A program made the translations under genes and the position numbers. A model generated the notes under the pieces. The model worked only from the letters and a program-made list of their open reading frames with translations. It searched no databases and had not been told where the DNA came from. Shown here one piece after another: positions 1-50,779 of a DNA stretch of 50,779 nucleotides. How positions within the stretch are numbered: the first letter of the stretch is position 1; every line of letters begins with the position of its first letter. The DNA is from an uncultured Candidatus Rokubacteria bacterium (lineage in GTDB: Bacteria > Methylomirabilota > Methylomirabilia > Rokubacteriales > CSP1-6), in assembly GCA_963848005.1 (NCBI GenBank), contig CAWKCA010000011.1, forward strand, positions 1 to 50,779. The letters are read 5' to 3'.

Positions 1-255
1 CGTCTGCCGCCCCGTAGCGGTCCAGGGGATAGGCGCTTCAAACGCCCTCCCACCCCGGCCCCTGGCCGGCAACCTTTCCCGCATGGCCCTCGGGGTCGGG
101 CGCGATCGCGCTCTAAGGGCCCAGGTCGGGCGTTCCGATCGGGTCACGCCCGGTCGTAGTACACTGCGTGCTGTCAGCAGGACAATTCCTCCGGCGGTTC
201 TGTGACGGTTACCGTGTGAGCTAGACAGCTCGCAGTCGCAGGGAAGGAGTAGCCC

Positions 256-1209
256 ATGCTGTATATCATCTGGATGGTCATCCTTGCCGTGGTAGCCGCG
301 CTCCTGTTCACAGCCAGACGAAAGTTGACCGAGGTCAGTACCTACCGGCAATCCAAGGTCCTTTACCTTGCGAGCTTGGTAAGACCGGGGGGGATCGTGA
401 TCTTTATTCTTGCCCTCATGGTCTTCATCACGTTCGTTGCTTCCGTTCAGCAGGTGCCCGCCGGTCATATCGGTGTCGTCTATGAGTTTGGCGGCATCAA
501 AGGCCAGATCGGCGAGGGCCTCCAGTTTGTGGCGCCCTGGCGCGACGTCCTGCTGGCCAACATCCAAGTGCAGCGTCGCGTGTTCGACAAGCTCAACGCC
601 TTCAGCGAGGAAAGCCAGGATGTCTTTGTCAGAGCCAGTCTAAATGTCCGCGTTTCTCCGCAAACCATCCAGCAGCTGTATCGGACCGTCGGCCCCAATT
701 TTTTCAGTGTCTTGGTTGAATCGAGGGTCATTCAGAATTTCAAGGATGAAACAGTGAAATACAAGAGCGTCGAGATTGCCCCCAATCGCGAAAACATCAG
801 AAAGGCCGTCCGGGAAAGACTGGAGAGAGAACTCTCTCCCTTTTCGATCGAGGTGGTCGATTTGCTCCTCGACAACATCGACTTCAACCCGGACTTCAAG
901 AAGGCCATTGAAGATAAACAGATAGCCACCCAGCGCGCCCTGGAAGAGCAACAGAAAATTGAAGGGGAAAAGTACAAGGCTCAGCAGGCCATTGAAAGGG
1001 CCAAGGGAGAAGGGAGCGCCATTTTATTCCGTGCCGAGAAGGAGGCGGAGGCGAACAGAAAACTGGCTGCTTCTCTTACTCCGGAGCTCGTGCGGTACGC
1101 CATGGTTCAGAAGCTGAGCGACAAGATCCAGGTCATGATGCTGCCTTCAGGTCAGAACTTCATCCTGGATTCAGATATGCTGCGCGGCGCTCCACGAGAG
1201 AAGAAATAG
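256..1209 (+). CDS. SPFH/band-7 (prohibitin/HflC-like) membrane protein, copy 1
   Basis: Intact 317-aa ORF with an N-terminal TM helix, then an SPFH core and a coiled-coil Glu/Lys/Ala-rich C-terminus. GC is clearly lower (about 52%) than the flanks. A putative RBS ggaaggag lies upstream. Paralog of 28092..29039. Confidence 0.85.
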   Translation: MLYIIWMVILAVVAALLFTARRKLTEVSTYRQSKVLYLASLVRPGGIVIFILALMVFITFVASVQQVPAGHIGVVYEFGGIKGQIGEGLQFVAPWRDVLLANIQVQRRVFDKLNAFSEESQDVFVRASLNVRVSPQTIQQLYRTVGPNFFSVLVESRVIQNFKDETVKYKSVEIAPNRENIRKAVRERLERELSPFSIEVVDLLLDNIDFNPDFKKAIEDKQIATQRALEEQQKIEGEKYKAQQAIERAKGEGSAILFRAEKEAEANRKLAASLTPELVRYAMVQKLSDKIQVMMLPSGQNFILDSDMLRGAPREKK

Positions 1210-1400
1210 GACCTTCGAAAGTCATGGCCCTCTGAGGCGCCCCACCCTCGTCGCGCGAGTCGCCCGCGGCGCGCCGTCGATGATCCCGAGACGTCCGGGG
1301 AAATCCTGGCCGCCGCACGCCGTCATCTGACCGAGCCCGCCGGCTGACGGCGGGCCTTCCCGAACCTCCACCTGCATTGCGGATCGCCCAACGGACACCC

Positions 1401-2705
1401 ATGACGACGAACACGATCTCCAGCCCTTCTCGCACGAACCGTCTGCACTATGCCTGGGTCGTCCTCGCCACCACCACCCTCGTGCTCCTGGCCAGCGGCG
1501 GCGTCCGCGCGGCCATCGGCGTCTTCGTCAAGCCGCTCGAGGCCGAGTTCGGCTGGTCCCGGACCGCGCTGAGCTTTGCCGTGGCGGTGTCGATCGCCCT
1601 GTACGGGCTGACCGGACCGTTCGTGGGCCGGCTGGCCGACCGGTGGGGCCCCCGCTGGGTGCTCACCGGCGGTGTGGCCCTGGTGGGGATCGGCACCATG
1701 GCGGGCGCCGGAGTGAACCAGTTCTGGCAGTTCTTCGTGGCCGTCGGCCTGATCGCTGCCATCGGATCGAGTGCCACGGCGGCGCCGGTGGCCGCCACCG
1801 TGGCCACGCGCTGGTTCGAACGGCATCGCGGTCTCGTGCTGGGCATCAACGGCGCGGGCATGGCGGCCGGTCAGCTGGTGGTGCTGCCGCTCGCCATGGG
1901 GCTCGTCGCGGTGCTCGGCTGGCGGGGCGCGTACCTCGCCCTCGGCGCCGGGCTTCTCGTGATCGTCGTGCCCCTGACGGCGGCCCTGATCCGCAACGAT
2001 CCGAGAGAGCGCGGGCTCCTGGCCTACGGCGCCACCGCATCGTCGCCCGGCATGACGGCGGCCCAGGAGGCGGCGGAGCGGACCCCGGTCAGCGAGGCCG
2101 TGCGCACGTGGCCGTTCCTGCTCCTCTGCGGCAGCTTCTGGGTCTGCGGATACTCGACGTTCGGCGTCATCCTCGCCCACTTCATCCCGCACGCCACGGA
2201 TCACGGGTTTGAGCCGCACCACGCCGCGGAGGCCCTCGGCATCATGGGAGCGATGAACATCGTGGGCACCATCGCCTCGGGCTGGCTCTGCGATCGGCTT
2301 GGCCCCAAGGTGCCGCTGGCCCTCTACGATCTGTTCCGGGGGATCTCGCTCTTCTTTCTGCCCTACGTGACGACGGTGCCCGGTCTCTTCGCCTTCGCGG
2401 CGCTGTTCGGGCTCAATTTCATCTCGACCGTGCCGGCCACCACCACGCTGACCGCGCGGATCTACGGGCGCTACTCGGTCGGCGAGCTGTCCGGCTGGAT
2501 CTTCGCCTCGCATCAGCTCGGGGGCGCCATCGGCTCGATCCTGTCCGGCTGGCTGTTCGACCGCAATGGCGACTACACCTTGGCGTTCTACGCCGCGGGG
2601 GCCTGGGCGTTGCTCGCGACCGGGATGGTGCTCGCCATCCGCGACGAGCCCATCGTGCGGAACAAGCCGGCGTCCTTGGAGGTCCCAGCCGTCGCGTCGC
2701 CGTAA
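1401..2705 (+). CDS. MFS transporter (oxalate/formate antiporter-like family)
   Basis: Intact ORF with about 12 predicted TM segments and a typical MFS N-terminal motif (GPFVGRLADRWGPR). An ATG at 1401 is preferred over the TTG at 1377. Confidence 0.8.
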   Translation: MTTNTISSPSRTNRLHYAWVVLATTTLVLLASGGVRAAIGVFVKPLEAEFGWSRTALSFAVAVSIALYGLTGPFVGRLADRWGPRWVLTGGVALVGIGTMAGAGVNQFWQFFVAVGLIAAIGSSATAAPVAATVATRWFERHRGLVLGINGAGMAAGQLVVLPLAMGLVAVLGWRGAYLALGAGLLVIVVPLTAALIRNDPRERGLLAYGATASSPGMTAAQEAAERTPVSEAVRTWPFLLLCGSFWVCGYSTFGVILAHFIPHATDHGFEPHHAAEALGIMGAMNIVGTIASGWLCDRLGPKVPLALYDLFRGISLFFLPYVTTVPGLFAFAALFGLNFISTVPATTTLTARIYGRYSVGELSGWIFASHQLGGAIGSILSGWLFDRNGDYTLAFYAAGAWALLATGMVLAIRDEPIVRNKPASLEVPAVASP

Positions 2706-2737
2706 CCGGGAGGCCGCGCTTCGGCGCGTAGCCGACC

Positions 2738-3109
2738 TCACGCGGTGGTCGCCCGAGGCTGATCTGGGCGATCGGGCGAGCCATGACGCACCGCTGGTGC
2801 GCCTGTCCGCGCCAGCCCCGGGCGAGGTCGTTGGTCGCCCTCGGAGGAGAAGCGCACGGCCGCCTGCGCACGGGCCCTCGCGGCTTCGACGTCGCGATCG
2901 CGCAGAGGGGCCTTCGTCACGAGAGAATCGAGGAGCTCCCGGACGGCGTGCGCCACCTGGTCCACGGCCCGAGTGAAGGCGACCTCGTTTGCCTTGGAGG
3001 GCCGGGTAAAGCCGCTGAGCTTTCGCACGAATTGCAGCGAAGAGGCCCGGATCTCCTCGTCCGAGGCGGGCGGCGCGAAGTTATGGAGGGTCTTGATGCT
3101 TCGGCACAT
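2738..3109 (-). CDS. DUF2277 domain protein
   Basis: N-terminus MCRSIKTLHNF is characteristic of DUF2277. The ORF is divergent from the lodA-like operon. The C-terminal tail looks low-complexity, so the true end is uncertain. Confidence 0.5.
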   Translation of the reverse strand: MCRSIKTLHNFAPPASDEEIRASSLQFVRKLSGFTRPSKANEVAFTRAVDQVAHAVRELLDSLVTKAPLRDRDVEAARARAQAAVRFSSEGDQRPRPGLARTGAPAVRHGSPDRPDQPRATTA

Positions 3110-3509
3110 GAGGAATCCTCCTCGTGACGTGACGCGCGGCTCAGCCGCCGGAACCCGGCTCCCACAGATGCCCTCGGTGTTGCCCGCACGGTCGCCAGAG
3201 TGAGGATACGACAGCGCTGGTTCCTCGCCGACAACGACGATCGCAGACCCACAAGGTCACCGTGCCTCGTTGCCGCCTTTCGACCACGCGAGTCCTTGAT
3301 CATGATGGTCCCGTCGGAGGCCAGCCACACGAGCAGGATCGTCCTGATCAACCGCGCCACCGGCGGATGGTGGCGCAGCCGTGAGACGGATGCCAAGGAG
3401 GCGCGCGCGGTCCGCGCATGCGCCCTGGAGGAGCCGCCTGAACGCGCGACCCCGTGGTACAACCGGCGCGAACAGGGGCCGCGCCGCCGCTCAGGAGGAG
3501 GACAGCCGA

Positions 3510-5532
3510 ATGGCCGACAGGAAGCCCATCGTCCGGTGTGCGATCCACCCCGCCATCGGCGTTGCCCGCATCGGCAACGCGCCGGCGGATCAGTATTACC
3601 TCGCGCCGGAAGTGCCCGGACGACCCGCCGACCCCGGACCCGGCGGCTTCAAGAATGACAGGGGAGAAGTGCGCAAGGAGGCGTCCCGCTTCCGCATCTA
3701 CGGCTACGACAGGGACGGCAACGCGGTGCGGGAGATCACGGCCGACGACGCCGAGATCACGTGGGAGGTCCATCTCGCCAACCGAAAGGCCGCCTGGTAC
3801 CAGTTCTTCAACGCCATGGACCTCAAGCAGTACGCCATGTCGACCACCTATCGCAACGGAACCATCACCGGCGCCTCGCGCCAGTCGCTGGTGATCGATC
3901 CGGGTGCCATCGAGATCCGCGGGAGAGCCACCAGCGGGCCGGAGTATCGGTTCGACGGAGGGTTCATCCGCTTCGGCGGCGGCGAGCCCATCCGGGTGCC
4001 GCTCGGCGAGCTGCGCACCGACGACAAGGGCCGGCTCCTCGTCCTCGGCGGAGACGGCACGTCCGCGTCGGCCACCAATCAGCCCGCGATCACCTTCGCC
4101 AACAACGAAGGCTGGTACGACGACGTCTCGGACGGGCCGGTGCGCGCTCGGGTAAAGCTCGCAGGCCGAAGAGAGCCGCTGGACGCCGAGCCGGCCACGG
4201 TGGTGGTGACCCCTCCCAACTTCGGCCCTGGCCTCTACGGAGTGGTCACCATGTACGACGTGATCTACGACCTCTTCGTGCGGCATGGCTGGATCGAGCC
4301 GCCCAGGCGCGTGACGTTCTGGGAGCACATCTTTCCCCTGTTCGCGCGGCTGGTCGGGAGCCAGTGGGTCAATCAGGGTGCGTACTTCCTCTTCGGGGCA
4401 GGCTCGCCGGGTGACCTGACCGAGCCAGGGAGGCTGAGGAAGCTGGCGGATCCCAGCCGCGCGGCGCGCCCCGATCGCCAGCTCGTCTTCGACTGGTTCC
4501 GGCTCCCGCCGCCGCCCTGGGACTCCCCGGGCGCCCGGACCCGGCTACCTCCGCCACAGCCGTCCCACCTGCCGCCCTTTTACGGCGACGGCTTCGGCGA
4601 CTATGACGACATCGCCATCGATGAGCTGTCCCTCACCCCGACCCTGTACGGTTGGCTGAAGCGTTGGGCAGAGGGCGATTTCGTGCCGGGCCAGCGCCGT
4701 GAGCCGCCGCGACGCCTCGCGGATCTCCCCCTCGCCGCGCAGCCCGGTGCGCTCGACCGCACGCCCCTGGAGGATTGCCTGGGCGGGCCGTTCCATCCCG
4801 GCATCGAGATGACCTGGCCGATGCGGGTGCCCCGCATGTGGCGGCCGCCCGCCAGGGCCCACGGGCTGCCGTTCCGGCTGCACATCCTGCCGCCGGGCGT
4901 GCCGCCGCAGGATGACTTCGGCGCGGTGCTCACTCCGGAAACGTGCGTCGGGCCCGAAGGGCCGCTGACGGCGAGCGGGCCGGGTTCGCTCACGCGCTGG
5001 CTCGGCATTCCCTGGCAGACCGATGAGGCGAGCTGTCTCTCCGGCTACGACTCGTCGAACTATCTGCCGGTTCCCTCGTTCTGGGCCGCCCGCGTGCCGA
5101 ACGAGGTGCTGAGCGAGCACGCCTACAACCAATCGACCGATCGCCGGCTCTCGTACGTCCAGCGGATCAAGAGCGCCGCGTATCGCCAGTTCTGGCTGCG
5201 CGACCTCCAGGGATCGAGCTACCAGGCCCGCATCAACAACATGGTCAGGGAGTGGAGTCTCCTGGGCATCGTGGTCGAGCAGCACCGGACCGGCGGGCGA
5301 AGCGAAACCGGGGCTGCCGGCGCGTTCCTGGGTGGAGACGCAGCGGTCTCCGTCGTTCAGCGACGCCGATCCGACCTGGCGCCAGCTCCTGATGGTGGAG
5401 GGGATCGAGGCCACGACCGAACGCCTCAGGAAGGCGGCCACCCCGATCCTCGACCTGGCCGCCGAGCGAGAGGAGCAGGCCGTCCGAGGTCGTCCATCCG
5501 CGGCGCCGGAACATCCGGCGCGACGATCGGTG
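3510..5532 (+). CDS. lodA: LodA/GoxA-family tryptophylquinone (CTQ) amino-acid oxidase; 3' end frameshifted
   Basis: Hallmark LodA-family motifs are present: IHPAIGVARIGN, WEVHLANRKAAWY, LRTDDKGRLLVLGGDG, GWYDDVSDGPV, HPGIEMTW, and a PWQTDEAS Trp-quinone region. AGGAGGAG RBS sits 8 nt upstream of the ATG at 3510. After about 5283 the sensible protein continues in the +1 frame (DPTWRQLLMVEGIEATTERLRKAATPILDLAAEREEQAV), which implies an indel. Confidence 0.8.
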
Positions 5533-5534
5533 AC

Positions 5535-6875
5535 GTGGAGCGCGCGCCGCACGTGGCCATCGTGGGCGGCGGTCCCGCCGGCGCAGTCGCCGCGCTGGTC
5601 GCTGCCCGGCGCGGGCTGCGGGTGACCGTCGTCGAAGCGCGCGCCGAACCGGCGCTCAAGGTGGGTGAGACCCTGCCGCCGGGTCTCACCCCGCTCCTGC
5701 GCCATCTCGGCCTCGAAGCCTCGCTGGAGCGCGACGGCCATCTGCGCTCGCAGGGCAACCGCTCCTTCTGGGGCTCGACGCATCCCGGGGAGAGCGCGTT
5801 CCTGGCCAATCCATTCGGCGCGGGCTGGCACGTGGACCGCCGCCGCTTCGAGGCGCGCCTCTCCGAAGCCGCTCGCGAGGCCGGGGTGGAGTGGCGCCGG
5901 GACTGTCGCGCGGAGGCCTGCACCGTCCTGGGGGGCGGTTGGCGGATGGAGCTGTCCAGCGGAGACCACACGGAGGAGCGGCTGACGCCGGGACGAAGAC
6001 GGAGCGCGATCCTGGACGTGGATTTCGTGGCCGACGCCACGGGCCGGGTCGCCCGCATTGCGCAGCGCCTGGGCGCCAGGAGGCTGCGCTACGATCGGCT
6101 CGTCGGCGTTGCCGCGCTTCTCACCAGCCGGACTCCGGCGGCCGACACGTACACCCTGGTCGAGGCCACGCCGGACGGCTGGTGGTACTCGGCCCTCCTC
6201 TCCGACGGCCGTCTGGCCGTCGGCCTTCTGGGTGACGGCGACCTCTTGACGCGATCGCTCCTCGGAGTGGGCGCCGCTCCAGAGGCCTGGTGGCGTCGCC
6301 TGCAGCGGACCTCCGCGACCGTGGAGCGCGTCGAGGGGAGCGGATACGAGACTCCGGCCTCTCTGCGCGTCCTGCCGGCGGAGAGTTCGCGGCTCGACGT
6401 CATCGCCGGCGATCGCTGGATCGCCCTCGGGGACGCCGCGGCGGCCTACGATCCCCTCTCGTCCCACGGCGTCGCCTCTGCCATGGGATCGGGCTTCTAC
6501 GGCGGTCACGCCATCGTCGATTTGCTCGCCGGCCGGGGCGAGGCGCGCCTCGCCTACCTGGATCTCATGCAGCGGACCTACGGCACCTATCTCGACCTGC
6601 AGCGCGAGCACTACGGGCGGGAGACCCGCTGGCCCGACGCGCCCTTCTGGAGCCGCCGCCATGCGCCGGCGTACGGGCTGGCGCCGCTGGCGTCCCGCGC
6701 CTTGGCGATGCGCGATCCAAGCGGCGGGGTCGGATCGTCGATCGGGCGATCGATCGATATGAAGAGCGGCCTCCGTCCTCCACAGTCTCCCGGTAAGATC
6801 GTGGACGGCGCGACGGGGCGTCGTGCGACAGTGACGGGCGCCGAAGGCTCGTCACCAGGGAGACCACGCGAATGA
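5535..6875 (+). CDS. lodB: LodB-like FAD-dependent oxidoreductase (CTQ cofactor biogenesis flavoprotein)
   Basis: Rossmann FAD motif HVAIVGGGPAGAVAALVAARRG immediately follows the lodA-like gene. Candidate GTG starts are at 5535 and 5553. It is in the same frame as the lodA ORF, giving an apparent 1164-aa fused ORF 3381..6875. The stop overlaps the next start as ATGA. Confidence 0.7.
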   Translation: MERAPHVAIVGGGPAGAVAALVAARRGLRVTVVEARAEPALKVGETLPPGLTPLLRHLGLEASLERDGHLRSQGNRSFWGSTHPGESAFLANPFGAGWHVDRRRFEARLSEAAREAGVEWRRDCRAEACTVLGGGWRMELSSGDHTEERLTPGRRRSAILDVDFVADATGRVARIAQRLGARRLRYDRLVGVAALLTSRTPAADTYTLVEATPDGWWYSALLSDGRLAVGLLGDGDLLTRSLLGVGAAPEAWWRRLQRTSATVERVEGSGYETPASLRVLPAESSRLDVIAGDRWIALGDAAAAYDPLSSHGVASAMGSGFYGGHAIVDLLAGRGEARLAYLDLMQRTYGTYLDLQREHYGRETRWPDAPFWSRRHAPAYGLAPLASRALAMRDPSGGVGSSIGRSIDMKSGLRPPQSPGKIVDGATGRRATVTGAEGSSPGRPRE

Positions 6876-8056
6876 CAGTCGCCAACGGTCGAGAGTTCCT
6901 GAGCATTCCCGGACCGACCAACGTCCCGGATGCCGTGCTGGCGGCCATGCATCGGCCGGCGATCGACATCTATTCCGGCGACATGCTGGGCGTCACAAGC
7001 ACGCTCCTCGAGGACCTTCCGAGGGTCTTCCGCACGGCGGGGCGCGCCTACATCTACGCCGCGAATGGCCACGGCGGCTGGGAGGCCGCGGTGAGCAACG
7101 TCCTGTCGCGCGGACAGACGGTGCTCGTCCTGGAAAGCGGTCGGTTCGCCGTGGGCTGGGGCGAGATGGCGCGGATGATGGGCGTGAAGACCGAGGTCCT
7201 GAAGGGCGACTGGCGCCGCGCGGTCGACCCGGCGGCCCTCGCGCAGCGCCTCAAGGCGGACGCCACACACGAGATCACCGCGGTCCTCGTCGTGCAGATC
7301 GACACCGCCTCGGGCGTGGTCAACGACATCAAGGCCCTTCGCGAGGCGATGGATGCCGCCGGGCACCCGGCGCTCCTCATGGTCGACTGCGTGGCGTCGC
7401 TCGGCTGCATGCCCTTCGACATGGATGGGTGGGGAGTCGACGTGGCCATGGCGGGTTCACAGAAGGGACTGATGACTCCCCCGGGCCTGGCCTTCGTGGC
7501 CGCGAACGACAGGGCGCATGCGGTCCACCGGGAGGCCGACCTCCGCACCCTCTACTGGGACTGGACCTTCCGGCAGGGCGACGCGCACTACCAGAAGTAC
7601 GGAGGGACCCCGCCGGAGCACCTGCTCTTCGGGCTGCGCAAGGCGCTCGACATGCTGCTGGACGAGGGGCTCGATCAGGCCGCCCACCGCCACGCCTTGC
7701 TCGCCGAGGCGACGCGCCGGGCGGTGGGACGATGGGCGGACGGCTCGGCCCTGGCCTTCAACGTCACGCGGGCCGAGGAGCGCGCCAACTCGGTGACCTG
7801 CATCGCAACGCCCGGCCGCGATCCCCGGCCCCTCCTCGACTACTGCCGCGCGAAATGTGGCGTGGTCCTGGGGGTCGGCATCGGGGAGCTGTCCGGCAAG
7901 GGCTTCCGCATCGCGCACATGGGCCACGTCAACGCGCCGATGGTGATCGGCACCCTCGGCGCCGTCGAGATGGGTCTCGCGGCGCTGGGCATCCCGCACG
8001 GACCGGGGGGCGTGCAGGCGGCGGTCGAGTACCTGGGCCGCGAAGTGCCCGCGTAG
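6872..8056 (+). CDS. Class V PLP aminotransferase (serine/alanine--glyoxylate aminotransferase family)
   Basis: Intact 394-aa ORF. N-terminal FLSIPGPTNVP motif and an SQKGL PLP-lysine region are present. It is translationally coupled (ATGA) to lodB. Confidence 0.8.
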   Translation: MTVANGREFLSIPGPTNVPDAVLAAMHRPAIDIYSGDMLGVTSTLLEDLPRVFRTAGRAYIYAANGHGGWEAAVSNVLSRGQTVLVLESGRFAVGWGEMARMMGVKTEVLKGDWRRAVDPAALAQRLKADATHEITAVLVVQIDTASGVVNDIKALREAMDAAGHPALLMVDCVASLGCMPFDMDGWGVDVAMAGSQKGLMTPPGLAFVAANDRAHAVHREADLRTLYWDWTFRQGDAHYQKYGGTPPEHLLFGLRKALDMLLDEGLDQAAHRHALLAEATRRAVGRWADGSALAFNVTRAEERANSVTCIATPGRDPRPLLDYCRAKCGVVLGVGIGELSGKGFRIAHMGHVNAPMVIGTLGAVEMGLAALGIPHGPGGVQAAVEYLGREVPA

Positions 8057-8140
8057 CGCGCCACCAAGGTGCGCGACGAGAGCGCGGAACAGCACACGTG
8101 ATCGTCCTGATAGGCCACTGAGCCACGTGGAGGACGCGCC

Positions 8141-8955
8141 ATGACCCCCTTCCAGATCACCCCGCTCCATCCCTCGCTCGGGGCCGAGGTCGCGGGTGTC
8201 GACCTCGGCAAGCCGGTCGACGAGCCCATCCGGCAGGCGCTGGTGCGCGCGCTCGCTGACCATCTGGCCCTGGTGTTTCACGGGCAGTCCTTGACGCCGG
8301 TGCAGTACCTCGCGGCCGCGTCCCTCTTCGGGCCGCCGATGGAGCAGCACTATTCCCAGCACAACATGCCGGACTTTCCCCTGATCGGACTGATATGGCA
8401 CCGGAACGGCCAGCGCCCGGCGGAACGGTGGCACACCGACCACACCAATCGCGAATGTCCGCCGGCCGCGACCATCCTGTACGGGGTGGAGATTCCGCCG
8501 GCCGGGGGCGGGACCAGCGTGGCCAACATGCGCGCGGCGTACCTCGCCCTTCCGGAAGACGAACGCCGGCGCCTGGAGTCGCTCAAGACGGTCAATGGCC
8601 TGGATGGGGATCACACCGACACGCGGCCGGAAGACCGGGACAAGTACGGCACGCCGATCGAGCATCCGATGGTGCGGACCCATCCCGTGCACGGGTCACG
8701 CGCGGTGTATTTCCACATCTCCAAGGCCACCCACATCGGGGGCATGACCCCCGAGGCGAGCAAGGCTACATGGCCGACCTGCTCGACCGCATGATCCGGC
8801 CGGAGATCGTGTATCACCACGCCTGGCGCAAGGGCGACGTTCTGATCATCGACGACCGCGCCACGATGCACCGTGCGCACGGAGACTACGACCGAAGCCA
8901 GAGCCGAGTCCTGTGGCGGATCATCGTCGAAGGCGATCGCCCGCGACTCGATTGA
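8141..8955 (+). CDS. TauD/TfdA-family Fe(II)/2-oxoglutarate dioxygenase, one frameshift near 8755
   Basis: HTDHT...H iron-binding facial triad region is present. The C-terminal WRKGDVLIIDDRATMHRA motif continues in another frame after G5/C5 homopolymers at 8737-8752. RBS GGAGGA lies upstream of the ATG at 8141. Confidence 0.75.
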
Positions 8956-8969
8956 GAAAGGACCCGAGA

Positions 8970-9705
8970 ATGCCGAGCATCGAGCACCGCGGCGCGTCCA
9001 TTTACTACGAGGAGTTCGGTCGCGGGTTCCCCATCCTCACGTTCGCCCCGGCGGGCCTGCAGTCGGTCATCGACGTGTGGAGCCGGCCCGCGGCGCCCGT
9101 GAACCCCATCACCGAGTTCGCGGCGAACTTCCGGGTGATCGCGATGGATCAGCGCAACGCGGGCGGCCGGTCCCGCGCGCCCATCACGGCGCAGGACGGC
9201 TGGCCCACCTACACGGCCGACCACATCGCCGTGCTCGACCACTTGGGCATCGACCGATGCCACGTGTACGGCCAGTGCATCGGCGGGTCCTTCATCTTCG
9301 AGCCTGCTCAAGGCCCAGCCCCAGCGCATCGGATGCGCCGTGCTCGCGCAGCCCATCGGGCGGGTGGGAGCCATGGCGCCTGGTCGCTCCGCCAGGTTCA
9401 ACGCGTGGGCCGCGACCCTGACGGACCACCCCGAGGCCACCCAGCAGGTGCTGGATACGGTCCACCAGAACCTGTACGGTCCTGGCTTCGTCTACAGCGT
9501 GGACCGCGCGTTCGTGTCGAGCTGCCCGACGCCGTGCCTGGTGCTGGCGGGCAACGATGAGGCGCATCCCTTCCCCATCTCCGAGGAGGTGGCCAAGCTG
9601 CTCCCGAACTGCGAGTTCATCCCGGAATGGAAGGAAGGCGCGGCCCTGGCCGCGGCGAAGGTCCGCATCAAGGAGTTTCTCGGGAAGCATACGCCCACGT
9701 CCTGA
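8970..9705 (+). CDS. alpha/beta-hydrolase fold protein, one frameshift near 9300
   Basis: Nucleophile elbow region HVYGQCIGGSFIF is present. The C-terminal half (CLVLAGNDEAHPF..) continues in the 9340..9705 frame. Confidence 0.65.
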
Positions 9706-9727
9706 TCGGAGAACAGGGCGTGGCCCG

Positions 9728-10450
9728 GTGACGACGGAATGGGTGGCGGCCGCCGCCGTGATCGCCCTCGCGAGCTTCGTGCTCGGGCTCGTCGGATTCG
9801 GCAACGGGCTCGTCGCCATGGCCCTCCTGCCATTCTTGATGTCGCCGGTGACGGCCATCGCCGTGCTCACGATTCACACCATCATCTTCTCGATGGTGAT
9901 CTTCGTGCCGTTGCGGCGCCATCTTCTCGCGGGCCCCGTGATCGACATGCTCGCGGGCACGGTGCTCGGCGCGCCCGTCGGCGTCTGGGTCCTGAGCCTG
10001 GTCCCGATCGCGGCGCTCAACCGCCTCATCGGCGGGACCTTGGTGGTGGTCGTCCTCCTCGAGTGGGCGGGGCTCAATCCCCAGCGCCTCGGGGGGCGCG
10101 GATGGCGCGTCGGCGCCGGGGTGCTGGCGGGCGTGACCGGCGCCGCGGTGGGAACGCCGGGCCCGCCCGTCATCCTCTACTCGGCCACCCAGGGCTGGAG
10201 CCCGCGAACCATCAAGGCCAATCTCCAGGCCTTCTTCGTCGTGAACCAGACCGTCATCCTGGCGGGCTACTGGTGGATCGGCGTCCTCGACGGCCACGTG
10301 TGGCGGCTGGCCGCATCGTTCGCCCTCCCCGCCGCGGGCGGCACCGCCCTCGGGATGCTGCTCTTCAGCTACGTCGATCACGGGCGCTTCCGCCGGATTG
10401 TGTTCGCGGTCCTGCTGGTCGCCGGCATCCTGCTGATCGTGCGGGGCTGA
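9728..10450 (+). CDS. TauE/SafE-family (DUF81) sulfite/anion exporter
   Basis: GTG start at 9728. The ORF encodes multiple TM helices with the two-repeat architecture typical of TauE/SafE. Confidence 0.7.
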   Translation: MTTEWVAAAAVIALASFVLGLVGFGNGLVAMALLPFLMSPVTAIAVLTIHTIIFSMVIFVPLRRHLLAGPVIDMLAGTVLGAPVGVWVLSLVPIAALNRLIGGTLVVVVLLEWAGLNPQRLGGRGWRVGAGVLAGVTGAAVGTPGPPVILYSATQGWSPRTIKANLQAFFVVNQTVILAGYWWIGVLDGHVWRLAASFALPAAGGTALGMLLFSYVDHGRFRRIVFAVLLVAGILLIVRG

Positions 10451-10536
10451 GCGGGTCATCCGGGCCCGCCGGCCCCGGGCCCTCGCCTCGCCGGTCGGCC
10501 GATCCCGTCTGCGGCGGCCCGGGGCGCTTTCCGGTC

Positions 10537-12935
10537 CTACGAGGCTTTGCTCACTCGGCAGAGCGTCGAGCGGTGGGGGGTGCCGCCGCTGACGGGGTCG
10601 TGCTGGTCGTTGTGGACGAGGAGGTTTTGGTTGGCGCCGGCTTCGGTGAAGGGGTCGAAGCCGGGGAGGCCGAGCTCGGGGCAGGCTTCCCACCAGCCAT
10701 GGGAGCAGCAGACGACGCCGGGGAGGATGGTGTCGGTGACGTGCGCTTGAGCGCGGACCCGGCCGCTCGGCGTTTCGACCACGATCCATTCGCCTGACGT
10801 GATGTCGAACTCTCGCGCGGTGTCCGGATGGATCTCGGCGGTGGGATTCGGCGCGGTCTTTCTCAGGCTCGGGAGCCCGCGGAGCTGGCTGTGCATGTAC
10901 TGCGGGCGCTTGGCGTTCGTCAGCACCAGCGGGAAGCGCGCGGCCAGATCCGGACGGCTCCGCGGGCTCAGCGCGGGCTCGACGTAGACGGGCAGGGCCG
11001 GCAGCCCGTGGTCGGCGAATCGGGTCGCGAAGATCTCCACCTTCTTCGTCGGCGTGGCGAAACCCCGCGGCGCTCCCCGACTCTCGTCAAGGTCGGCGAA
11101 CTTCCGGTAGCGCACTGGCGTGCCCCTGACCGATGTCCCGTAGGGGAGCGCCCGGAGTTCCTCGAGGCTCAGGCCGCTCGGCTTGAGCAACTGGCGATAG
11201 CCCGCCTCGACGTCGCCCTCCCAGAACACGTCGCCGAGGCCGAGCCGCGTGGCCAGGGCGAAGATGATGTCGACGTCCGAGCGCCGTTCGTACCGCGGCG
11301 GCACGACGGCCTCGCGGAACTGGACGTGGGCCATCGCATCCAGCGGGTAGCGGTGACCGACCTTGAGGGCCGGCGATTCCATCCAGCTCGCGGCGGGGAG
11401 CAGGACGTCGGCGAATCGGCTCGTGGGCGTGTGCACGAGCTCGATCTGGGCGAAGAACTCGAGCGCCTCGAGCGCGCGGGCGCCGCGCCGCGAGTCGCCG
11501 TTGGCCAGCAGCATGTTGGCGCCGAACGAGATGATGGCGCGGACGGGATAGGGCTCGCCGTCGAGGATCGCGCGGTAGAGGTCGTACGCGGTGACGGTGC
11601 CCGGCGTCACGGGCGGACCGATCGGCCGCTCGGCGCGCCCGAGCCGGAGCGCGGCCATCGCGCTCGGCAGCGCCGCGCGTCCGCTCACGTCGTCGACGCG
11701 CGGCGAAGGGCCCGGGCACGTTGCCGCCGGGCTGGTCGAAATCGCCGAGCAGCGCGTAGAGGATCTCGATCGCCCGCGAGGCCTGGGTGGCGTTGGTGTG
11801 TTGCACCAGGCCGTTGTGGAAGTAGTGCGACACGGGCCGGTGCGCGGCGAGCAGCCGCGCCGCCGCCACGACCCGGTCGGCCGGCGCGCCCGTGATGCGC
11901 TCGACGACCGCGGGCTCGAACTCGGCGGCGATCGAGGCCAAGCGCTCGAAGACCGGGCGACACGTCACCGTGGTGCCGTCGGCGAGCCGGACCTCGCGGC
12001 GGCCGGTGAGCCTCAGGGGCACGTCGGTCGCGTACGCGCCGCGCCTCGTGTCGTAGCGCACGAGATCGCCATCCACGTCGCTGACGGCGACGTAGGAGCC
12101 GCGACGCGTCACCGTCGAGATCGCTGCCGGCCAGGAGCGCGCCCGTGTCGTCGCGCACCAGGAACGGCGCATTCGTCCACTCGCTCACGAACGCGGCGTC
12201 GTACCCTCCGTCGCGAATCAACAGATGGATCAGGCCCAGGGCCAGCGCGCCGTCAGTGCCCGGCCGGACCTGCAGCCACACGTCCGCCTTGTTGGCCAGC
12301 CCCACGCGGCGCGGATCGACCACCAGCAGCTTGGCCCCGCGCGACTTGGCCGCTGCGATGTCGGTGGCCATGCTCAGGAAGTTGCCGTTCGGGTTCGAGC
12401 CCCACAGGACGATGCAGGCGCTGCGGGCGACGTCGGGCATGGGCAGCGCAGGCGTGCCGAACGTGTACTGCGCCCCGCCGGTGTCGCGCGGCCACTGGCA
12501 GAGGTGCGTGGTGCCGCCGATGTTCGGCGTGCCGAAGTGATTGATGAGCCGCTGGAGCCAGCGCTCGGAGTCGGTGAGCGCGGTGCCGCCCACCGTCCCC
12601 TTGTTGAACGCCACCGCCTGGGCCCCGGAGGAGGCGCGGATCTCCAGCATCTTGCGCGCGATTAGATCGAGCGCCTCGTCCCAGCCACACGGCTCCCAGC
12701 CCGGGTCCGGATCGCTCTTGGGTCGCGTGCGACGCAGCGGCACGTTCACGCGCTCGCGATGATCGTGGAACTCCGGCGCCGCCCGCCCCTTCGAGCAGAT
12801 CGCGCCTCCGTACGGATGCTCCCGGTCGGGCTCGACCGAGAGCACGCGCGCGCCGTCCGCCGTGGTGACGACCGGACAGTGCACGGCGCAAAATCCACAG
12901 TACCCCTTGACCTTCCGCAACGTGTCCACGCGCAT
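10537..12935 (-). CDS. Molybdopterin (bis-MGD) oxidoreductase, DMSO-reductase/formate-dehydrogenase superfamily; at least 2 frameshifts
   Basis: N-terminal 4Fe-4S cysteine motif GYCGFCAVHC. The molybdopterin and MGD-binding domains are spread over three minus-strand frames (11685..13088, 11087..12172, 10537..11688). ATG at 12935 with a GGAGAGG RBS. Confidence 0.75.
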
Positions 12936-13086
12936 CGCTCGCCTCTCCCCGACGGGAGTATACCGGCGCCCGCCCCGCGGCCGTAACGCAGGTAGGCAGG
13001 AGAGCGGGCGGACGAAGGGCTTCGCGCGGTGCGCAGTATAATCGGGCGACCGCCGGGACACTCCAAACGGTGGAGAGGAGACGCCC

Positions 13087-14169
13087 ATGCATGTCGGCCT
13101 GGTGATGGAATGCGACTATCGCGAGGGGAGAACGCAGGAAGAGGCGTTTGCCGAAGCGATGTCCATCGCCGAGATCGCGGAGACCCAGGGGCTCGATGGC
13201 GTCTGGCTGGCCGAGCGGCACTTCGCCATGCACAGGAGGCCGACTGATCCCATGGGCGCGGGCATCCCGTCGATCGCCTCCGTGCCGCTCGTGCTGGCCG
13301 CGGCCATCGCCGCCCGCACGACACGCCTGCGGATCGGCACCGGCGTCAGCGTCCTCCCGCTCTGTCATCCCATCCGCACCGCCGAGGAGGCGGCCACCGT
13401 CGACCAGATCAGCCAGGGCCGTCTCGACTTCGGCGTCGGGCGCAGCGGCTTTCCTCGCGCCTACTCGGGGTACGGCGTTCGGTACGACGAGAGCCGCGAG
13501 CGCTTCCAGGAATCGCTCGACGTCATTCTCAAGGCCTGGACGCAGGAGGGGTTCTCGCACGCGGGCAAATATTTCACGTTCGACAATCTGACCGTGGTGC
13601 CGCGGCCCTATCAGAAGCCGCACCCACCGATCTGGGTGGCGGCCACGACCCACGACACGTTTCCGATGGTCGGCCGCATGGGCTTCTCGCTCGTGACCGG
13701 ACTGCGCGGCTTCGACATCCCCGAGGCCGCCCGGCACCTCACCGCGTACCGCGCGGCTTTGCGGGAGGCCGGACATGCGGGCGACGGCAACGTCTACCTC
13801 CGCATCCCCGTCTACGTCGCGGCCACCGCGGCCCAGGCCCACGCGGAGCCGGAAGAGAGCACCATGCGGTCCTATCGCCGGCTGGCCGAGAACCTCGCCT
13901 CGTCGGCCGGGGCGGCGGGGACGACCGGCTCGGAAGAGCGGGCGGAGCGGGCGGAGCGCCTTTCCCAAGTGACCTACGACGACGTGCTGCGCGATCGGGT
14001 CGCCTACGGCACCCCGGACATGGTCGTCGACCGACTGCGCCACCTGCGCGACGAGCTTGGCGTGTCGGGGGTCATCACCGAGTCGAATGTCGGCGGGCGA
14101 ATCCCGCTCGAACGCGTGCTCCACTCGATTCGCCTCTACGCGCAAGAGGTCGCTCCGCGTCTGCGTTAA
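13087..14169 (+). CDS. LLM-class (luciferase-like) flavin/F420-dependent oxidoreductase
   Basis: Intact 360-aa ORF with typical LLM TIM-barrel motifs (GLDGVWLAERHF, RLRIGTGVSVLP). Confidence 0.8.
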   Translation: MHVGLVMECDYREGRTQEEAFAEAMSIAEIAETQGLDGVWLAERHFAMHRRPTDPMGAGIPSIASVPLVLAAAIAARTTRLRIGTGVSVLPLCHPIRTAEEAATVDQISQGRLDFGVGRSGFPRAYSGYGVRYDESRERFQESLDVILKAWTQEGFSHAGKYFTFDNLTVVPRPYQKPHPPIWVAATTHDTFPMVGRMGFSLVTGLRGFDIPEAARHLTAYRAALREAGHAGDGNVYLRIPVYVAATAAQAHAEPEESTMRSYRRLAENLASSAGAAGTTGSEERAERAERLSQVTYDDVLRDRVAYGTPDMVVDRLRHLRDELGVSGVITESNVGGRIPLERVLHSIRLYAQEVAPRLR

Positions 14170-14298
14170 CGGTTTCGCCGGTCATGACTGAGGGGAGTGA
14201 CGGGCTGAGAGCGTAGGATCTTCAAGGCCGGAGCGTGCGTCGGCGCGCCGGGCCGTGGCCGGCAGACCCACGCGTTCGGGCGAAATCGAGGTGAGCTG

Positions 14299-14820
14299 AT
14301 GACCGACGAGCAGGCGAGAATCCGGGGCTACCTCACGGCGCAGGGCGCGAAGCTCTCGCCCGCCGAGATCGTCGACAAGGTCCGCGCGGGGATGGACCAG
14401 CTCCGCGCGGCGGCGGGCGAGGTGCCCGACGCCCGCTTCGGCGAGCGGCCGGCGGCCGAGGAGTGGAGCGCCAACGAGGTGATGGCCCACGTGGTGACGG
14501 CGGGGCGCCACTTCGGCGGCGCCATCGGCCGGCTCCTCGACGGGCGGCCAGGGGGTGGAGTGCGCGATCAGCTCGAGCGCGACGTTGCACGGCGGAGCGC
14601 GTCGGAGTGGTGGGCCATGCTCGAGCAAGACCGCGCCGCGCTCTTCGAGCGGGTGCGGGGAGCCGACCCCCAGAGCGCGCTCGAGGGCACAGTGGAGCAT
14701 CCCTTCTTCGGCCCGCTGAACTGGCGCGAGACCTTGCTGTTCATGCGGCTGCACGACCTCGACCACGCCGGGCAGATGCAAAAGATCGCCGCCGCGCTGG
14801 GCGCGGCGCGTCCGGCCTGA
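14299..14820 (+). CDS. DinB/YfiT-like metal-dependent hydrolase superfamily protein
   Basis: 173-aa ORF with His-rich motifs spaced as in the DinB_2 fold (MAHVVTAGRHF ... LHDLDHAGQ). Confidence 0.55.
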   Translation: MTDEQARIRGYLTAQGAKLSPAEIVDKVRAGMDQLRAAAGEVPDARFGERPAAEEWSANEVMAHVVTAGRHFGGAIGRLLDGRPGGGVRDQLERDVARRSASEWWAMLEQDRAALFERVRGADPQSALEGTVEHPFFGPLNWRETLLFMRLHDLDHAGQMQKIAAALGAARPA

Positions 14821-15855
14821 TGCGCGTCGCCATCGGCCTCCGGCTGGAAGCGAACGAGGACTGGGCCAAGGCGTCTGACTACGTCACCGAAGCGGAGCGG
14901 CTGGGCGTCGACTTCGTCTGGTCGCATGAGTCGTGGGGGCTCGACGCCGCCACGCCCCTGGCCTTCATGGCCGCCCGCACCTCGCGCATCCGCCTCGGGT
15001 CGGGGATCATGCAGGCGGGAACTCGCACGCCGGCGCTGATCGCCATGACCGCGATGAGCCTCGCCTCGATGTCGAACGGCCGCTTCGCGCTGGGGCTCGG
15101 CGTGAGCGGCCCCCAGGTGATCGAGGGCTGGCACGGCATCCGGTTCGATCGGCCGGTGACGCGCATGCGCGAGACGGTCGAGATCGTGCGGCGCGCCGTT
15201 GCGGGGCGAGCGCGTGGCCTACCAGGGCCACGTCTACGAGCTGCCCCTGCCCGGCGGCGAGGGCAAGGCGCTGAGATCGTCGGCCAGCCCGCGGCCCGAC
15301 GTCCCGATCTACCTGGCCACGCTCTCCCCGCGCAGTCTCGAGATGACCGGCGAGATCGCCGACGGGTGGCTCGGCACGTCGTTCATGCCGGACCACGCGC
15401 GCGTCTTCTTCGACCACCTCGAGGTCGGCGCGAAGCGGGCCGGCCGCTCGCTCGCGGACCTAGATTTACAGTGTGGCGGCGCCGTGGCCTTCGGCGACGA
15501 CGTCGAGCGGCTGGTCGCCGCGCGCAAGCCGGGGCTGGCGTTCACCCTGGGCGCCATGGGCTCGCGCCAGCACAACTTCTACAACGACGCCTTCCGGCGC
15601 GCGGGCTACGAGGACGCGGCGCGCGAGGTCCAGCGACTGTGGCTGGAGGGGAAGCGCGACGAGGCGGCGGCGCGCGTCCCCGACGAGCTGGCGCTGAAGG
15701 CCAACCTGCTCGGCACCGAGCCGATGGTGCGCGAGCGCCTCGCGGCCTATCGCCGCGCGGGAGTCACCACGGTGCGCGTCGATCCCGCGGGCGCCACGCT
15801 GGACGCGCGCGTGGCCACGCTCGCCCATCTCATGGACCTGGTCAAGCAGGCGTAG
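14820..15855 (+). CDS. LLM-class F420/flavin-dependent oxidoreductase, one frameshift near 15205
   Basis: N-terminal half (MRVAIGL..GWHGIRFDRPVTRMRETVEIVRRA) is in the frame of ORF 14463..15884. The C-terminal half (GERVAYQGHVYELP...MDLVKQA) is in 15199..15855. The start overlaps the DinB stop. Confidence 0.75.
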
Positions 15856-16025
15856 TCGCTCGCCTTCCCCTCAGAGCCCGTTAACGAATCGCATTGTCGA
15901 GGGACGCCACGGCTGCGCCGGGGCGCCCCGAGCGCCGGGGGTTGGGGGGCGCCCGGAGCCCCCCATGTACTCAGACGAGAGGGCACGCCAGTCCGCCCGG
16001 CGGCGAAGAGCGGGAAGGGGCTCCG

Positions 16026-17566
16026 TCAGCGAGGCTTCTTGAGGAAGAGATTGACGTCGTCCGGGGTGATCAGGTCGGGCGCGGTCCAGCCGTCGAGGTC
16101 GTACTCGGCCATGCACTGCTCGGCGAAGCCCCGGAACTGCTGCGGCCTGGCCGCTCGCCTGGGCCATCTGCAGGTGATGATGCGGATGGTCTCGGCGGCG
16201 CCGGCGTAGTTGCGCTCGTACAGCTCGTGGCGGCCGCCGAACTCGGTGCCCACGGCATCCCACAGAAGCTTCATCAGCTTGATGCGCTCGACGGCGTTGG
16301 TGCCATCCGAGCCGCGCAGATACTTGTCCAGATACGGGCGGAGCGCGGGCGACTGGAAGTCCGCCGCGTGCGAGTTCATGTAGATCAGGCCGCTGGCCAG
16401 GATGCTCTCGGTCAGCTCCTTGATGCGCGGATAGGCGACGGTGGAGAAGACGCGGTAGGCCTGGGCATACTCCGGGTTCGGCAGCACGCGTGCCTCCGGC
16501 CCACGGCCACGGGCGCGCGGGCCATGGCGTCGCTCAGGCCCCAGAACAGGTTGCGCCAGGCGATGGCCTCGCCGACCGACGCCTGCACGTTGCGACTCTC
16601 GCTCGAGCCGACGGCGTCGACGGCCTTGAGGAGCAGGCCGGCGATGAAGTCCAGCTTGACGGCCAGACGGGTGCAGCCGTGGAACATCGCGCGCGGGAAG
16701 AAGCCGGAGTGCGAGAAGAAGGTGTTCGACTTCTCGACGTCCTCGTAGACGAAGACGTTCTCCCAGGGCACCAGCGCGTGATCGAGGACGAGGATGGCGT
16801 CGTTCTCGTCCATCCGGCTGGAGAGGGGGTAGTCGAACGGGCTGCCCATCACCTCGGCGGTCATGGCGTAGGACGGGCGGCAGATCAGCTTGACGCCCGG
16901 CGTGTCCATGGCGGCGATGAAGGTCAGCGCGAATTCCTTCTTCTTGATCGGCACGGTGCTCGGATGGGCGATGAAGTTGTAGTGGGTGAGCGCCGAGCCG
17001 GTGGCGACGACCTTGGCCCCGCTGACGATCAGGCCCGCGTCGGATTCCTTCTCCACGTGCACGTAGACGTCGGTCGACCTCGTCCGGCGGGCGGTGGCGA
17101 TCCACCGGGGGCTGCACGAGGGCGTGATTCATGAACAGCACGCGCTCCTGGGCGGCGCGGTACCAGCGCCGGGCGTTGTCCTGGTACGGGGCGTAGAACT
17201 CGGCGTTGGCGCCGAGCGTGGCCAGGAAGGCCGCCTTGTAGTCCGGGCGAGCGGCCCATCCACCCGTAGGTCAGGCGCGCCCAGGCCGCGATGGCGTCGC
17301 GCGCTTCCACCAGCTCGGTCGCGCTGGTCGGAGCGCGGAAGAACTTGTGCGTGTAGCCGTCCGAGCCGGTGTCGGTGGCGCACGTCAGCACGCTCGCGGG
17401 TGGCCGGCGCGTGCAGCGCCTCGTAGAGCCGCGCCAGCATGCGCGCGGGGTTGCGAAAGGCCGGGTGCGCCGTCACGTCCTCGACCCGCTCGCCGTAGAT
17501 CCAGATCTCGCGCCCCTCGCGCAGGGATTCCAGAAATTCGTTCCCGGTGAAAGGTCGAGTGGACAT
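16026..17566 (-). pseudogene. HpaB-family two-component flavin monooxygenase oxygenase subunit (4-hydroxyphenylacetate 3-hydroxylase-like), at least 4 frameshifts
   Basis: N-terminus MSTRPFTGNEFLESLREGREIWIYGERVEDVTAHPAFRN and a C-terminal region conserved across the family. Gene pieces lie in frames 17129..17584, 17029..17391, 16412..17062 and 16026..17141. Probably sequencing indels rather than decay. Confidence 0.65.
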
Positions 17567-17647
17567 GTGGCCCTCCCTCCGCACGCCCTCAGGCCGCTCG
17601 GAGCGCCCCGGCGTGGCCGGGGCGCTCCTCGATTCTCCGAGACCCGG

Positions 17648-18266
17648 CTACTGGAGCGGCGAGAAGGCGGCGGGCAGGAGGATCTTGTTGTCCTGCGAGA
17701 GCAGCCGATCGCGTCCGCCGGGCGGCGGCCACACACCGGCGGCGACCGCGTCGGCCCGGACCTTGGCGCGCTGATCGAGGCCCGAGTACGCCCAGATGTG
17801 CACGAAGCCGTTGGCCTTGCCGAACTCGACGCCGCCGGCCAGCACGATGGGCGAGAGCTTGGTGCGCTCGGGCAGCTTCGCCTCCCAGCCCTTGGCCGTG
17901 TCGGGCAGCGTGCCGGGCTTCAGGGTGTAGTAGCGCAGCTCGAAGATGGGGCCGACCTTGCCAGGACGGACATCCGGGAGTGAACGAGAAGGGAACCACG
18001 ATCTCGGAGCGCATCTCGCGGATGAACTCGCTGATCTTGGGTGGCCAGTTCGCATCCTTGGCCGCGTCGCCCCGCACGCGCGCCCGGTCAGCGAGGTCGC
18101 GGTACCCCCAGATGTGCACGATCTCGTTCAGGGGGCCGATTTCCGTGTGCAGAAAGGCCGTCAGCTCCGAGTACTTCTTGCGGTACTCGTAGGCTTCGCC
18201 GAAGCGCTTCTCCACCTCGGCCACGCTGCCCGGCGCCAGACGGTAGGTGCGAATCTCGTAGATCAT
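17648..18266 (-). CDS. NIPSNAP-family protein (two tandem NIPSNAP domains), one frameshift near 17950
   Basis: MIYEIRTYRL and FELRYYTLKPG motifs mark the two domains. Confidence 0.65.
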
Positions 18267-18412
18267 GCTCGACTCCCTTCCGATGGTGAGGATTGCGGGG
18301 TCTGCGTCTCAGGGGCCCCGACGGCAGAGTTAGCACGATCGGCCGACTCCGTCTACCCTGGCAATTTGACGCCTCGAACTGCTCGCCCACGCGCCGGTAT
18401 ACTCCTCGCCAG

Positions 18413-19450
18413 ATGGCGGCGAGGACACGGACTGAGCCCTTCGGTGATGCCGGTGCGCCGGCGCCGCGCGGCGCGCTGCACACTCCCCTCTGCGATCTCC
18501 TGGGCATCCGCTACCCGATCTGCCAGGCGGGCATGGCCTTCGTGGCACGGGCGGAGCTGGCCGCGGCCGTCTCCGCGGCCGGCGGGCTCGGGGTCATCGC
18601 GGCCGCGCACGGCACCCCGGCTCAGCTCCGCGGGGAGATCCGCCGCGTCCGCGAGCTGACCGACCGGTCATTCGGCGTGGATGTCCTCTTCGCCACGATC
18701 CGCACGGCCGGCGAGGACAGCGAGCGGTTCACCGATGGCGTCAGGGGCTGGATCGACGTCGTGCTCGAGGAGCGCGTGCCCGTGCTGATCGCCGGCCTCG
18801 GCAACCCGGGCCCCGTCACCGCGGAGGCGCACCGTCTGGGCATGACGGTCATGGCCCTGTGCGGCAACGTCAAGCAAGCGCGCGATCACGCGGCCAACGG
18901 CGTGGACGTCATCATCGCCCAGGGACACGAGGCGGGCGGCCACACCGGCCGCGTGGCGGGCCTGGTGCTGGTCCCCGCCGTCGTCGACGCCGTGGCCCCA
19001 CGGCTCGTCGTCGCCGCGGGCGGGATCGCCGACGGCCGCGGGCTGGTGGCCGCGCTGGCCCTCGGCGCGGCTGGGGTGTGGATGGGCACGCGCTTCATCG
19101 CCACCCACGAGGCGTACGGCCACGACAACTACAAGGGCAAGATCGTGGCCATCGACGAAGAGGGAACGGTAGTCACGCGCGCGGCATCCGGCAAACCCAA
19201 CCGGCAGATCCGCAACAACTTCACCCGCGAATGGGAGAGCCGGCAGGCGGAGATCCAGCCCTTTCCCATTCAGTACGAACGCGTGGGCAAGGCCGCGGCG
19301 ATCCGCGCTCGGGAGCAGGGCGACGTCGAGAACGGCAGCGCCGCGGCGGGCCAGTCAGCCGCGCTCGTCAGCGATATCCGTCCCGCCGGCGACGTCGTCG
19401 CCGGGCTGGTCGAGGACGCCCACGCGATCCTCGCCCGCCTCGGGCGCTGA
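18413..19450 (+). CDS. Nitronate monooxygenase / FMN-dependent enoyl reductase (NMO/FabK-like)
   Basis: Intact ORF with FMN TIM-barrel motifs (QAGMAFVA, IAQGHEAGGH, GGIADGRG). Confidence 0.8.
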   Translation: MAARTRTEPFGDAGAPAPRGALHTPLCDLLGIRYPICQAGMAFVARAELAAAVSAAGGLGVIAAAHGTPAQLRGEIRRVRELTDRSFGVDVLFATIRTAGEDSERFTDGVRGWIDVVLEERVPVLIAGLGNPGPVTAEAHRLGMTVMALCGNVKQARDHAANGVDVIIAQGHEAGGHTGRVAGLVLVPAVVDAVAPRLVVAAGGIADGRGLVAALALGAAGVWMGTRFIATHEAYGHDNYKGKIVAIDEEGTVVTRAASGKPNRQIRNNFTREWESRQAEIQPFPIQYERVGKAAAIRAREQGDVENGSAAAGQSAALVSDIRPAGDVVAGLVEDAHAILARLGR

Positions 19451-19526
19451 CGATCGCGGGGACTTCGCCGGAGCAGATCTCTCCCGGGGAGCTGCACCGG
19501 CGGCGGCGCTCCTCCCCGCGTCGACC

Positions 19527-21169
19527 TCAGGCCTTGTCGAGCCAGACCGCGTGCATGTTGATCAGGCCGGCCGGGATCATCTGGAAGCCCTTCACGTACT
19601 TCTGGAAGACCTTCTGCTCGTTGACGTGGAGCAGGATCGTGACCGGCGCGTCGTCCAGGATCGCCTTCACGGAGTCCTCGTAGTACTTCTTGCGCTTCTT
19701 GAAGTCGTTCTCGGAGCGCGCCAGTTCCACCGCGCGATCGAAGTCCTTGTTCACCCACTTGCCGGCGTTCCACGTCTCCGTGGAGTGCAGCTCCGGGTAG
19801 AGCGTCTCGTCGGGATCGAGGTCGGCATCCCACTGGACCTGCACGAGGTCCCACTGCCGCTCCTGCAGCCAGCGCCGGCGGAAGGTCGGGAAGTCGGCCG
19901 TCTCGATGCGCACCTTGATCCCGATCTTGGCGAGGTGGGCCTGGATCACCTCCGCCTGGCGCGGCGCCGTCCCCGCGTTGCCGCTGAGGAAGAGCACCTC
20001 GCGGCCATCGTACTTGGCCTGCTTCATCCAGGTCTTGGCCTGCTCCAGGTCGTAATACTGGCCGTTCTTGCCGGTCTCGAAGGCCGGGTCGTAGAAGCCG
20101 CCCATCGGCGGCGAGATCGGCCCGTGGGCCACGATCCCCTCGCCGAATTCGACCTTCTCGAGAATTTCCTTGCGGTCGATGGCGAAGGTGACCGCCTTGC
20201 GGAGCGCCTTGTCGTTGAACGGCTCCCTGGCGATGTTGAAGTGCAGGCAGCGCCAGTTGCCGCCGACCGCGGACAGGGCGGTGAGCTTCGGGTCCTTCTT
20301 GAGATCGCCCACGAACTGGGGTGCCACGTTGTTGATGAGGTCGACCTCGCCGGTCTTGAGCGCGGCCACGAGGGTCGAGGGCTCGATGATGATCTTGATC
20401 ATCACCTTGTCGAGGTAGGGCAGCTTCCCGCCGCTGGCGTCCGTCTCCCAGTAATTGGGGTTCTTCTCGAGCAGGATGTAGTCGGATTCCTTCCACTCCG
20501 CGAACTTGAAGGGTCCGGTGCCGACCGGATTGCGCCCGTAAGTCTTGCCTTTCTCTTTGACCGCGCGCGGGCTGAGGATCGTGGCCGCCCGGCCGGTGGA
20601 GCCGGTGAACGCCACGCGCAGGAACGGGTACGGCTTGCTGAAGTGGAGCTTCACGGTGTACGGATCGGGCGTCTCGATCGCCTCCAGCAACTCCAGCTTC
20701 CAGGCGTGGATCGGGGCCTGGTTCTTGTCCTTCACCCGCTCGAGGTTCCACTTGACGTCCTCGGCGGTGAACGGATCACCGTTGTGGAAGGTCACTCCCT
20801 TGTGGAGCCGGAAGACGTGCACGCGGTCGCCCTGGATCTCCCACTCACGCGCCAGCTCCGGCTTGAAGTCCACGCTCTTGCCGTCGGCCGACACGATCTT
20901 CAGGAGGCCGTTGTAGATGTTGTTGTGGATCGAGCAGGCCACGATCGACGTCGTGTTGTGCGCGTCCAGCGTGTCGATGTTGCTGAAGGAGCCGATCTTG
21001 ATGGTGCCCCCGACTTCGGCTTCTGGGCGTGCGCCAGCGATGGAAGGGACAGCGACCCGGCGCCCGCGAGCCCGGCTGCTGACCAGCCAAGCGCCTTGAG
21101 CACGGCGCGGCGATTGACGTCATCTCGCATCAGCTCGTTGACGACCTCGAACCCGTCTCGGCTCTTCAT
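19527..21169 (-). CDS. ABC transporter substrate-binding protein, family 5 (peptide/opine/nickel type), one frameshift near 20950
   Basis: Tat-like signal (RRAVLKALGWSAAGLAGA) in frame 20900..21169. The mature SBP_bac_5 domain is in 19527..20942. Confidence 0.7.
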
Positions 21170-21375
21170 TCTGGCCTCCTCAATGGGGCATGGGCACTCG
21201 GGCTATCGCCACGCCCATGCCCCGCCGGGTGCCGCTCTGCGTTTGTTCTCCCGCGTGATGTGGATCGCGCCGACTGTGCCGATCGCCACGTCCATGCCCC
21301 GCGGATTCCCGCTCTGCGTTTGTCGTCCGGGGCGTGGGAGTCGCGACTCCTGTCGTCTCGCGCCCATGCCGTAGA

Positions 21376-22380
21376 TCATCCGTCTGGGGCGCGCGCCGTC
21401 GTAGAGATAACAGGCCACGACGTGTCCGGGCTCCACCTCCTGGAGGGTGGGCTCGGCTTCATCGCAGCGGGCGAACCGCTGGGGACAGCGGCTGGCGAAG
21501 CGGCAGCCGCGGGGGCGATCGATCGGGCTCGGCAACTCCCCCTGCAGCAGCCGCGCGGGGTCGTCGAAGATCGACGCGCGGCCGTCCCGATCGTGGGAAT
21601 CGCCGCCATCAGGGCCTGCGTGTAGGGATGCAAGGGGCGTTTGAAGAGCTCGGCGGTCGGCGCCACCTCGACCAGGGCGCCCAGGTACATGACGGCCACC
21701 CGATGGCTCACGAACCGGATCACGCCGAGGTCGTGGGACACGAAGAGGTAGGCGAGGCCGAGTCGCTCGCGCAGCTCCACGAGCAGATTGAGAATCTGCG
21801 CGCGGACGGAGACATCGAGGGCCGAGACCGCTTCGTCGGCCACGATCAGGCGCGGGCCGACGGCCAGGGCCCGCGCGATTCCCACCCGCTGGCGCTGCCC
21901 CCCGCTCAGCTCGTGCGGGTACCGCTCTGCATGCTCGGGCCGAAGCCCGACCATCTCGAGCAACGCGCGGACGCGCTCGGGGACCTCCGAGCCGGCGGCC
22001 AGGCCGTGAACGCGAATCGGTTCGGCGACGATGCGCCCCACCGTCATGCGGGGATTCAACGACGTGTAGGGATCCTGGAACACGATCTGCGCCTTCCGCC
22101 GGAAGGGCAGGAGCTGCCCGGGCGTGAGCGCCGCGATGTCCTCGCCGTCGAAGACGATGCGCCCACTCGTGGGCTCGATGGCGCGCAGGACGAGGCGGCC
22201 GGTGGTCGTCTTGCCGCACCCGCTTTCTCCCACCAGCCCGAGCGTCTCTGCCGCCTCGATCGCGAAGCTGACGCCGTCGACGGCGCGGACGACACGCCGC
22301 CGCCACGGAAGGATCTGCCCCAGGACACCGTCGCGGAGGGCGAAATGCTTCACGAGGGCCTCGACGGCCAAGAGCGGCAT
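21376..22380 (-). CDS. ABC transporter ATP-binding protein (DppF/OppF-like), 3' end frameshifted
   Basis: Walker [10 protein letters not shown], signature LSGGQRQRV and Walker B motifs. The C-terminal oligopeptide-ATPase extension lies in frame 21203..22306, so the true stop is uncertain. The start overlaps the upstream stop. Confidence 0.7.
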
Positions 22381-23345
22381 CACGCTTCCACCAGATGGCA
22401 GGCGGCGATCTGATCGGGTGCGGCCCGCCGGAGCGCGGGCTCGTCCACGGCGCACCGCGACTCCGCCACCGAACACCGGGGATGAAACCGGCAGCCGGCG
22501 GGTAACGCCTTCAGGCCCGGCATCATGCCGGGAATGGCGCCGAGCCGGTCGCTTCCCTCCAGGCCCGGCAAGCAGGCCATCAGCGCGCGGGTGTACGGAT
22601 GGGCGGGCGCCCGAAAGATGGTCGCGATGGACGCTTCCTCGACGATGCGTCCCGCGTACATCACGATCACGCGGTGGCACATCTGCGAGACGATGCCGAG
22701 GTCGTGGGAGACGAGGAGCACGGCCATCCCCATCTCCCGGGCGAGCTGCCGGATGAGGGCCAGCACCTGGGCCTGGATGGTCACGTCGAGGGCCGTGGTC
22801 GGCTCATCCGCGATCAGCAAGGTGGGCACGCAGGACACGCCCATGCCGATCATCACGCGCTGGGCCATGCCGCCCGAGAACTGGTGCGGGTAGTCGCGCA
22901 CGCGCAGGGCGGCCGACGGAATGCCGACCCGAGCCAGGATCTGCACCGCCCGCCGGCGCAGCGCCCCCCGGCCGTCGCCCAGATGCAGCGCCATGGCCTC
23001 CACGAGTTGATCGCCGACGCTGAAGACAGGGTTCAGGGACGCCCCGGGGTTCTGGAAGATCATCGCGATCTCCTTGCCCCGGATGCGGGCCAGCGCCGCC
23101 TCCTCGAGAGCCAGGAGATTCCGCCCGCGGAAGCGCACCTCGCCGCTCACGCGTCCGGGCGGGCATCGGATCAGGCCGAGCACGGCCTCCGATGTGAGCG
23201 TCTTGCCGGCGCCCGATTCACCGACGAGGCCGACGATCTCCCCGCGGTCGACGGAAAAGCTCACCCCGTCGACCGCCCGCAACGGACCGTCCTCGGAGAG
23301 GAACTCGACGACGAGGTCGCGCACCTCGAGGACGGGCTCGGTCAT
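22380..23345 (-). CDS. ABC transporter ATP-binding protein (DppD/OppD-like)
   Basis: Walker A GESGAGKT, signature FSGGMAQRV, and a C-terminal Cys-containing extension. ATGA overlaps on both sides. Confidence 0.8.
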
Positions 23346-24259
23346 CGGCGAAGCCGCGGGTCGAGGGTGTCGCGGAGACCGTCGCCGAGGAGGTTCAGGC
23401 CGACGATCGTCACCATGAGGGCAATCCCGGGGATCGTGGAGATGTGCGGGGCCATCACGATGAAGTTCCGCCCCTCGGCGATCATCGAGCCCCACACCGG
23501 GGTGGGCGGCGGCGGGCCCAGGCCCAGGAACGAGAGGCCGGATTCGGTGATGATGGCGCCGGAGACGCGCAGCGCCGCCTGCACGATGATGGGGGCCAGC
23601 ACGTTGGGCAGCACGTGGCGGGCGATGATGGCCGGCCGCTTCACGCCGGCCAGACGCGCCGCCTCGATGTAGGGTTCTTCCTTCACGGCGAGGACGTCGG
23701 CGCGGGTGACGCGCGCAAACGGCGCGATGAAGCCGACGGCCACGGCGATGATGACGTTCTTCACGCCGAAGCCCATGACCGCCATCATGGCAATGGCCAG
23801 GATGATGATGGGAAAGGCGAAGAGGCCGTCCATCACGCGCATGATCAGCACGTCCATCCAGCCCCCGTAGTAGCCGGCGACGAGGCCGAGGGTGACGCCG
23901 ATGGCCATGGCCAGCAGCACGGACACGATGCCGACGATCAGGGCGATGCGGGCGCCGTAGATGATGCGGCTCAGCATGTCGCGCCCGAAGCTGTCCGTCC
24001 CCGCCCAGTGGCTCCACGTCGGCCCCTGGTTCGCCGGCCCCACCCCCTGAGCGAGCGGGTCATAGGGGGCAAGCACGTTGGCGAAGATCGCCATGACGAC
24101 GACGGCGAGGAACACCGCGAGGCCAAAGACGGCGCCGCGGTTCCGGGCAAACCGGCGCCACCACCGGCGGGTGCTCGACGGTCCGCGCGCCTCGGCGACC
24201 TCGCCCGACGACGGCGCGGGGGCAGGAAGCGCATCGTCAACGGTCAGCGGTCGCGCCAT
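23342..24259 (-). CDS. ABC transporter permease (DppC/OppC-like)
   Basis: Intact ORF with 6 TM helices and the EAA-like motif region. ATGA overlaps the flanking genes. Confidence 0.8.
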   Translation of the reverse strand: MARPLTVDDALPAPAPSSGEVAEARGPSSTRRWWRRFARNRGAVFGLAVFLAVVVMAIFANVLAPYDPLAQGVGPANQGPTWSHWAGTDSFGRDMLSRIIYGARIALIVGIVSVLLAMAIGVTLGLVAGYYGGWMDVLIMRVMDGLFAFPIIILAIAMMAVMGFGVKNVIIAVAVGFIAPFARVTRADVLAVKEEPYIEAARLAGVKRPAIIARHVLPNVLAPIIVQAALRVSGAIITESGLSFLGLGPPPPTPVWGSMIAEGRNFIVMAPHISTIPGIALMVTIVGLNLLGDGLRDTLDPRLRR

Positions 24260-25263
24260 CACGTCACCCGGATGCGCGGGTTGAGAAACGCGTAGGTGAG
24301 GTCGACCGCGAGGTTCACCACGACGATGGCGAAGACGCCGACCAGGATCGCCCCCTGCACCACCGCGTAGTCGCGGTTCAGGATCGCCGCCACCGTCAGG
24401 CGCCCCATGCCGGGGATGCCGAAGACCGTCTCGGTGAGCACGGCGCCGCCCAGGAGGGTCCCGAACTGGAGCCCGATCACCGTCACCACGGGGATGAGCG
24501 CGTTGGCCAGGGCATGCCGGTACACGAGCGCCGCGCGCCGCACGCCGCGCGCCCGGGCCGCCTTGATGTAGTCGAGATCGAGCACCTCGAGCAGACTCGA
24601 CCGGATGATGCGCGCGACGAGCCCGGAGAAGAAGGTCCCGAGGGTGACGGCGGGGAGCGCGAGCCTCCACATGCTGTTCCAGAAGTCCTGCCAGGGGGCC
24701 ACGTAGCCCACGGCCGGAAACCAGCCGAGATACACGCTGAAGATCCAGATGAGGACGATGCCCTTCCAGAAGCCCGGCATGGAGTACACGAAGATGGCGA
24801 ACCCCATGGAGCCCCAGTCCCAGGCGCTGTCTTTGCGCATGGCGGCCACGATGCCGGAGGGGACGGCGATCAGGACCCCGACGATCATGCTGGCCACCAC
24901 GAGGGTCAGGGTCGGCTGAAACGCCTCCCACACGAGGCGGTTCACCTGCTCGTGGTTCAGATACGAATCGCCGAAGTCGCCGCGCAGGATCGCCTCGAGC
25001 CAGATCAGGTACTGGATGACGATCGACCGGTCGAAGCCGAGCTTGGCCCGCAACTTCTGGTAGGCGTCCTGGGTGAAGTCGTCCCCGAGGATCATCATGA
25101 TGGGGTCGCCCGGAATCAGGCGCATGAGGGCAAAGATGATCACCGACACCGTGAAGAGCACGGCGAGCGTCTGTCCGAAGCGGGAGAGGAAGAATCGGAC
25201 CACCCCGAGTTGACCCCCGACGGTCAGGTCATCGTTGGCCTGGGATGGCGTATGGTATACCAC
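24259..25263 (-). CDS. ABC transporter permease (DppB/OppB-like)
   Basis: Intact 334-aa ORF with BPD_transp_1 permease features. The exact start is uncertain. Confidence 0.75.
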   Translation of the reverse strand: MVYHTPSQANDDLTVGGQLGVVRFFLSRFGQTLAVLFTVSVIIFALMRLIPGDPIMMILGDDFTQDAYQKLRAKLGFDRSIVIQYLIWLEAILRGDFGDSYLNHEQVNRLVWEAFQPTLTLVVASMIVGVLIAVPSGIVAAMRKDSAWDWGSMGFAIFVYSMPGFWKGIVLIWIFSVYLGWFPAVGYVAPWQDFWNSMWRLALPAVTLGTFFSGLVARIIRSSLLEVLDLDYIKAARARGVRRAALVYRHALANALIPVVTVIGLQFGTLLGGAVLTETVFGIPGMGRLTVAAILNRDYAVVQGAILVGVFAIVVVNLAVDLTYAFLNPRIRVT

Positions 25264-25322
25264 ATCGCGCGATGGGCACCGGCTGGATGAGTGCGCGCAA
25301 CGCTTCGAGCGAGGAACGACCG

Positions 25323-26150
25323 ATGGCCAACCACGCCGAACCGCTCGTGGTCACTCGCCTCGAGGATCGCGGCGAGGCCGGCCGGGTGGCCCACGTGCTG
25401 GTGAACAATCCCGAGAAGCGCAACGCCCTCGGGCAACACGGCAAGGACGAGCTGATCGCCGCCTTCGAGAGGCTGGCCCGCGATCCACACCTGCGGGTGG
25501 TGGTGCTGACGGGCGCCGGTGACAGGTCATTCATCGGCGGCGCCGACCTCGCGGAGATGGCGGGTCTCGATCGCGCCGGTGCGGAAATCGTCAGCACCAA
25601 GACCCACCTGGCGTGCGACGCCATCCGGCGGCTGCCCGTCCCTGTGATTGCCCGCGTGAACGGCTACTGTCTGGGAGCGGGCATGGAGATCGCCGCCTCG
25701 TGTGACATGCGCGTCGGCGTGGAGACCGCGCGATTCGGCATGCCGGAGGTGAAGTTCGGCATTCCATCGGGCATGGAGGCCTGCCTGCTGCCGGGGCTGA
25801 TCGGCTGGGGCAAGACGCGCGAGCTCGTCTTCACCGGCGAGATGATCGACGCCCAGGAGGCGTATCGCTGCGGCTTTCTCGACAGGCTCGTGCCCGTCGG
25901 CGAGCTGGATGCCGCCGTCGAGCGCTGGGTCTCGGCGATCTGCGCCGCGGGCCCCCGCGCGATCCGGCTCCAGAAGACGCTGGTGGGGGACTGGGAACGT
26001 CTGCCGATCGCGGAGGCGGTGCAGCGAGGGATCCGCGCGGTGGCGGAGGCGCGCGCCACCGATGAGCCGCGGCGTTTGATGGAGGCCTTCGTGAACCGCC
26101 GGCGCCCGTCACCCCCCGAGGCGCGCGGCAATCCCCGGGACGACCATTGA
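25323..26150 (+). CDS. Enoyl-CoA hydratase/isomerase (crotonase) family protein
   Basis: Intact ORF with crotonase-fold motifs (VVLTGAGDRSFIGGADL, NGYCLGAGMEIA). Confidence 0.8.
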   Translation: MANHAEPLVVTRLEDRGEAGRVAHVLVNNPEKRNALGQHGKDELIAAFERLARDPHLRVVVLTGAGDRSFIGGADLAEMAGLDRAGAEIVSTKTHLACDAIRRLPVPVIARVNGYCLGAGMEIAASCDMRVGVETARFGMPEVKFGIPSGMEACLLPGLIGWGKTRELVFTGEMIDAQEAYRCGFLDRLVPVGELDAAVERWVSAICAAGPRAIRLQKTLVGDWERLPIAEAVQRGIRAVAEARATDEPRRLMEAFVNRRRPSPPEARGNPRDDH

Positions 26151-26339
26151 CGCAGAGCCCGTTTACCCCGATCCTCGGCGCATCGCGGAACGGGAGGTGA
26201 TCGCGTCACTGATCGAGCGGGCCTGGGCCCGGAGAGGGGCGAGACGAGGAACGGTGCGACCCCGGTGAGGGCGGGCCCGAATGGGCAAGCAACTGATCGG
26301 AGAGCAACGAAGCTTACCCGGCAGCCATGACCGGAGGAG

Positions 26340-27913
26340 AGCATGGGTCCATATCGGAGAAGCGCGGATCGCGCGACCGCATCGCCAGATCGCTCTGCTG
26401 CTGACCGTCGCCGCGCTTGATGCTGGGGCGGCCCAGGGGCGGCCGCCCAGCAAGGGTCGGCGGGCGAGGCGGTCATCGCCTGGCACGTCACCATCGCCCC
26501 CACCTGGTTCGATCCGTCCACCGCCCCAGCGCAGATCACGCCGTTCGGGATGCTGTACGCCATCCACGACGCGCTGGTCCGGCCACTGCCCGGGGCAGAA
26601 GATGAGCCCGAGCCTGGCCGAGTCGTGGACGCAGAGTCCGGACGGGCTGGTGTACGAGTTCAAGCTCCGCCGCGGGCTGAAGTTCCACAACGGCGACCCC
26701 GTCACCACCGAGGACGTGAAGTTCAGCTTCGAGCGCTACAAGGGGGCCGGGGCCAACGAGCTCCAGACGCGCGTCAAGCAGGTGGAGATCGTGGATCCCC
26801 TCACCGTGCGCTTCCACCTCAAGGAGCCCTGGCCGGACTTCATGACCTTCTACGGGACGACGGCCACGGCGGCCGGCATCGTCGTCCCCAAGAAGTACGT
26901 GACGCAGGTCGGGGACGACGGGTTCCGGAAGCATCCCATCGGCGCCGGTCCCTACAAGTTCGTGAGCCACAAGCCCGGGGTCGAGGTGGTGCTCGAAGCC
27001 TATCCGGGGTACTGGCGGCATGTGCCCTACGTCAAGCGAGTACATCATGAAGAGCGTCCCCGAGGGGACCTCGCGGGTCGCCATGCTGAAGAACGGCGAG
27101 GCCGACATCGCCTATGCCCTGGATGGCGAGGATGCCCTGAACGTGAGACGGGACCCGCGACTGCAGCTCGTCCCCTCCAAGCACGCCTCCATCTTCTGGA
27201 TCGAGTTCGCCGAGCAGTGGGATCCCAAGTCGCCGTGGCATGACAAGCGCCTCCGCCAGGCGGTGAACTACGCGCTCGACCGCAAGGCCATCAACGAGGC
27301 GGCCTGCCTGGGCTACTGCCCGCCCGCCGGGGTCATCGTGCCGCGGGTGATGGAGTTCGCCCTCCAGACCACACCGCCGGCCTACGATCCGGCCAAGGCC
27401 AAGCAGTTGCTGGCCGAGGCGGGATACCCGAAGGGGTTCGACGCCGGCGAGCTGTCACCGATTCCGCCGTTCTTCACGGTCGCCGAGGCCTCGATGAACT
27501 TCCTGAGCGCGGTCGGCATCCGGACGAAGATGCGGCCGATGGAGCGGGCGGCCTTCTACGCGGCGTGGCGGGAGAAGAAGCTGCGCCCGCTGTTTCTCAC
27601 CGCCGCCGGGAATTCCGGCAATGCCGCCAGCCGCGTGGAGGCGTTCATGTTCACCGGCGGGAGCTACGCCTACGGTGGCTATCCCGACCTCGACGACCTC
27701 TTCCAGCAGCAAGCGCGGGAGCGGGACCCGGCCCGGCGCGAGGCGCTCCTCCACCGCATCCAGCAGCTCACCATCGACCGGGTGATGTTCGCGCCCATCA
27801 TGGACTACCGCACCTTGCGGGGGGTGGGACCGCGCGTGGCCGAGCACATGCTCGACTCGATGCACCTGGTGCCCTTCTCCGCCTGGGAGGACGTGAAGCT
27901 CAAGAGCCAGTAA
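26340..27913 (+). pseudogene. ABC transporter substrate-binding protein, family 5, at least 3 frameshifts
   Basis: The SBP_bac_5 domain is split across frames 26281..27243, 26417..26605 and 27020..27913. Probably indel errors. Confidence 0.6.
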
Positions 27914-28091
27914 GCACGCGGGTCTGGGGCCCGGCGGGCTCGCCGGGCCAGACTCCGCCTCAGGAGCAGGAGCGCTATGCGGCGCTCCCGTGACCACGCG
28001 CCCTCGGCGATCCGTGCCGAGCTGCTCCACTTCTGAGCGCCCGGACCTCCTTGAGGACCTCATCCGCCAGAGATCTCTCGTCAGAGGTGTC

Positions 28092-29039
28092 CTATCTCTT
28101 TTCTTTTGGAGCGCCTCGCAAGATATCCGAGTCCAGGATGAAGTTCTGCCCTGAAGGGAGCATCATGACCTGGATCTTGTCGCTCAGCTTCTGAACCATG
28201 GCGTACCGCACGAGCTCCGGAGTAAGCGAAGCCGCCAGTTTTCTGTTCGCCTCTGCCTCTTTCTCGGCGCGGAATAAAATGGCGCTGCCTTCCCCTTTGG
28301 CCCTTTCGATGGCCTGCTGAGCCTTGTGTTTTTCTCCTTCAATCTTTTGTTGCTCTTCCAGGGCGCGCTGCGTCGCGATCTGTTTATCTTCAATGGCCTT
28401 CTTGAAGTCCGGGTTGAAGTCGATGTTGTCCAGAAGCAAATCAACCACCTCGATCGAAAAGGGGGACAGTTCTTTCTCCAGTCTTTCCCGGACGGCCTGT
28501 CTGATCTTTTCGCGGTTGGGGGCAATCTCCACGCTCTTGTATTTCACCGTTTCATCCTTGAAATTCTGAATAACTCTCGATTCAACCAAGACATTGAAAA
28601 AGTTGGGGCCGACGGTCCGATAGAGCTGTTGGATGGTTTGCGGGGACACCCGAACATTGAGACTGGCTCTGACAAACACATCTTGGCTTTCTTCGCTGAA
28701 GGAGTTGAGCTTATCGAACACGCGACGCTGCACCTGGATATTGGCGAGCAGGACGTCGCGCCAGGGCGCGACAAACTGGAGTCCCTCGCCGATCTGGCCT
28801 TTGATGCCCCCAAATTCATACACCACGCCTATATGGCCGGCCGGCACTTGGTGGACGGACGCGAAAAACGTGATAAAGGCCATGAGGGCCAGGATCAAGA
28901 ACCCTATCGGTCTCCGCAAGCTGGCCAGGTACAGTAGCTTCGATTGCCGGTAGTCCCGGATCTCTGGCCCGTTTCTCCGGGCTGTGAAAAGGAGCACCGC
29001 GATCACCGTAAGGACGACCATCGAGATGACATAGGGCAT
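28092..29039 (-). CDS. SPFH/band-7 (prohibitin/HflC-like) membrane protein, copy 2
   Basis: 315-aa paralog of 256..1209, about 93% aa and about 95% nt identity in the core. It shares the low-GC signature, and the homologous upstream region (gacagc..gaaaggaataacc vs gacagc..ggaaggagtagccc) is duplicated too. Confidence 0.85.
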   Translation of the reverse strand: MPYVISMVVLTVIAVLLFTARRNGPEIRDYRQSKLLYLASLRRPIGFLILALMAFITFFASVHQVPAGHIGVVYEFGGIKGQIGEGLQFVAPWRDVLLANIQVQRRVFDKLNSFSEESQDVFVRASLNVRVSPQTIQQLYRTVGPNFFNVLVESRVIQNFKDETVKYKSVEIAPNREKIRQAVRERLEKELSPFSIEVVDLLLDNIDFNPDFKKAIEDKQIATQRALEEQQKIEGEKHKAQQAIERAKGEGSAILFRAEKEAEANRKLAASLTPELVRYAMVQKLSDKIQVMMLPSGQNFILDSDILRGAPKEKR

Positions 29040-29334
29040 CGGTTATTCCTTTCTCGAGGCGGCTCGCTGTCCGGCTCACCACATCAACTGACCAGAGCCA
29101 TTTCTCCTTTCTCCCCTGCGGCCACGCGAGCCGCACGCCCCCGAGATGTCACCCCTGAGTACCGCCCGCCCCCCCTCGATCTCACTCCGATGCGCCGGAG
29201 AATCTGCCCAAACCGGCACCGCGTCAAGCGGCTCTCGGCCCGCGGGAGGATAGAGTACTGCGCATGCTGGACGGGACGCCCGGCGGCGGCCGGCACACTG
29301 TGGTGAGGACGGCCTTCCGTCCGGGAGGCGACAC

Positions 29335-29874
29335 ATGACGAACCGCGGACGTGAAGCGCAGGCACCGATGGCCGTGTTCGAGGCCGTTCGCACGCTCCTC
29401 GCCGTGCGCAGTTACCAGGCCACGCCGGTGCCCGAGCCCGTGGTCCGACGGATCGTCGAGGCGGGACGCCTCACGGGCAGCGGGATGAACGGGCAGCCGT
29501 GGCATTTCATCGTGATCCGCGACGGCGAGACACTGCGCCGGCTCGGGGCCTTGGCCTCCAGCGGGCCGTATGTCGCCCAGGCGCCGCTGGCCATCGTGGT
29601 GGCGACCGACAAGACTCGGTTCGCCGTCTCGGACGCGAGCCGCGCGATCCAGTCCATGCTGCTGACGGCGTGGGCCGATGGCGTGGGCTCGAACTGGGTG
29701 GGCTTTGGTGGGCTCGAGAAGGTCAGGGCCCTCCTCGACATCCCGGCCGGCCTCGATATTTTGTCGATCCTTCCGTTCGGCTACCCGGCGCGCGCCGTGG
29801 GACGAGGCAAGAAGCGGCGCAAGCCGCTGCGGGAGGTGGCGCATCTCGAGCGGTACGGACGCCCGTTCGAGTGA
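29335..29874 (+). CDS. Nitroreductase-family FMN oxidoreductase
   Basis: Intact ORF with nitroreductase fold motifs (RSYQATPVPEPVVRRIVEAGRLTGSGMNGQPWHFIV). Confidence 0.75.
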   Translation: MTNRGREAQAPMAVFEAVRTLLAVRSYQATPVPEPVVRRIVEAGRLTGSGMNGQPWHFIVIRDGETLRRLGALASSGPYVAQAPLAIVVATDKTRFAVSDASRAIQSMLLTAWADGVGSNWVGFGGLEKVRALLDIPAGLDILSILPFGYPARAVGRGKKRRKPLREVAHLERYGRPFE

Positions 29875-29961
29875 GGGCCAGCGCTTCGCCGCCGGCCGGT
29901 TGCGTCGCGCGCCTCGCTGTCTCATGCTCTGCGCATCCCATCGAGACGAAAGGGGCGCGCC

Positions 29962-30865
29962 ATGGCGGGAGCAGTCGGATTCATCGGGCTGGGGAACATG
30001 GGAGGGCCGATGGCGGTGAACCTCGCCAAGCACGGCTTCTCCCTCGTCGTGCACGACATCGATCCGGCCAAGGTCGAGCCGCTGCGCAACCAGGGCGCGA
30101 AGGTGGCCGCGTCGGCAAAGGCCGTGGCCGCCGCGTCGGACCGGAGCATCTGCATGGTGGAGACCACCGCGCAGGCCGAAGCCGTCATCGCCGGCGAGCA
30201 CGGCGTCATTCAGGGCGCGGCGCCCGGTCACATCGCCGTGTGCATGAGCACCGTCGATCCGTTTGCCGTTCGCCGGCTCGGCGAACACCTCGCGGCGCGC
30301 CAGGTGGCGATGCTCGACGCGCCGGTGAGCGGCGGGCACCGTGCGCGCGATCTCCGGCGAGCTGTCGATCATCGTGGGAGGCGCGGCGGAGACCTTCGCG
30401 GCCTGCCGCGACCTGTTCGAGGCCATGGGGGCGAAGATCTTCCACGTGGGCGGCCTCGGCCAGGGCCTGGCCATGAAACTCGTGAACAACATGCTGGGCC
30501 AGGTCAACGCCGTGGCCATCGCCGAGGCCCTGGTGATGGGGGTGAAGGCCGGGCTCGATCCCCAGACGATCTACGACGTCATCCGCGTGAGCACGGGAAC
30601 GAGCTGGGGGTTCGAGAGCCGCGTTCCGAAGATCCTGGCCCGCGACTTCTCCCCCGGCGGCACGGTGGACATCTCCTACAAGGACCAGGAGCTGGAGACG
30701 AGCTTCGCCAAGCAGCTCGGGGTGCCTGTGCTGCTGGCCAACGTCAGCCAGCAGGTGTACCAGATGGCCCGCGCCGCCGGCCTCAACAAGGAAGACGGCA
30801 GCGCCGTCATCAAGGTGATCGAGCGGCTCGCGGGTGTCGAGGTGAGCGCACGCCCCGCGCGATGA
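29962..30865 (+). CDS. NAD(P)-dependent 3-hydroxyisobutyrate dehydrogenase-family (HIBADH/6PGDH-like) oxidoreductase, one frameshift near 30345
   Basis: N-terminal GFIGLGNMGGPMA Rossmann motif. The C-terminal half is in frame 30341..30865. The stop overlaps the next start (ATGA). Confidence 0.7.
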
Positions 30866-31812
30866 TCGACGGGAAGGGCATCGAGGCGACGTACGCGATC
30901 ATCAAGCCCCACGTCCGGCTGACTCCGGTGGTGGAGGCGACCGGAGCCGACTTCGGGCTCGCTCCCTTCTCCCTCGTCCTGAAGCTGGAGCAGTTGCAGC
31001 ACGCCGGGGCCTTCAAGACGCGCGGCGCCTTCGCCAACCTCCTCATGCGCGACGTGCCGGAGGCGGGGGTGGTGGCGGCCTCGGGAGGCAACCACGGGGT
31101 CGCCGTCGCCTACGCCGCGATGCGACTGGGCGTCCGCGCCAAGATCTTCGTGCCGACGGTTTCCTCGCCGGCCAAGATCCAGCGCATCCGCGAGTACGGC
31201 GCGGACCTCGTCGTGGGGGGCGAGCGGTACGCGGATGCCCTGGCCGCCAGCGAGGTGTGGATCTCGCAGTCCGGCGCGCTGGCGGTGCACGCCTTCGATC
31301 AGGTCGAGACCGTGCTCGGCCAAGGGACGATCGGCCTGGAGCTCGCCGCCCAGGCTCCGGGCCTCGACTCGGTGCTGGTGCCCGTCGGTGGAGGCGGCCT
31401 GATCGGTGGCGTGGCGGCCTGGTATGCGGGTGCGGCCCGGGTCATCGGCGTCGAGCCTCACGCCGCCCCGACCTTGACCGACGCGCTCAAGGCCGGTCGG
31501 CCCGTCGACGCGGAGACCGGCAGTATCGCCGCGGACTCGCTGGCCCCGCGGCGCGTTGGCGAGCTGATGTTCCCCATCGCGCAGACCTACGTCGACCGCG
31601 TCGTGCTGGTGAGCGACGCCGACATCCGGCACGCCCAGGACGCGCTGTGGGCGTCGCTGCGCATCGTGGCCGAGCCCGGAGGGGCCGCCGCGCTGGCGGG
31701 CCTACTCTCGGGCGGCTATGCCCCTGACCCCGGCGAGCGGGTCGGCGTCATCATCAGCGGGGCCAACACCACCGCCGTCGACTTCGGCCGCGCGGCGTCG
31801 ACGTCCGGCTGA
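30862..31812 (+). CDS. PLP-dependent threonine/serine dehydratase (fold-type II)
   Basis: Intact ORF with a PLP-lysine region (LQHAGAFKTRGA) and the glycine-rich loop GGGGLIGG. Confidence 0.8.
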   Translation: MIDGKGIEATYAIIKPHVRLTPVVEATGADFGLAPFSLVLKLEQLQHAGAFKTRGAFANLLMRDVPEAGVVAASGGNHGVAVAYAAMRLGVRAKIFVPTVSSPAKIQRIREYGADLVVGGERYADALAASEVWISQSGALAVHAFDQVETVLGQGTIGLELAAQAPGLDSVLVPVGGGGLIGGVAAWYAGAARVIGVEPHAAPTLTDALKAGRPVDAETGSIAADSLAPRRVGELMFPIAQTYVDRVVLVSDADIRHAQDALWASLRIVAEPGGAAALAGLLSGGYAPDPGERVGVIISGANTTAVDFGRAASTSG

Positions 31813-31915
31813 GGATGGCGCCGAACCCCTGGACCGGACGCATCCGGCCGCCAGGCGCCTGGACAGCGGCTCACCCGCGGTGTCCCGGGCATCTGGCCGG
31901 ATGTCGCCGAGGAGG

Positions 31916-32646
31916 ATGCAGGTGATCAAGAGCATCGCGCTGTTGACGCGCAAGGACAGCCTGACGCACGAGCAGTTCATGAAGCACTGGGTCGAGATCC
32001 ACGCGCCGCTGGCCCACGCCGTGCCAGGGCTGCGGCGGTACGTGCAGTCGCACATCGTCGCGGAGCGAACACGAGCGACATTCCGACCACCGCCGTGGAC
32101 GTCGACGGCATCGCGGAGCTCTGGTACGACGACCGCGACGCGATGGAGCGCGCCCTGGCCTCGCCGCAGTCGAAGGCGCTCCATGCCGACGGCGCGCTCT
32201 TCATCGGCCGGATCAAGAGCTTCATCGTCGAGGAAAAGATCGTCGTCCCCGCAGCCAAGCAGGTGATCCATACCGACAAGGTCCCGCCGGCGCGCGTTCC
32301 CCTGTCGCAGGCCATCAAGGTCGGCGACTGGGTCTTCGCCTCGGGCCAGCTCGGCAATGATCCAAAGACGGGACGGCTGGCCGAGGGGGGAATCGCCGCC
32401 GAGACGCGTCAAGTCTGCGAGAACCTCAAGGCGATCCTCGAAACGGCCGGATCGTCGCTGAACAACGTCGTCAAGGTGACCATCTACATGGTGGACCTCG
32501 GGGAGGTCCTGGCCATGAACGACGTCTTCAGCCAGTACTTCCACACAGGACCCACCGGCGCGGACGACGTTCGAATGCTCGCGGCTGGTCGGCAACGCCC
32601 GCGTCGAGATCGAGGCCATCGCCACGGTCAGCCCGCCCTCGCCCTG
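31916..32646 (+). CDS. EthD-like domain followed by RidA/YjgF-family deaminase (fused or two adjacent genes), 2 frameshifts
   Basis: N-terminal MQVIKSIALLTRKD..ELWYDDRDAMERA matches EthD. The rest (AKQVIHTDKVPPARVPLSQAIKVGDWVFASGQLG ... VEIEAIATV) matches RidA. Frame changes occur near 32090 and 32560. RBS GAGGAGG lies upstream. Confidence 0.65.
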
Positions 32647-32672
32647 ATACCCTGAAGGGGCGGGGGACCAGC

Positions 32673-33200
32673 GTGATGCAGGCACTGATGGCCTTCAACC
32701 TCTGGGAATGGGTCGACAAGAACCGACACGCCTTCGAGCCGCCCGTCGGCAACAAGGTGATCTGGGAGGATTCCCAGTTCACCGCGATGATCATTCGCGG
32801 TCCCAACGCCCGGCGGGATTTCCACGTGGACCCGTCGGACGAGATCTTCTACATGCTCCGCGGCGATATGACTCTCGAGTTCATGCGCGAGGGCACGCGC
32901 CAGACGCAGGTCATTCGCGAGGGCGAGCTCTTGCTGGTCCCCGCTCTCGTGCCCCACTCCCCTCACCGGCCAGCCGACACCTGGGGGCTCGTGGTGGAGG
33001 TCAAGCGGCGTCCGGATCAGGTCGAATCGCTCCTGTGGTTCTGCGACCGCTGTGACGCCACGCTCCACGAGGTCACCATGCACGTGGCCGACATCGAGCG
33101 GGAGCTGAAGGCGGCCATCGAGGCGTTCGACACCAGCCTGGAGCTGCGCACCTGCCGGACGTGCGGCTATGTCCAGCCAGAGCGCCCGCCCGTCCCCTGA
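32673..33200 (+). CDS. 3-hydroxyanthranilate 3,4-dioxygenase (bacterial NbaC/HAAO type)
   Basis: Intact 175-aa ORF with a cupin metal site, the conserved region MLRGDMTLEFMREG..LLLVPALVPHSPHR, and a C-terminal rubredoxin-like CDRC...CRTC motif typical of bacterial HAAO. Confidence 0.8.
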   Translation: MMQALMAFNLWEWVDKNRHAFEPPVGNKVIWEDSQFTAMIIRGPNARRDFHVDPSDEIFYMLRGDMTLEFMREGTRQTQVIREGELLLVPALVPHSPHRPADTWGLVVEVKRRPDQVESLLWFCDRCDATLHEVTMHVADIERELKAAIEAFDTSLELRTCRTCGYVQPERPPVP

Positions 33201-33274
33201 CGTGGGGGGCCCCGATATGGCCCCCCACACCCCCCGACGCTCGGGGTTCCCCGGCAAAGCCGGGGCACCCCTCG

Positions 33275-33901
33275 TCAGGACGACTCGAACTGGTAGATCA
33301 GTGCCCCGAGCGGCTTGCGGCGGAAGGCGTTGCAGGCGTTGTGGATCTGCGGGCAGTTGGAGAAGGCCACCAGGACGTCCATCTCCGCCCGGAGATCGAT
33401 GTAGTCGCCCGCCTTGCTGCGCGGCGCCTGGATCGACCAGCACCCGTCCGGTCCGATCGGGCAGTTCATGAACACGTTCAGGTTGAAGGGGACGTCCTGG
33501 GGCGCGAGCCCCCACGGCTTGACGGCGGCGGCCAGGTTGTCGCGGCAGTTGAGCGTGTCCTTCACGCCGTAGCGACGCTCGTTCATGAACCGACTGCACG
33601 CGCCGGCGAGCAGATCGTGCACCCCGCACGTGTCGGCGATGATCGTCATCATCGCCTGGGCCCGATCGGACCACAGCGCCGTCCCCACGCGAGGATAGAC
33701 GTGCCGGTTGAGGCTGATGGTGTTCACGATCGACAGGCGCTCCCCGAGATCGGCCAGGGCGAAGCAAATGAAATCCGCCACCTGCTGGCCCTCGACGTCC
33801 ACGATGCGCAGAACTTGCCCCGCGCGCAGCTCGGCGGCAAAGTGCCCGGCGGGGGCGATGGTTTCCTCACGCAGTGGGTTCCGGGCTACCGGGGTGCTCA
33901 T
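33275..33901 (-). CDS. DUF1989 (urea-carboxylase-associated-like) family protein
   Basis: Intact 208-aa ORF. Family assignment is from recognisable conserved blocks and is only moderately confident. Confidence 0.5.
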   Translation of the reverse strand: MSTPVARNPLREETIAPAGHFAAELRAGQVLRIVDVEGQQVADFICFALADLGERLSIVNTISLNRHVYPRVGTALWSDRAQAMMTIIADTCGVHDLLAGACSRFMNERRYGVKDTLNCRDNLAAAVKPWGLAPQDVPFNLNVFMNCPIGPDGCWSIQAPRSKAGDYIDLRAEMDVLVAFSNCPQIHNACNAFRRKPLGALIYQFESS

Positions 33902-34120
33902 GCTCGCGTCCTCCTCCGCCCGCGGTTCGACGAAGCACGCCGATGAGGCACGCGCGGGACACCCGGACGCTAGCGGGCAGGCTTCGGACTGTCAAGGCGC
34001 CACGGGGACCCTTTTACACTGTTCGTCGACGAGGTAGACTCGCGGCTACCGGATCGGGCCAAAGGGGGTGTGCTCATGATCCGAATCGCTCCTCGACTTC
34101 TCGTGTTCAGGTTCTCGTGT

Positions 34121-34541
34121 TCATGGCCCTTGCCCTTCTCATCGCCTGCCAGACGCAGCCCCGTCAGACGGACCAGACTGGCCAAGGAGCGCCGGCTCCG
34201 CCTCCGAGTTCGAGTCCCCCTGCAGCCACAGCTCCGCCTCCGCCGGCTGCGCCAACATCCCGCCCGTTGTGTCGCCGACACCTCTGCCCTCGCCCGCACC
34301 CCAGCGCCAGGAACCTCAGCCCAAAGCTACCGCGGACGCTCCCTCGCGTCTGTTCGTCAGTGTGGCAAAAGCCAACCTGCGCGCCGGCCCTGATACGAAC
34401 TCCAAGATTCTCGCCGTGCTTCCCAAGGGCACGAAGCTCGAGGTAGTCAGCAAGGCGAATCAATGGTATCGAGTGCGGCTCGACAGTGGAACGGAAGGGT
34501 GGATCGCGGAATCGGTCGTGACGTCGACCCGCTCTGACTGA
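34121..34541 (+). CDS. Lipoprotein with Pro/Ala-rich linker and C-terminal SH3b domain, one frameshift near 34260
   Basis: Signal plus lipobox MALALLIAC. The SH3_3-like block is ANLRAGPDTNSKILAVLPKGTKLEVV..WYRVRLDSGTEGWI. Confidence 0.5.
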
Positions 34542-34847
34542 GCTCGTGCTCCTCCCTCGCGGGTTGCCGGGTGTGAGACCCTGGGGTTTGCGTCAAGAGA
34601 TCCCAGGAGGTGGTCGTGAACCGATCGATTCTCGTGTGGCTGGGCCTGATGTTGGTGGCGGTGTTGCTCGCGCGCTGAACCCCTCCATCGCGATTCATCC
34701 CCGGAGAAGGTGCTCCGGCTCGCCAGGGCCGGTCGTCCCGAACACACCGAACTCGCCAGCTCGCCTGACTTCTGGTCAGCCTGCCGCGCCCTGGAGTACG
34801 ATGCGGCAAGTTCGACGAGCCCGCGGGCCCGAGACAGGATGTGGAGC

Positions 34848-36551
34848 ATGCCCTACGACCTGGTGATCAAGAACGGCACGGTGATCGACGGATCCGGTCT
34901 GCCTCGCTACCGTGCCGATGTCGGCGTCCGACACGGCCGCATCGCGGCCCTCGGGCGCATTCGCGAGCGGGCGCGCGAGGTGATCGACGCGGACGGCCAG
35001 GTGGTGACCCCCGGCTTCGTGGACGGTCACACCCACATGGACGCGCAGGTCTTCTGGGATCCGCTCGGCACCTGCTCGTGCTGGCATGGCGTGACCACCG
35101 TGGTCATGGGCAACTGCGGATTCACCCTCGCCCCCTGCGGCAAGGCCGAGCGCCATCTCGTGGTGCGCAATTTGGAGCGCGCCGAGGACATCGCGGCCGA
35201 GGCCATGGACGCGGGAATCGAGTGGACGTGGACGACGTTTCCGGAGTTCCTCGACCGCGTGGAGTCGCTCCCCAAGGGCATCAACTACGCGGGCTACGTC
35301 GGCCACTCCGCCCTGCGCACCTTCGCGATGGGCGAGCGAGCCTTCGAGCAGGCGGCGAGCGAGGACGACCTGCGCGCCATGGAGCGCGAGCTGCGTGACG
35401 CCATCCGCGCCGGCGCCATCGGCTTCACGACCTCGCGCTCGCCGAGTCACGAGACCCCCGATCGGCGACCGGTGGCCAGCCGCCTGGCCACCTGGGACGA
35501 AGTCCGGCGGCTGGTGGGCGTCATGGGCGACATGAACGCCGGCATCTTCGAGCTGGCGGGCGAGCGCTTCGGCGGCGATGCGAAAGCTCTCCGCGAGTAC
35601 CACGTGCGGCTGCGCGACCTGGCCGTGGAGACGGGACGCCCCATCACGTGGGGCCTGTTCAGCCGGCGCGAGGATCCGGATCTCTGGCGCGTCTACCTCG
35701 GCCTGCTCGAGGAGACGGCGGCGGCCGGCGGCCGCATGTTCGCCCAGGTGCACAGCCGGGCGCTCACCGTGGTGCTGTCCTTCCTGACCAGCCTGCCCTT
35801 CGATCGGCTGCCGGTGTGGAAGGAGCTGCGGGCCCTGCCCCTCGCCGAGCAGCGGCAGCGGCTGCGCGACCCGGAGCTGCGCCGGCGTCTGGTCGCGGCC
35901 GCCCGCGAGCGCGACGAGCGCCGCCCCATCGGCGCCGAGCCGCGGCCCGCCGTCTACGAGTGGATCTTCGTGATGGACAGCGCGGAGGGACCGCATCGCT
36001 CGGTGGCGGAGATCGCCCGCGAGCGCGGCGTGGATCCCGTCGAGGCGATCATCGATCTCGCTCTCGAAAAGGACCTCGAGCGCTTCTTCCTCCAGCCCAT
36101 CGCCAACGAGAACCAGGACCACGCCCTCGAGCTGATGAAGCACCCGCGGACCGTCGTGACGTTCTCGGATTCCGGCGCGCACGTCTCGCAGATCATGGAC
36201 GCCTCGCTGCAGACGCACCTGCTCAGCCACTGGGTGCGCGCGAAGCAGGCCTTTACGCTGGAGCAAGCGGTGCGCATGCTGAGCTTCGTCCCGGCCACGC
36301 AGTGGGGTTTCGCCGATCGGGGCCTGATCCGCGAGGGGATGGCCGCCGACCTTCTCGTCTTCGATCCGGATACGATCGCCCCGGAGATGCCCGAGGTGGC
36401 GCGCGATCTGCCCGCGGGGGCGCGGCGTCTCGTCCAGCGATCGCGTGGCATTGCCGCCACCGTGGTGAACGGCGAGATCGTGCTGCGCGACGGCAAGCCC
36501 ACCGGCGCGCTGCCCGGCCAGCTTCTGCGCGGTGCTCTCGCCCGGAGGTAG
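34848..36551 (+). CDS. N-acyl-D-amino-acid deacylase (D-aminoacylase) family amidohydrolase
   Basis: Intact ORF. N-terminal YDLVIKNGTVIDGSG and the metal-binding PGFVDGHTHMD motif are present. Confidence 0.8.
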   Translation: MPYDLVIKNGTVIDGSGLPRYRADVGVRHGRIAALGRIRERAREVIDADGQVVTPGFVDGHTHMDAQVFWDPLGTCSCWHGVTTVVMGNCGFTLAPCGKAERHLVVRNLERAEDIAAEAMDAGIEWTWTTFPEFLDRVESLPKGINYAGYVGHSALRTFAMGERAFEQAASEDDLRAMERELRDAIRAGAIGFTTSRSPSHETPDRRPVASRLATWDEVRRLVGVMGDMNAGIFELAGERFGGDAKALREYHVRLRDLAVETGRPITWGLFSRREDPDLWRVYLGLLEETAAAGGRMFAQVHSRALTVVLSFLTSLPFDRLPVWKELRALPLAEQRQRLRDPELRRRLVAAARERDERRPIGAEPRPAVYEWIFVMDSAEGPHRSVAEIARERGVDPVEAIIDLALEKDLERFFLQPIANENQDHALELMKHPRTVVTFSDSGAHVSQIMDASLQTHLLSHWVRAKQAFTLEQAVRMLSFVPATQWGFADRGLIREGMAADLLVFDPDTIAPEMPEVARDLPAGARRLVQRSRGIAATVVNGEIVLRDGKPTGALPGQLLRGALARR

Positions 36552-36622
36552 CGACGATCAGCCGCTGACCGAGGCCAGCATCGAGCGCGAGCCGGTATCA
36601 CGCCGGCCCGGCTGAGCACCGG

Positions 36623-37753
36623 TCAGGCCGTCTCGGCGAGAACCCGATGGAGGACCGACTGCACGGCCCGGCCCGTCCCGTCCCAGGAGAACAGGCCGGC
36701 CCGCCTACGCCCGCGCTCGCTCAGCGCCTGGGCGAGGTCGGAATCGGTGAACACGCGCACGATGGCGTGGGCCAGGGCCTCGGTATCGAGCGGGTCGATG
36801 AGCACCGCCGCGTCGCCCACGACCTCGGGAAGCGAGGACGTGTTCGACGTGATCACCGGGGTCCCGCAGGCCATGGCCTCGAGCGCGGTGAGGCCGAAGC
36901 CCTCGTGAAGCGACGGCAGCAGCAGCATCGAGGCGTGCTGGTAGAGCCGGCCCAACTCGTCGGCGCTGGCATAGGATTCCCACTCGACCCGCGGCCAGAG
37001 CCCGAGGTCGGCGATGCGCGCGCGGAGCGCACGCACGTGGAGGCCGCGCCCCGCCCCCCGGATCACCAGGCGGCCCGGAATCTGTCGGGCGGCGATGGCG
37101 AAGGCCTCCACCAGACGGTGCAGGTTCTTGTGGGGCATGACGTTGCCGACGTACAGCGCGTAGGGCGACTCGTCCGAGGGAGCATGCGCGCGCTCCCGGG
37201 AAAATCGTCGCGCGTCGTACCCCGAGAGCACGACGTGCACCCGGTCGGGGACGATCTCGGGATAGAACCGGACGAGGTCCCGGCGCGTGCTCTCGGAGAT
37301 CACGATGACCGCGCGGGAGTGACGGAGCACCGCGGGCACGAAGTGGCGGAAGTAGTGCTGTTGCCGCGGATACTCCTCGGGATAGAGCAGCGGCAGCAGA
37401 TCGTGGACGATGGTCACCTGGGGTACGGGAGGGCGTACCAGCCCTTCCGGCATCATGTTCAGCAGGAGCTTCGGGCGCTCCCGCCGCACCAGGCGGCGCA
37501 GGCCCGTTTGCGTCCACAGGAGCCGCCGCAGGTGGCCGCGCGCGCCCCGCTCCGGGCGGACCGCAGCGGGGACCGGGACGACCGTGGCGTGGCGGGCGGC
37601 CACGAGGTCGGGACGGGAGGTAAACACGCAGAGCAATTCCCCCAGCTCGTCGAGCGCGGTGATGAGGTACAGCGCGTAGAAGCCGAGGCCGGTCGGCTGC
37701 TCGCCCACGATGGACGCGTTGACGGCGATCCGGGCCCCCGCCCTCACCGCCAC
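36623..37753 (-). CDS. Glycosyltransferase family 4 (GT4, RfaG-like)
   Basis: Intact 376-aa ORF with the C-terminal GT4 motif region (EGFGLTALEAMACGTPVI). Confidence 0.8.
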   Translation of the reverse strand: MAVRAGARIAVNASIVGEQPTGLGFYALYLITALDELGELLCVFTSRPDLVAARHATVVPVPAAVRPERGARGHLRRLLWTQTGLRRLVRRERPKLLLNMMPEGLVRPPVPQVTIVHDLLPLLYPEEYPRQQHYFRHFVPAVLRHSRAVIVISESTRRDLVRFYPEIVPDRVHVVLSGYDARRFSRERAHAPSDESPYALYVGNVMPHKNLHRLVEAFAIAARQIPGRLVIRGAGRGLHVRALRARIADLGLWPRVEWESYASADELGRLYQHASMLLLPSLHEGFGLTALEAMACGTPVITSNTSSLPEVVGDAAVLIDPLDTEALAHAIVRVFTDSDLAQALSERGRRRAGLFSWDGTGRAVQSVLHRVLAETA

Positions 37754-38059
37754 CCGCTCATGTGTCGAGCCACACCTCCTGCATGCGCCCCCAGTTGTAG
37801 AGCGAGTGGTGCGGGACCAGGTTCTTCACGTGAGGCCGTATCCCCCTTGGCCTCGGTCGCCCTCCGGGCGCCCTGAGCGCAGAGAATCTACCACACGGTC
37901 TGCACGCGATCGGCGAGGGGGCCGACGCGCTGACACTCACGTGCGCTGCTCACGTCGCATCGCCCCGCCGCACCGGCGCTGGACCGCTGACGGGGATCGG
38001 CGGTAGGATGTCGCCCGTCAAGCTCTCGTCGCGACGATTCGCGAGTAAAGGAGTGCGTC

Positions 38060-39209
38060 ATGCCAGATCGCCTCATCTCCGGCGACAACCACATCGACCT
38101 CACCTACCTGCCGCCCGACCTGTGGTCGTCGCAGGCTCCGGCCAAGTGGAAGCTGCTGGTGCCCCGCGTGGAGGAGCTGGAGGACGGCCTCCACTGGTTC
38201 GTGGAGGCGCAGGACAAGGGGATGTGGAACGGGGTGGGGCCCGGGTTCCTCAAGTATCAGCGGGGCATGTTCGGCCACATCGACGAGATGAAGGACATCG
38301 GCTTCGAGTGGGACAACCGTCCGGGCGCCAAGCCCCGGCCCACCACAGCCCGAGCTGCGGCTGGCCGACCTCGATCGCGACGGCATCCAGGCGGAGATCA
38401 TCTACGGCTGCCTGATGATCAACGACCTCATCGACACCGGCGAGCGGCGCGCCTGGGCGGACAAGATCTACAACGACTGGGCCGCGGACTTCGCCAAGCG
38501 CTCCGACCCCGACCGGGTCTTCCCGCTCGCCATCATCCCCAACAACGACCCCATCGAGGCCGCCGCCGAGGTGCGGCGCTGCGCCAAGATGGGGCTGCGC
38601 GGCGGCGATCTGGCCTTCAAGCGCATGACCCCGCCCCTCTATCACGACGGCTGGTACCCCCTCTGGGAGGCGGCCGCGGAGTGCCGTTTCCCGATCTCCT
38701 TCCACTCCACGGGCTTCAAGGGGCTGCGCGCGCCGGACACTCCGCAGATGGAGCAGGAGTACCTGACGCAGTGGCGCCTGGTGCGGTCGGCCCTGTTCCA
38801 GCTCGACACCATGGAAGTGCTCGTGTCGGTGATCGCCTCGGGGGCCTGCGAGAAGTACCCCGACTTCAACTTCGTCCTCGGCGAGTCGGGGGTGACCTGG
38901 CTGCCCTACGTGTTCGACCGCCTGGACACCGAGTACAACGACCGGGCGCGCGCCCTGGGCTTCTCCCTGAAGCCCAGCGACTATTTCCGGCGCCAGGGCT
39001 ACGTCACGTATCAGCAAGACCAGTACCTGGAGCCGATCATCCCGCTCATCGGCGAGGACACCATCATCTGGGGCGCCGACTATCCGCATCCCGACTGCAT
39101 CTGGCCCAACTCGCAACAGACGCTCCAGAAGAACCTCGCCGGCGTGCCGGACCGCGTCCGTCGAAAGATCACCTCGGAGAACGTGACCCGGCTCTACCAC
39201 CTGTCCTGA
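38060..39209 (+). CDS. Amidohydrolase-2 (PF04909, ACMSD-like) family metal-dependent hydrolase, one frameshift near 38335
   Basis: N-terminal ISGDNHIDL and a C-terminal WGADYPHPD motif are present. The body is in frame 38415..39209. Confidence 0.7.
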
Positions 39210-39313
39210 TCGGCCCTCGCCCCGCGCGGCCTCGGCCGCGCGGGGCACCTCACCGAACGGCGCGCATCGCGTCGCATGGCCTGACCATCGCTCTGGTACG
39301 CTGAGGCACCTGA

Positions 39314-40210
39314 ATGGAACGGCGACGGCTCGGCAAGACGGACATGGTGGCGAGCGTGCTCGGCTTCGGCGGCTCCGAGATCGGCTACGAAAGGGTGGCC
39401 CTCAAGGCGGTGACGCGGTTGCTCGGCAGCGCGCTGGACGCCGGCCTCAACGTGATCGACACCGCGGAGTGCTACGACGAGAGCGAGACGCTCATCGCCC
39501 GAGCCGTCGGCGCGCGGCGGCGGGAGTTCTACCTCTTCACCAAGTGCGGTCACGCCGAAGGCTGGGGGCGCGCGGAATGGCGTCCGGCCCCCCTCCTCTC
39601 CAGCATCGAGCGAAGCCTTCGCCGGCTGCAGACCGACGTCCTGGATCTGATCCAGCTGCATAGCTGCTCGCTCGCCGAGCTGCGGCGGGGCGATGCCATC
39701 GAGGCCCTGGAACAGGCGCGGGCGCGGGGCTGGGTCCGCTACATCGGCTACAGCGGAGATGGTGAAGCGGCGCGCTACGCGGTGGAGTGCGGCCGCTTCG
39801 ACACACTCCAGACCTCCGTCAGCATCGCGGACCAGGAGGCCATCGAGCTGACCGTGCCTCTGGCGCGGGAGCGGCAGATGGGCGTGATCGCCAAGCGGCC
39901 GCTGGCCAACGCGGCCTGGCGATACGCGCGCAAGCCCGCCGAGTCGTACCACCAGACCTACTGGTCACGCCTGCGGGCGCTGGACTATCCTTTCCTGCGC
40001 GACTCGCCCGGCACCGCGGTGGCCACGGCGCTGCGCTTCACGCTCGGCGTGCCGGGCGTCGACACGGCCATCGTGGGGACGACGAAGCCCGAGCGATGGC
40101 AGGAGAACGCGGCCCTGCTGGAGACCGGGCCGCTGGGCGCCGGCGAGGTCGAGCGCATCCGCGCGCGGTGGCGCGAGGTGGCCGACCGGTCATGGGTCGG
40201 ACAGGTGTGA
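39314..40210 (+). CDS. Aldo/keto reductase
   Basis: Intact 298-aa ORF with AKR motifs (GFGGSEIG, IDTAECYDESE). Confidence 0.8.
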   Translation: MERRRLGKTDMVASVLGFGGSEIGYERVALKAVTRLLGSALDAGLNVIDTAECYDESETLIARAVGARRREFYLFTKCGHAEGWGRAEWRPAPLLSSIERSLRRLQTDVLDLIQLHSCSLAELRRGDAIEALEQARARGWVRYIGYSGDGEAARYAVECGRFDTLQTSVSIADQEAIELTVPLARERQMGVIAKRPLANAAWRYARKPAESYHQTYWSRLRALDYPFLRDSPGTAVATALRFTLGVPGVDTAIVGTTKPERWQENAALLETGPLGAGEVERIRARWREVADRSWVGQV

Positions 40211-40245
40211 GGCAGCGACGCTGAACATCACGTGAGGAGGGAACC

Positions 40246-40563
40246 ATGCTGGCGATCTGGGTGAAGGTCCGCATCAAGCCGGGGGAGCGGGAGCGGTTCT
40301 TGAAGGCCATCGAGGTGGACGCCCTTGGCTCGGAGAAGGACGAGCCCGGCTGTCTGCGCTTCAACGTCCTCCAGGACGCGAAGGACGACAACGTCTACTA
40401 CTTCTACGAGGTCTACAAGGACGAGGCGGCCCTGGAGGCCCATCGGGCCGCGCCCCACTACGCCGTCTGGCGCGCCGCCGCCGACTCCCTGGATGGACCG
40501 ACGGAGCCGGTCCGCTGCAAGCCCGTCTTCCCGGCCGCCCGCCCCTACTGGGGAAAGGTCTGA
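40246..40563 (+). CDS. Antibiotic-biosynthesis-monooxygenase (ABM) domain protein
   Basis: 105-aa ORF with an ABM ferredoxin-like fold signature (CLRFNVLQD...YYFYEVYKDEAALEAH). RBS GAGGAGGG lies upstream. Confidence 0.7.
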   Translation: MLAIWVKVRIKPGERERFLKAIEVDALGSEKDEPGCLRFNVLQDAKDDNVYYFYEVYKDEAALEAHRAAPHYAVWRAAADSLDGPTEPVRCKPVFPAARPYWGKV

Positions 40564-40851
40564 CGTTCGCACTCCGGGGCACTCTCAGCCGGCGGCGCGC
40601 GCACGGCCCGCCGCCGTGCCGAGCTTCGCGGACCGGATGGTTCCCATCGCGAGCCACCGCGCCGCCTCCCAGCTCAGACCGAGCGAGATAGGCGGCGCGG
40701 CGGCGCCGCCCATCCCCGCAACGCCGGACCAGCTCCGAAAGCGCAAGATGCTGAAAGGAAAGGGCAGGGGGCAGGAATGGACATCGAGGCCCGGCCACGA
40801 TAGGCGCCAGACAACCTCGCGGTCCCCGCGCTACGCAGGTCAGCCTATCCA

Positions 40852-41349
40852 GTGGCCGAATTCAAGTTCGGCAGATCAAGGGCATCTCCGTACGCGAAAC
40901 GAAGGCCCGAACGGGAGGCGGCATTGACGCAGAAAGACTTCTTCGCAATCCTCGGCGCTCCGCTCGTCAATCCGCGCTGGTCCTGGGGTGCCGTCAGGAA
41001 GTCTGACGGTGCCGTCATTCTTCGAGTCTGGAAAGACGACCTACGAGCCCACAACGGCCGCGACTTCGTCCGGATCAACTGGAAGTCTCGGCGCGCCACT
41101 GATCGGGTCAGCCACGGCCGTCGCGAAAGAGTGGAGCACGTGGAACGCATCATGGGTGGTGCACCGTCCTACCTGATCATGTGCGAGGCCGAAGATCCAC
41201 GCGCGAAGCCACGTCGGGTCAAGCGGTTCAACTCTGAGGAGATCTTCCCTGGTGGCGCGGTGCAAGAACTCGATGACGGCTGGTGGGTGGAGATCCGGTC
41301 TGGCCTGCCAGTCGCCCAGTTTACGAAGGGAAGGACACGCCGTCGATGA
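40852..41349 (+). CDS. Hypothetical protein (no family recognised)
   Basis: Stop-free 165-aa frame in a locally lower-GC stretch. Codon use is protein-like but not recognised. Confidence 0.3.
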   Translation: MAEFKFGRSRASPYAKRRPEREAALTQKDFFAILGAPLVNPRWSWGAVRKSDGAVILRVWKDDLRAHNGRDFVRINWKSRRATDRVSHGRRERVEHVERIMGGAPSYLIMCEAEDPRAKPRRVKRFNSEEIFPGGAVQELDDGWWVEIRSGLPVAQFTKGRTRRR

Positions 41350-41470
41350 ACCTGAGCGGCATCGCCACGGCCAACCGATACGCGGGGGGCTTAGGAGGGA
41401 GGACCGAGTGGCGTGGTTTCAGTGCAGGCGCGGCCAGACGCAAATCGTGACACGTCGCCAAGAGCCGACT

Positions 41471-41553
41471 GCCGAACATCACGCTCCAGCGGTCCGGCGG
41501 GCTCGCGTTGCTCGCTCGCCGGCCGCTGAGCGTGGGCGTTCGCCGCACAGACA
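41471..41553 (+). promoter_or_regulatory. Conserved ~80-nt upstream element, copy A (upstream of SBP1)
   Basis: GCCGAACATCACGCTCCAGCGGTCCGGCGGGCTCGCGTTGCTCGCTCGCCGGCCGCTGAGCGTGGGCGTTCGCCGCACAGAC. It contains the inverted repeat CAGCGG..CCGCTG and the boxes GCGTTGCTCG / GGCGTTCGCCG. Confidence 0.6.
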
Positions 41554-41611
41554 GAGGGCTCAGGCGTGAAGTGCGCCGGCGGCCGCCGTCGGCAACGAGG
41601 TTGCGAGATCG

Positions 41612-42628
41612 ATGAACCCACTGCTTCACCCAGCTAATCGTCTCCTGGGTGCGTATCGGAGTTGGAGCATCCATCTCGGCGCCCTCGCTCTTGCTCTCAT
41701 TTTCCTGGCCGCGTCGCTCGCCGCCACGGCCCAGCAACTGCCACGGAAGGTCGGGTTTTTGGGCGACGTGCCTCCGTTCATCGACGAGGCATTCCGGCAA
41801 GGGCTCCGTGAGCTGGGCTACGTCGAAGGTCAGAACATCGCGATCGAGCATCGGGCTCCCGATTGGAAGTATGAGCGGCTACCGGCGCTCGCTGCCGAGC
41901 TCGTTCGCCTCAAGGTGGACGTCATCGTTGCCGCATCCCCGCCCGCTACGGAGGCCGCCAAACAGGCGACCAGCACGATCCCTATTGTCTTCACTGTCTC
42001 CGGCGACCCCGTCGCTGAGGGATTTGTCGCCAGCCTTGCCCGGCCCGGCGGCAACATCACCGGGCTGGCCACCATTAGCCCGGAGCTGGTGGGAAAGCAG
42101 TTGGAGATGCTCAAAGCGATCGCCCCCAAAGTCTCCCGGGTGGCCGTTCTTCATAACCCGGACCAGCGGGCGCACCCGCGCGCCTTGCGACAGGCAGAGG
42201 ATGCCGCACGGTCCCTCGGGGTGCAGCTTCAAATCCTCGGAGCGCGCACTCCTTCCGAGATCGAGGCAGCGTTCGCAGCGATGATCAGCCAGCGCGCGGG
42301 CGGTGTCCTCGTCCTGCGGGATGCGGTGTTCCGTGCGCAGCGAGCCCAGATCACCGCCCTCGCCGCCAAGAGCCGCCTCCCGGCAATGTACGGGCTCAGG
42401 GAGGAGGCGGAGGCAGGCGGCCTTATCGCCTATGGAGCGAGCGTTCCTCAGCTGTTCCGACGCGCCGCACTCTACGTCGATAAGATCCTCAAGGGCGCTC
42501 AGCCTGCCGACCTTCCCGTCGAGCAGCCGACGAAGTTCGAGCTCGTGATCAACATGAAGACCGCGAAACGGCTGGGCGTGACGGTTCCGCAGTCATTGCT
42601 GCTCCAAGCGGATCAGGTGATCGAATGA
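41612..42628 (+). CDS. ABC_sub_bind-type (PF04392-like) orphan substrate-binding protein, paralog 1
   Basis: Intact ORF with a signal peptide and the C-terminal signature LPVEQPTKFELVINMKTAKRLGVTVPQSLLLQADQVIE. Confidence 0.75.
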   Translation: MNPLLHPANRLLGAYRSWSIHLGALALALIFLAASLAATAQQLPRKVGFLGDVPPFIDEAFRQGLRELGYVEGQNIAIEHRAPDWKYERLPALAAELVRLKVDVIVAASPPATEAAKQATSTIPIVFTVSGDPVAEGFVASLARPGGNITGLATISPELVGKQLEMLKAIAPKVSRVAVLHNPDQRAHPRALRQAEDAARSLGVQLQILGARTPSEIEAAFAAMISQRAGGVLVLRDAVFRAQRAQITALAAKSRLPAMYGLREEAEAGGLIAYGASVPQLFRRAALYVDKILKGAQPADLPVEQPTKFELVINMKTAKRLGVTVPQSLLLQADQVIE

Positions 42629-42651
42629 CGGACAAGCGGTAGTGGCGCGCA

Positions 42652-42733
42652 GGGCGTCGAACTTCAGCTTCCAGCGGACGGCGCCTCGCGTTGCTCGGTG
42701 CCGCCGCTGAAGCTGGCGTTGGGCTTCGCGACG
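42652..42733 (+). promoter_or_regulatory. Conserved upstream element, copy B (upstream of SBP2)
   Basis: GGGCGTCGAACTTCAGCTTCCAGCGGACGGCGCCTCGCGTTGCTCGGTGCCGCCGCTGAAGCTGGCGTTGGGCTTCGCGAC. Confidence 0.6.
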
Positions 42734-43729
42734 ACGGTTGGGGGAACGGTGACTAAGACGTCGGCTGCTCTGACCCTCGCCCTCGCGCTCCTCACTGCGC
42801 CGATTCCCGCAAGGGCTCAGCCGGCGGGGATCGCTCGGATCGGCTGGCTCGGTCTCCCTAGTCAGGCTGCCAACGCCGACCTCGTCTCAGGATTTCGGGA
42901 AGGGCTCCGAGAGTTCGGATACACGGAAGGAAGGAACCTCGCCATCGAGTATCGCTTCGCAGAGGGGCGGAGTGAACGACTGGCAAACCTAGCGGTCGAG
43001 CTGGTCGGCCTGCCCGTGAGCGCCATCGTCGTCACCTCGGCCCAGGCAGCGATTGCGGCCAAGCGAGCGACCGCGACGATCCCGATCGTCCTGGTGACGG
43101 TGGGCGATCCTGTCGGTATAGGGTTGATCGCCAGCCTTGCCAAGCCTGGCGGCAACGTCACGGGAGTCTCCTCTGCTCAAGAAGACTTCTCAGCGAAATT
43201 GCTGGGACTGCTGCGGGAGGTTGTACCGGGGGCCTCTCTGCTTGCCTACCTCGATGATCTCGATAGTCCCATCGCGCGGATTCACTGGAAGAACATACAG
43301 GGCGCTGGACGGACGCTCGGCGTGGCGGTGCAGGTCTTTTCCGTCACCAAGCCCGATGCCGTCGAGCCCCAACTGATCGCAATCAGCCGGGCGCGGGTCC
43401 AGGGCATTGTCGTAGGACCGACTCCGATACCCCGTACCAGACAAAAGGAGATCGTAGAGTTTGCCGCCCGAAACCGGCTTCCCGCAATCTATGCAGGCCG
43501 GGACTATGTTGTTTCCGGAGGACTGATGTCGTACAACCCGAATCGCCCTGGAATGGGACGGCAAGGCGCGATCTACGTCGGCAAGATTCTTCAGGGGGCA
43601 AAACCCGCCGATCTTCCTGTCGAGCAGCCCACTAAGATCGAATTCGTGATTAACCTGAAGGCGGCGAAGGCGTTGGGGCTAACGATCCCGCAATCAGTGC
43701 TGCTGCGAGCCGACGAAATCGTCGAGTGA
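42698..43729 (+). CDS. ABC_sub_bind-type orphan substrate-binding protein, paralog 2
   Basis: Intact ORF with the same C-terminal signature (LPVEQPTKIEFVINLKAAKALGLTIPQSVLLRADEIVE). The true start is probably downstream of 42698, after the element. Confidence 0.7.
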   Translation: MPPLKLALGFATTVGGTVTKTSAALTLALALLTAPIPARAQPAGIARIGWLGLPSQAANADLVSGFREGLREFGYTEGRNLAIEYRFAEGRSERLANLAVELVGLPVSAIVVTSAQAAIAAKRATATIPIVLVTVGDPVGIGLIASLAKPGGNVTGVSSAQEDFSAKLLGLLREVVPGASLLAYLDDLDSPIARIHWKNIQGAGRTLGVAVQVFSVTKPDAVEPQLIAISRARVQGIVVGPTPIPRTRQKEIVEFAARNRLPAIYAGRDYVVSGGLMSYNPNRPGMGRQGAIYVGKILQGAKPADLPVEQPTKIEFVINLKAAKALGLTIPQSVLLRADEIVE

Positions 43730-43750
43730 CGACCAGCCTCTCATGCCAAG

Positions 43751-43826
43751 GCGCCGCGAACCTCAACTTCGGTATATAGCCGCCGGCCTGCGGCCGCGGC
43801 TGATACGTGGCGTTCGCCGTACAGGC
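43751..43826 (+). promoter_or_regulatory. Conserved upstream element, degenerate copy D (upstream of SBP3)
   Basis: The 3' half CGGCCGCGGCTGATACGTGGCGTTCGCCGTACAGG matches the consensus. Confidence 0.45.
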
Positions 43827-43869
43827 CGGTTGGTCAGGAGCGGTGATAGGGCCGAGGGAGGGAGCGGCG

Positions 43870-44875
43870 ATGTGCGCTAGTTGGGCCGGCCGCGCGAGAC
43901 CGATAGTCCATCGCGGCGCCTTCGCCCTTGCCCTGATCATTCTCGCGTCTTCGCTCGGCGCCTCGGCGCAGCAGGCGGGGAAGGTATATCGGATCGGGTT
44001 TCTCGGCGGCGCATCTGCCGGAGACGTCCCGCTCCCGAGCCTTCGCGAGGGCTTGCGTGAACTCGGTTATGTCCAGGGCAAGAACGTTGCTTTTGAATAT
44101 CGATTCGCCGAGGACAAGAACGAGCGGCTCCCGGGCCTCGCCGCGGAACTGGTTCGCAGCAAGGTGGACGTCATCCTGCCGCATGGATCACCGGCGACCC
44201 GCGCCGCCAAGCAGGCGACGAACACGATTCCTATCGTCATGGTGGGTGCCGGTGATCCGGTGGGGACGGGATTTGTCGTCAGTCTCGCCCGCCCCGGCGG
44301 CAACGTTACCGGGCTGTCCACCATCTCCGCGGGCTTGGCCGCGAAACGTCTGGAGCTCCTCAAGGGAGCCGTGCCGAAGCTCCAGGGTGGCCGTGCTCTG
44401 GAATCCGGCCAACCCGAGTGGCAGGCCGCAGCTTAAAGAGACCGAGGCCGCGGCCCGCTCGCTGGACATCGAAACCCAACTTGTCGAAGTGCGAGATCCC
44501 AAGGAGTTAGAAAGCGCCTTCGCCGCGATGCTCAAGGCTCGCGCCGGCGCTTTCACTGTGATCGCGGACCCCTTGTTTCTCAGCCAACGGAGACGAATTG
44601 CAGACCTCGGGATGACGAAAGGACTGCCTTCAGTCTTCGCGCGGAATGAAAATGTGGAAGCCGGGGGGCTGATGTCCTATGGCCCCATCTTGGCCGACCT
44701 GTTTCGGCACGCCGCCGTCTACGTGGACAAGATTCTCAAGGGTGCGAAGCCCGAAGATCTGCCGGTTGAGGAGCCGACAAGGATGCATCTGGTGATCAAT
44801 CAGAAGACCGCCAAGGCACTGGGTCTCACCATTCCGCACGAACTGCTGCGGCGCGCCGATCAGGTGATCGAATGA
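43870..44875 (+). CDS. ABC_sub_bind-type orphan substrate-binding protein, paralog 3, one frameshift near 44385
   Basis: Signal peptide, family core, and the C-terminal LPVEEPTRMHLVINQKTAKALGLTIPHELLRRADQVIE in frame 44057..44875. Confidence 0.7.
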
Positions 44876-45004
44876 TCGCTCGGCAGCCTTCGGGTCGATC
44901 CGCGAGGTCACGGCCAGGCAGACTGCCCGGGCGAAGGCAGATCATCGGGCCGGCCACACACCGCGCGTGCGTGCCGCCCGCGCGAATGAGCGTCGGCTTC
45001 AATC

Positions 45005-45083
45005 GGGCGTCGAACATGGCAGTGGAGCGGCCGGCGCGCATTCGCTCGCCGCCGCCGCTCACTGCCAGCGTTCGCCGCACACT
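45005..45083 (+). promoter_or_regulatory. Conserved upstream element, copy F (upstream of SBP4)
   Basis: GGGCGTCGAACATGGCAGTGGAGCGGCCGGCGCGCATTCGCTCGCCGCCGCCGCTCACTGCCAGCGTTCGCCGCACACTGA. Stem arms GCAGTGGAGCGGC / GCCGCTCACTGC show compensatory changes relative to copy A. Confidence 0.6.
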
Positions 45084-45189
45084 GAAAGGGATCGAGGCCG
45101 TCGGCACGACCATCGGTTCGTCAACAGGTCGCGAGATCGATAGAATCCGAGAGCTGCCGTGCGAGCTGCTATCGGGCCGAAGACGTCGA

Positions 45190-46166
45190 GGCGTCGGTAA
45201 TGCGTCTTTGCGCCATGGCGCTCCTCCTACTCCTTTCCGGTCTCTTGCTTGTCGCCGAGATCCAGTCTGCGGGGCGCTGCCGACGGTCGGGTACCTCCTC
45301 GCCGGCCCGTCACAGTGCAAGCTCGCTCCGCGGGACGAGGCCTTCTACCAAGGCCTCCGCGATTTGGGTTATATCCCCGGCCAGAACATCACAGTGGACC
45401 GCAGGTGCTTCAGCACGGGCGACGAGATGCGCAACGTGTTGCGCGGGTTCGTCAACCGTAGGTGGACGTCATCTTCGTGGCCGCCCCCGCACTGGCCTTG
45501 GCGGCCGAACCGCCACCAGGCAGATTCCAATCGTGTGCAGCTCCTGTGGCGATCCTCGAAAACGGCCTTGTGGCCAGCCTGGCTCGCCCGGGAGGAAACG
45601 TCACCGGGCTGGCGAGCCAGTCGGCGGAGCTCATCGGGAAGCGGGTCGACTGCTGAGAGAGGCGGTTCCAAGAGTCTCCGCGTCGCAGCCCTCCTGAACC
45701 CGGACAACCCGGGAACTCGCCCGACATTGAAGGCTCTCGACGAAGCCGGCCGCGCCCTGGGCATCCAGATTCAGCGAGTAGAGTTTCGAAACGTCGGCGA
45801 GCTTGACAAGGCCTTCCGATCGGCAGCGACAGGGGGTGCCACCGCGGTCCTGGTACAGGACGACCCACACGCCCTCGCCGGCCGAATCAATCGCGGAGTT
45901 CGCCCTGGGCACCGCCTTCCTGCGGTCGCCGGCGTTCCCAAATACGCCGAGGCAGGCGGCCTGATCGCGTACGGTCCCAGCCGAAGCGACCTGTACCGGC
46001 GCGCCGCCACGTTCGTCGACAAGATCCTCAAGGGCGCGAAGCCTGGCGACCTCCCATCGAGCAACCGACGAAGTACGACTTGATCATCAATCTCAAAACG
46101 GCCAAGGCGATCGGCTTGACGATACCGCCGTCGCTGCTGCTGCAGGCGGACAGGGTCATTCAATGA
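45190..46166 (+). pseudogene. ABC_sub_bind-type substrate-binding protein, paralog 4, many frame disruptions
   Basis: Family blocks ([105 protein letters not shown]) are scattered over three frames. Confidence 0.55.
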
Positions 46167-46246
46167 CCCAAGACTGGAAGCGCCCTCGAAGTTCAGCACA
46201 CCCGCTTGCAGAGCGTGATGCAGCACCGGCTGAGTGCCGCACCGCG

Positions 46247-46312
46247 GGGCGTCGAACTGCGCGGTGCAGCGGCCCGGCTACGCCGGCCGCTGACCGCAGC
46301 GTTCGGCGGATC
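46247..46312 (+). promoter_or_regulatory. Conserved element, partial copy E (between SBP4 and hicB-like)
   Basis: GGGCGTCGAACTGCGCGGTGCAGCGGCCCGGCTACGCCGGCCGCTGACCGCAGCGTTCGGCGGATC. The palindrome CAGCGGCC..GGCCGCTG is kept but the GCGTTGCTCG box is missing. Confidence 0.5.
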
Positions 46313-46339
46313 TGCCCAAGGAGCCGGTGCCAGGGCTGT

Positions 46340-46576
46340 ACACTCATGACCCGGAGGCCATGAAAGCTGGATAACGTTCAAGGTGGAGATCGAGCGGGAA
46401 GACGACGGCCGTTGGCTCGCAGAGGTCGTCAGCTTCCCGGGCATGCTGGCGACGGCGAGACGCAGGAGACGGCCCTATCAAGGGTTCAGGCTCTGGCCCT
46501 CCGCGTGATCGCCGAGCGGTTCGAGCACGGCGAGGCCGGATCTGACCTGCTGAGCATCTCCTTCAACGCGGCGTGA
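46340..46576 (+). CDS. hicB: HicB-family antitoxin-like protein, one frameshift
   Basis: ITFKVEIEREDDGRWLAEVVSFPGMLA then, after a +1 shift, GETQETALSRVQALALRVIAERFEHGEAGSDLLSISFNAA. Both match the HicB / UPF0150 pattern. Confidence 0.55.
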
Positions 46577-46603
46577 ACGGCGGCCAGTACCCGCTATCGC
46601 CGG

Positions 46604-46760
46604 GTGTCGGCGGCCCTCCTGAAAACCCGCTGGGTGGTCAAGCGTCAGTCTGGTTCGCACCAAACGTTATCCCGCTCAGGATGGGCCGACTTCGTGTTTT
46701 CCTTTCACGACGACGAGGAGATCGGGCCCCGAATACTGTCCGGGATCGCGAACCCACCGG
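46604..46760 (+). CDS. hicA: HicA-family mRNA-interferase toxin-like protein (3' end uncertain)
   Basis: SAALLKTRWVVKRQSGSHQTLSRSGWADFVFSFHDDEEIGPRILSGIA matches the HicA (YcfA) motif GW..R..GSH. GTG start at 46604. Confidence 0.55.
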
Positions 46761-46920
46761 CTTGCGGCCCGGGACCTGTGAGCCCGCCATACCGCCGAAC
46801 CAGCCACTGGAGCGGACCGGCTTGGCCGGCCGCTCGCCGGCAGCGTTGCGTCGGGGCGACGCACGACGGCGTCGTCGGAACCGAGTGGGGATAAGGCCTG
46901 CTCCCCGCCTCCGGTGAGCA

Positions 46921-46998
46921 GCCGAACGCGCCGCTCCGGCGGACCGGCGGATCGCGTTGCTCGCCCCTCGGCTGCTGAGCACCGGCGTTCGCCAGAGT
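46921..46998 (+). promoter_or_regulatory. Conserved upstream element, copy C (about 215 nt upstream of amidase)
   Basis: GCCGAACGCGCCGCTCCGGCGGACCGGCGGATCGCGTTGCTCGCCCCTCGGCTGCTGAGCACCGGCGTTCGCCAGAGTAG. Confidence 0.6.
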
Positions 46999-47212
46999 AG
47001 TCGATCAGAGATCGAAGGATCCACAAGAGGCGGGAAGGTGCTCCAATCGACATCACGAACCCGGAGCCGTTGCCGCTTCCTGCTTGGGGCCGCGCTCCTC
47101 GGAACTGCGCGGATCATCGCTGAACCGGAGACGCCTGGAGCACCATCGCCGAATGGCCTCAGGCGGGCACCAAGGTAAGGCGAAGGACAGGAGCCCGCAG
47201 GGAGGACCGCAC

Positions 47213-48668
47213 GTGGCTGATCTGTCGTTCACGCCGGCTGTGGAGCTGCTCAGGCTCTACCGGGCGGGCAAGGTCTCGCCGCTGGAGGTCATGGAGGCGG
47301 TGCTCGCCCGGATCGACGCCGTGAACCCGCGGGTGAACGCCATGGTGACCATCGCCCGCGAGTCGGCCCGGCGCGAGGCCCGCCGGGCCACCGCCGCCCT
47401 GCGCCGGCGGGCCTCGCTGCCGCCGCTCTTCGGGGTGCCCGTCGGCATCAAGGACGTCACGCCGACCCGCGGCATCCGCACGACCTATGGATCGACGCTC
47501 TACGCCGATCACGTGCCGGAGGAGGACGCGCTGGTGGTCGAGCGCCTGCGCGCCGCCGGCGCCATCGTGATCGGCAAGACGAACACGCCGGAGTTCGCCT
47601 TCGGCCCCAACACGGTCAACGCGCTGTTCGGGGCCACGCGCAACCCGTGGAATCCGGCCCTCAGCGCGGGCGGGTCCAGCGGGGGCTCGGCAGCGGCGCT
47701 CGCCACCGGCATGTGCACGCTGGCCGAGGGCACCGACCTCGGGGGCTCCCTCCGCGGGCCGGCTTCCTTCTGCGGGGTGGTGGGGTTCCGCACGACCCCC
47801 GGGCTGATCCCGCGATACCCGTCCGTGCTGGCGTGGGACACGTACTCGGTGGAGGGCCCGATGGCGCGGTCCGTCGCGGACACGGCCCTGATGCTCTCGG
47901 TGATGGCCGGCCCCGACGACCGGGCGCCCCGTCTCCTACCCCGTCGATCCGCGTGAGTTCGTGCGAGCGGTGCGGGCGCCCTCGATCAAGGGCTGCCGCA
48001 TCGCGTGGACGCCCGATCTCGGCGGGCTGGTGCCGGTCGATCGCGAGGTGCAGGCCGTGTTCGAGCGCGCGGTCGGGGTGTTCCGGGCGGCCGGGGCCCG
48101 CACGGAGGCGGCCTGCCCCGACATGAGCGACGTGCCGGAGATCGTGCGGCTCACCCGCGGGCTCCTCATGGTCGCCCGCCACGCCGACAAGCTCCCGCAG
48201 CACCGCGCCGTCCTCCAGGCGGGACTGGTGGAGAACACCGACCAGGGGCTCGCCCTGTCCGCGCGGGAGATCGCCGAGGGCGAGCTCCTGCGCACGCGGC
48301 AGTGGCAGCGGGTGCGCGAGTTCCTGGCCCGGCGCGACCTCTGGGTGACGCCGACGGCGGCGGTGCCCCCGTTCCCCATCGGAGAGCCACACGCGATCGA
48401 GGTGAACGGCCAGCCCCTGGGCAAGGGGATGGCGCGCTCGTACCTGACCTACGCGTTCTCGGTGCTCGGCCTGCCGGCGATCTCCATCCCGGCCGGCTTC
48501 ACCGGGACCGGGCTCCCGGTGGGGCTCCAGATCGTCGGCAAGCCCCGGGGCGAGGCCGCCGTCCTTCGGGCGGCCGCGGCCTTCGAGGCCGCCCACCCCT
48601 GGGCTCACCGCGTTCCTCCGGTGGTCAGCGCCGAGTCATGCGTCGAACCCTCGCGCCAACCGCGCTAG
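47213..48668 (+). CDS. Amidase-signature family amidase (GatA-like), one frameshift near 47940
   Basis: GIKD..GGSSGGSAAALA and Ser-cisSer-Lys region motifs are present. The C-terminal half is in frame 47961..48668. GTG start with a GGGAGGA RBS. Confidence 0.75.
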
Positions 48669-48685
48669 GATGAAACGTCACGACG

Positions 48686-49217
48686 ATGCAGACCCTTCGG
48701 ACGCTCGCTCTCGGCCTCGCCCTCGTGCTTACGGGCTGCCGGATTCCGTTCATCTCCGTCGACCCGGCCGCCGTGACCCAGCTCAGGGACGCCAGCGGGC
48801 GCGTGGTGGGAAAAGCCGTGCTCGCTCAGGACAACGGATCGGTGCGGATCGTCCTCGACGTCATCGGGCTGACCAAGGGGGACAAGGGCGTGCACATTCA
48901 CGAGGTCGGGAAGTGCGATCCCCCGGGGTTCGAGTCGGCCGGCGACCACTTCAATCCCACGAAGGCCCAGCACGGCAGTACCAATCCGAAGGGACCTCAC
49001 GCCGGCGACCTGCCCAACATCACCATTGACGCGAACGGGCGAGGGCATCTCGAGGCCACGCTCAAGCGAGTGTCCATCGAGAAAGGCAGCGCGTCGCTCT
49101 TCGACGCCGACGGGAGCGCCATCGTCATCCATGCCGATCCCGACGACCTGAGCACGGACCCCAGCGGAAACAGCGGCGCGCGGATCAGCGTGCGGGGTGA
49201 TCGTGCGCGGGAATTGA
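48686..49217 (+). CDS. sodC: Cu/Zn superoxide dismutase lipoprotein, one frameshift near 49186
   Basis: Lipobox LTGC. Copper-ligand region GVHIHEVGKCD..GDHFNP..HAGDLPNI and the terminal ACGVIVRGN* (in the adjacent frame) are present. It is not in the ORF track because the read-through frame runs off the window. Confidence 0.75.
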
Positions 49218-49317
49218 GGGCATGGGGGGCTCGGGCGCCCCCCAAACCCCCAGCGCTGGCCACGAGGGTCGCGACGGGGCGCGTGGGGATCGGCTCCATG
49301 AGCGCGGAGGTGACAGC

Positions 49318-50508
49318 ATGCTCGCGTCCATCAGCGAGATCCTCGACGACCTGCGCCGGGCCGCCCATCATCCTGGTGGATGACGAGGACCGCGAGAACG
49401 AGGGCGACCTGGTGTGCCCGGCGGAGAAGGTCACGCCGGAGATCATCAACTTCATGACGCGCCACACCCCGGGCTATCTGTGCGTGGCGCTCGCCGCCGC
49501 CGACTGCGACCGTCTCGAGCTCCACCCCCAGGCCGCCTCGAACACGTCGCTGCGCGGCACCGCGATGGCCGTGTCGGTGGACGGGCATCCCCGCCACGGC
49601 GTGGGCACGGGCATCTCGGCGTCGGACCGGGCGCGCACGGCCCGCCTGCTGGCGAACCCGGCCGCGGCCGGACGACCTGGTCCGGCCCGGCCACATGGTG
49701 CCGCTGCGGGCCGGGACGGCGGCGTCCTGGTGCGCACCGGACAGACCGAGGGATCGGTGGACTCGCGGCTCGCCGGGCTCAACCCGGCCGCGGTCATCAG
49801 CGAGGTGTGCCGCGAGGACGGCGAGATGGCCCGCATGCCGGACCTCGAGGTCTTCGCCCGGCGAGTCCGGGCTCCGGATGTGCTCGGTCGAGCAGATCAT
49901 CCACCATCGCCTCGGGCGCGAGCGCCTCGTCCACCGCCTGCCGCCCGGCGAGGGCATGCCGATCGACACCGACCACGGCCGGTTCAACCTCATCGCCTAC
50001 CAGAGCGTGGTCGACCGCCTGCCTCACCTGGCCTTCTGCGCCGGCGACGTGGGCCGCTCGACCCGTCGGGTCACCCGCTCGAGACCCAGAGCCGACGCTG
50101 GTCCGGATGCACCGGCGCGACCTGCTGGGCGACGTGTTCGGCGACAAGGCGAACCCGTCCAACCAGGTGCTGGCCGCCTCGCTGCGCCGGATCCAGGCCG
50201 AGGGCCACGGCGTGGTCGTCTACCTCAGGCCCGAAGGGACCGGTGAGGGCTGTCCGGCTCCTGCAGGCCTGGATGTATCCCCCCTGGCCGGCGGCCGAGG
50301 GCGCCCTCGGCGGCGACCTCACCGGGGCTGAGGGCCGGGGCGCGGGCGATGCCATGAACCGCCGCGACTTCGGCATCGGCGGCCAGATCCTGCGCGATCT
50401 CGGGCTCCGGCAGCTCCCGGGTCCTCACCAACAGCCCGAAGCGGCTGCACCATCTCCAGGCGTTCGGTCTCGAAGTGGTCGAGACCGTCCACATCGAGGG
50501 GCTGTAGG
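49318..50508 (+). pseudogene. ribBA: Bifunctional RibBA-like (DHBP synthase / GTP cyclohydrolase II-like), at least 3 frameshifts
   Basis: DHBP-synthase motifs (DDEDRENEGDLV, TGQTEGSVDL) and C-terminal cyclohydrolase-II-like RDFGIGGQILRDLGL..LTNSPKRL are spread over three frames. Probably indel errors. Confidence 0.65.
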
Positions 50509-50559
50509 GCATTGTCGGAGTCTCGAGGAGTGTCCCGGGTTCCCCGGGATGCGCGCGCG

Positions 50560-50779
50560 ACCACGCGGGCGCGCTTCGGCGTCGTCTTTCTCCCAGAGAC
50601 GCTGGCCGACTTCGGCGCGCTGTGCCGCGAGGCGGAGGACAACGGCTTCGATCTGCTCGGAGTGGCCGACTCGCAGTCGGTGTTTCGTGAGCTGTACGTC
50701 GCCCTCACCCTGGCCGCCCTCAACACCTCGCGCATCCGGCTCCGGGCCGCTCGTCACCAATCCCCTGACCCGGCACCTG
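50560..50779 (+). CDS. LLM-class F420/flavin-dependent oxidoreductase, 5' fragment (runs off window)
   Basis: RFGVVFLPETLADFGALCREAEDNGFDLLGVADSQSVFRELYVALTLAAL matches the LLM N-terminal region. Confidence 0.55.

Follow-up and report, generated by a model that had tools for sequence, protein, structure and literature searches.

The window, which is the whole 50,779-bp contig of a soil Candidatus Rokuibacteriota MAG, contains two prohibitin-like SPFH genes, here called copy A and copy B (Table 1). Both open reading frames are intact and lie exactly where a preliminary description of this DNA had placed them, and they are inverted relative to each other as it had reported, with 26,876 nt separating the repeat arms. 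The Band_7 profile (PF01145) scores 95.5 bits for A and 100.5 bits for B against a gathering cutoff of 23.6. Judged by hydrophobic windows, the copy A protein consists of two N-terminal hydrophobic segments, the Band_7 domain and a C-terminal coiled-coil-like stretch rich in K, E, Q and A; the second hydrophobic segment is two codons shorter in copy B. Upstream of copy B, the leader contains the motif CTGGTCAGTTGAT-N5-GTGAGC-N2-GACAGC, followed by the ribosome binding site AAGGAA, and its homology to the related loci L001, L005, L006, L076 and L077 starts at window positions 29096-29099. Homology of the copy A leader to B and to other loci starts at positions 215-244. The shared leader showed no conserved RNA fold (-1.05 kcal/mol), an Rfam scan of the window matched no family, and neither a sigma-70-like promoter nor a convincing terminator was found at copy A or copy B. 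With an intact open reading frame, a ribosome binding site and a conserved leader of its own, each gene looks functional.

Table 1. Coordinates of the two SPFH genes, their leaders and the DNA between them in the window.
Feature	Position	Strand	Basis
Copy A, prohibitin-like SPFH gene, intact	256..1209	+	ORF, 317 aa; Pfam Band_7 E 4.9e-27
Copy B, prohibitin-like SPFH gene, intact	28092..29039	-	ORF, 315 aa; Pfam Band_7 E 1.5e-28
Copy A leader, conserved in the family, ~40 nt, RBS AAGGAG	216..255	+	Leader alignments
Copy B leader, conserved in the family, ~57-60 nt, RBS AAGGAA	29040..29099	-	Leader alignments
Intervening 26.9-kb segment, high-GC metabolic and transport genes, several truncated or frameshifted; outside the repeat	1210..28091		Pfam scans; GC 0.63-0.73 per kb

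According to Pfam, the intervening segment encodes an MFS transporter, DUF2277, LodA with an FAD-enzyme ORF, a class-V aminotransferase, TauD, TauE, a molybdopterin oxidoreductase fragment, luciferase-like monooxygenases, DinB_2, an HpaB fragment, NIPSNAP, nitronate monooxygenase and parts of an oligopeptide-type ABC transporter. No recombinase domain was found among the annotated genes of 1.3-29.9 kb, and no other long repeat links the ends of the segment. A tRNA scan of the window found none, no integrase, transposase or tRNA adjoins A or B, and PADLOC gave no match. Similarly, a search for plasmid or phage carriers of the gene yielded no relative above 32% identity.

Among solved structures the best relatives are eukaryotic prohibitins: each of the seven PDB matches is a prohibitin 1 or a prohibitin 2 (E 2e-18 to 1e-5, the best 2e-18 to 1e-14), and the plasmid homologues are annotated as "prohibitin family protein". 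JGI annotates homologues as "regulator of protease activity HflC", and the HflC equivalog model (TIGR01932) gives 34.9 and 39.2 bits, far below its cutoff of 134.4 bits. Neither an NfeD domain nor a common partner was found beside A, beside B, or beside the gene in 10 other loci. Genes of the SPFH4 or "p-prohibitin" group stand alone and lack an NfeD partner (Hinderhofer et al. 2009, PMC2636767), and A and B, whose closest characterised relatives are the prohibitins and which have no such partner, are predicted to be prohibitin-type SPFH proteins of this group. The same survey reported that most SPFH genes are free of anomalies in GC or codon usage (PMC2636767).

Copies A and B have a GC content of 0.538 and 0.541, compared with 0.686 for the window, in agreement with the deficit of about 15 points first described. 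Their GC3 is 0.69 and 0.71, compared with 0.90 in 22 background genes. The AT-rich codons named in the preliminary description are all enriched in A and B relative to this background: AAA makes up 29-43% of lysine codons (4% in the background), GAA 48-60% of glutamate codons (15%) and ATT 21-29% of isoleucine codons (6%), and AGA likewise supplies 30-33% of arginine codons (2%). The synonymous-codon log-likelihood of both genes lies about 4.5-5 standard deviations under that of the neighbouring genes. The comparison of GC3 and codon usage with background genes, which had been suggested as a check, thus finds both copies atypical for their host. Recoding the protein in background codons raises the GC content to 0.62, indicating that amino-acid composition accounts for about half of the deficit. 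The AT-rich composition would accordingly be divided between a protein rich in K, E, I, F, Q and N and a set of atypical synonymous codons, each contributing about half.

A composition of this kind is one mark of a genomic island (GC 0.54 vs 0.69, GC3 0.70 vs 0.90, z about -4.6), but the copies are bordered by neither mobility genes nor a tRNA, and the gene is not restricted to one genome, occurring with its low GC in many Rokubacteria species. All 14 close relatives located in high-GC contigs are low in GC (GC 0.52-0.59 and GC3 0.64-0.81, with flanks at 0.63-0.71), the gene lies 10-16 GC points under its flanks in every high-GC host, and low GC extends to a paralogue with 51% identity from another Rokubacteria genome. 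This indicates that the composition is a family trait and not the mark of a recent arrival. Furthermore, the p-prohibitin family retains a GC3 of about 0.7, with many AGA, AAA, GAA, TTT and ATT codons, out to a dS of about 0.85, whereas the other genes of the phylum are at about 0.9. The GroEL gene of a related contig has a GC3 of 0.95, arguing against high expression, with the codon bias that it brings, as the source of the AT-rich pattern. As a test of GC3 equilibrium against slow amelioration, polarisation of third-position changes in the SPFH gene gave balanced AT-to-GC against GC-to-AT counts of 83:72 by majority rule and 56:65 in close pairs, from a method that is biased according to its control: applied to solute-binding protein orthologues (GC3 = 0.92), it returned 9:70, a ratio that fails to reproduce their known composition.

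The two copies are similar far above chance (blastn E = 0), with a nucleotide identity of 87.0% over 969 nt including one 6-nt indel, 90% in the 820-nt core arm and 91% over A positions 451-1209. The core identity of about 95% given in the preliminary description is therefore too high. As to the upstream stretch of about 60 nt that it held to be shared, an alignable region that includes the ribosome binding site (AAGGAG/AAGGAA) is indeed present, but only about 40 nt of it can be aligned, with roughly 70% identity. At the other end homology stops 6 nt past the stop codon, such that only leader and coding sequence are duplicated. Protein identity is 90% overall; it reaches 96.4% over residues 66-317 but falls to 65% among the first 65 residues, bearing out the suggestion that divergence is concentrated in the N-terminal membrane region. 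The substitution rates follow the same division, with a dS of 0.48 and a dN of 0.016 in the core and a dN of 0.21 and a dS of 0.78 in the N-terminal region. Between columns 10 and 955 there are 82 sites at which A is of the L078 type and B of the L005 type and 3 that conflict, so each copy is of pure type along the whole gene, and neither crossover nor gene conversion is apparent. Only two runs of exact identity reach 30 nt, one of 68 and one of 53 nt; the longer falls where synonymous diversity is low in every family member. Synonymous diversity is roughly uniform along the gene, and the lowest 15-codon window is not significant by permutation (p = 0.16), giving no indication of an embedded nucleotide-level element.

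More than 110 protein clusters are 85-92% identical to copy A, and the gene is present in many related genomes with a core nucleotide identity of 85-98%. In the core, A and B are 91% identical to each other and 88-92% identical to the copies of other genomes, a divergence equal to that between species whose flanking genes are 85-89% identical. The gene tree groups A with L078 and B with L005, each with 100% bootstrap, and does not make A and B sisters; with a backbone bootstrap of 11-58%, the latter claim rests mainly on the equal distances and the separate orthologues. At synonymous sites the SPFH gene has diverged in step with its neighbours: 0.47 compared with 0.49 for the adjacent DinB-type polymerase gene (L001-L007), 0.22 compared with 0.12-0.19 (B-L005) and 0.40 compared with 0.62-0.80 (L002-L009). 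This fits vertical descent. A recent spread among Rokubacteria was considered as the source of the high nucleotide identity and rejected, since the dS of the gene is similar to that of its syntenic flanks; the identity is instead explained by a very low dN (0.01-0.02).

The preliminary description saw here a gene that had been horizontally acquired and then duplicated. This view is not supported, given the low GC throughout the family and the separate orthologues of two copies that are not mutually closest. In a fuller form of it, a foreign low-GC gene would have entered this genome and been duplicated in inverted orientation, and the 1-kb repeats would now drive RecA-dependent inversion of the 27-kb segment. 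The atypical composition and codon usage, the inverted copies and the closest relative outside the Rokubacteria (L011, whose gene GC of 0.55 matches the 56% of its genome) are consistent with this scenario, as is the length of the two identical runs, which exceed the approximately 25-30 nt of exact identity that RecA-dependent recombination requires as a minimum. After a recent inverted duplication the copies would be each other's closest relatives, but they are as far apart as copies of different species (91% vs 88-92%, dS 0.48), and the concerted evolution or exchange expected between recent duplicates is not seen (82 vs 3 sites). Furthermore, the duplicated sequence ends at gene boundaries, and an overall divergence of about 13% strongly suppresses homologous recombination. 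The inversion that had been proposed is not borne out by arms that are 9-13% diverged and carry no hybrid tracts, and comparison of synteny with related contigs found neither alternative nor recombinant junctions in them. Nor does the segment resemble a programmed invertible segment with short sites and a recombinase, as its repeats span entire genes. Inversion may in principle occur, although nothing observed here shows it, and the scenario as a whole is highly improbable.

An assembly artefact would remove the arrangement altogether: one copy or one 3' junction would be a chimeric join through a gene common to co-occurring Rokubacteria strains, and the copies would not truly lie 27 kb apart in one genome. 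Copy A starts only 255 nt from the contig start, and seven related contigs (L005, L009, L010, L013, L014, L078 and L079) end in or beside the gene. The independent JGI contig L078 is 96.6% identical over window 1..1234 and L079 is 97.9% identical over 1..891 and departs from the window inside the coding sequence; together they back the coding sequence of A along with its upstream flank and the 55 nt that follow. Similarly, L005 is collinear with window 32780..28091 at 95.3% and backs the upstream flank and full coding sequence of B, but departs exactly at the stop codon. Independent support for the 3' side of A ends at position 1264, and the 3' side of B from 28091 to 27913 is without it. When metagenomes were searched with the neighbouring solute-binding protein, the closest of 80 loci had 85% amino-acid identity, none was a strain-level relative and none had an SPFH gene nearby, leaving both 3' junctions without confirmation from relatives. 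Against a chimeric join, A is of A type and B of B type throughout, including the last 30-60 nt, so that a join inside the gene must unite strains of the same type and would still leave an SPFH gene there. The first 55 nt downstream of A are also present in L078, and the remaining intergenic stretches contain no repeat that could seed a misjoin. We regard an artefact as improbable. The same is true of the notion that the gene forms a cassette of its own size that is mobile or prone to recombination, or that insertions prefer its 3' end, with the copies bordering rearranged DNA. Homology between loci is limited to the leader of about 40-60 nt and the coding sequence in at least seven contexts, and five close pairs are collinear upstream but differ structurally from about 30 nt or less of the stop codon: B/L005, L001/L007 (9.5 kb), L002/L013-L014 (~480 nt), L002/L009 (an inverted block) and A/L078 (112 nt). 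A DDE transposase adjoins the gene in L076, and a tRNA-Phe lies 61 nt downstream of it in L003. However, no common motif, hairpin or direct repeat is found downstream, and an attachment site at the 3' end was rejected for lack of a common motif in the 150 nt downstream of 19 loci. No integrase or recombinase is present in the flanks examined, there are no plasmid or phage carriers, and the genes in the extra DNA of L001 are ordinary ones (for a Kup potassium transporter, an MMPL transporter, a cytochrome P450 and an NAD-dependent epimerase). The dS of the gene matches its flanks as vertical descent predicts, and short metagenomic contigs tend to end at variable regions in any case.

We therefore consider it probable that A and B are an old, separately evolving pair of paralogues or xenologues of a stand-alone p-prohibitin gene, and neither a recent import nor an inversion device. 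The p-prohibitin family is widespread in Rokubacteria and Methylomirabilota, and each copy would evolve vertically in its own locus, where purifying selection is very strong on the SPFH/coiled-coil core and constraint on the membrane anchor is looser. The second copy may derive from an old duplication that was retained here and lost elsewhere, or from uptake from a related Rokubacteria lineage; the latter is slightly favoured by the single copy in most genomes, a count drawn from incomplete MAGs. The inverted arrangement would then be an incidental result of where the copies lie. It is unlikely that the AT-rich composition is actively maintained, that the 3' side is a preferred rearrangement breakpoint and that the anchor-diverged copy enters mixed rings with altered membrane targeting. 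If the composition is maintained, control of a stress-membrane scaffold might depend on rare tRNAs or on nucleoid proteins, or the gene might escape the force that favours GC in the rest of the genome.

The pair is ordinary biology with one small puzzle, which is the atypical composition of the whole family. A low-GC, high-identity pair in a high-GC contig mimics fresh horizontal transfer, duplication and an inversion switch, whereas the relatives reveal long-standing copies of a gene found throughout the lineage, with an unusual composition that belongs to the family. As a recurrent contig breakpoint in soil metagenomes, also in bins labelled as other phyla, the gene is a useful warning for binning and for calls of horizontal transfer in Rokubacteria. 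The biological residue is modest: an extremely conserved membrane-scaffold gene that keeps atypical codons in a high-GC phylum.

Known systems resemble this pair in part. Inversions between rrn operons or IS copies likewise involve two inverted copies, here of about 1 kb around 27 kb, but the repeats are near-identical there, whereas here they are 87% identical, without exchanged tracts and without alternative junctions in relatives. The FtsH protease modulators HflK/HflC belong to the same superfamily; here, there is no adjacent hflK-hflC pair, no second SPFH gene adjoins A or B, and no ftsH or hflX is among the annotated genes. By homology, A and B would most likely assemble into rings or cages that serve as scaffolds in the membrane, either modulating a protease there, such as FtsH, or organising microdomains. 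Mitochondrial PHB1 and PHB2 are also two paralogues in one genome but well differentiated, whereas the cores of A and B share 96% identity, and the two genes are not co-transcribed. The SPFH domain and coiled coil can be aligned with the PHB1/PHB2 rings over about 215-250 residues (PDB 8rrh, 9o6s, 9unl, 9urz), and by analogy hetero-oligomers of A and B are plausible; since most relatives have one copy, an obligate heteromer is unlikely. The closest likeness in layout is to SPFH4 p-prohibitin (PMC2636767), with a Band_7/SPFH domain, an N-terminal anchor, a C-terminal coiled-coil-like region and a single-gene cistron, from which the genes described here differ in having two diverged copies in one contig, an anchor of two predicted hydrophobic segments instead of one, and a codon usage that is strongly atypical for the host.

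The two prohibitin-like SPFH genes, copy A and copy B, are open reading frames that lie exactly where the preliminary description had placed them (see table), and their inverted orientation is borne out by a repeat finder, which detects a single long inverted repeat whose arms are 26,876 nt apart. The arms (393-1212 and 28089-28908) measure 820 nt and are 90% complementary, with a weaker continuation at 216-402 and 28893-29079 (72%). The nucleotide identity of about 95% reported earlier is too high: blastn gives 87.0% across 969 nt with one gap, made up of 91% at A positions 451-1209, here called the core, and 75% at positions 256-450. The proteins are 90% identical overall, 96.4% over the core (residues 66-317) and 65% over the first 65 residues. 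Homology runs from about 40 nt 5' of the ATG, a stretch that contains the ribosome-binding site, to 6 nt past the stop codon; a shared upstream region thus exists, but is shorter than the 60 nt or so first described. The initial observation was therefore largely right, with the identity overstated.

Coordinates of the two copies, the copy B leader and the structural differences found next to the SPFH gene in related loci (L numbers denote loci on other contigs that carry the gene)
Feature	Coordinates	Strand	Description	Position
Copy A	256..1209	+	ORF, 317 aa	
Copy B	28092..29039	-	ORF, 315 aa	
Copy B leader motif	29040-29099	-	CTGGTCAGTTGAT-N5-GTGAGC-N2-GACAGC	
L001 vs L007	L001 10943-20420		9.5-kb block	3' of SPFH
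L002 vs L013/L014	L002 10965-11452		indel of about 480 nt	3' of SPFH
L002 vs L009			inverted block	3' of SPFH
L078 vs window 1234	L078 1515-1626		112-nt indel	3' of SPFH
Copy B locus vs L005			complete change of neighbour	at SPFH stop codon

Core nucleotide identity is 91% between A and B and 88-92% between either copy and other species, and B is 96% identical to its orthologue in L005. The core dS between A and B is 0.48, with a dN of 0.016 (Nei-Gojobori); across the SPFH family, core dS ranges from 0.11 to 0.85 and dN mostly from 0.002 to 0.03, which places dN/dS mostly at about 0.01-0.05. The high nucleotide identity of this gene thus stems from extreme conservation of the protein. The N-terminal 65 codons have a dN of 0.21 and a dS of 0.78 between the two copies. 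A neighbour-joining tree of the core, the backbone of which is star-like and weakly supported, groups A with its L078 orthologue and B with L005 at 100% bootstrap each and keeps A and B apart. The SPFH dS stands alongside that of adjoining genes: 0.47 compared with 0.49 in the DinB-type polymerase gene beside it (L001-L007), 0.22 compared with 0.12-0.19 for syntenic neighbours (B-L005), and 0.40 compared with 0.62-0.80 (L002-L009). This indicates that the gene evolves vertically with its own locus. The split between A and B is as old as that of species with 85-89% identity in the genes flanking SPFH.

The deficit of about 15 points in GC and the AT-rich codons noted at the outset hold up, with a GC content of 0.538 in A and 0.541 in B compared with 0.686 for the window, in which none of the remaining 1-kb bins falls below 0.628. 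GC3 is atypical as well (0.69-0.71, compared with 0.90 in 22 neighbouring genes), and AAA, GAA, ATT, TTT and AGA are used at 3-15 times background. Recoding both proteins with background codon preferences raises GC to 0.62, indicating that roughly half of the deficit is due to amino-acid composition and half to synonymous choice. Codon bias of the kind that goes with high expression does not explain the pattern, since GroEL in a related contig has a GC3 of 0.95. At each of 14 close-relative loci the SPFH gene has a GC of 0.52-0.59 and a GC3 of 0.64-0.81 amid flanks of 63-71% GC, whatever phylum label the bin bears. The nearest relatives outside the group (L011 and L012, 80% and 76% amino-acid identity) sit on contigs of 54-56% GC, with gene GC of 0.55 and 0.47, respectively. 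Another Rokubacteria genome carries a 51%-identical prohibitin-like paralogue (L015 10001-10941; GC 0.52, GC3 0.54, flanks 0.66), which is more distant from A and B yet even more AT-rich. Low GC3 is common to all sampled lineages, though dS reaches 0.85, and the majority-consensus GC3 of the family is 0.68, as is the tip mean. Changes from AT to GC balance those from GC to AT, by a directional test that is untrustworthy, since it misreturned the composition of a control gene with a GC3 of 0.92. It can be said that any foreign origin of the gene is older than the radiation of the sampled lineages and not particular to this genome.

In a protein search, copy B (P0082) appears on one NCBI/ENA contig of 50,779 bp, so that the window is a complete MAG contig, and the named relatives belong to Candidatus Rokuibacteriota. 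At least 120 protein clusters matched, and among the matches listed more than 110 show 85-92% identity to A, with a length of 315 aa in nearly every case; JGI and ENA metagenomes are the source of most. Full-length A-type proteins (317 aa, P0123) occur independently in JGI metagenomes. In GTDB, sampled at one genome per species, close relatives occur at 14 loci. Some of these (L004, L005, L007, L010 and L014, with flanks of 63-71% GC) fall in bins that bear the names Acidoferrum, Nitrospirales, Binatia and Armatimonadota; L005, from a Nitrospirales bin, shares 95.3% identity with the window across 4.7 kb, and such labels probably reflect mis-binned short contigs. Three copies are damaged: L013 1367-2209 carries an internal deletion of 185 nt when compared with L002, L079 913-1578 departs from the family at codon 212, and just 263-268 codons are callable in L076 9986-10792.

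These data leave the proposal of a horizontally acquired gene that was then duplicated mostly wrong on timing, given the core dS of 0.48, the separate orthologues and the low GC of the whole family; A and B are old paralogues or xenologues, and the gene is of a known kind. Two copies in one bin (L010 and L014) are found in only one of 13 other MAGs, a count from incomplete MAGs that makes it slightly more likely that the second copy was acquired from a related lineage than that it goes back to an ancient duplication. An assembly artefact could also place two such copies on one contig. L078 matches window positions 1..1234 at 96.6% and, after a 112-nt insertion, again at 1232-1264; L079 matches 1..891 at 97.9% before departing within the coding sequence; and L005 matches 32780..28091 at 95.3%, departing exactly at the B stop codon. 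The upstream flanks of A and B are thus independently confirmed, with the two 3' junctions outside this confirmation, and querying JGI metagenomes with the solute-binding protein encoded beside B yielded nothing that would confirm the 3' junction of B. Each copy is of pure type up to its last bases, so that any misjoin would have had to involve strains of the same type, with an SPFH gene at that position all the same, and we consider an artefact quite improbable.

Inversion of the 27-kb segment between the copies, raised in the preliminary description, is possible but unsupported. It needs a crossover inside the genes, and hybrid genes would be expected to result. Exact identity runs of at least 30 nt number two, of 68 nt (coding positions 820-887) and 53 nt (616-668); the longer falls where synonymous diversity is low throughout the family, a dip that is not significant. 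With the orthologues as reference, A agrees with L078 and B agrees with L005 at 82 sites (columns 10 to 955) and 3 sites conflict, leaving no detectable crossover or conversion tract between A and B. Divergence of 9-13%, as between these repeats, lowers RecA-dependent recombination by orders of magnitude. Synteny points the same way, as none of the related contigs compared (L005, L078, L079 and others) contains a recombinant junction.

Across loci the conserved unit is always a leader of about 40-60 nt plus the coding sequence, amid unrelated metabolic and housekeeping genes, and a transposase adjoins the gene in L076 only. In L077 (1-20948 of a 361-kb contig) it lies amid GroES/GroEL, HSP20, two Usp genes and an HtrA-like protease, with a rhomboid protease gene directly upstream; this stress/proteostasis setting was not seen at the other loci. 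In five close pairs the upstream side is collinear and a structural difference starts no more than about 30 nt past the SPFH stop codon, with no common motif downstream across loci. This is an unexplained tendency, possibly inflated by breakage of metagenomic contigs. Past the stop codon in L005 (4676-4850), a short ORF beginning MADDGSQQSTTVWPLPKFRFQVKWD weakly matches the T4 gp19 tail-tube protein (PF06841, E 0.008, under cutoff), which suggests that a contractile-tail or injection-system gene may adjoin SPFH in that strain. The leader motif lies about 30-57 nt 5' of the start codon, is also found in L001, L005, L006, L076 and L077, and is thus kept in otherwise unrelated contexts; the copy A version is degenerate. 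It has no sigma-70 consensus, Rfam match or conserved fold, and may be a promoter or operator.

The window has several other features. The family-5 solute-binding-protein gene (26281-27913) consists of two overlapping ORFs, and an extra G at 30337 splits the frame of a gene at 29962-30865, which from its translation we take to be 3-hydroxyisobutyrate-dehydrogenase-like, relative to the intact gene in L005. Partial Pfam matches for molybdopterin oxidoreductase, one luciferase-like gene and HpaB occur at 10537-11688, 15199-15855 and 16412-17062. The broken genes are either pseudogenes or MAG consensus errors. A single 1164-aa ORF (3381-6875, plus strand) combines LodA_N and LodA_C (L-lysine epsilon-oxidase) with a Trp-halogenase/FAD_binding_3-type flavoenzyme domain; in place of separate genes this would be an apparent fusion of LodA and LodB, which may be real or may reflect a lost stop codon. 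Four tandem paralogous genes occupy 41500-46993, with repeats spaced about 1.1-1.3 kb (families D1-D4), and a 40-45-nt motif, GCCGCTGAGCG...GGCGTTCGCCGCACA, recurs at 41500, 41522, 43796, 45054 and 46949 (families D6 and D8). A 43-nt G/C-rich element is present at 15931-15973 and, inverted and 33 kb away, at 49215-49257 (81% complementary), and a 56-nt unit at 21196 is repeated at 21273 (21196-21328; spacing 77 nt, 80% identity).

Both proteins match Pfam Band_7/SPFH, and a search of all PDB sequences matched prohibitins 1 and 2 of eukaryotes and nothing else (E 2e-18 to 1e-14, full-length chains). Against the NCBIfam HflC equivalog they score 35-39 bits, far under the 134-bit cutoff. PADLOC matched nothing, and plasmids and phages yielded no close relative (all below 32% identity). 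The family-wide compositional oddity is the sole unusual feature of the pair. The SPFH domain is preceded by two hydrophobic segments and followed by a K/E/Q/A-rich stretch that reads as coiled-coil-like. An MFS transporter gene lies downstream of A, B is neighboured by the convergent solute-binding-protein gene and a divergent nitroreductase gene, and neither copy adjoins an NfeD gene or a second SPFH gene. A and B are thereby of the same stand-alone type as the "p-prohibitins" (SPFH4) described by Hinderhofer et al. 2009 (PMC2636767).

Follow-up and report, generated by a model that had tools for sequence, protein, structure and literature searches.

Genes and repeats at the locus

Seven copies of a hairpin-forming repeat lie in the window (the whole stretch of DNA that was analysed, 50,779 nucleotides), all on the + strand, from 41469 to 46995 and thus inside 5.5 kb, among four genes for ABC_sub_bind substrate-binding proteins (SBP) and several other units. 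The features are given below, each repeat copy with its score on R1, a covariance model trained on 43 elements from other genomes only (no window sequence was included), and with the z-score of its bottom strand folded as DNA.

40246..40563, + strand: ABM-domain (antibiotic biosynthesis monooxygenase) gene, left flank (PF03992, 71.6 bits; GC3 0.93)
40852..41349, + strand: ORF165, hypothetical protein from the ORF list, first cassette-like unit (local GC 0.63)
41469..41546, + strand: copy A, intact; R1 63.9 bits on + vs 25.5 on -; z -5.2; R'' GCCGAAC at 41471-41477, R' GTTCGCC at 41538-41544, apical loop TCGCGTTGCTC
41612..42628, + strand: SBP1, intact, with signal peptide (PF04392, 157.6 bits)
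42654..42726, + strand: copy B, R' mutated to GTTGG, loop TCGCGTTGCTC; R1 61.4 bits; z -2.1
42749..43729, + strand: SBP2, intact, GTG start (PF04392, 144.9 bits)
43753..43820, + strand: copy C, degenerate; R1 21.9 bits, E 3e-4; z -1.4
43870..44875, + strand: SBP3, Pfam matches on both halves, one frameshift near 44378
45007..45078, + strand: copy D, intact; R1 60.1 bits; z -6.45
45200..46166, + strand: SBP4, a remnant with at least six frame changes (three-frame translation; tblastn pieces in alternating frames)
46249..46309, + strand: copy E, intact, short 3-nt loop; R1 54.5 bits; z -5.0
46349..46790, + strand: hicB-like antitoxin and hicA-like toxin genes, degraded, both frameshifted
46792..46854, + strand: copy G, degenerate (repeat family D17); R1 37.6 bits; z -2.4
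46919..46995, + strand: copy F, loop TCGCGTTGCTC, the predicted terminal attC; R1 44.2 bits; z -1.4
47215..48670, + strand: amidase, PF01425 on both halves, frameshift at 47956/47961 (GC 0.74-0.755)
48686..49230, + strand: Cu/Zn superoxide dismutase (sodC), right flank, SodC motifs in the translation, C-terminal frameshift
49414-50331: GTP_cyclohydro2 match of ribBA, right of sodC

The GC content of the array is 0.61-0.67 vs 0.68-0.755 in the flanks, and the composition of the ABM-domain gene is host-like. A syntenic relative has the order ABM-Sod_Cu-RibBA, with Sod_Cu directly after ABM; the array sits in an insertion of ~8 kb between the ABM-domain gene and sodC. The contig probably comes from a member of Rokubacteria/Methylomirabilota. 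The amidase lies outside the array and inside the segment missing from the relative. A GTTCGC at 40565-40570, 2 nt past the ABM-gene stop, is a possible left recombination junction.

ORF165 has no Pfam match and no relatives in the metagenome scan. The SBP paralogs share 45-58% protein identity (45% for SBP2 vs SBP1) and about 65% DNA identity. The frame change in SBP3 was located at 44375-44382 by tblastn, and since frameshifts are present in flanking housekeeping genes too, its status as a “pseudogene” may be a sequencing artefact. The toxin-antitoxin pair was recognised on reconstructed translations (HicA_toxin PF07927, 27.1 bits; UPF0150-like, 19.3 bits).

Architecture and detection of the hairpins

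The 5' side of the hairpin runs from GCCGAAC through a variable stem of 6-7 bp, a bulge, SAGCGG and a second bulge to a GC stem and loop; its 3' side has CCGCTS, the complement of the variable stem and then GTTCGGC, the whole being imperfect. Model matches are 61-78 nt long, successive copies are 1185, 1099, 1254, 1242, 543 and 127 bp apart, and each copy lies 12-132 nt past the preceding ORF (24-27 nt past the stop codon in two cases).

The first-pass annotation had reported six copies, and all six occur where it placed them, far beyond chance: the 5' half-pattern has 8 matches vs 0.65 expected, and the 3' half-pattern 3 vs 0.04. The total, however, is seven, with copy G (46792-46854) added. 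On the 50.8 kb window, R1 returned exactly these seven copies on the + strand, at 22-64 bits, with E-values of 1e-16 to 3e-4 for the six reported earlier; on the - strand only four of them score, at 22-27 bits. The other ~44 kb of the window holds no further copy by R1 (best other match 16.8 bits), including the sequence upstream of ORF165 and that past the amidase.

The earlier reading of the palindrome needed extending rather than replacing. Its inverted repeat CAGCGG..CCGCTG is real, but the palindrome is longer: an outer CGAAC/GTTCG pair belongs to it, and the 6-7 bp variable stem, which reaches from the outer box to CAGCGG/CCGCTG, is complementary within each copy while differing in sequence. 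The compensatory arms GCAGTGGAGCGGC..GCCGCTCACTGC that had been assigned to the copy at 46921 (“copy F”) also exist, but in the fourth copy (45007-45078, our copy D), where the variable stem GGCAGTG/CACTGCC is a compensatory change. What had been described as two direct-repeat boxes must be given up: GCGTTGCTCG is the apical loop of copies A, B and F, and GGCGTTCGCCG corresponds to R', the core site on the 3' side. The loop sequence is conserved in these three copies (A, B, F). Loop length is otherwise variable, from 3 nt upward.

In six copies (A, B, D, E, F and G), SAGCGG has a single-base bulge on either side; both bulges sit on the top strand's 5' arm, which corresponds to the 3' arm in the bottom strand. 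The recombination sites borne by integron cassettes (attC sites, or 59-base elements) have extrahelical bases on one arm only, and these define the bottom strand as the one that recombines; their length range is roughly 57-141 bp. The R boxes GCCGAAC/GTTCGGC agree with the attC consensus RYYYAAC/GTTRRRY at 6 of 7 positions, the fourth base deviating in a compensatory manner (G/C); among 127 related elements this fourth pair is G-C in 72 and the canonical U-A (T-A) in 12. The spacer from R to L box is mostly base-paired here vs unpaired in clinical attCs. The AAC and GTT triplets are present in 7/7 copies; these triplets are the most conserved positions of attC sites. Their importance is stated in PMC4889954.

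As DNA, the bottom strands of A, D and E give fold z-scores of -5.0 to -6.5 and have their bulges on the 3' arm, vs -1.4, -2.4 and -1.4 for C, G and F, which are structurally degraded: copy C has extra 5'-arm bases and an inner box altered to AGCCG/CGGCT, copy G has a broken variable stem and GTTGC for R', and the inner box of copy F pairs through G-T only. Structure is kept over sequence, in that the stems covary and the terminal part varies in length. Among the 127 elements, paired cells make up 91%, and both sides have changed in 443 cells vs 148 in shuffles; in another covariation alignment the figures are 93% of cells paired and 128 changed on both sides vs 44. The first-pass annotation was right about the structure, a conserved hairpin that compensatory changes have kept.

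A hairpin of this kind could be cis-regulatory, either as an operator or as a structured RNA leader at the 5' end, and the first-pass annotation had favoured such a signal for a regulon in which the amidase joins the ABC_sub_bind SBP genes. Folded as RNA, the hairpins of A, B, D and E are likewise stable (z -2.8 to -4.6). However, the four variable-stem columns contain zero G-U pairs among the 127 elements, and because the covarying stems are essentially without such pairs, a DNA hairpin is indicated, not an RNA; moreover, Rfam has no family that matches the repeats. Intrinsic transcription terminators between the genes, to which stable GC-rich hairpins right after stop codons might also be attributed, are exceedingly improbable: a T-run follows 0/7 hairpins, CGAAC/GTTCG and SAGCGG/CCGCTS are conserved in sequence across phyla (needless for a terminator), and the elements are associated with integrase.

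The identification as attC sites draws as well on elements of known kind. R1, which was built from environmental elements, recovers a textbook case from plasmid R100, the aadA1 attC of its class 1 integron (44.1 bits, E 3e-11), directly after aadA1 and on the same strand, and a second clinical attC at 37.7 bits, in the correct place and on the correct strand. HS286 and HS287 are cassette-PCR primers aimed at conserved attC sequence; HS287 (GCSGCTKANCTCVRRCGTTAGSC) agrees with the 3' half of copy A at 20/23 positions, and HS286, when reverse-complemented, agrees with copy A at 18/23.

Related arrays and the cassette reading

The element turned up at >119 loci in many phyla when one genome per species was scanned with a pattern. 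Integron integrase genes stand beside it in loci L001, L077 and L114 (454-499 bits on TIGR02249, cut-off 265) and, as tblastn matches, in L084, L067, L098 and L093; the array starts 0.4-1 kb from intI in L001, L084, L077 and L114. Adjoining loci L027 and L053 together hold >20 copies, and in 24/24 loci with at least two copies every copy is on one strand. The element recurs in arrays with unrelated small ORFs near integron integrases in Acidobacteriota, Planctomycetota, Cyanobacteria and others, and the genes downstream of it in these arrays are functionally unrelated.

These arrays bear directly on the regulon or leader. An element does stand upstream of each SBP gene and the amidase, as the first-pass annotation said, and in Rokubacteria loci SBP genes are repeatedly found close to it. 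Yet ORF165 and the hicBA remnant are followed by an element as well, no gene separates two copies that stand only 127 bp from each other, and the amidase is 220 nt from the last element and of different composition, that element being the last attC of the array. Among metagenome loci with SBP1 relatives, 71/80 are without the element, and the closest relatives (77-87% identity) have no attC association. We consider regulation by a common operator or leader very unlikely.

SBP genes do occur as single cassettes at independent loci retrieved by similarity to SBP1, and at L146 an SBP cassette is directly downstream of an integron integrase (TIGR02249, 380.5 bits). SBP cassettes are recurrent.

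Short GC-rich intergenic palindromes in several copies also recall a generic extragenic palindrome of the REP/BIME kind, mobilised by RAYT or acting as an mRNA stabiliser. Such a repeat would hardly account for seven copies within 5.5 kb and zero in the window's remaining 44 kb, for the single strand here and in all the multi-copy loci elsewhere, for a neighbour in other genomes that is an integron integrase and not a RAYT, or for a model that detects clinical attC sites as well, and we hold it to be highly improbable.

The four SBP paralogs in tandem, with the TTCGCCGCACA start common to cassettes 1, 3 and 4, could further suggest that the repeats are functionless intergenic sequence left over from tandem duplication and co-duplicated with the genes. 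At the divergence of these paralogs neutral spacers would be unalignable, whereas the elements score 54-64 bits on a model from other phyla, their stems differ by compensatory changes, and they follow units other than SBP genes (ORF165, hicBA, an empty cassette). Mere duplication has very little probability.

Taken together, the seven repeats are very probably the attC sites of an integron gene-cassette array without a nearby integrase, which is called a CALIN (cluster of attC sites lacking an integron integrase); attC itself is an already well-known kind of element. The repeats would then mark predicted mobile gene cassettes (the four SBP genes and the toxin-antitoxin remnant), not a common regulatory signal.

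The region 40.6-47.0 kb would be the cassette array, each attC forming the 3' end of the cassette on its left, in the order:

[ORF165]-attC-[SBP1]-attC-[SBP2]-attC-[SBP3]-attC-[SBP4 remnant]-attC-[hicBA remnant]-attC-[empty]-attC

Copy F closes a 142-bp cassette without an ORF. The lower GC content, the HicA toxin remnant and the lack of the whole segment in the syntenic relative are cassette-like features. In integrons the single-stranded bottom strand of attC folds to a hairpin. Two integrase monomers are positioned on it by the paired R''/R' core (here GCCGAAC/GTTCGGC), together with the inner box and two extrahelical bases; R' is cut after its G, ahead of TT, and the cassette leaves as a circle by attC x attC recombination and enters at attI or a secondary site. 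By this G/TT rule, the predicted cassette boundaries are 41538/9, 42718/9, 43812/3, 45070/1, 46301/2, 46845/6 and 46987/8; past the crossover point, cassettes 1, 3 and 4 start identically with TTCGCCGCACA. The suggestion that the repeats were the recombination substrate that built the array came close, but recombination here would be site-specific and integrase-mediated at attC, not homologous between repeats.

The window contains no integrase and no convincing remnant of one in the 41 kb upstream and 3.8 kb downstream of the array, and no attI or Pc (cassette) promoter was identifiable in it. Because there is no local integrase, the array could be mobilised in trans only. The three degraded attCs and the apparent pseudogenes suggest an array in decay.

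Likeness to known integrons and cassette arrays

The closest likeness is to attC sites of the soil/freshwater and Xanthomonadales-Pseudomonas type (the HS286/HS287 consensus; the aadA1 attC), which have the same layout: R'' has 7 bp and ends in AAC; 8 nt of spacer/L'', a bulge and a 6-bp box (MAGCSG, corresponding to SAGCGG here) come next; a second bulge leads to the terminal stem-loop, followed by GCSGCTKA and by an R' that opens with GTT. The site lies on the coding strand, at the ORF's 3' end. The classic attC differs in its R box, GCCTAAC/GTTAGGC with T-A as fourth pair rather than the G-C of GCCGAAC/GTTCGGC (related arrays have both), and in its central spacer, which is unpaired, whereas here most of the spacer beside the R box is paired; three copies here also have a sequence-conserved apical loop, unlike the classic site.

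REP/BIME elements, dispersed genome-wide, often in alternating orientation and tied to RAYT transposases, resemble the repeats as short, GC-rich intergenic hairpins; ours differ in being clustered, on one strand, at cassette-length spacing and integrase-associated in relatives. Sedentary chromosomal integrons such as the Vibrio cholerae superintegron, with its VCR repeats, have homogeneous attCs and paralogous and toxin-antitoxin cassettes, as does this locus, but the array here is much smaller, its sites and genes are partly degraded, and no integrase adjoins it.

By definition, a CALIN comprises at least two attC sites that share a strand, lie <4 kb from each other and have no intI in their vicinity (PMC4889954; Cury et al., 2016). 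The array has seven sites at spacings of 127-1254 bp on one strand, with no intI in the 50.8 kb contig; a typical CALIN averages about 5 attC sites (PMC4889954) vs the 7 here. Like CALINs, it carries no antibiotic-resistance cassettes, and nothing essential sets it apart from them.

Seven polar hairpin elements

The window (50,779 bp, GC 68.6%) carries seven copies of a hairpin element of 61-78 nt, named A, B, C, D, E, G and F from 5' to 3', all on the + strand and all between 41.4 and 47.0 kb; they are integron attC sites, and so a further example of an element type that is already well known. R1, our covariance model of such elements from other genomes, recovered exactly these seven on the + strand (21.9-63.9 bits, everything else at 17 bits or less), and on the reverse strand the four best copies reached only 22-27 bits. 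The elements are therefore clustered and polar rather than dispersed. Each begins 12-132 nt after the preceding unit's stop codon (24-27 nt for SBP1 and SBP2, the first two of four genes for ABC_sub_bind substrate-binding proteins, SBPs). Readings of the elements as REP sequences, as terminators or as products of duplication alone were considered and rejected.

Elements and intervening units of the array, in 5' to 3' order
40852-41349: ORF165, first unit of the array, no attC upstream
41469-41546, + strand: attC copy A, R1 63.9 bits
41612-42628: SBP1, intact ABC_sub_bind
42654-42726, + strand: attC copy B, R1 61.4 bits
42749-43729: SBP2, intact ABC_sub_bind
43753-43820, + strand: attC copy C, R1 21.9 bits
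43870-44875: SBP3, ABC_sub_bind with one frameshift
45007-45078, + strand: attC copy D, R1 60.1 bits
45200-46166: SBP4, ABC_sub_bind with at least 6 frame changes
46249-46309, + strand: attC copy E, R1 54.5 bits
46349-46790: degraded hicB/hicA-like pair (HicA_toxin, 27.1 bits)
46792-46854, + strand: attC copy G, R1 37.6 bits, overlooked by the first-pass annotation
Between copies G and F: 142-bp unit without an ORF
46919-46995, + strand: attC copy F, R1 44.2 bits

Every copy is a long imperfect hairpin. The 5' arm reads GCCGAAC, 1-2 unpaired bases, a variable stem of 6-7 bp, a bulge, SAGCGG and another bulge; a GC-rich stem-loop forms the apex, and the 3' arm continues with CCGCTS, the complement of the variable stem, 2-4 unpaired bases and GTTCGSC. 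The variable stem has a different sequence in each copy while its complementarity is kept, and half-patterns of the element are strongly over-represented in the window (one matched 8 times where 0.65 was expected, the other 3 times where 0.04 was). The first-pass annotation had described six copies, all of which are real, in a family that numbers seven. It had also rightly noticed a compensatory arm change, GCAGTGGAGCGGC..GCCGCTCACTGC, which sits in copy D and not in copy F as claimed, and its two direct-repeat boxes are actually the apical loop and the 3' core site. Its proposal of a conserved hairpin was correct: the stems covary across the copies and across other genomes.

This covariation is extensive. 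Across 127 related elements, 91.3% of cells are paired and 443 show a change in both partners (148 ± 10 in shuffles), in an alignment that was fitted to the model and is therefore biased towards structure; with slid partners pairing collapses to 19-36%. A hand-built seed alignment agrees, its sequences having been pre-filtered for at least 5/7 Watson-Crick pairs in the variable stem. The four variable-stem columns hold Watson-Crick types and mismatches only, with no G-U pair in 508 cells, a pattern that would be expected of a DNA hairpin and unusual for a structured RNA; an Rfam scan of the whole window matched no family. Folded as bottom-strand DNA, copies A, D and E gave z-scores of -5.2, -6.45 and -5.0, with the bulges on the 3' arm, and weaker values were obtained for B (-2.1), G (-2.4), C (-1.4) and F (-1.4).

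Related elements, their integrases and SBP cargo

We scanned one genome per species for the pattern CGAAC-N9-SAGCGG-N10-40-CCGCTS-N8-10-GTTCG and found, among the matches listed, more than 119 loci, in hosts that included Acidobacteriota, Rokubacteria/Methylomirabilota, Planctomycetota, Verrucomicrobiota, Cyanobacteria, Desulfobacterota and several Proteobacteria. A register-specific complementarity filter reduced the raw matches to 48 elements from outside the window, nearly all passing on a single strand, and R1 was built from 43 of these after alignment, with the window sequence excluded. With a sequence-only profile, all 24 of the loci that held at least two copies were one-strand arrays.

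Integron-integrase homologues (tblastn with IntI1, 50-72% identity) lie within a few kb of the elements at seven of the fetched loci (L001, L077, L084, L114, L067, L098 and L093). The matches were then validated on the NCBIfam model TIGR02249, "integron integrase," on which the L001, L077 and L114 proteins scored 454-499 bits (cut-off 265). R1 arrays begin 0.4-1 kb from the integrase genes, with seven sites at L001, six at L084, five at L077 and three at L114; two adjoining loci of one Acidobacteriota chromosome (L027 and L053) together hold more than 20. The integrase is upstream of and co-oriented with the cassettes at L001, L077, L084 and L067 (Acidobacteriota, Rokubacteria, Synechococcus) and divergent from them, the classical arrangement, at L114, L098 and L093; the attC type is the same in both.

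At L028, L088, L002, L104 and L108, SBP genes are lone units flanked by two elements that share their orientation. For an unbiased set we retrieved 80 metagenome loci solely by protein similarity to SBP1: nine had R1 matches, all 24 of them on the SBP strand, and the 71 loci without an element overstate the true absence, some contigs being short. With the element in 9 of 80 loci only, it is not a property of SBP genes; rather, some SBP genes are cassette cargo. The closest SBP1 relatives (L126, L127 and L128; 87%, 87% and 77% identity) gave no R1 match even with search filters off, and their DNA similarity to the window is confined to 41710-42601, ending within the ORF, before the cassette boundaries, so that cassette-borne and non-cassette copies share the coding core only. 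At L146, an integron integrase (386-1354; TIGR02249 380.5 bits) is followed immediately by an SBP gene (1639-2634), and an attC is at 3313-3386; this integrase has an internal gap of ~33 residues relative to the TIGR02249 model. Tandem SBP cassettes resembling those of the window occur at L135 and L179. Single-gene ABC_sub_bind cassettes are thus recurrent, and often tandem, in integrons of the Rokubacteria/Methylomirabilota type (L146, L135, L179, L028, L088).

The first-pass annotation had preferred to see in the elements the operator of an SBP regulon or an RNA leader, a reading unsupported by the Rfam scan, by the lack of G-U pairs in the variable stem and by the nine loci of 80. The alternative that it also offered, a recombination substrate, is essentially correct once specified as integron attC sites. 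The apparent SBP regulon signal is accordingly relabelled as mobile-element punctuation, and both the annotation of the contig and regulon inference should follow. In Rokubacteria/Methylomirabilota, periplasmic SBPs are recurrent cassette cargo, in keeping with a published finding that cassettes are enriched in secreted proteins (PMC10661359); in the literature that we searched we found no mention of SBP cassettes.

A cassette array without an integrase

The present analysis shows that the elements belong to the attC family by sequence, structure and context, that they are polar and covary, and that an integrase is linked to them in relatives but absent from the window; the recombination steps come from published integron biology (PMC8352920, PMC4889954). 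By these, the folded bottom strand would be the recombination substrate and R', the 3' core site, would be cleaved between G and TT; recombination of attC with attC would excise a cassette circle, and that of attC with attI or a secondary site would lead to insertion. The G|TT rule would place cassette boundaries at 41538/9, 42718/9, 43812/3, 45070/1, 46301/2, 46845/6 and 46987/8, giving predicted cassettes of 1180, 1094, 1258, 1231, 544 and 142 bp.

ORF165, the hicBA remnant and the four SBP genes do not form a co-regulated operon; they are accessory cassettes. SBP1-SBP4 share just 45-58% protein identity, and GC between 40.8 and 46.8 kb is 0.61-0.67, against 0.68-0.755 on both sides (GC3 ~0.76 against >0.9). 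ORF165 matched no Pfam family and had no relatives in the metagenome scan.

When the window was searched for an integrase with IntI1 and three environmental homologues as queries, only sub-threshold matches appeared (E > 0.2). One stretch of 16 residues, RLRVRDVDWSTFPPLV (- strand, 47022-47069), came up with each of the four queries (E > 1) as weakly similar to the LRVxDLD region of integron integrases; it was rejected as an integrase remnant, having no Pfam support and not being collinear with the other weak match, and was taken as chance. Neither an integrase nor a credible remnant was found in the window. The published definition of a CALIN (cluster of attC sites lacking an integron integrase) asks for two or more attC sites that share a strand, are spaced by less than 4 kb and have no intI in their vicinity (PMC4889954), and by this definition the array is a CALIN.

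The aldo-keto reductase in the flank has homologues with 80-86% identity whose records carry the names Candidatus Rokuibacteriota or Methylomirabilota. Of the three relatives inspected, P0006 alone was syntenic (P0024 and P0080 were not): on its contig, which carries an 85%-identical aldo-keto reductase, the upstream gene order is as in the window and is followed by ABM (an antibiotic biosynthesis monooxygenase-domain gene), Sod_Cu and RibBA. In the window, ORF165, the array and an amidase separate ABM (40246-40563) from sodC (~48686-49230) and ribBA, and the array therefore lies, by the gene order of this one relative, inside an insertion of ~8 kb. Two nt past the ABM stop, at 40565-40570, is GTTCGC, identical to the R' core of attC, where GC starts falling; the left-hand crossover of the array may have taken place here, although a 6-mer is not significant alone. 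The amidase (47215-48670) is within the segment absent from the syntenic relative, yet has a GC of 0.74-0.755 and no attC following; with no bounding attC and this very different GC, it does not count among the cassettes of the array.

Frameshifts occur roughly once per kb in the conserved flanking genes (Amidohydro_2, 38060-39209; amidase, 47956-47961; sodC, ~49200-49230; ribBA, 49414-50331), which suggests assembly indels across the contig, and single ones within the array, such as that of SBP3, may therefore be assembly errors and should be taken as signs of pseudogenes only if the reads support them. Decay of the array is suggested by the degraded state of attC copies C, G and F and by the remnants of SBP4 and hicBA. 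The array may owe its origin to loss or separation from an integron, or it may have inserted into a secondary site of the genome (10.1101/2022.09.11.507474).

The apical loop and comparison with known attC sites

The apical region of attC is usually described as variable in sequence and size (PMC8352920). In one subfamily of the present attC sites, an apical loop of 11 nt, TCGCGTTGCTC, is invariant, and its closing stems differ in sequence and covary. In ~1 Mb of fetched DNA, 13 of the 14 exact occurrences are at attC apices, in Acidobacteriota, Rokubacteria/Methylomirabilota, Vicinamibacteria and Gemmatimonadales.

Occurrences of the loop TCGCGTTGCTC
41503-41513, window: apex of copy A
42686-42696, window: apex of copy B
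46952-46962, window: apex of copy F
Elsewhere: L001:3133 and 4626, L002:4599, L007:1484, L033:2492, L047:142
Elsewhere, continued: L088:1458 and 3435, L094:5178, L100:2983

The loop and the recurrent tandem SBP cassettes are not accounted for by an ordinary CALIN. A joint reading, which we consider rather unlikely, is that the loop reflects sequence-specific recognition by some partner, for example an integrase clade or a host factor, or else a template shared in cassette genesis, and that the recurrence of orphan SBP genes as single-gene cassettes, often tandem, would make integrons a platform on which nutrient-scavenging receptors diversify.

Existing knowledge of integrons is unchanged by these results. 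They document integron cassette arrays in the uncultured soil phylum Rokubacteria/Methylomirabilota, and we found no paper in the literature searched that brought Rokubacteria and attC together. The aadA1 attC sequence has matches in 2,515 plasmids, and in plasmid R100 it directly follows aadA1, adjoining intI1. R1, which includes no clinical sequence, detects this R100 site (44.1 bits, E 3e-11) with the strand right and the bulges aligned, and a second clinical attC at 37.7 bits; copies F and G of the window have scores in this range. The degenerate primers HS287 (GCSGCTKANCTCVRRCGTTAGSC) and HS286 (TCSGCTKGARCGAMTTGTTAGVC) were designed on conserved attC sequence (PMC10963911, PMC2669170); copy A agrees with HS287 at 20/23 positions in its 3' half and with the reverse complement of HS286 at 18/23 in its 5' half. 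The only systematic difference is in the R box, GCCGAAC/GTTCGGC here and GCCTAAC/GTTAGGC in the textbook attC, and it is compensatory: of the 127 related elements, 72 have G-C at the pair concerned and 12 have the canonical U-A.
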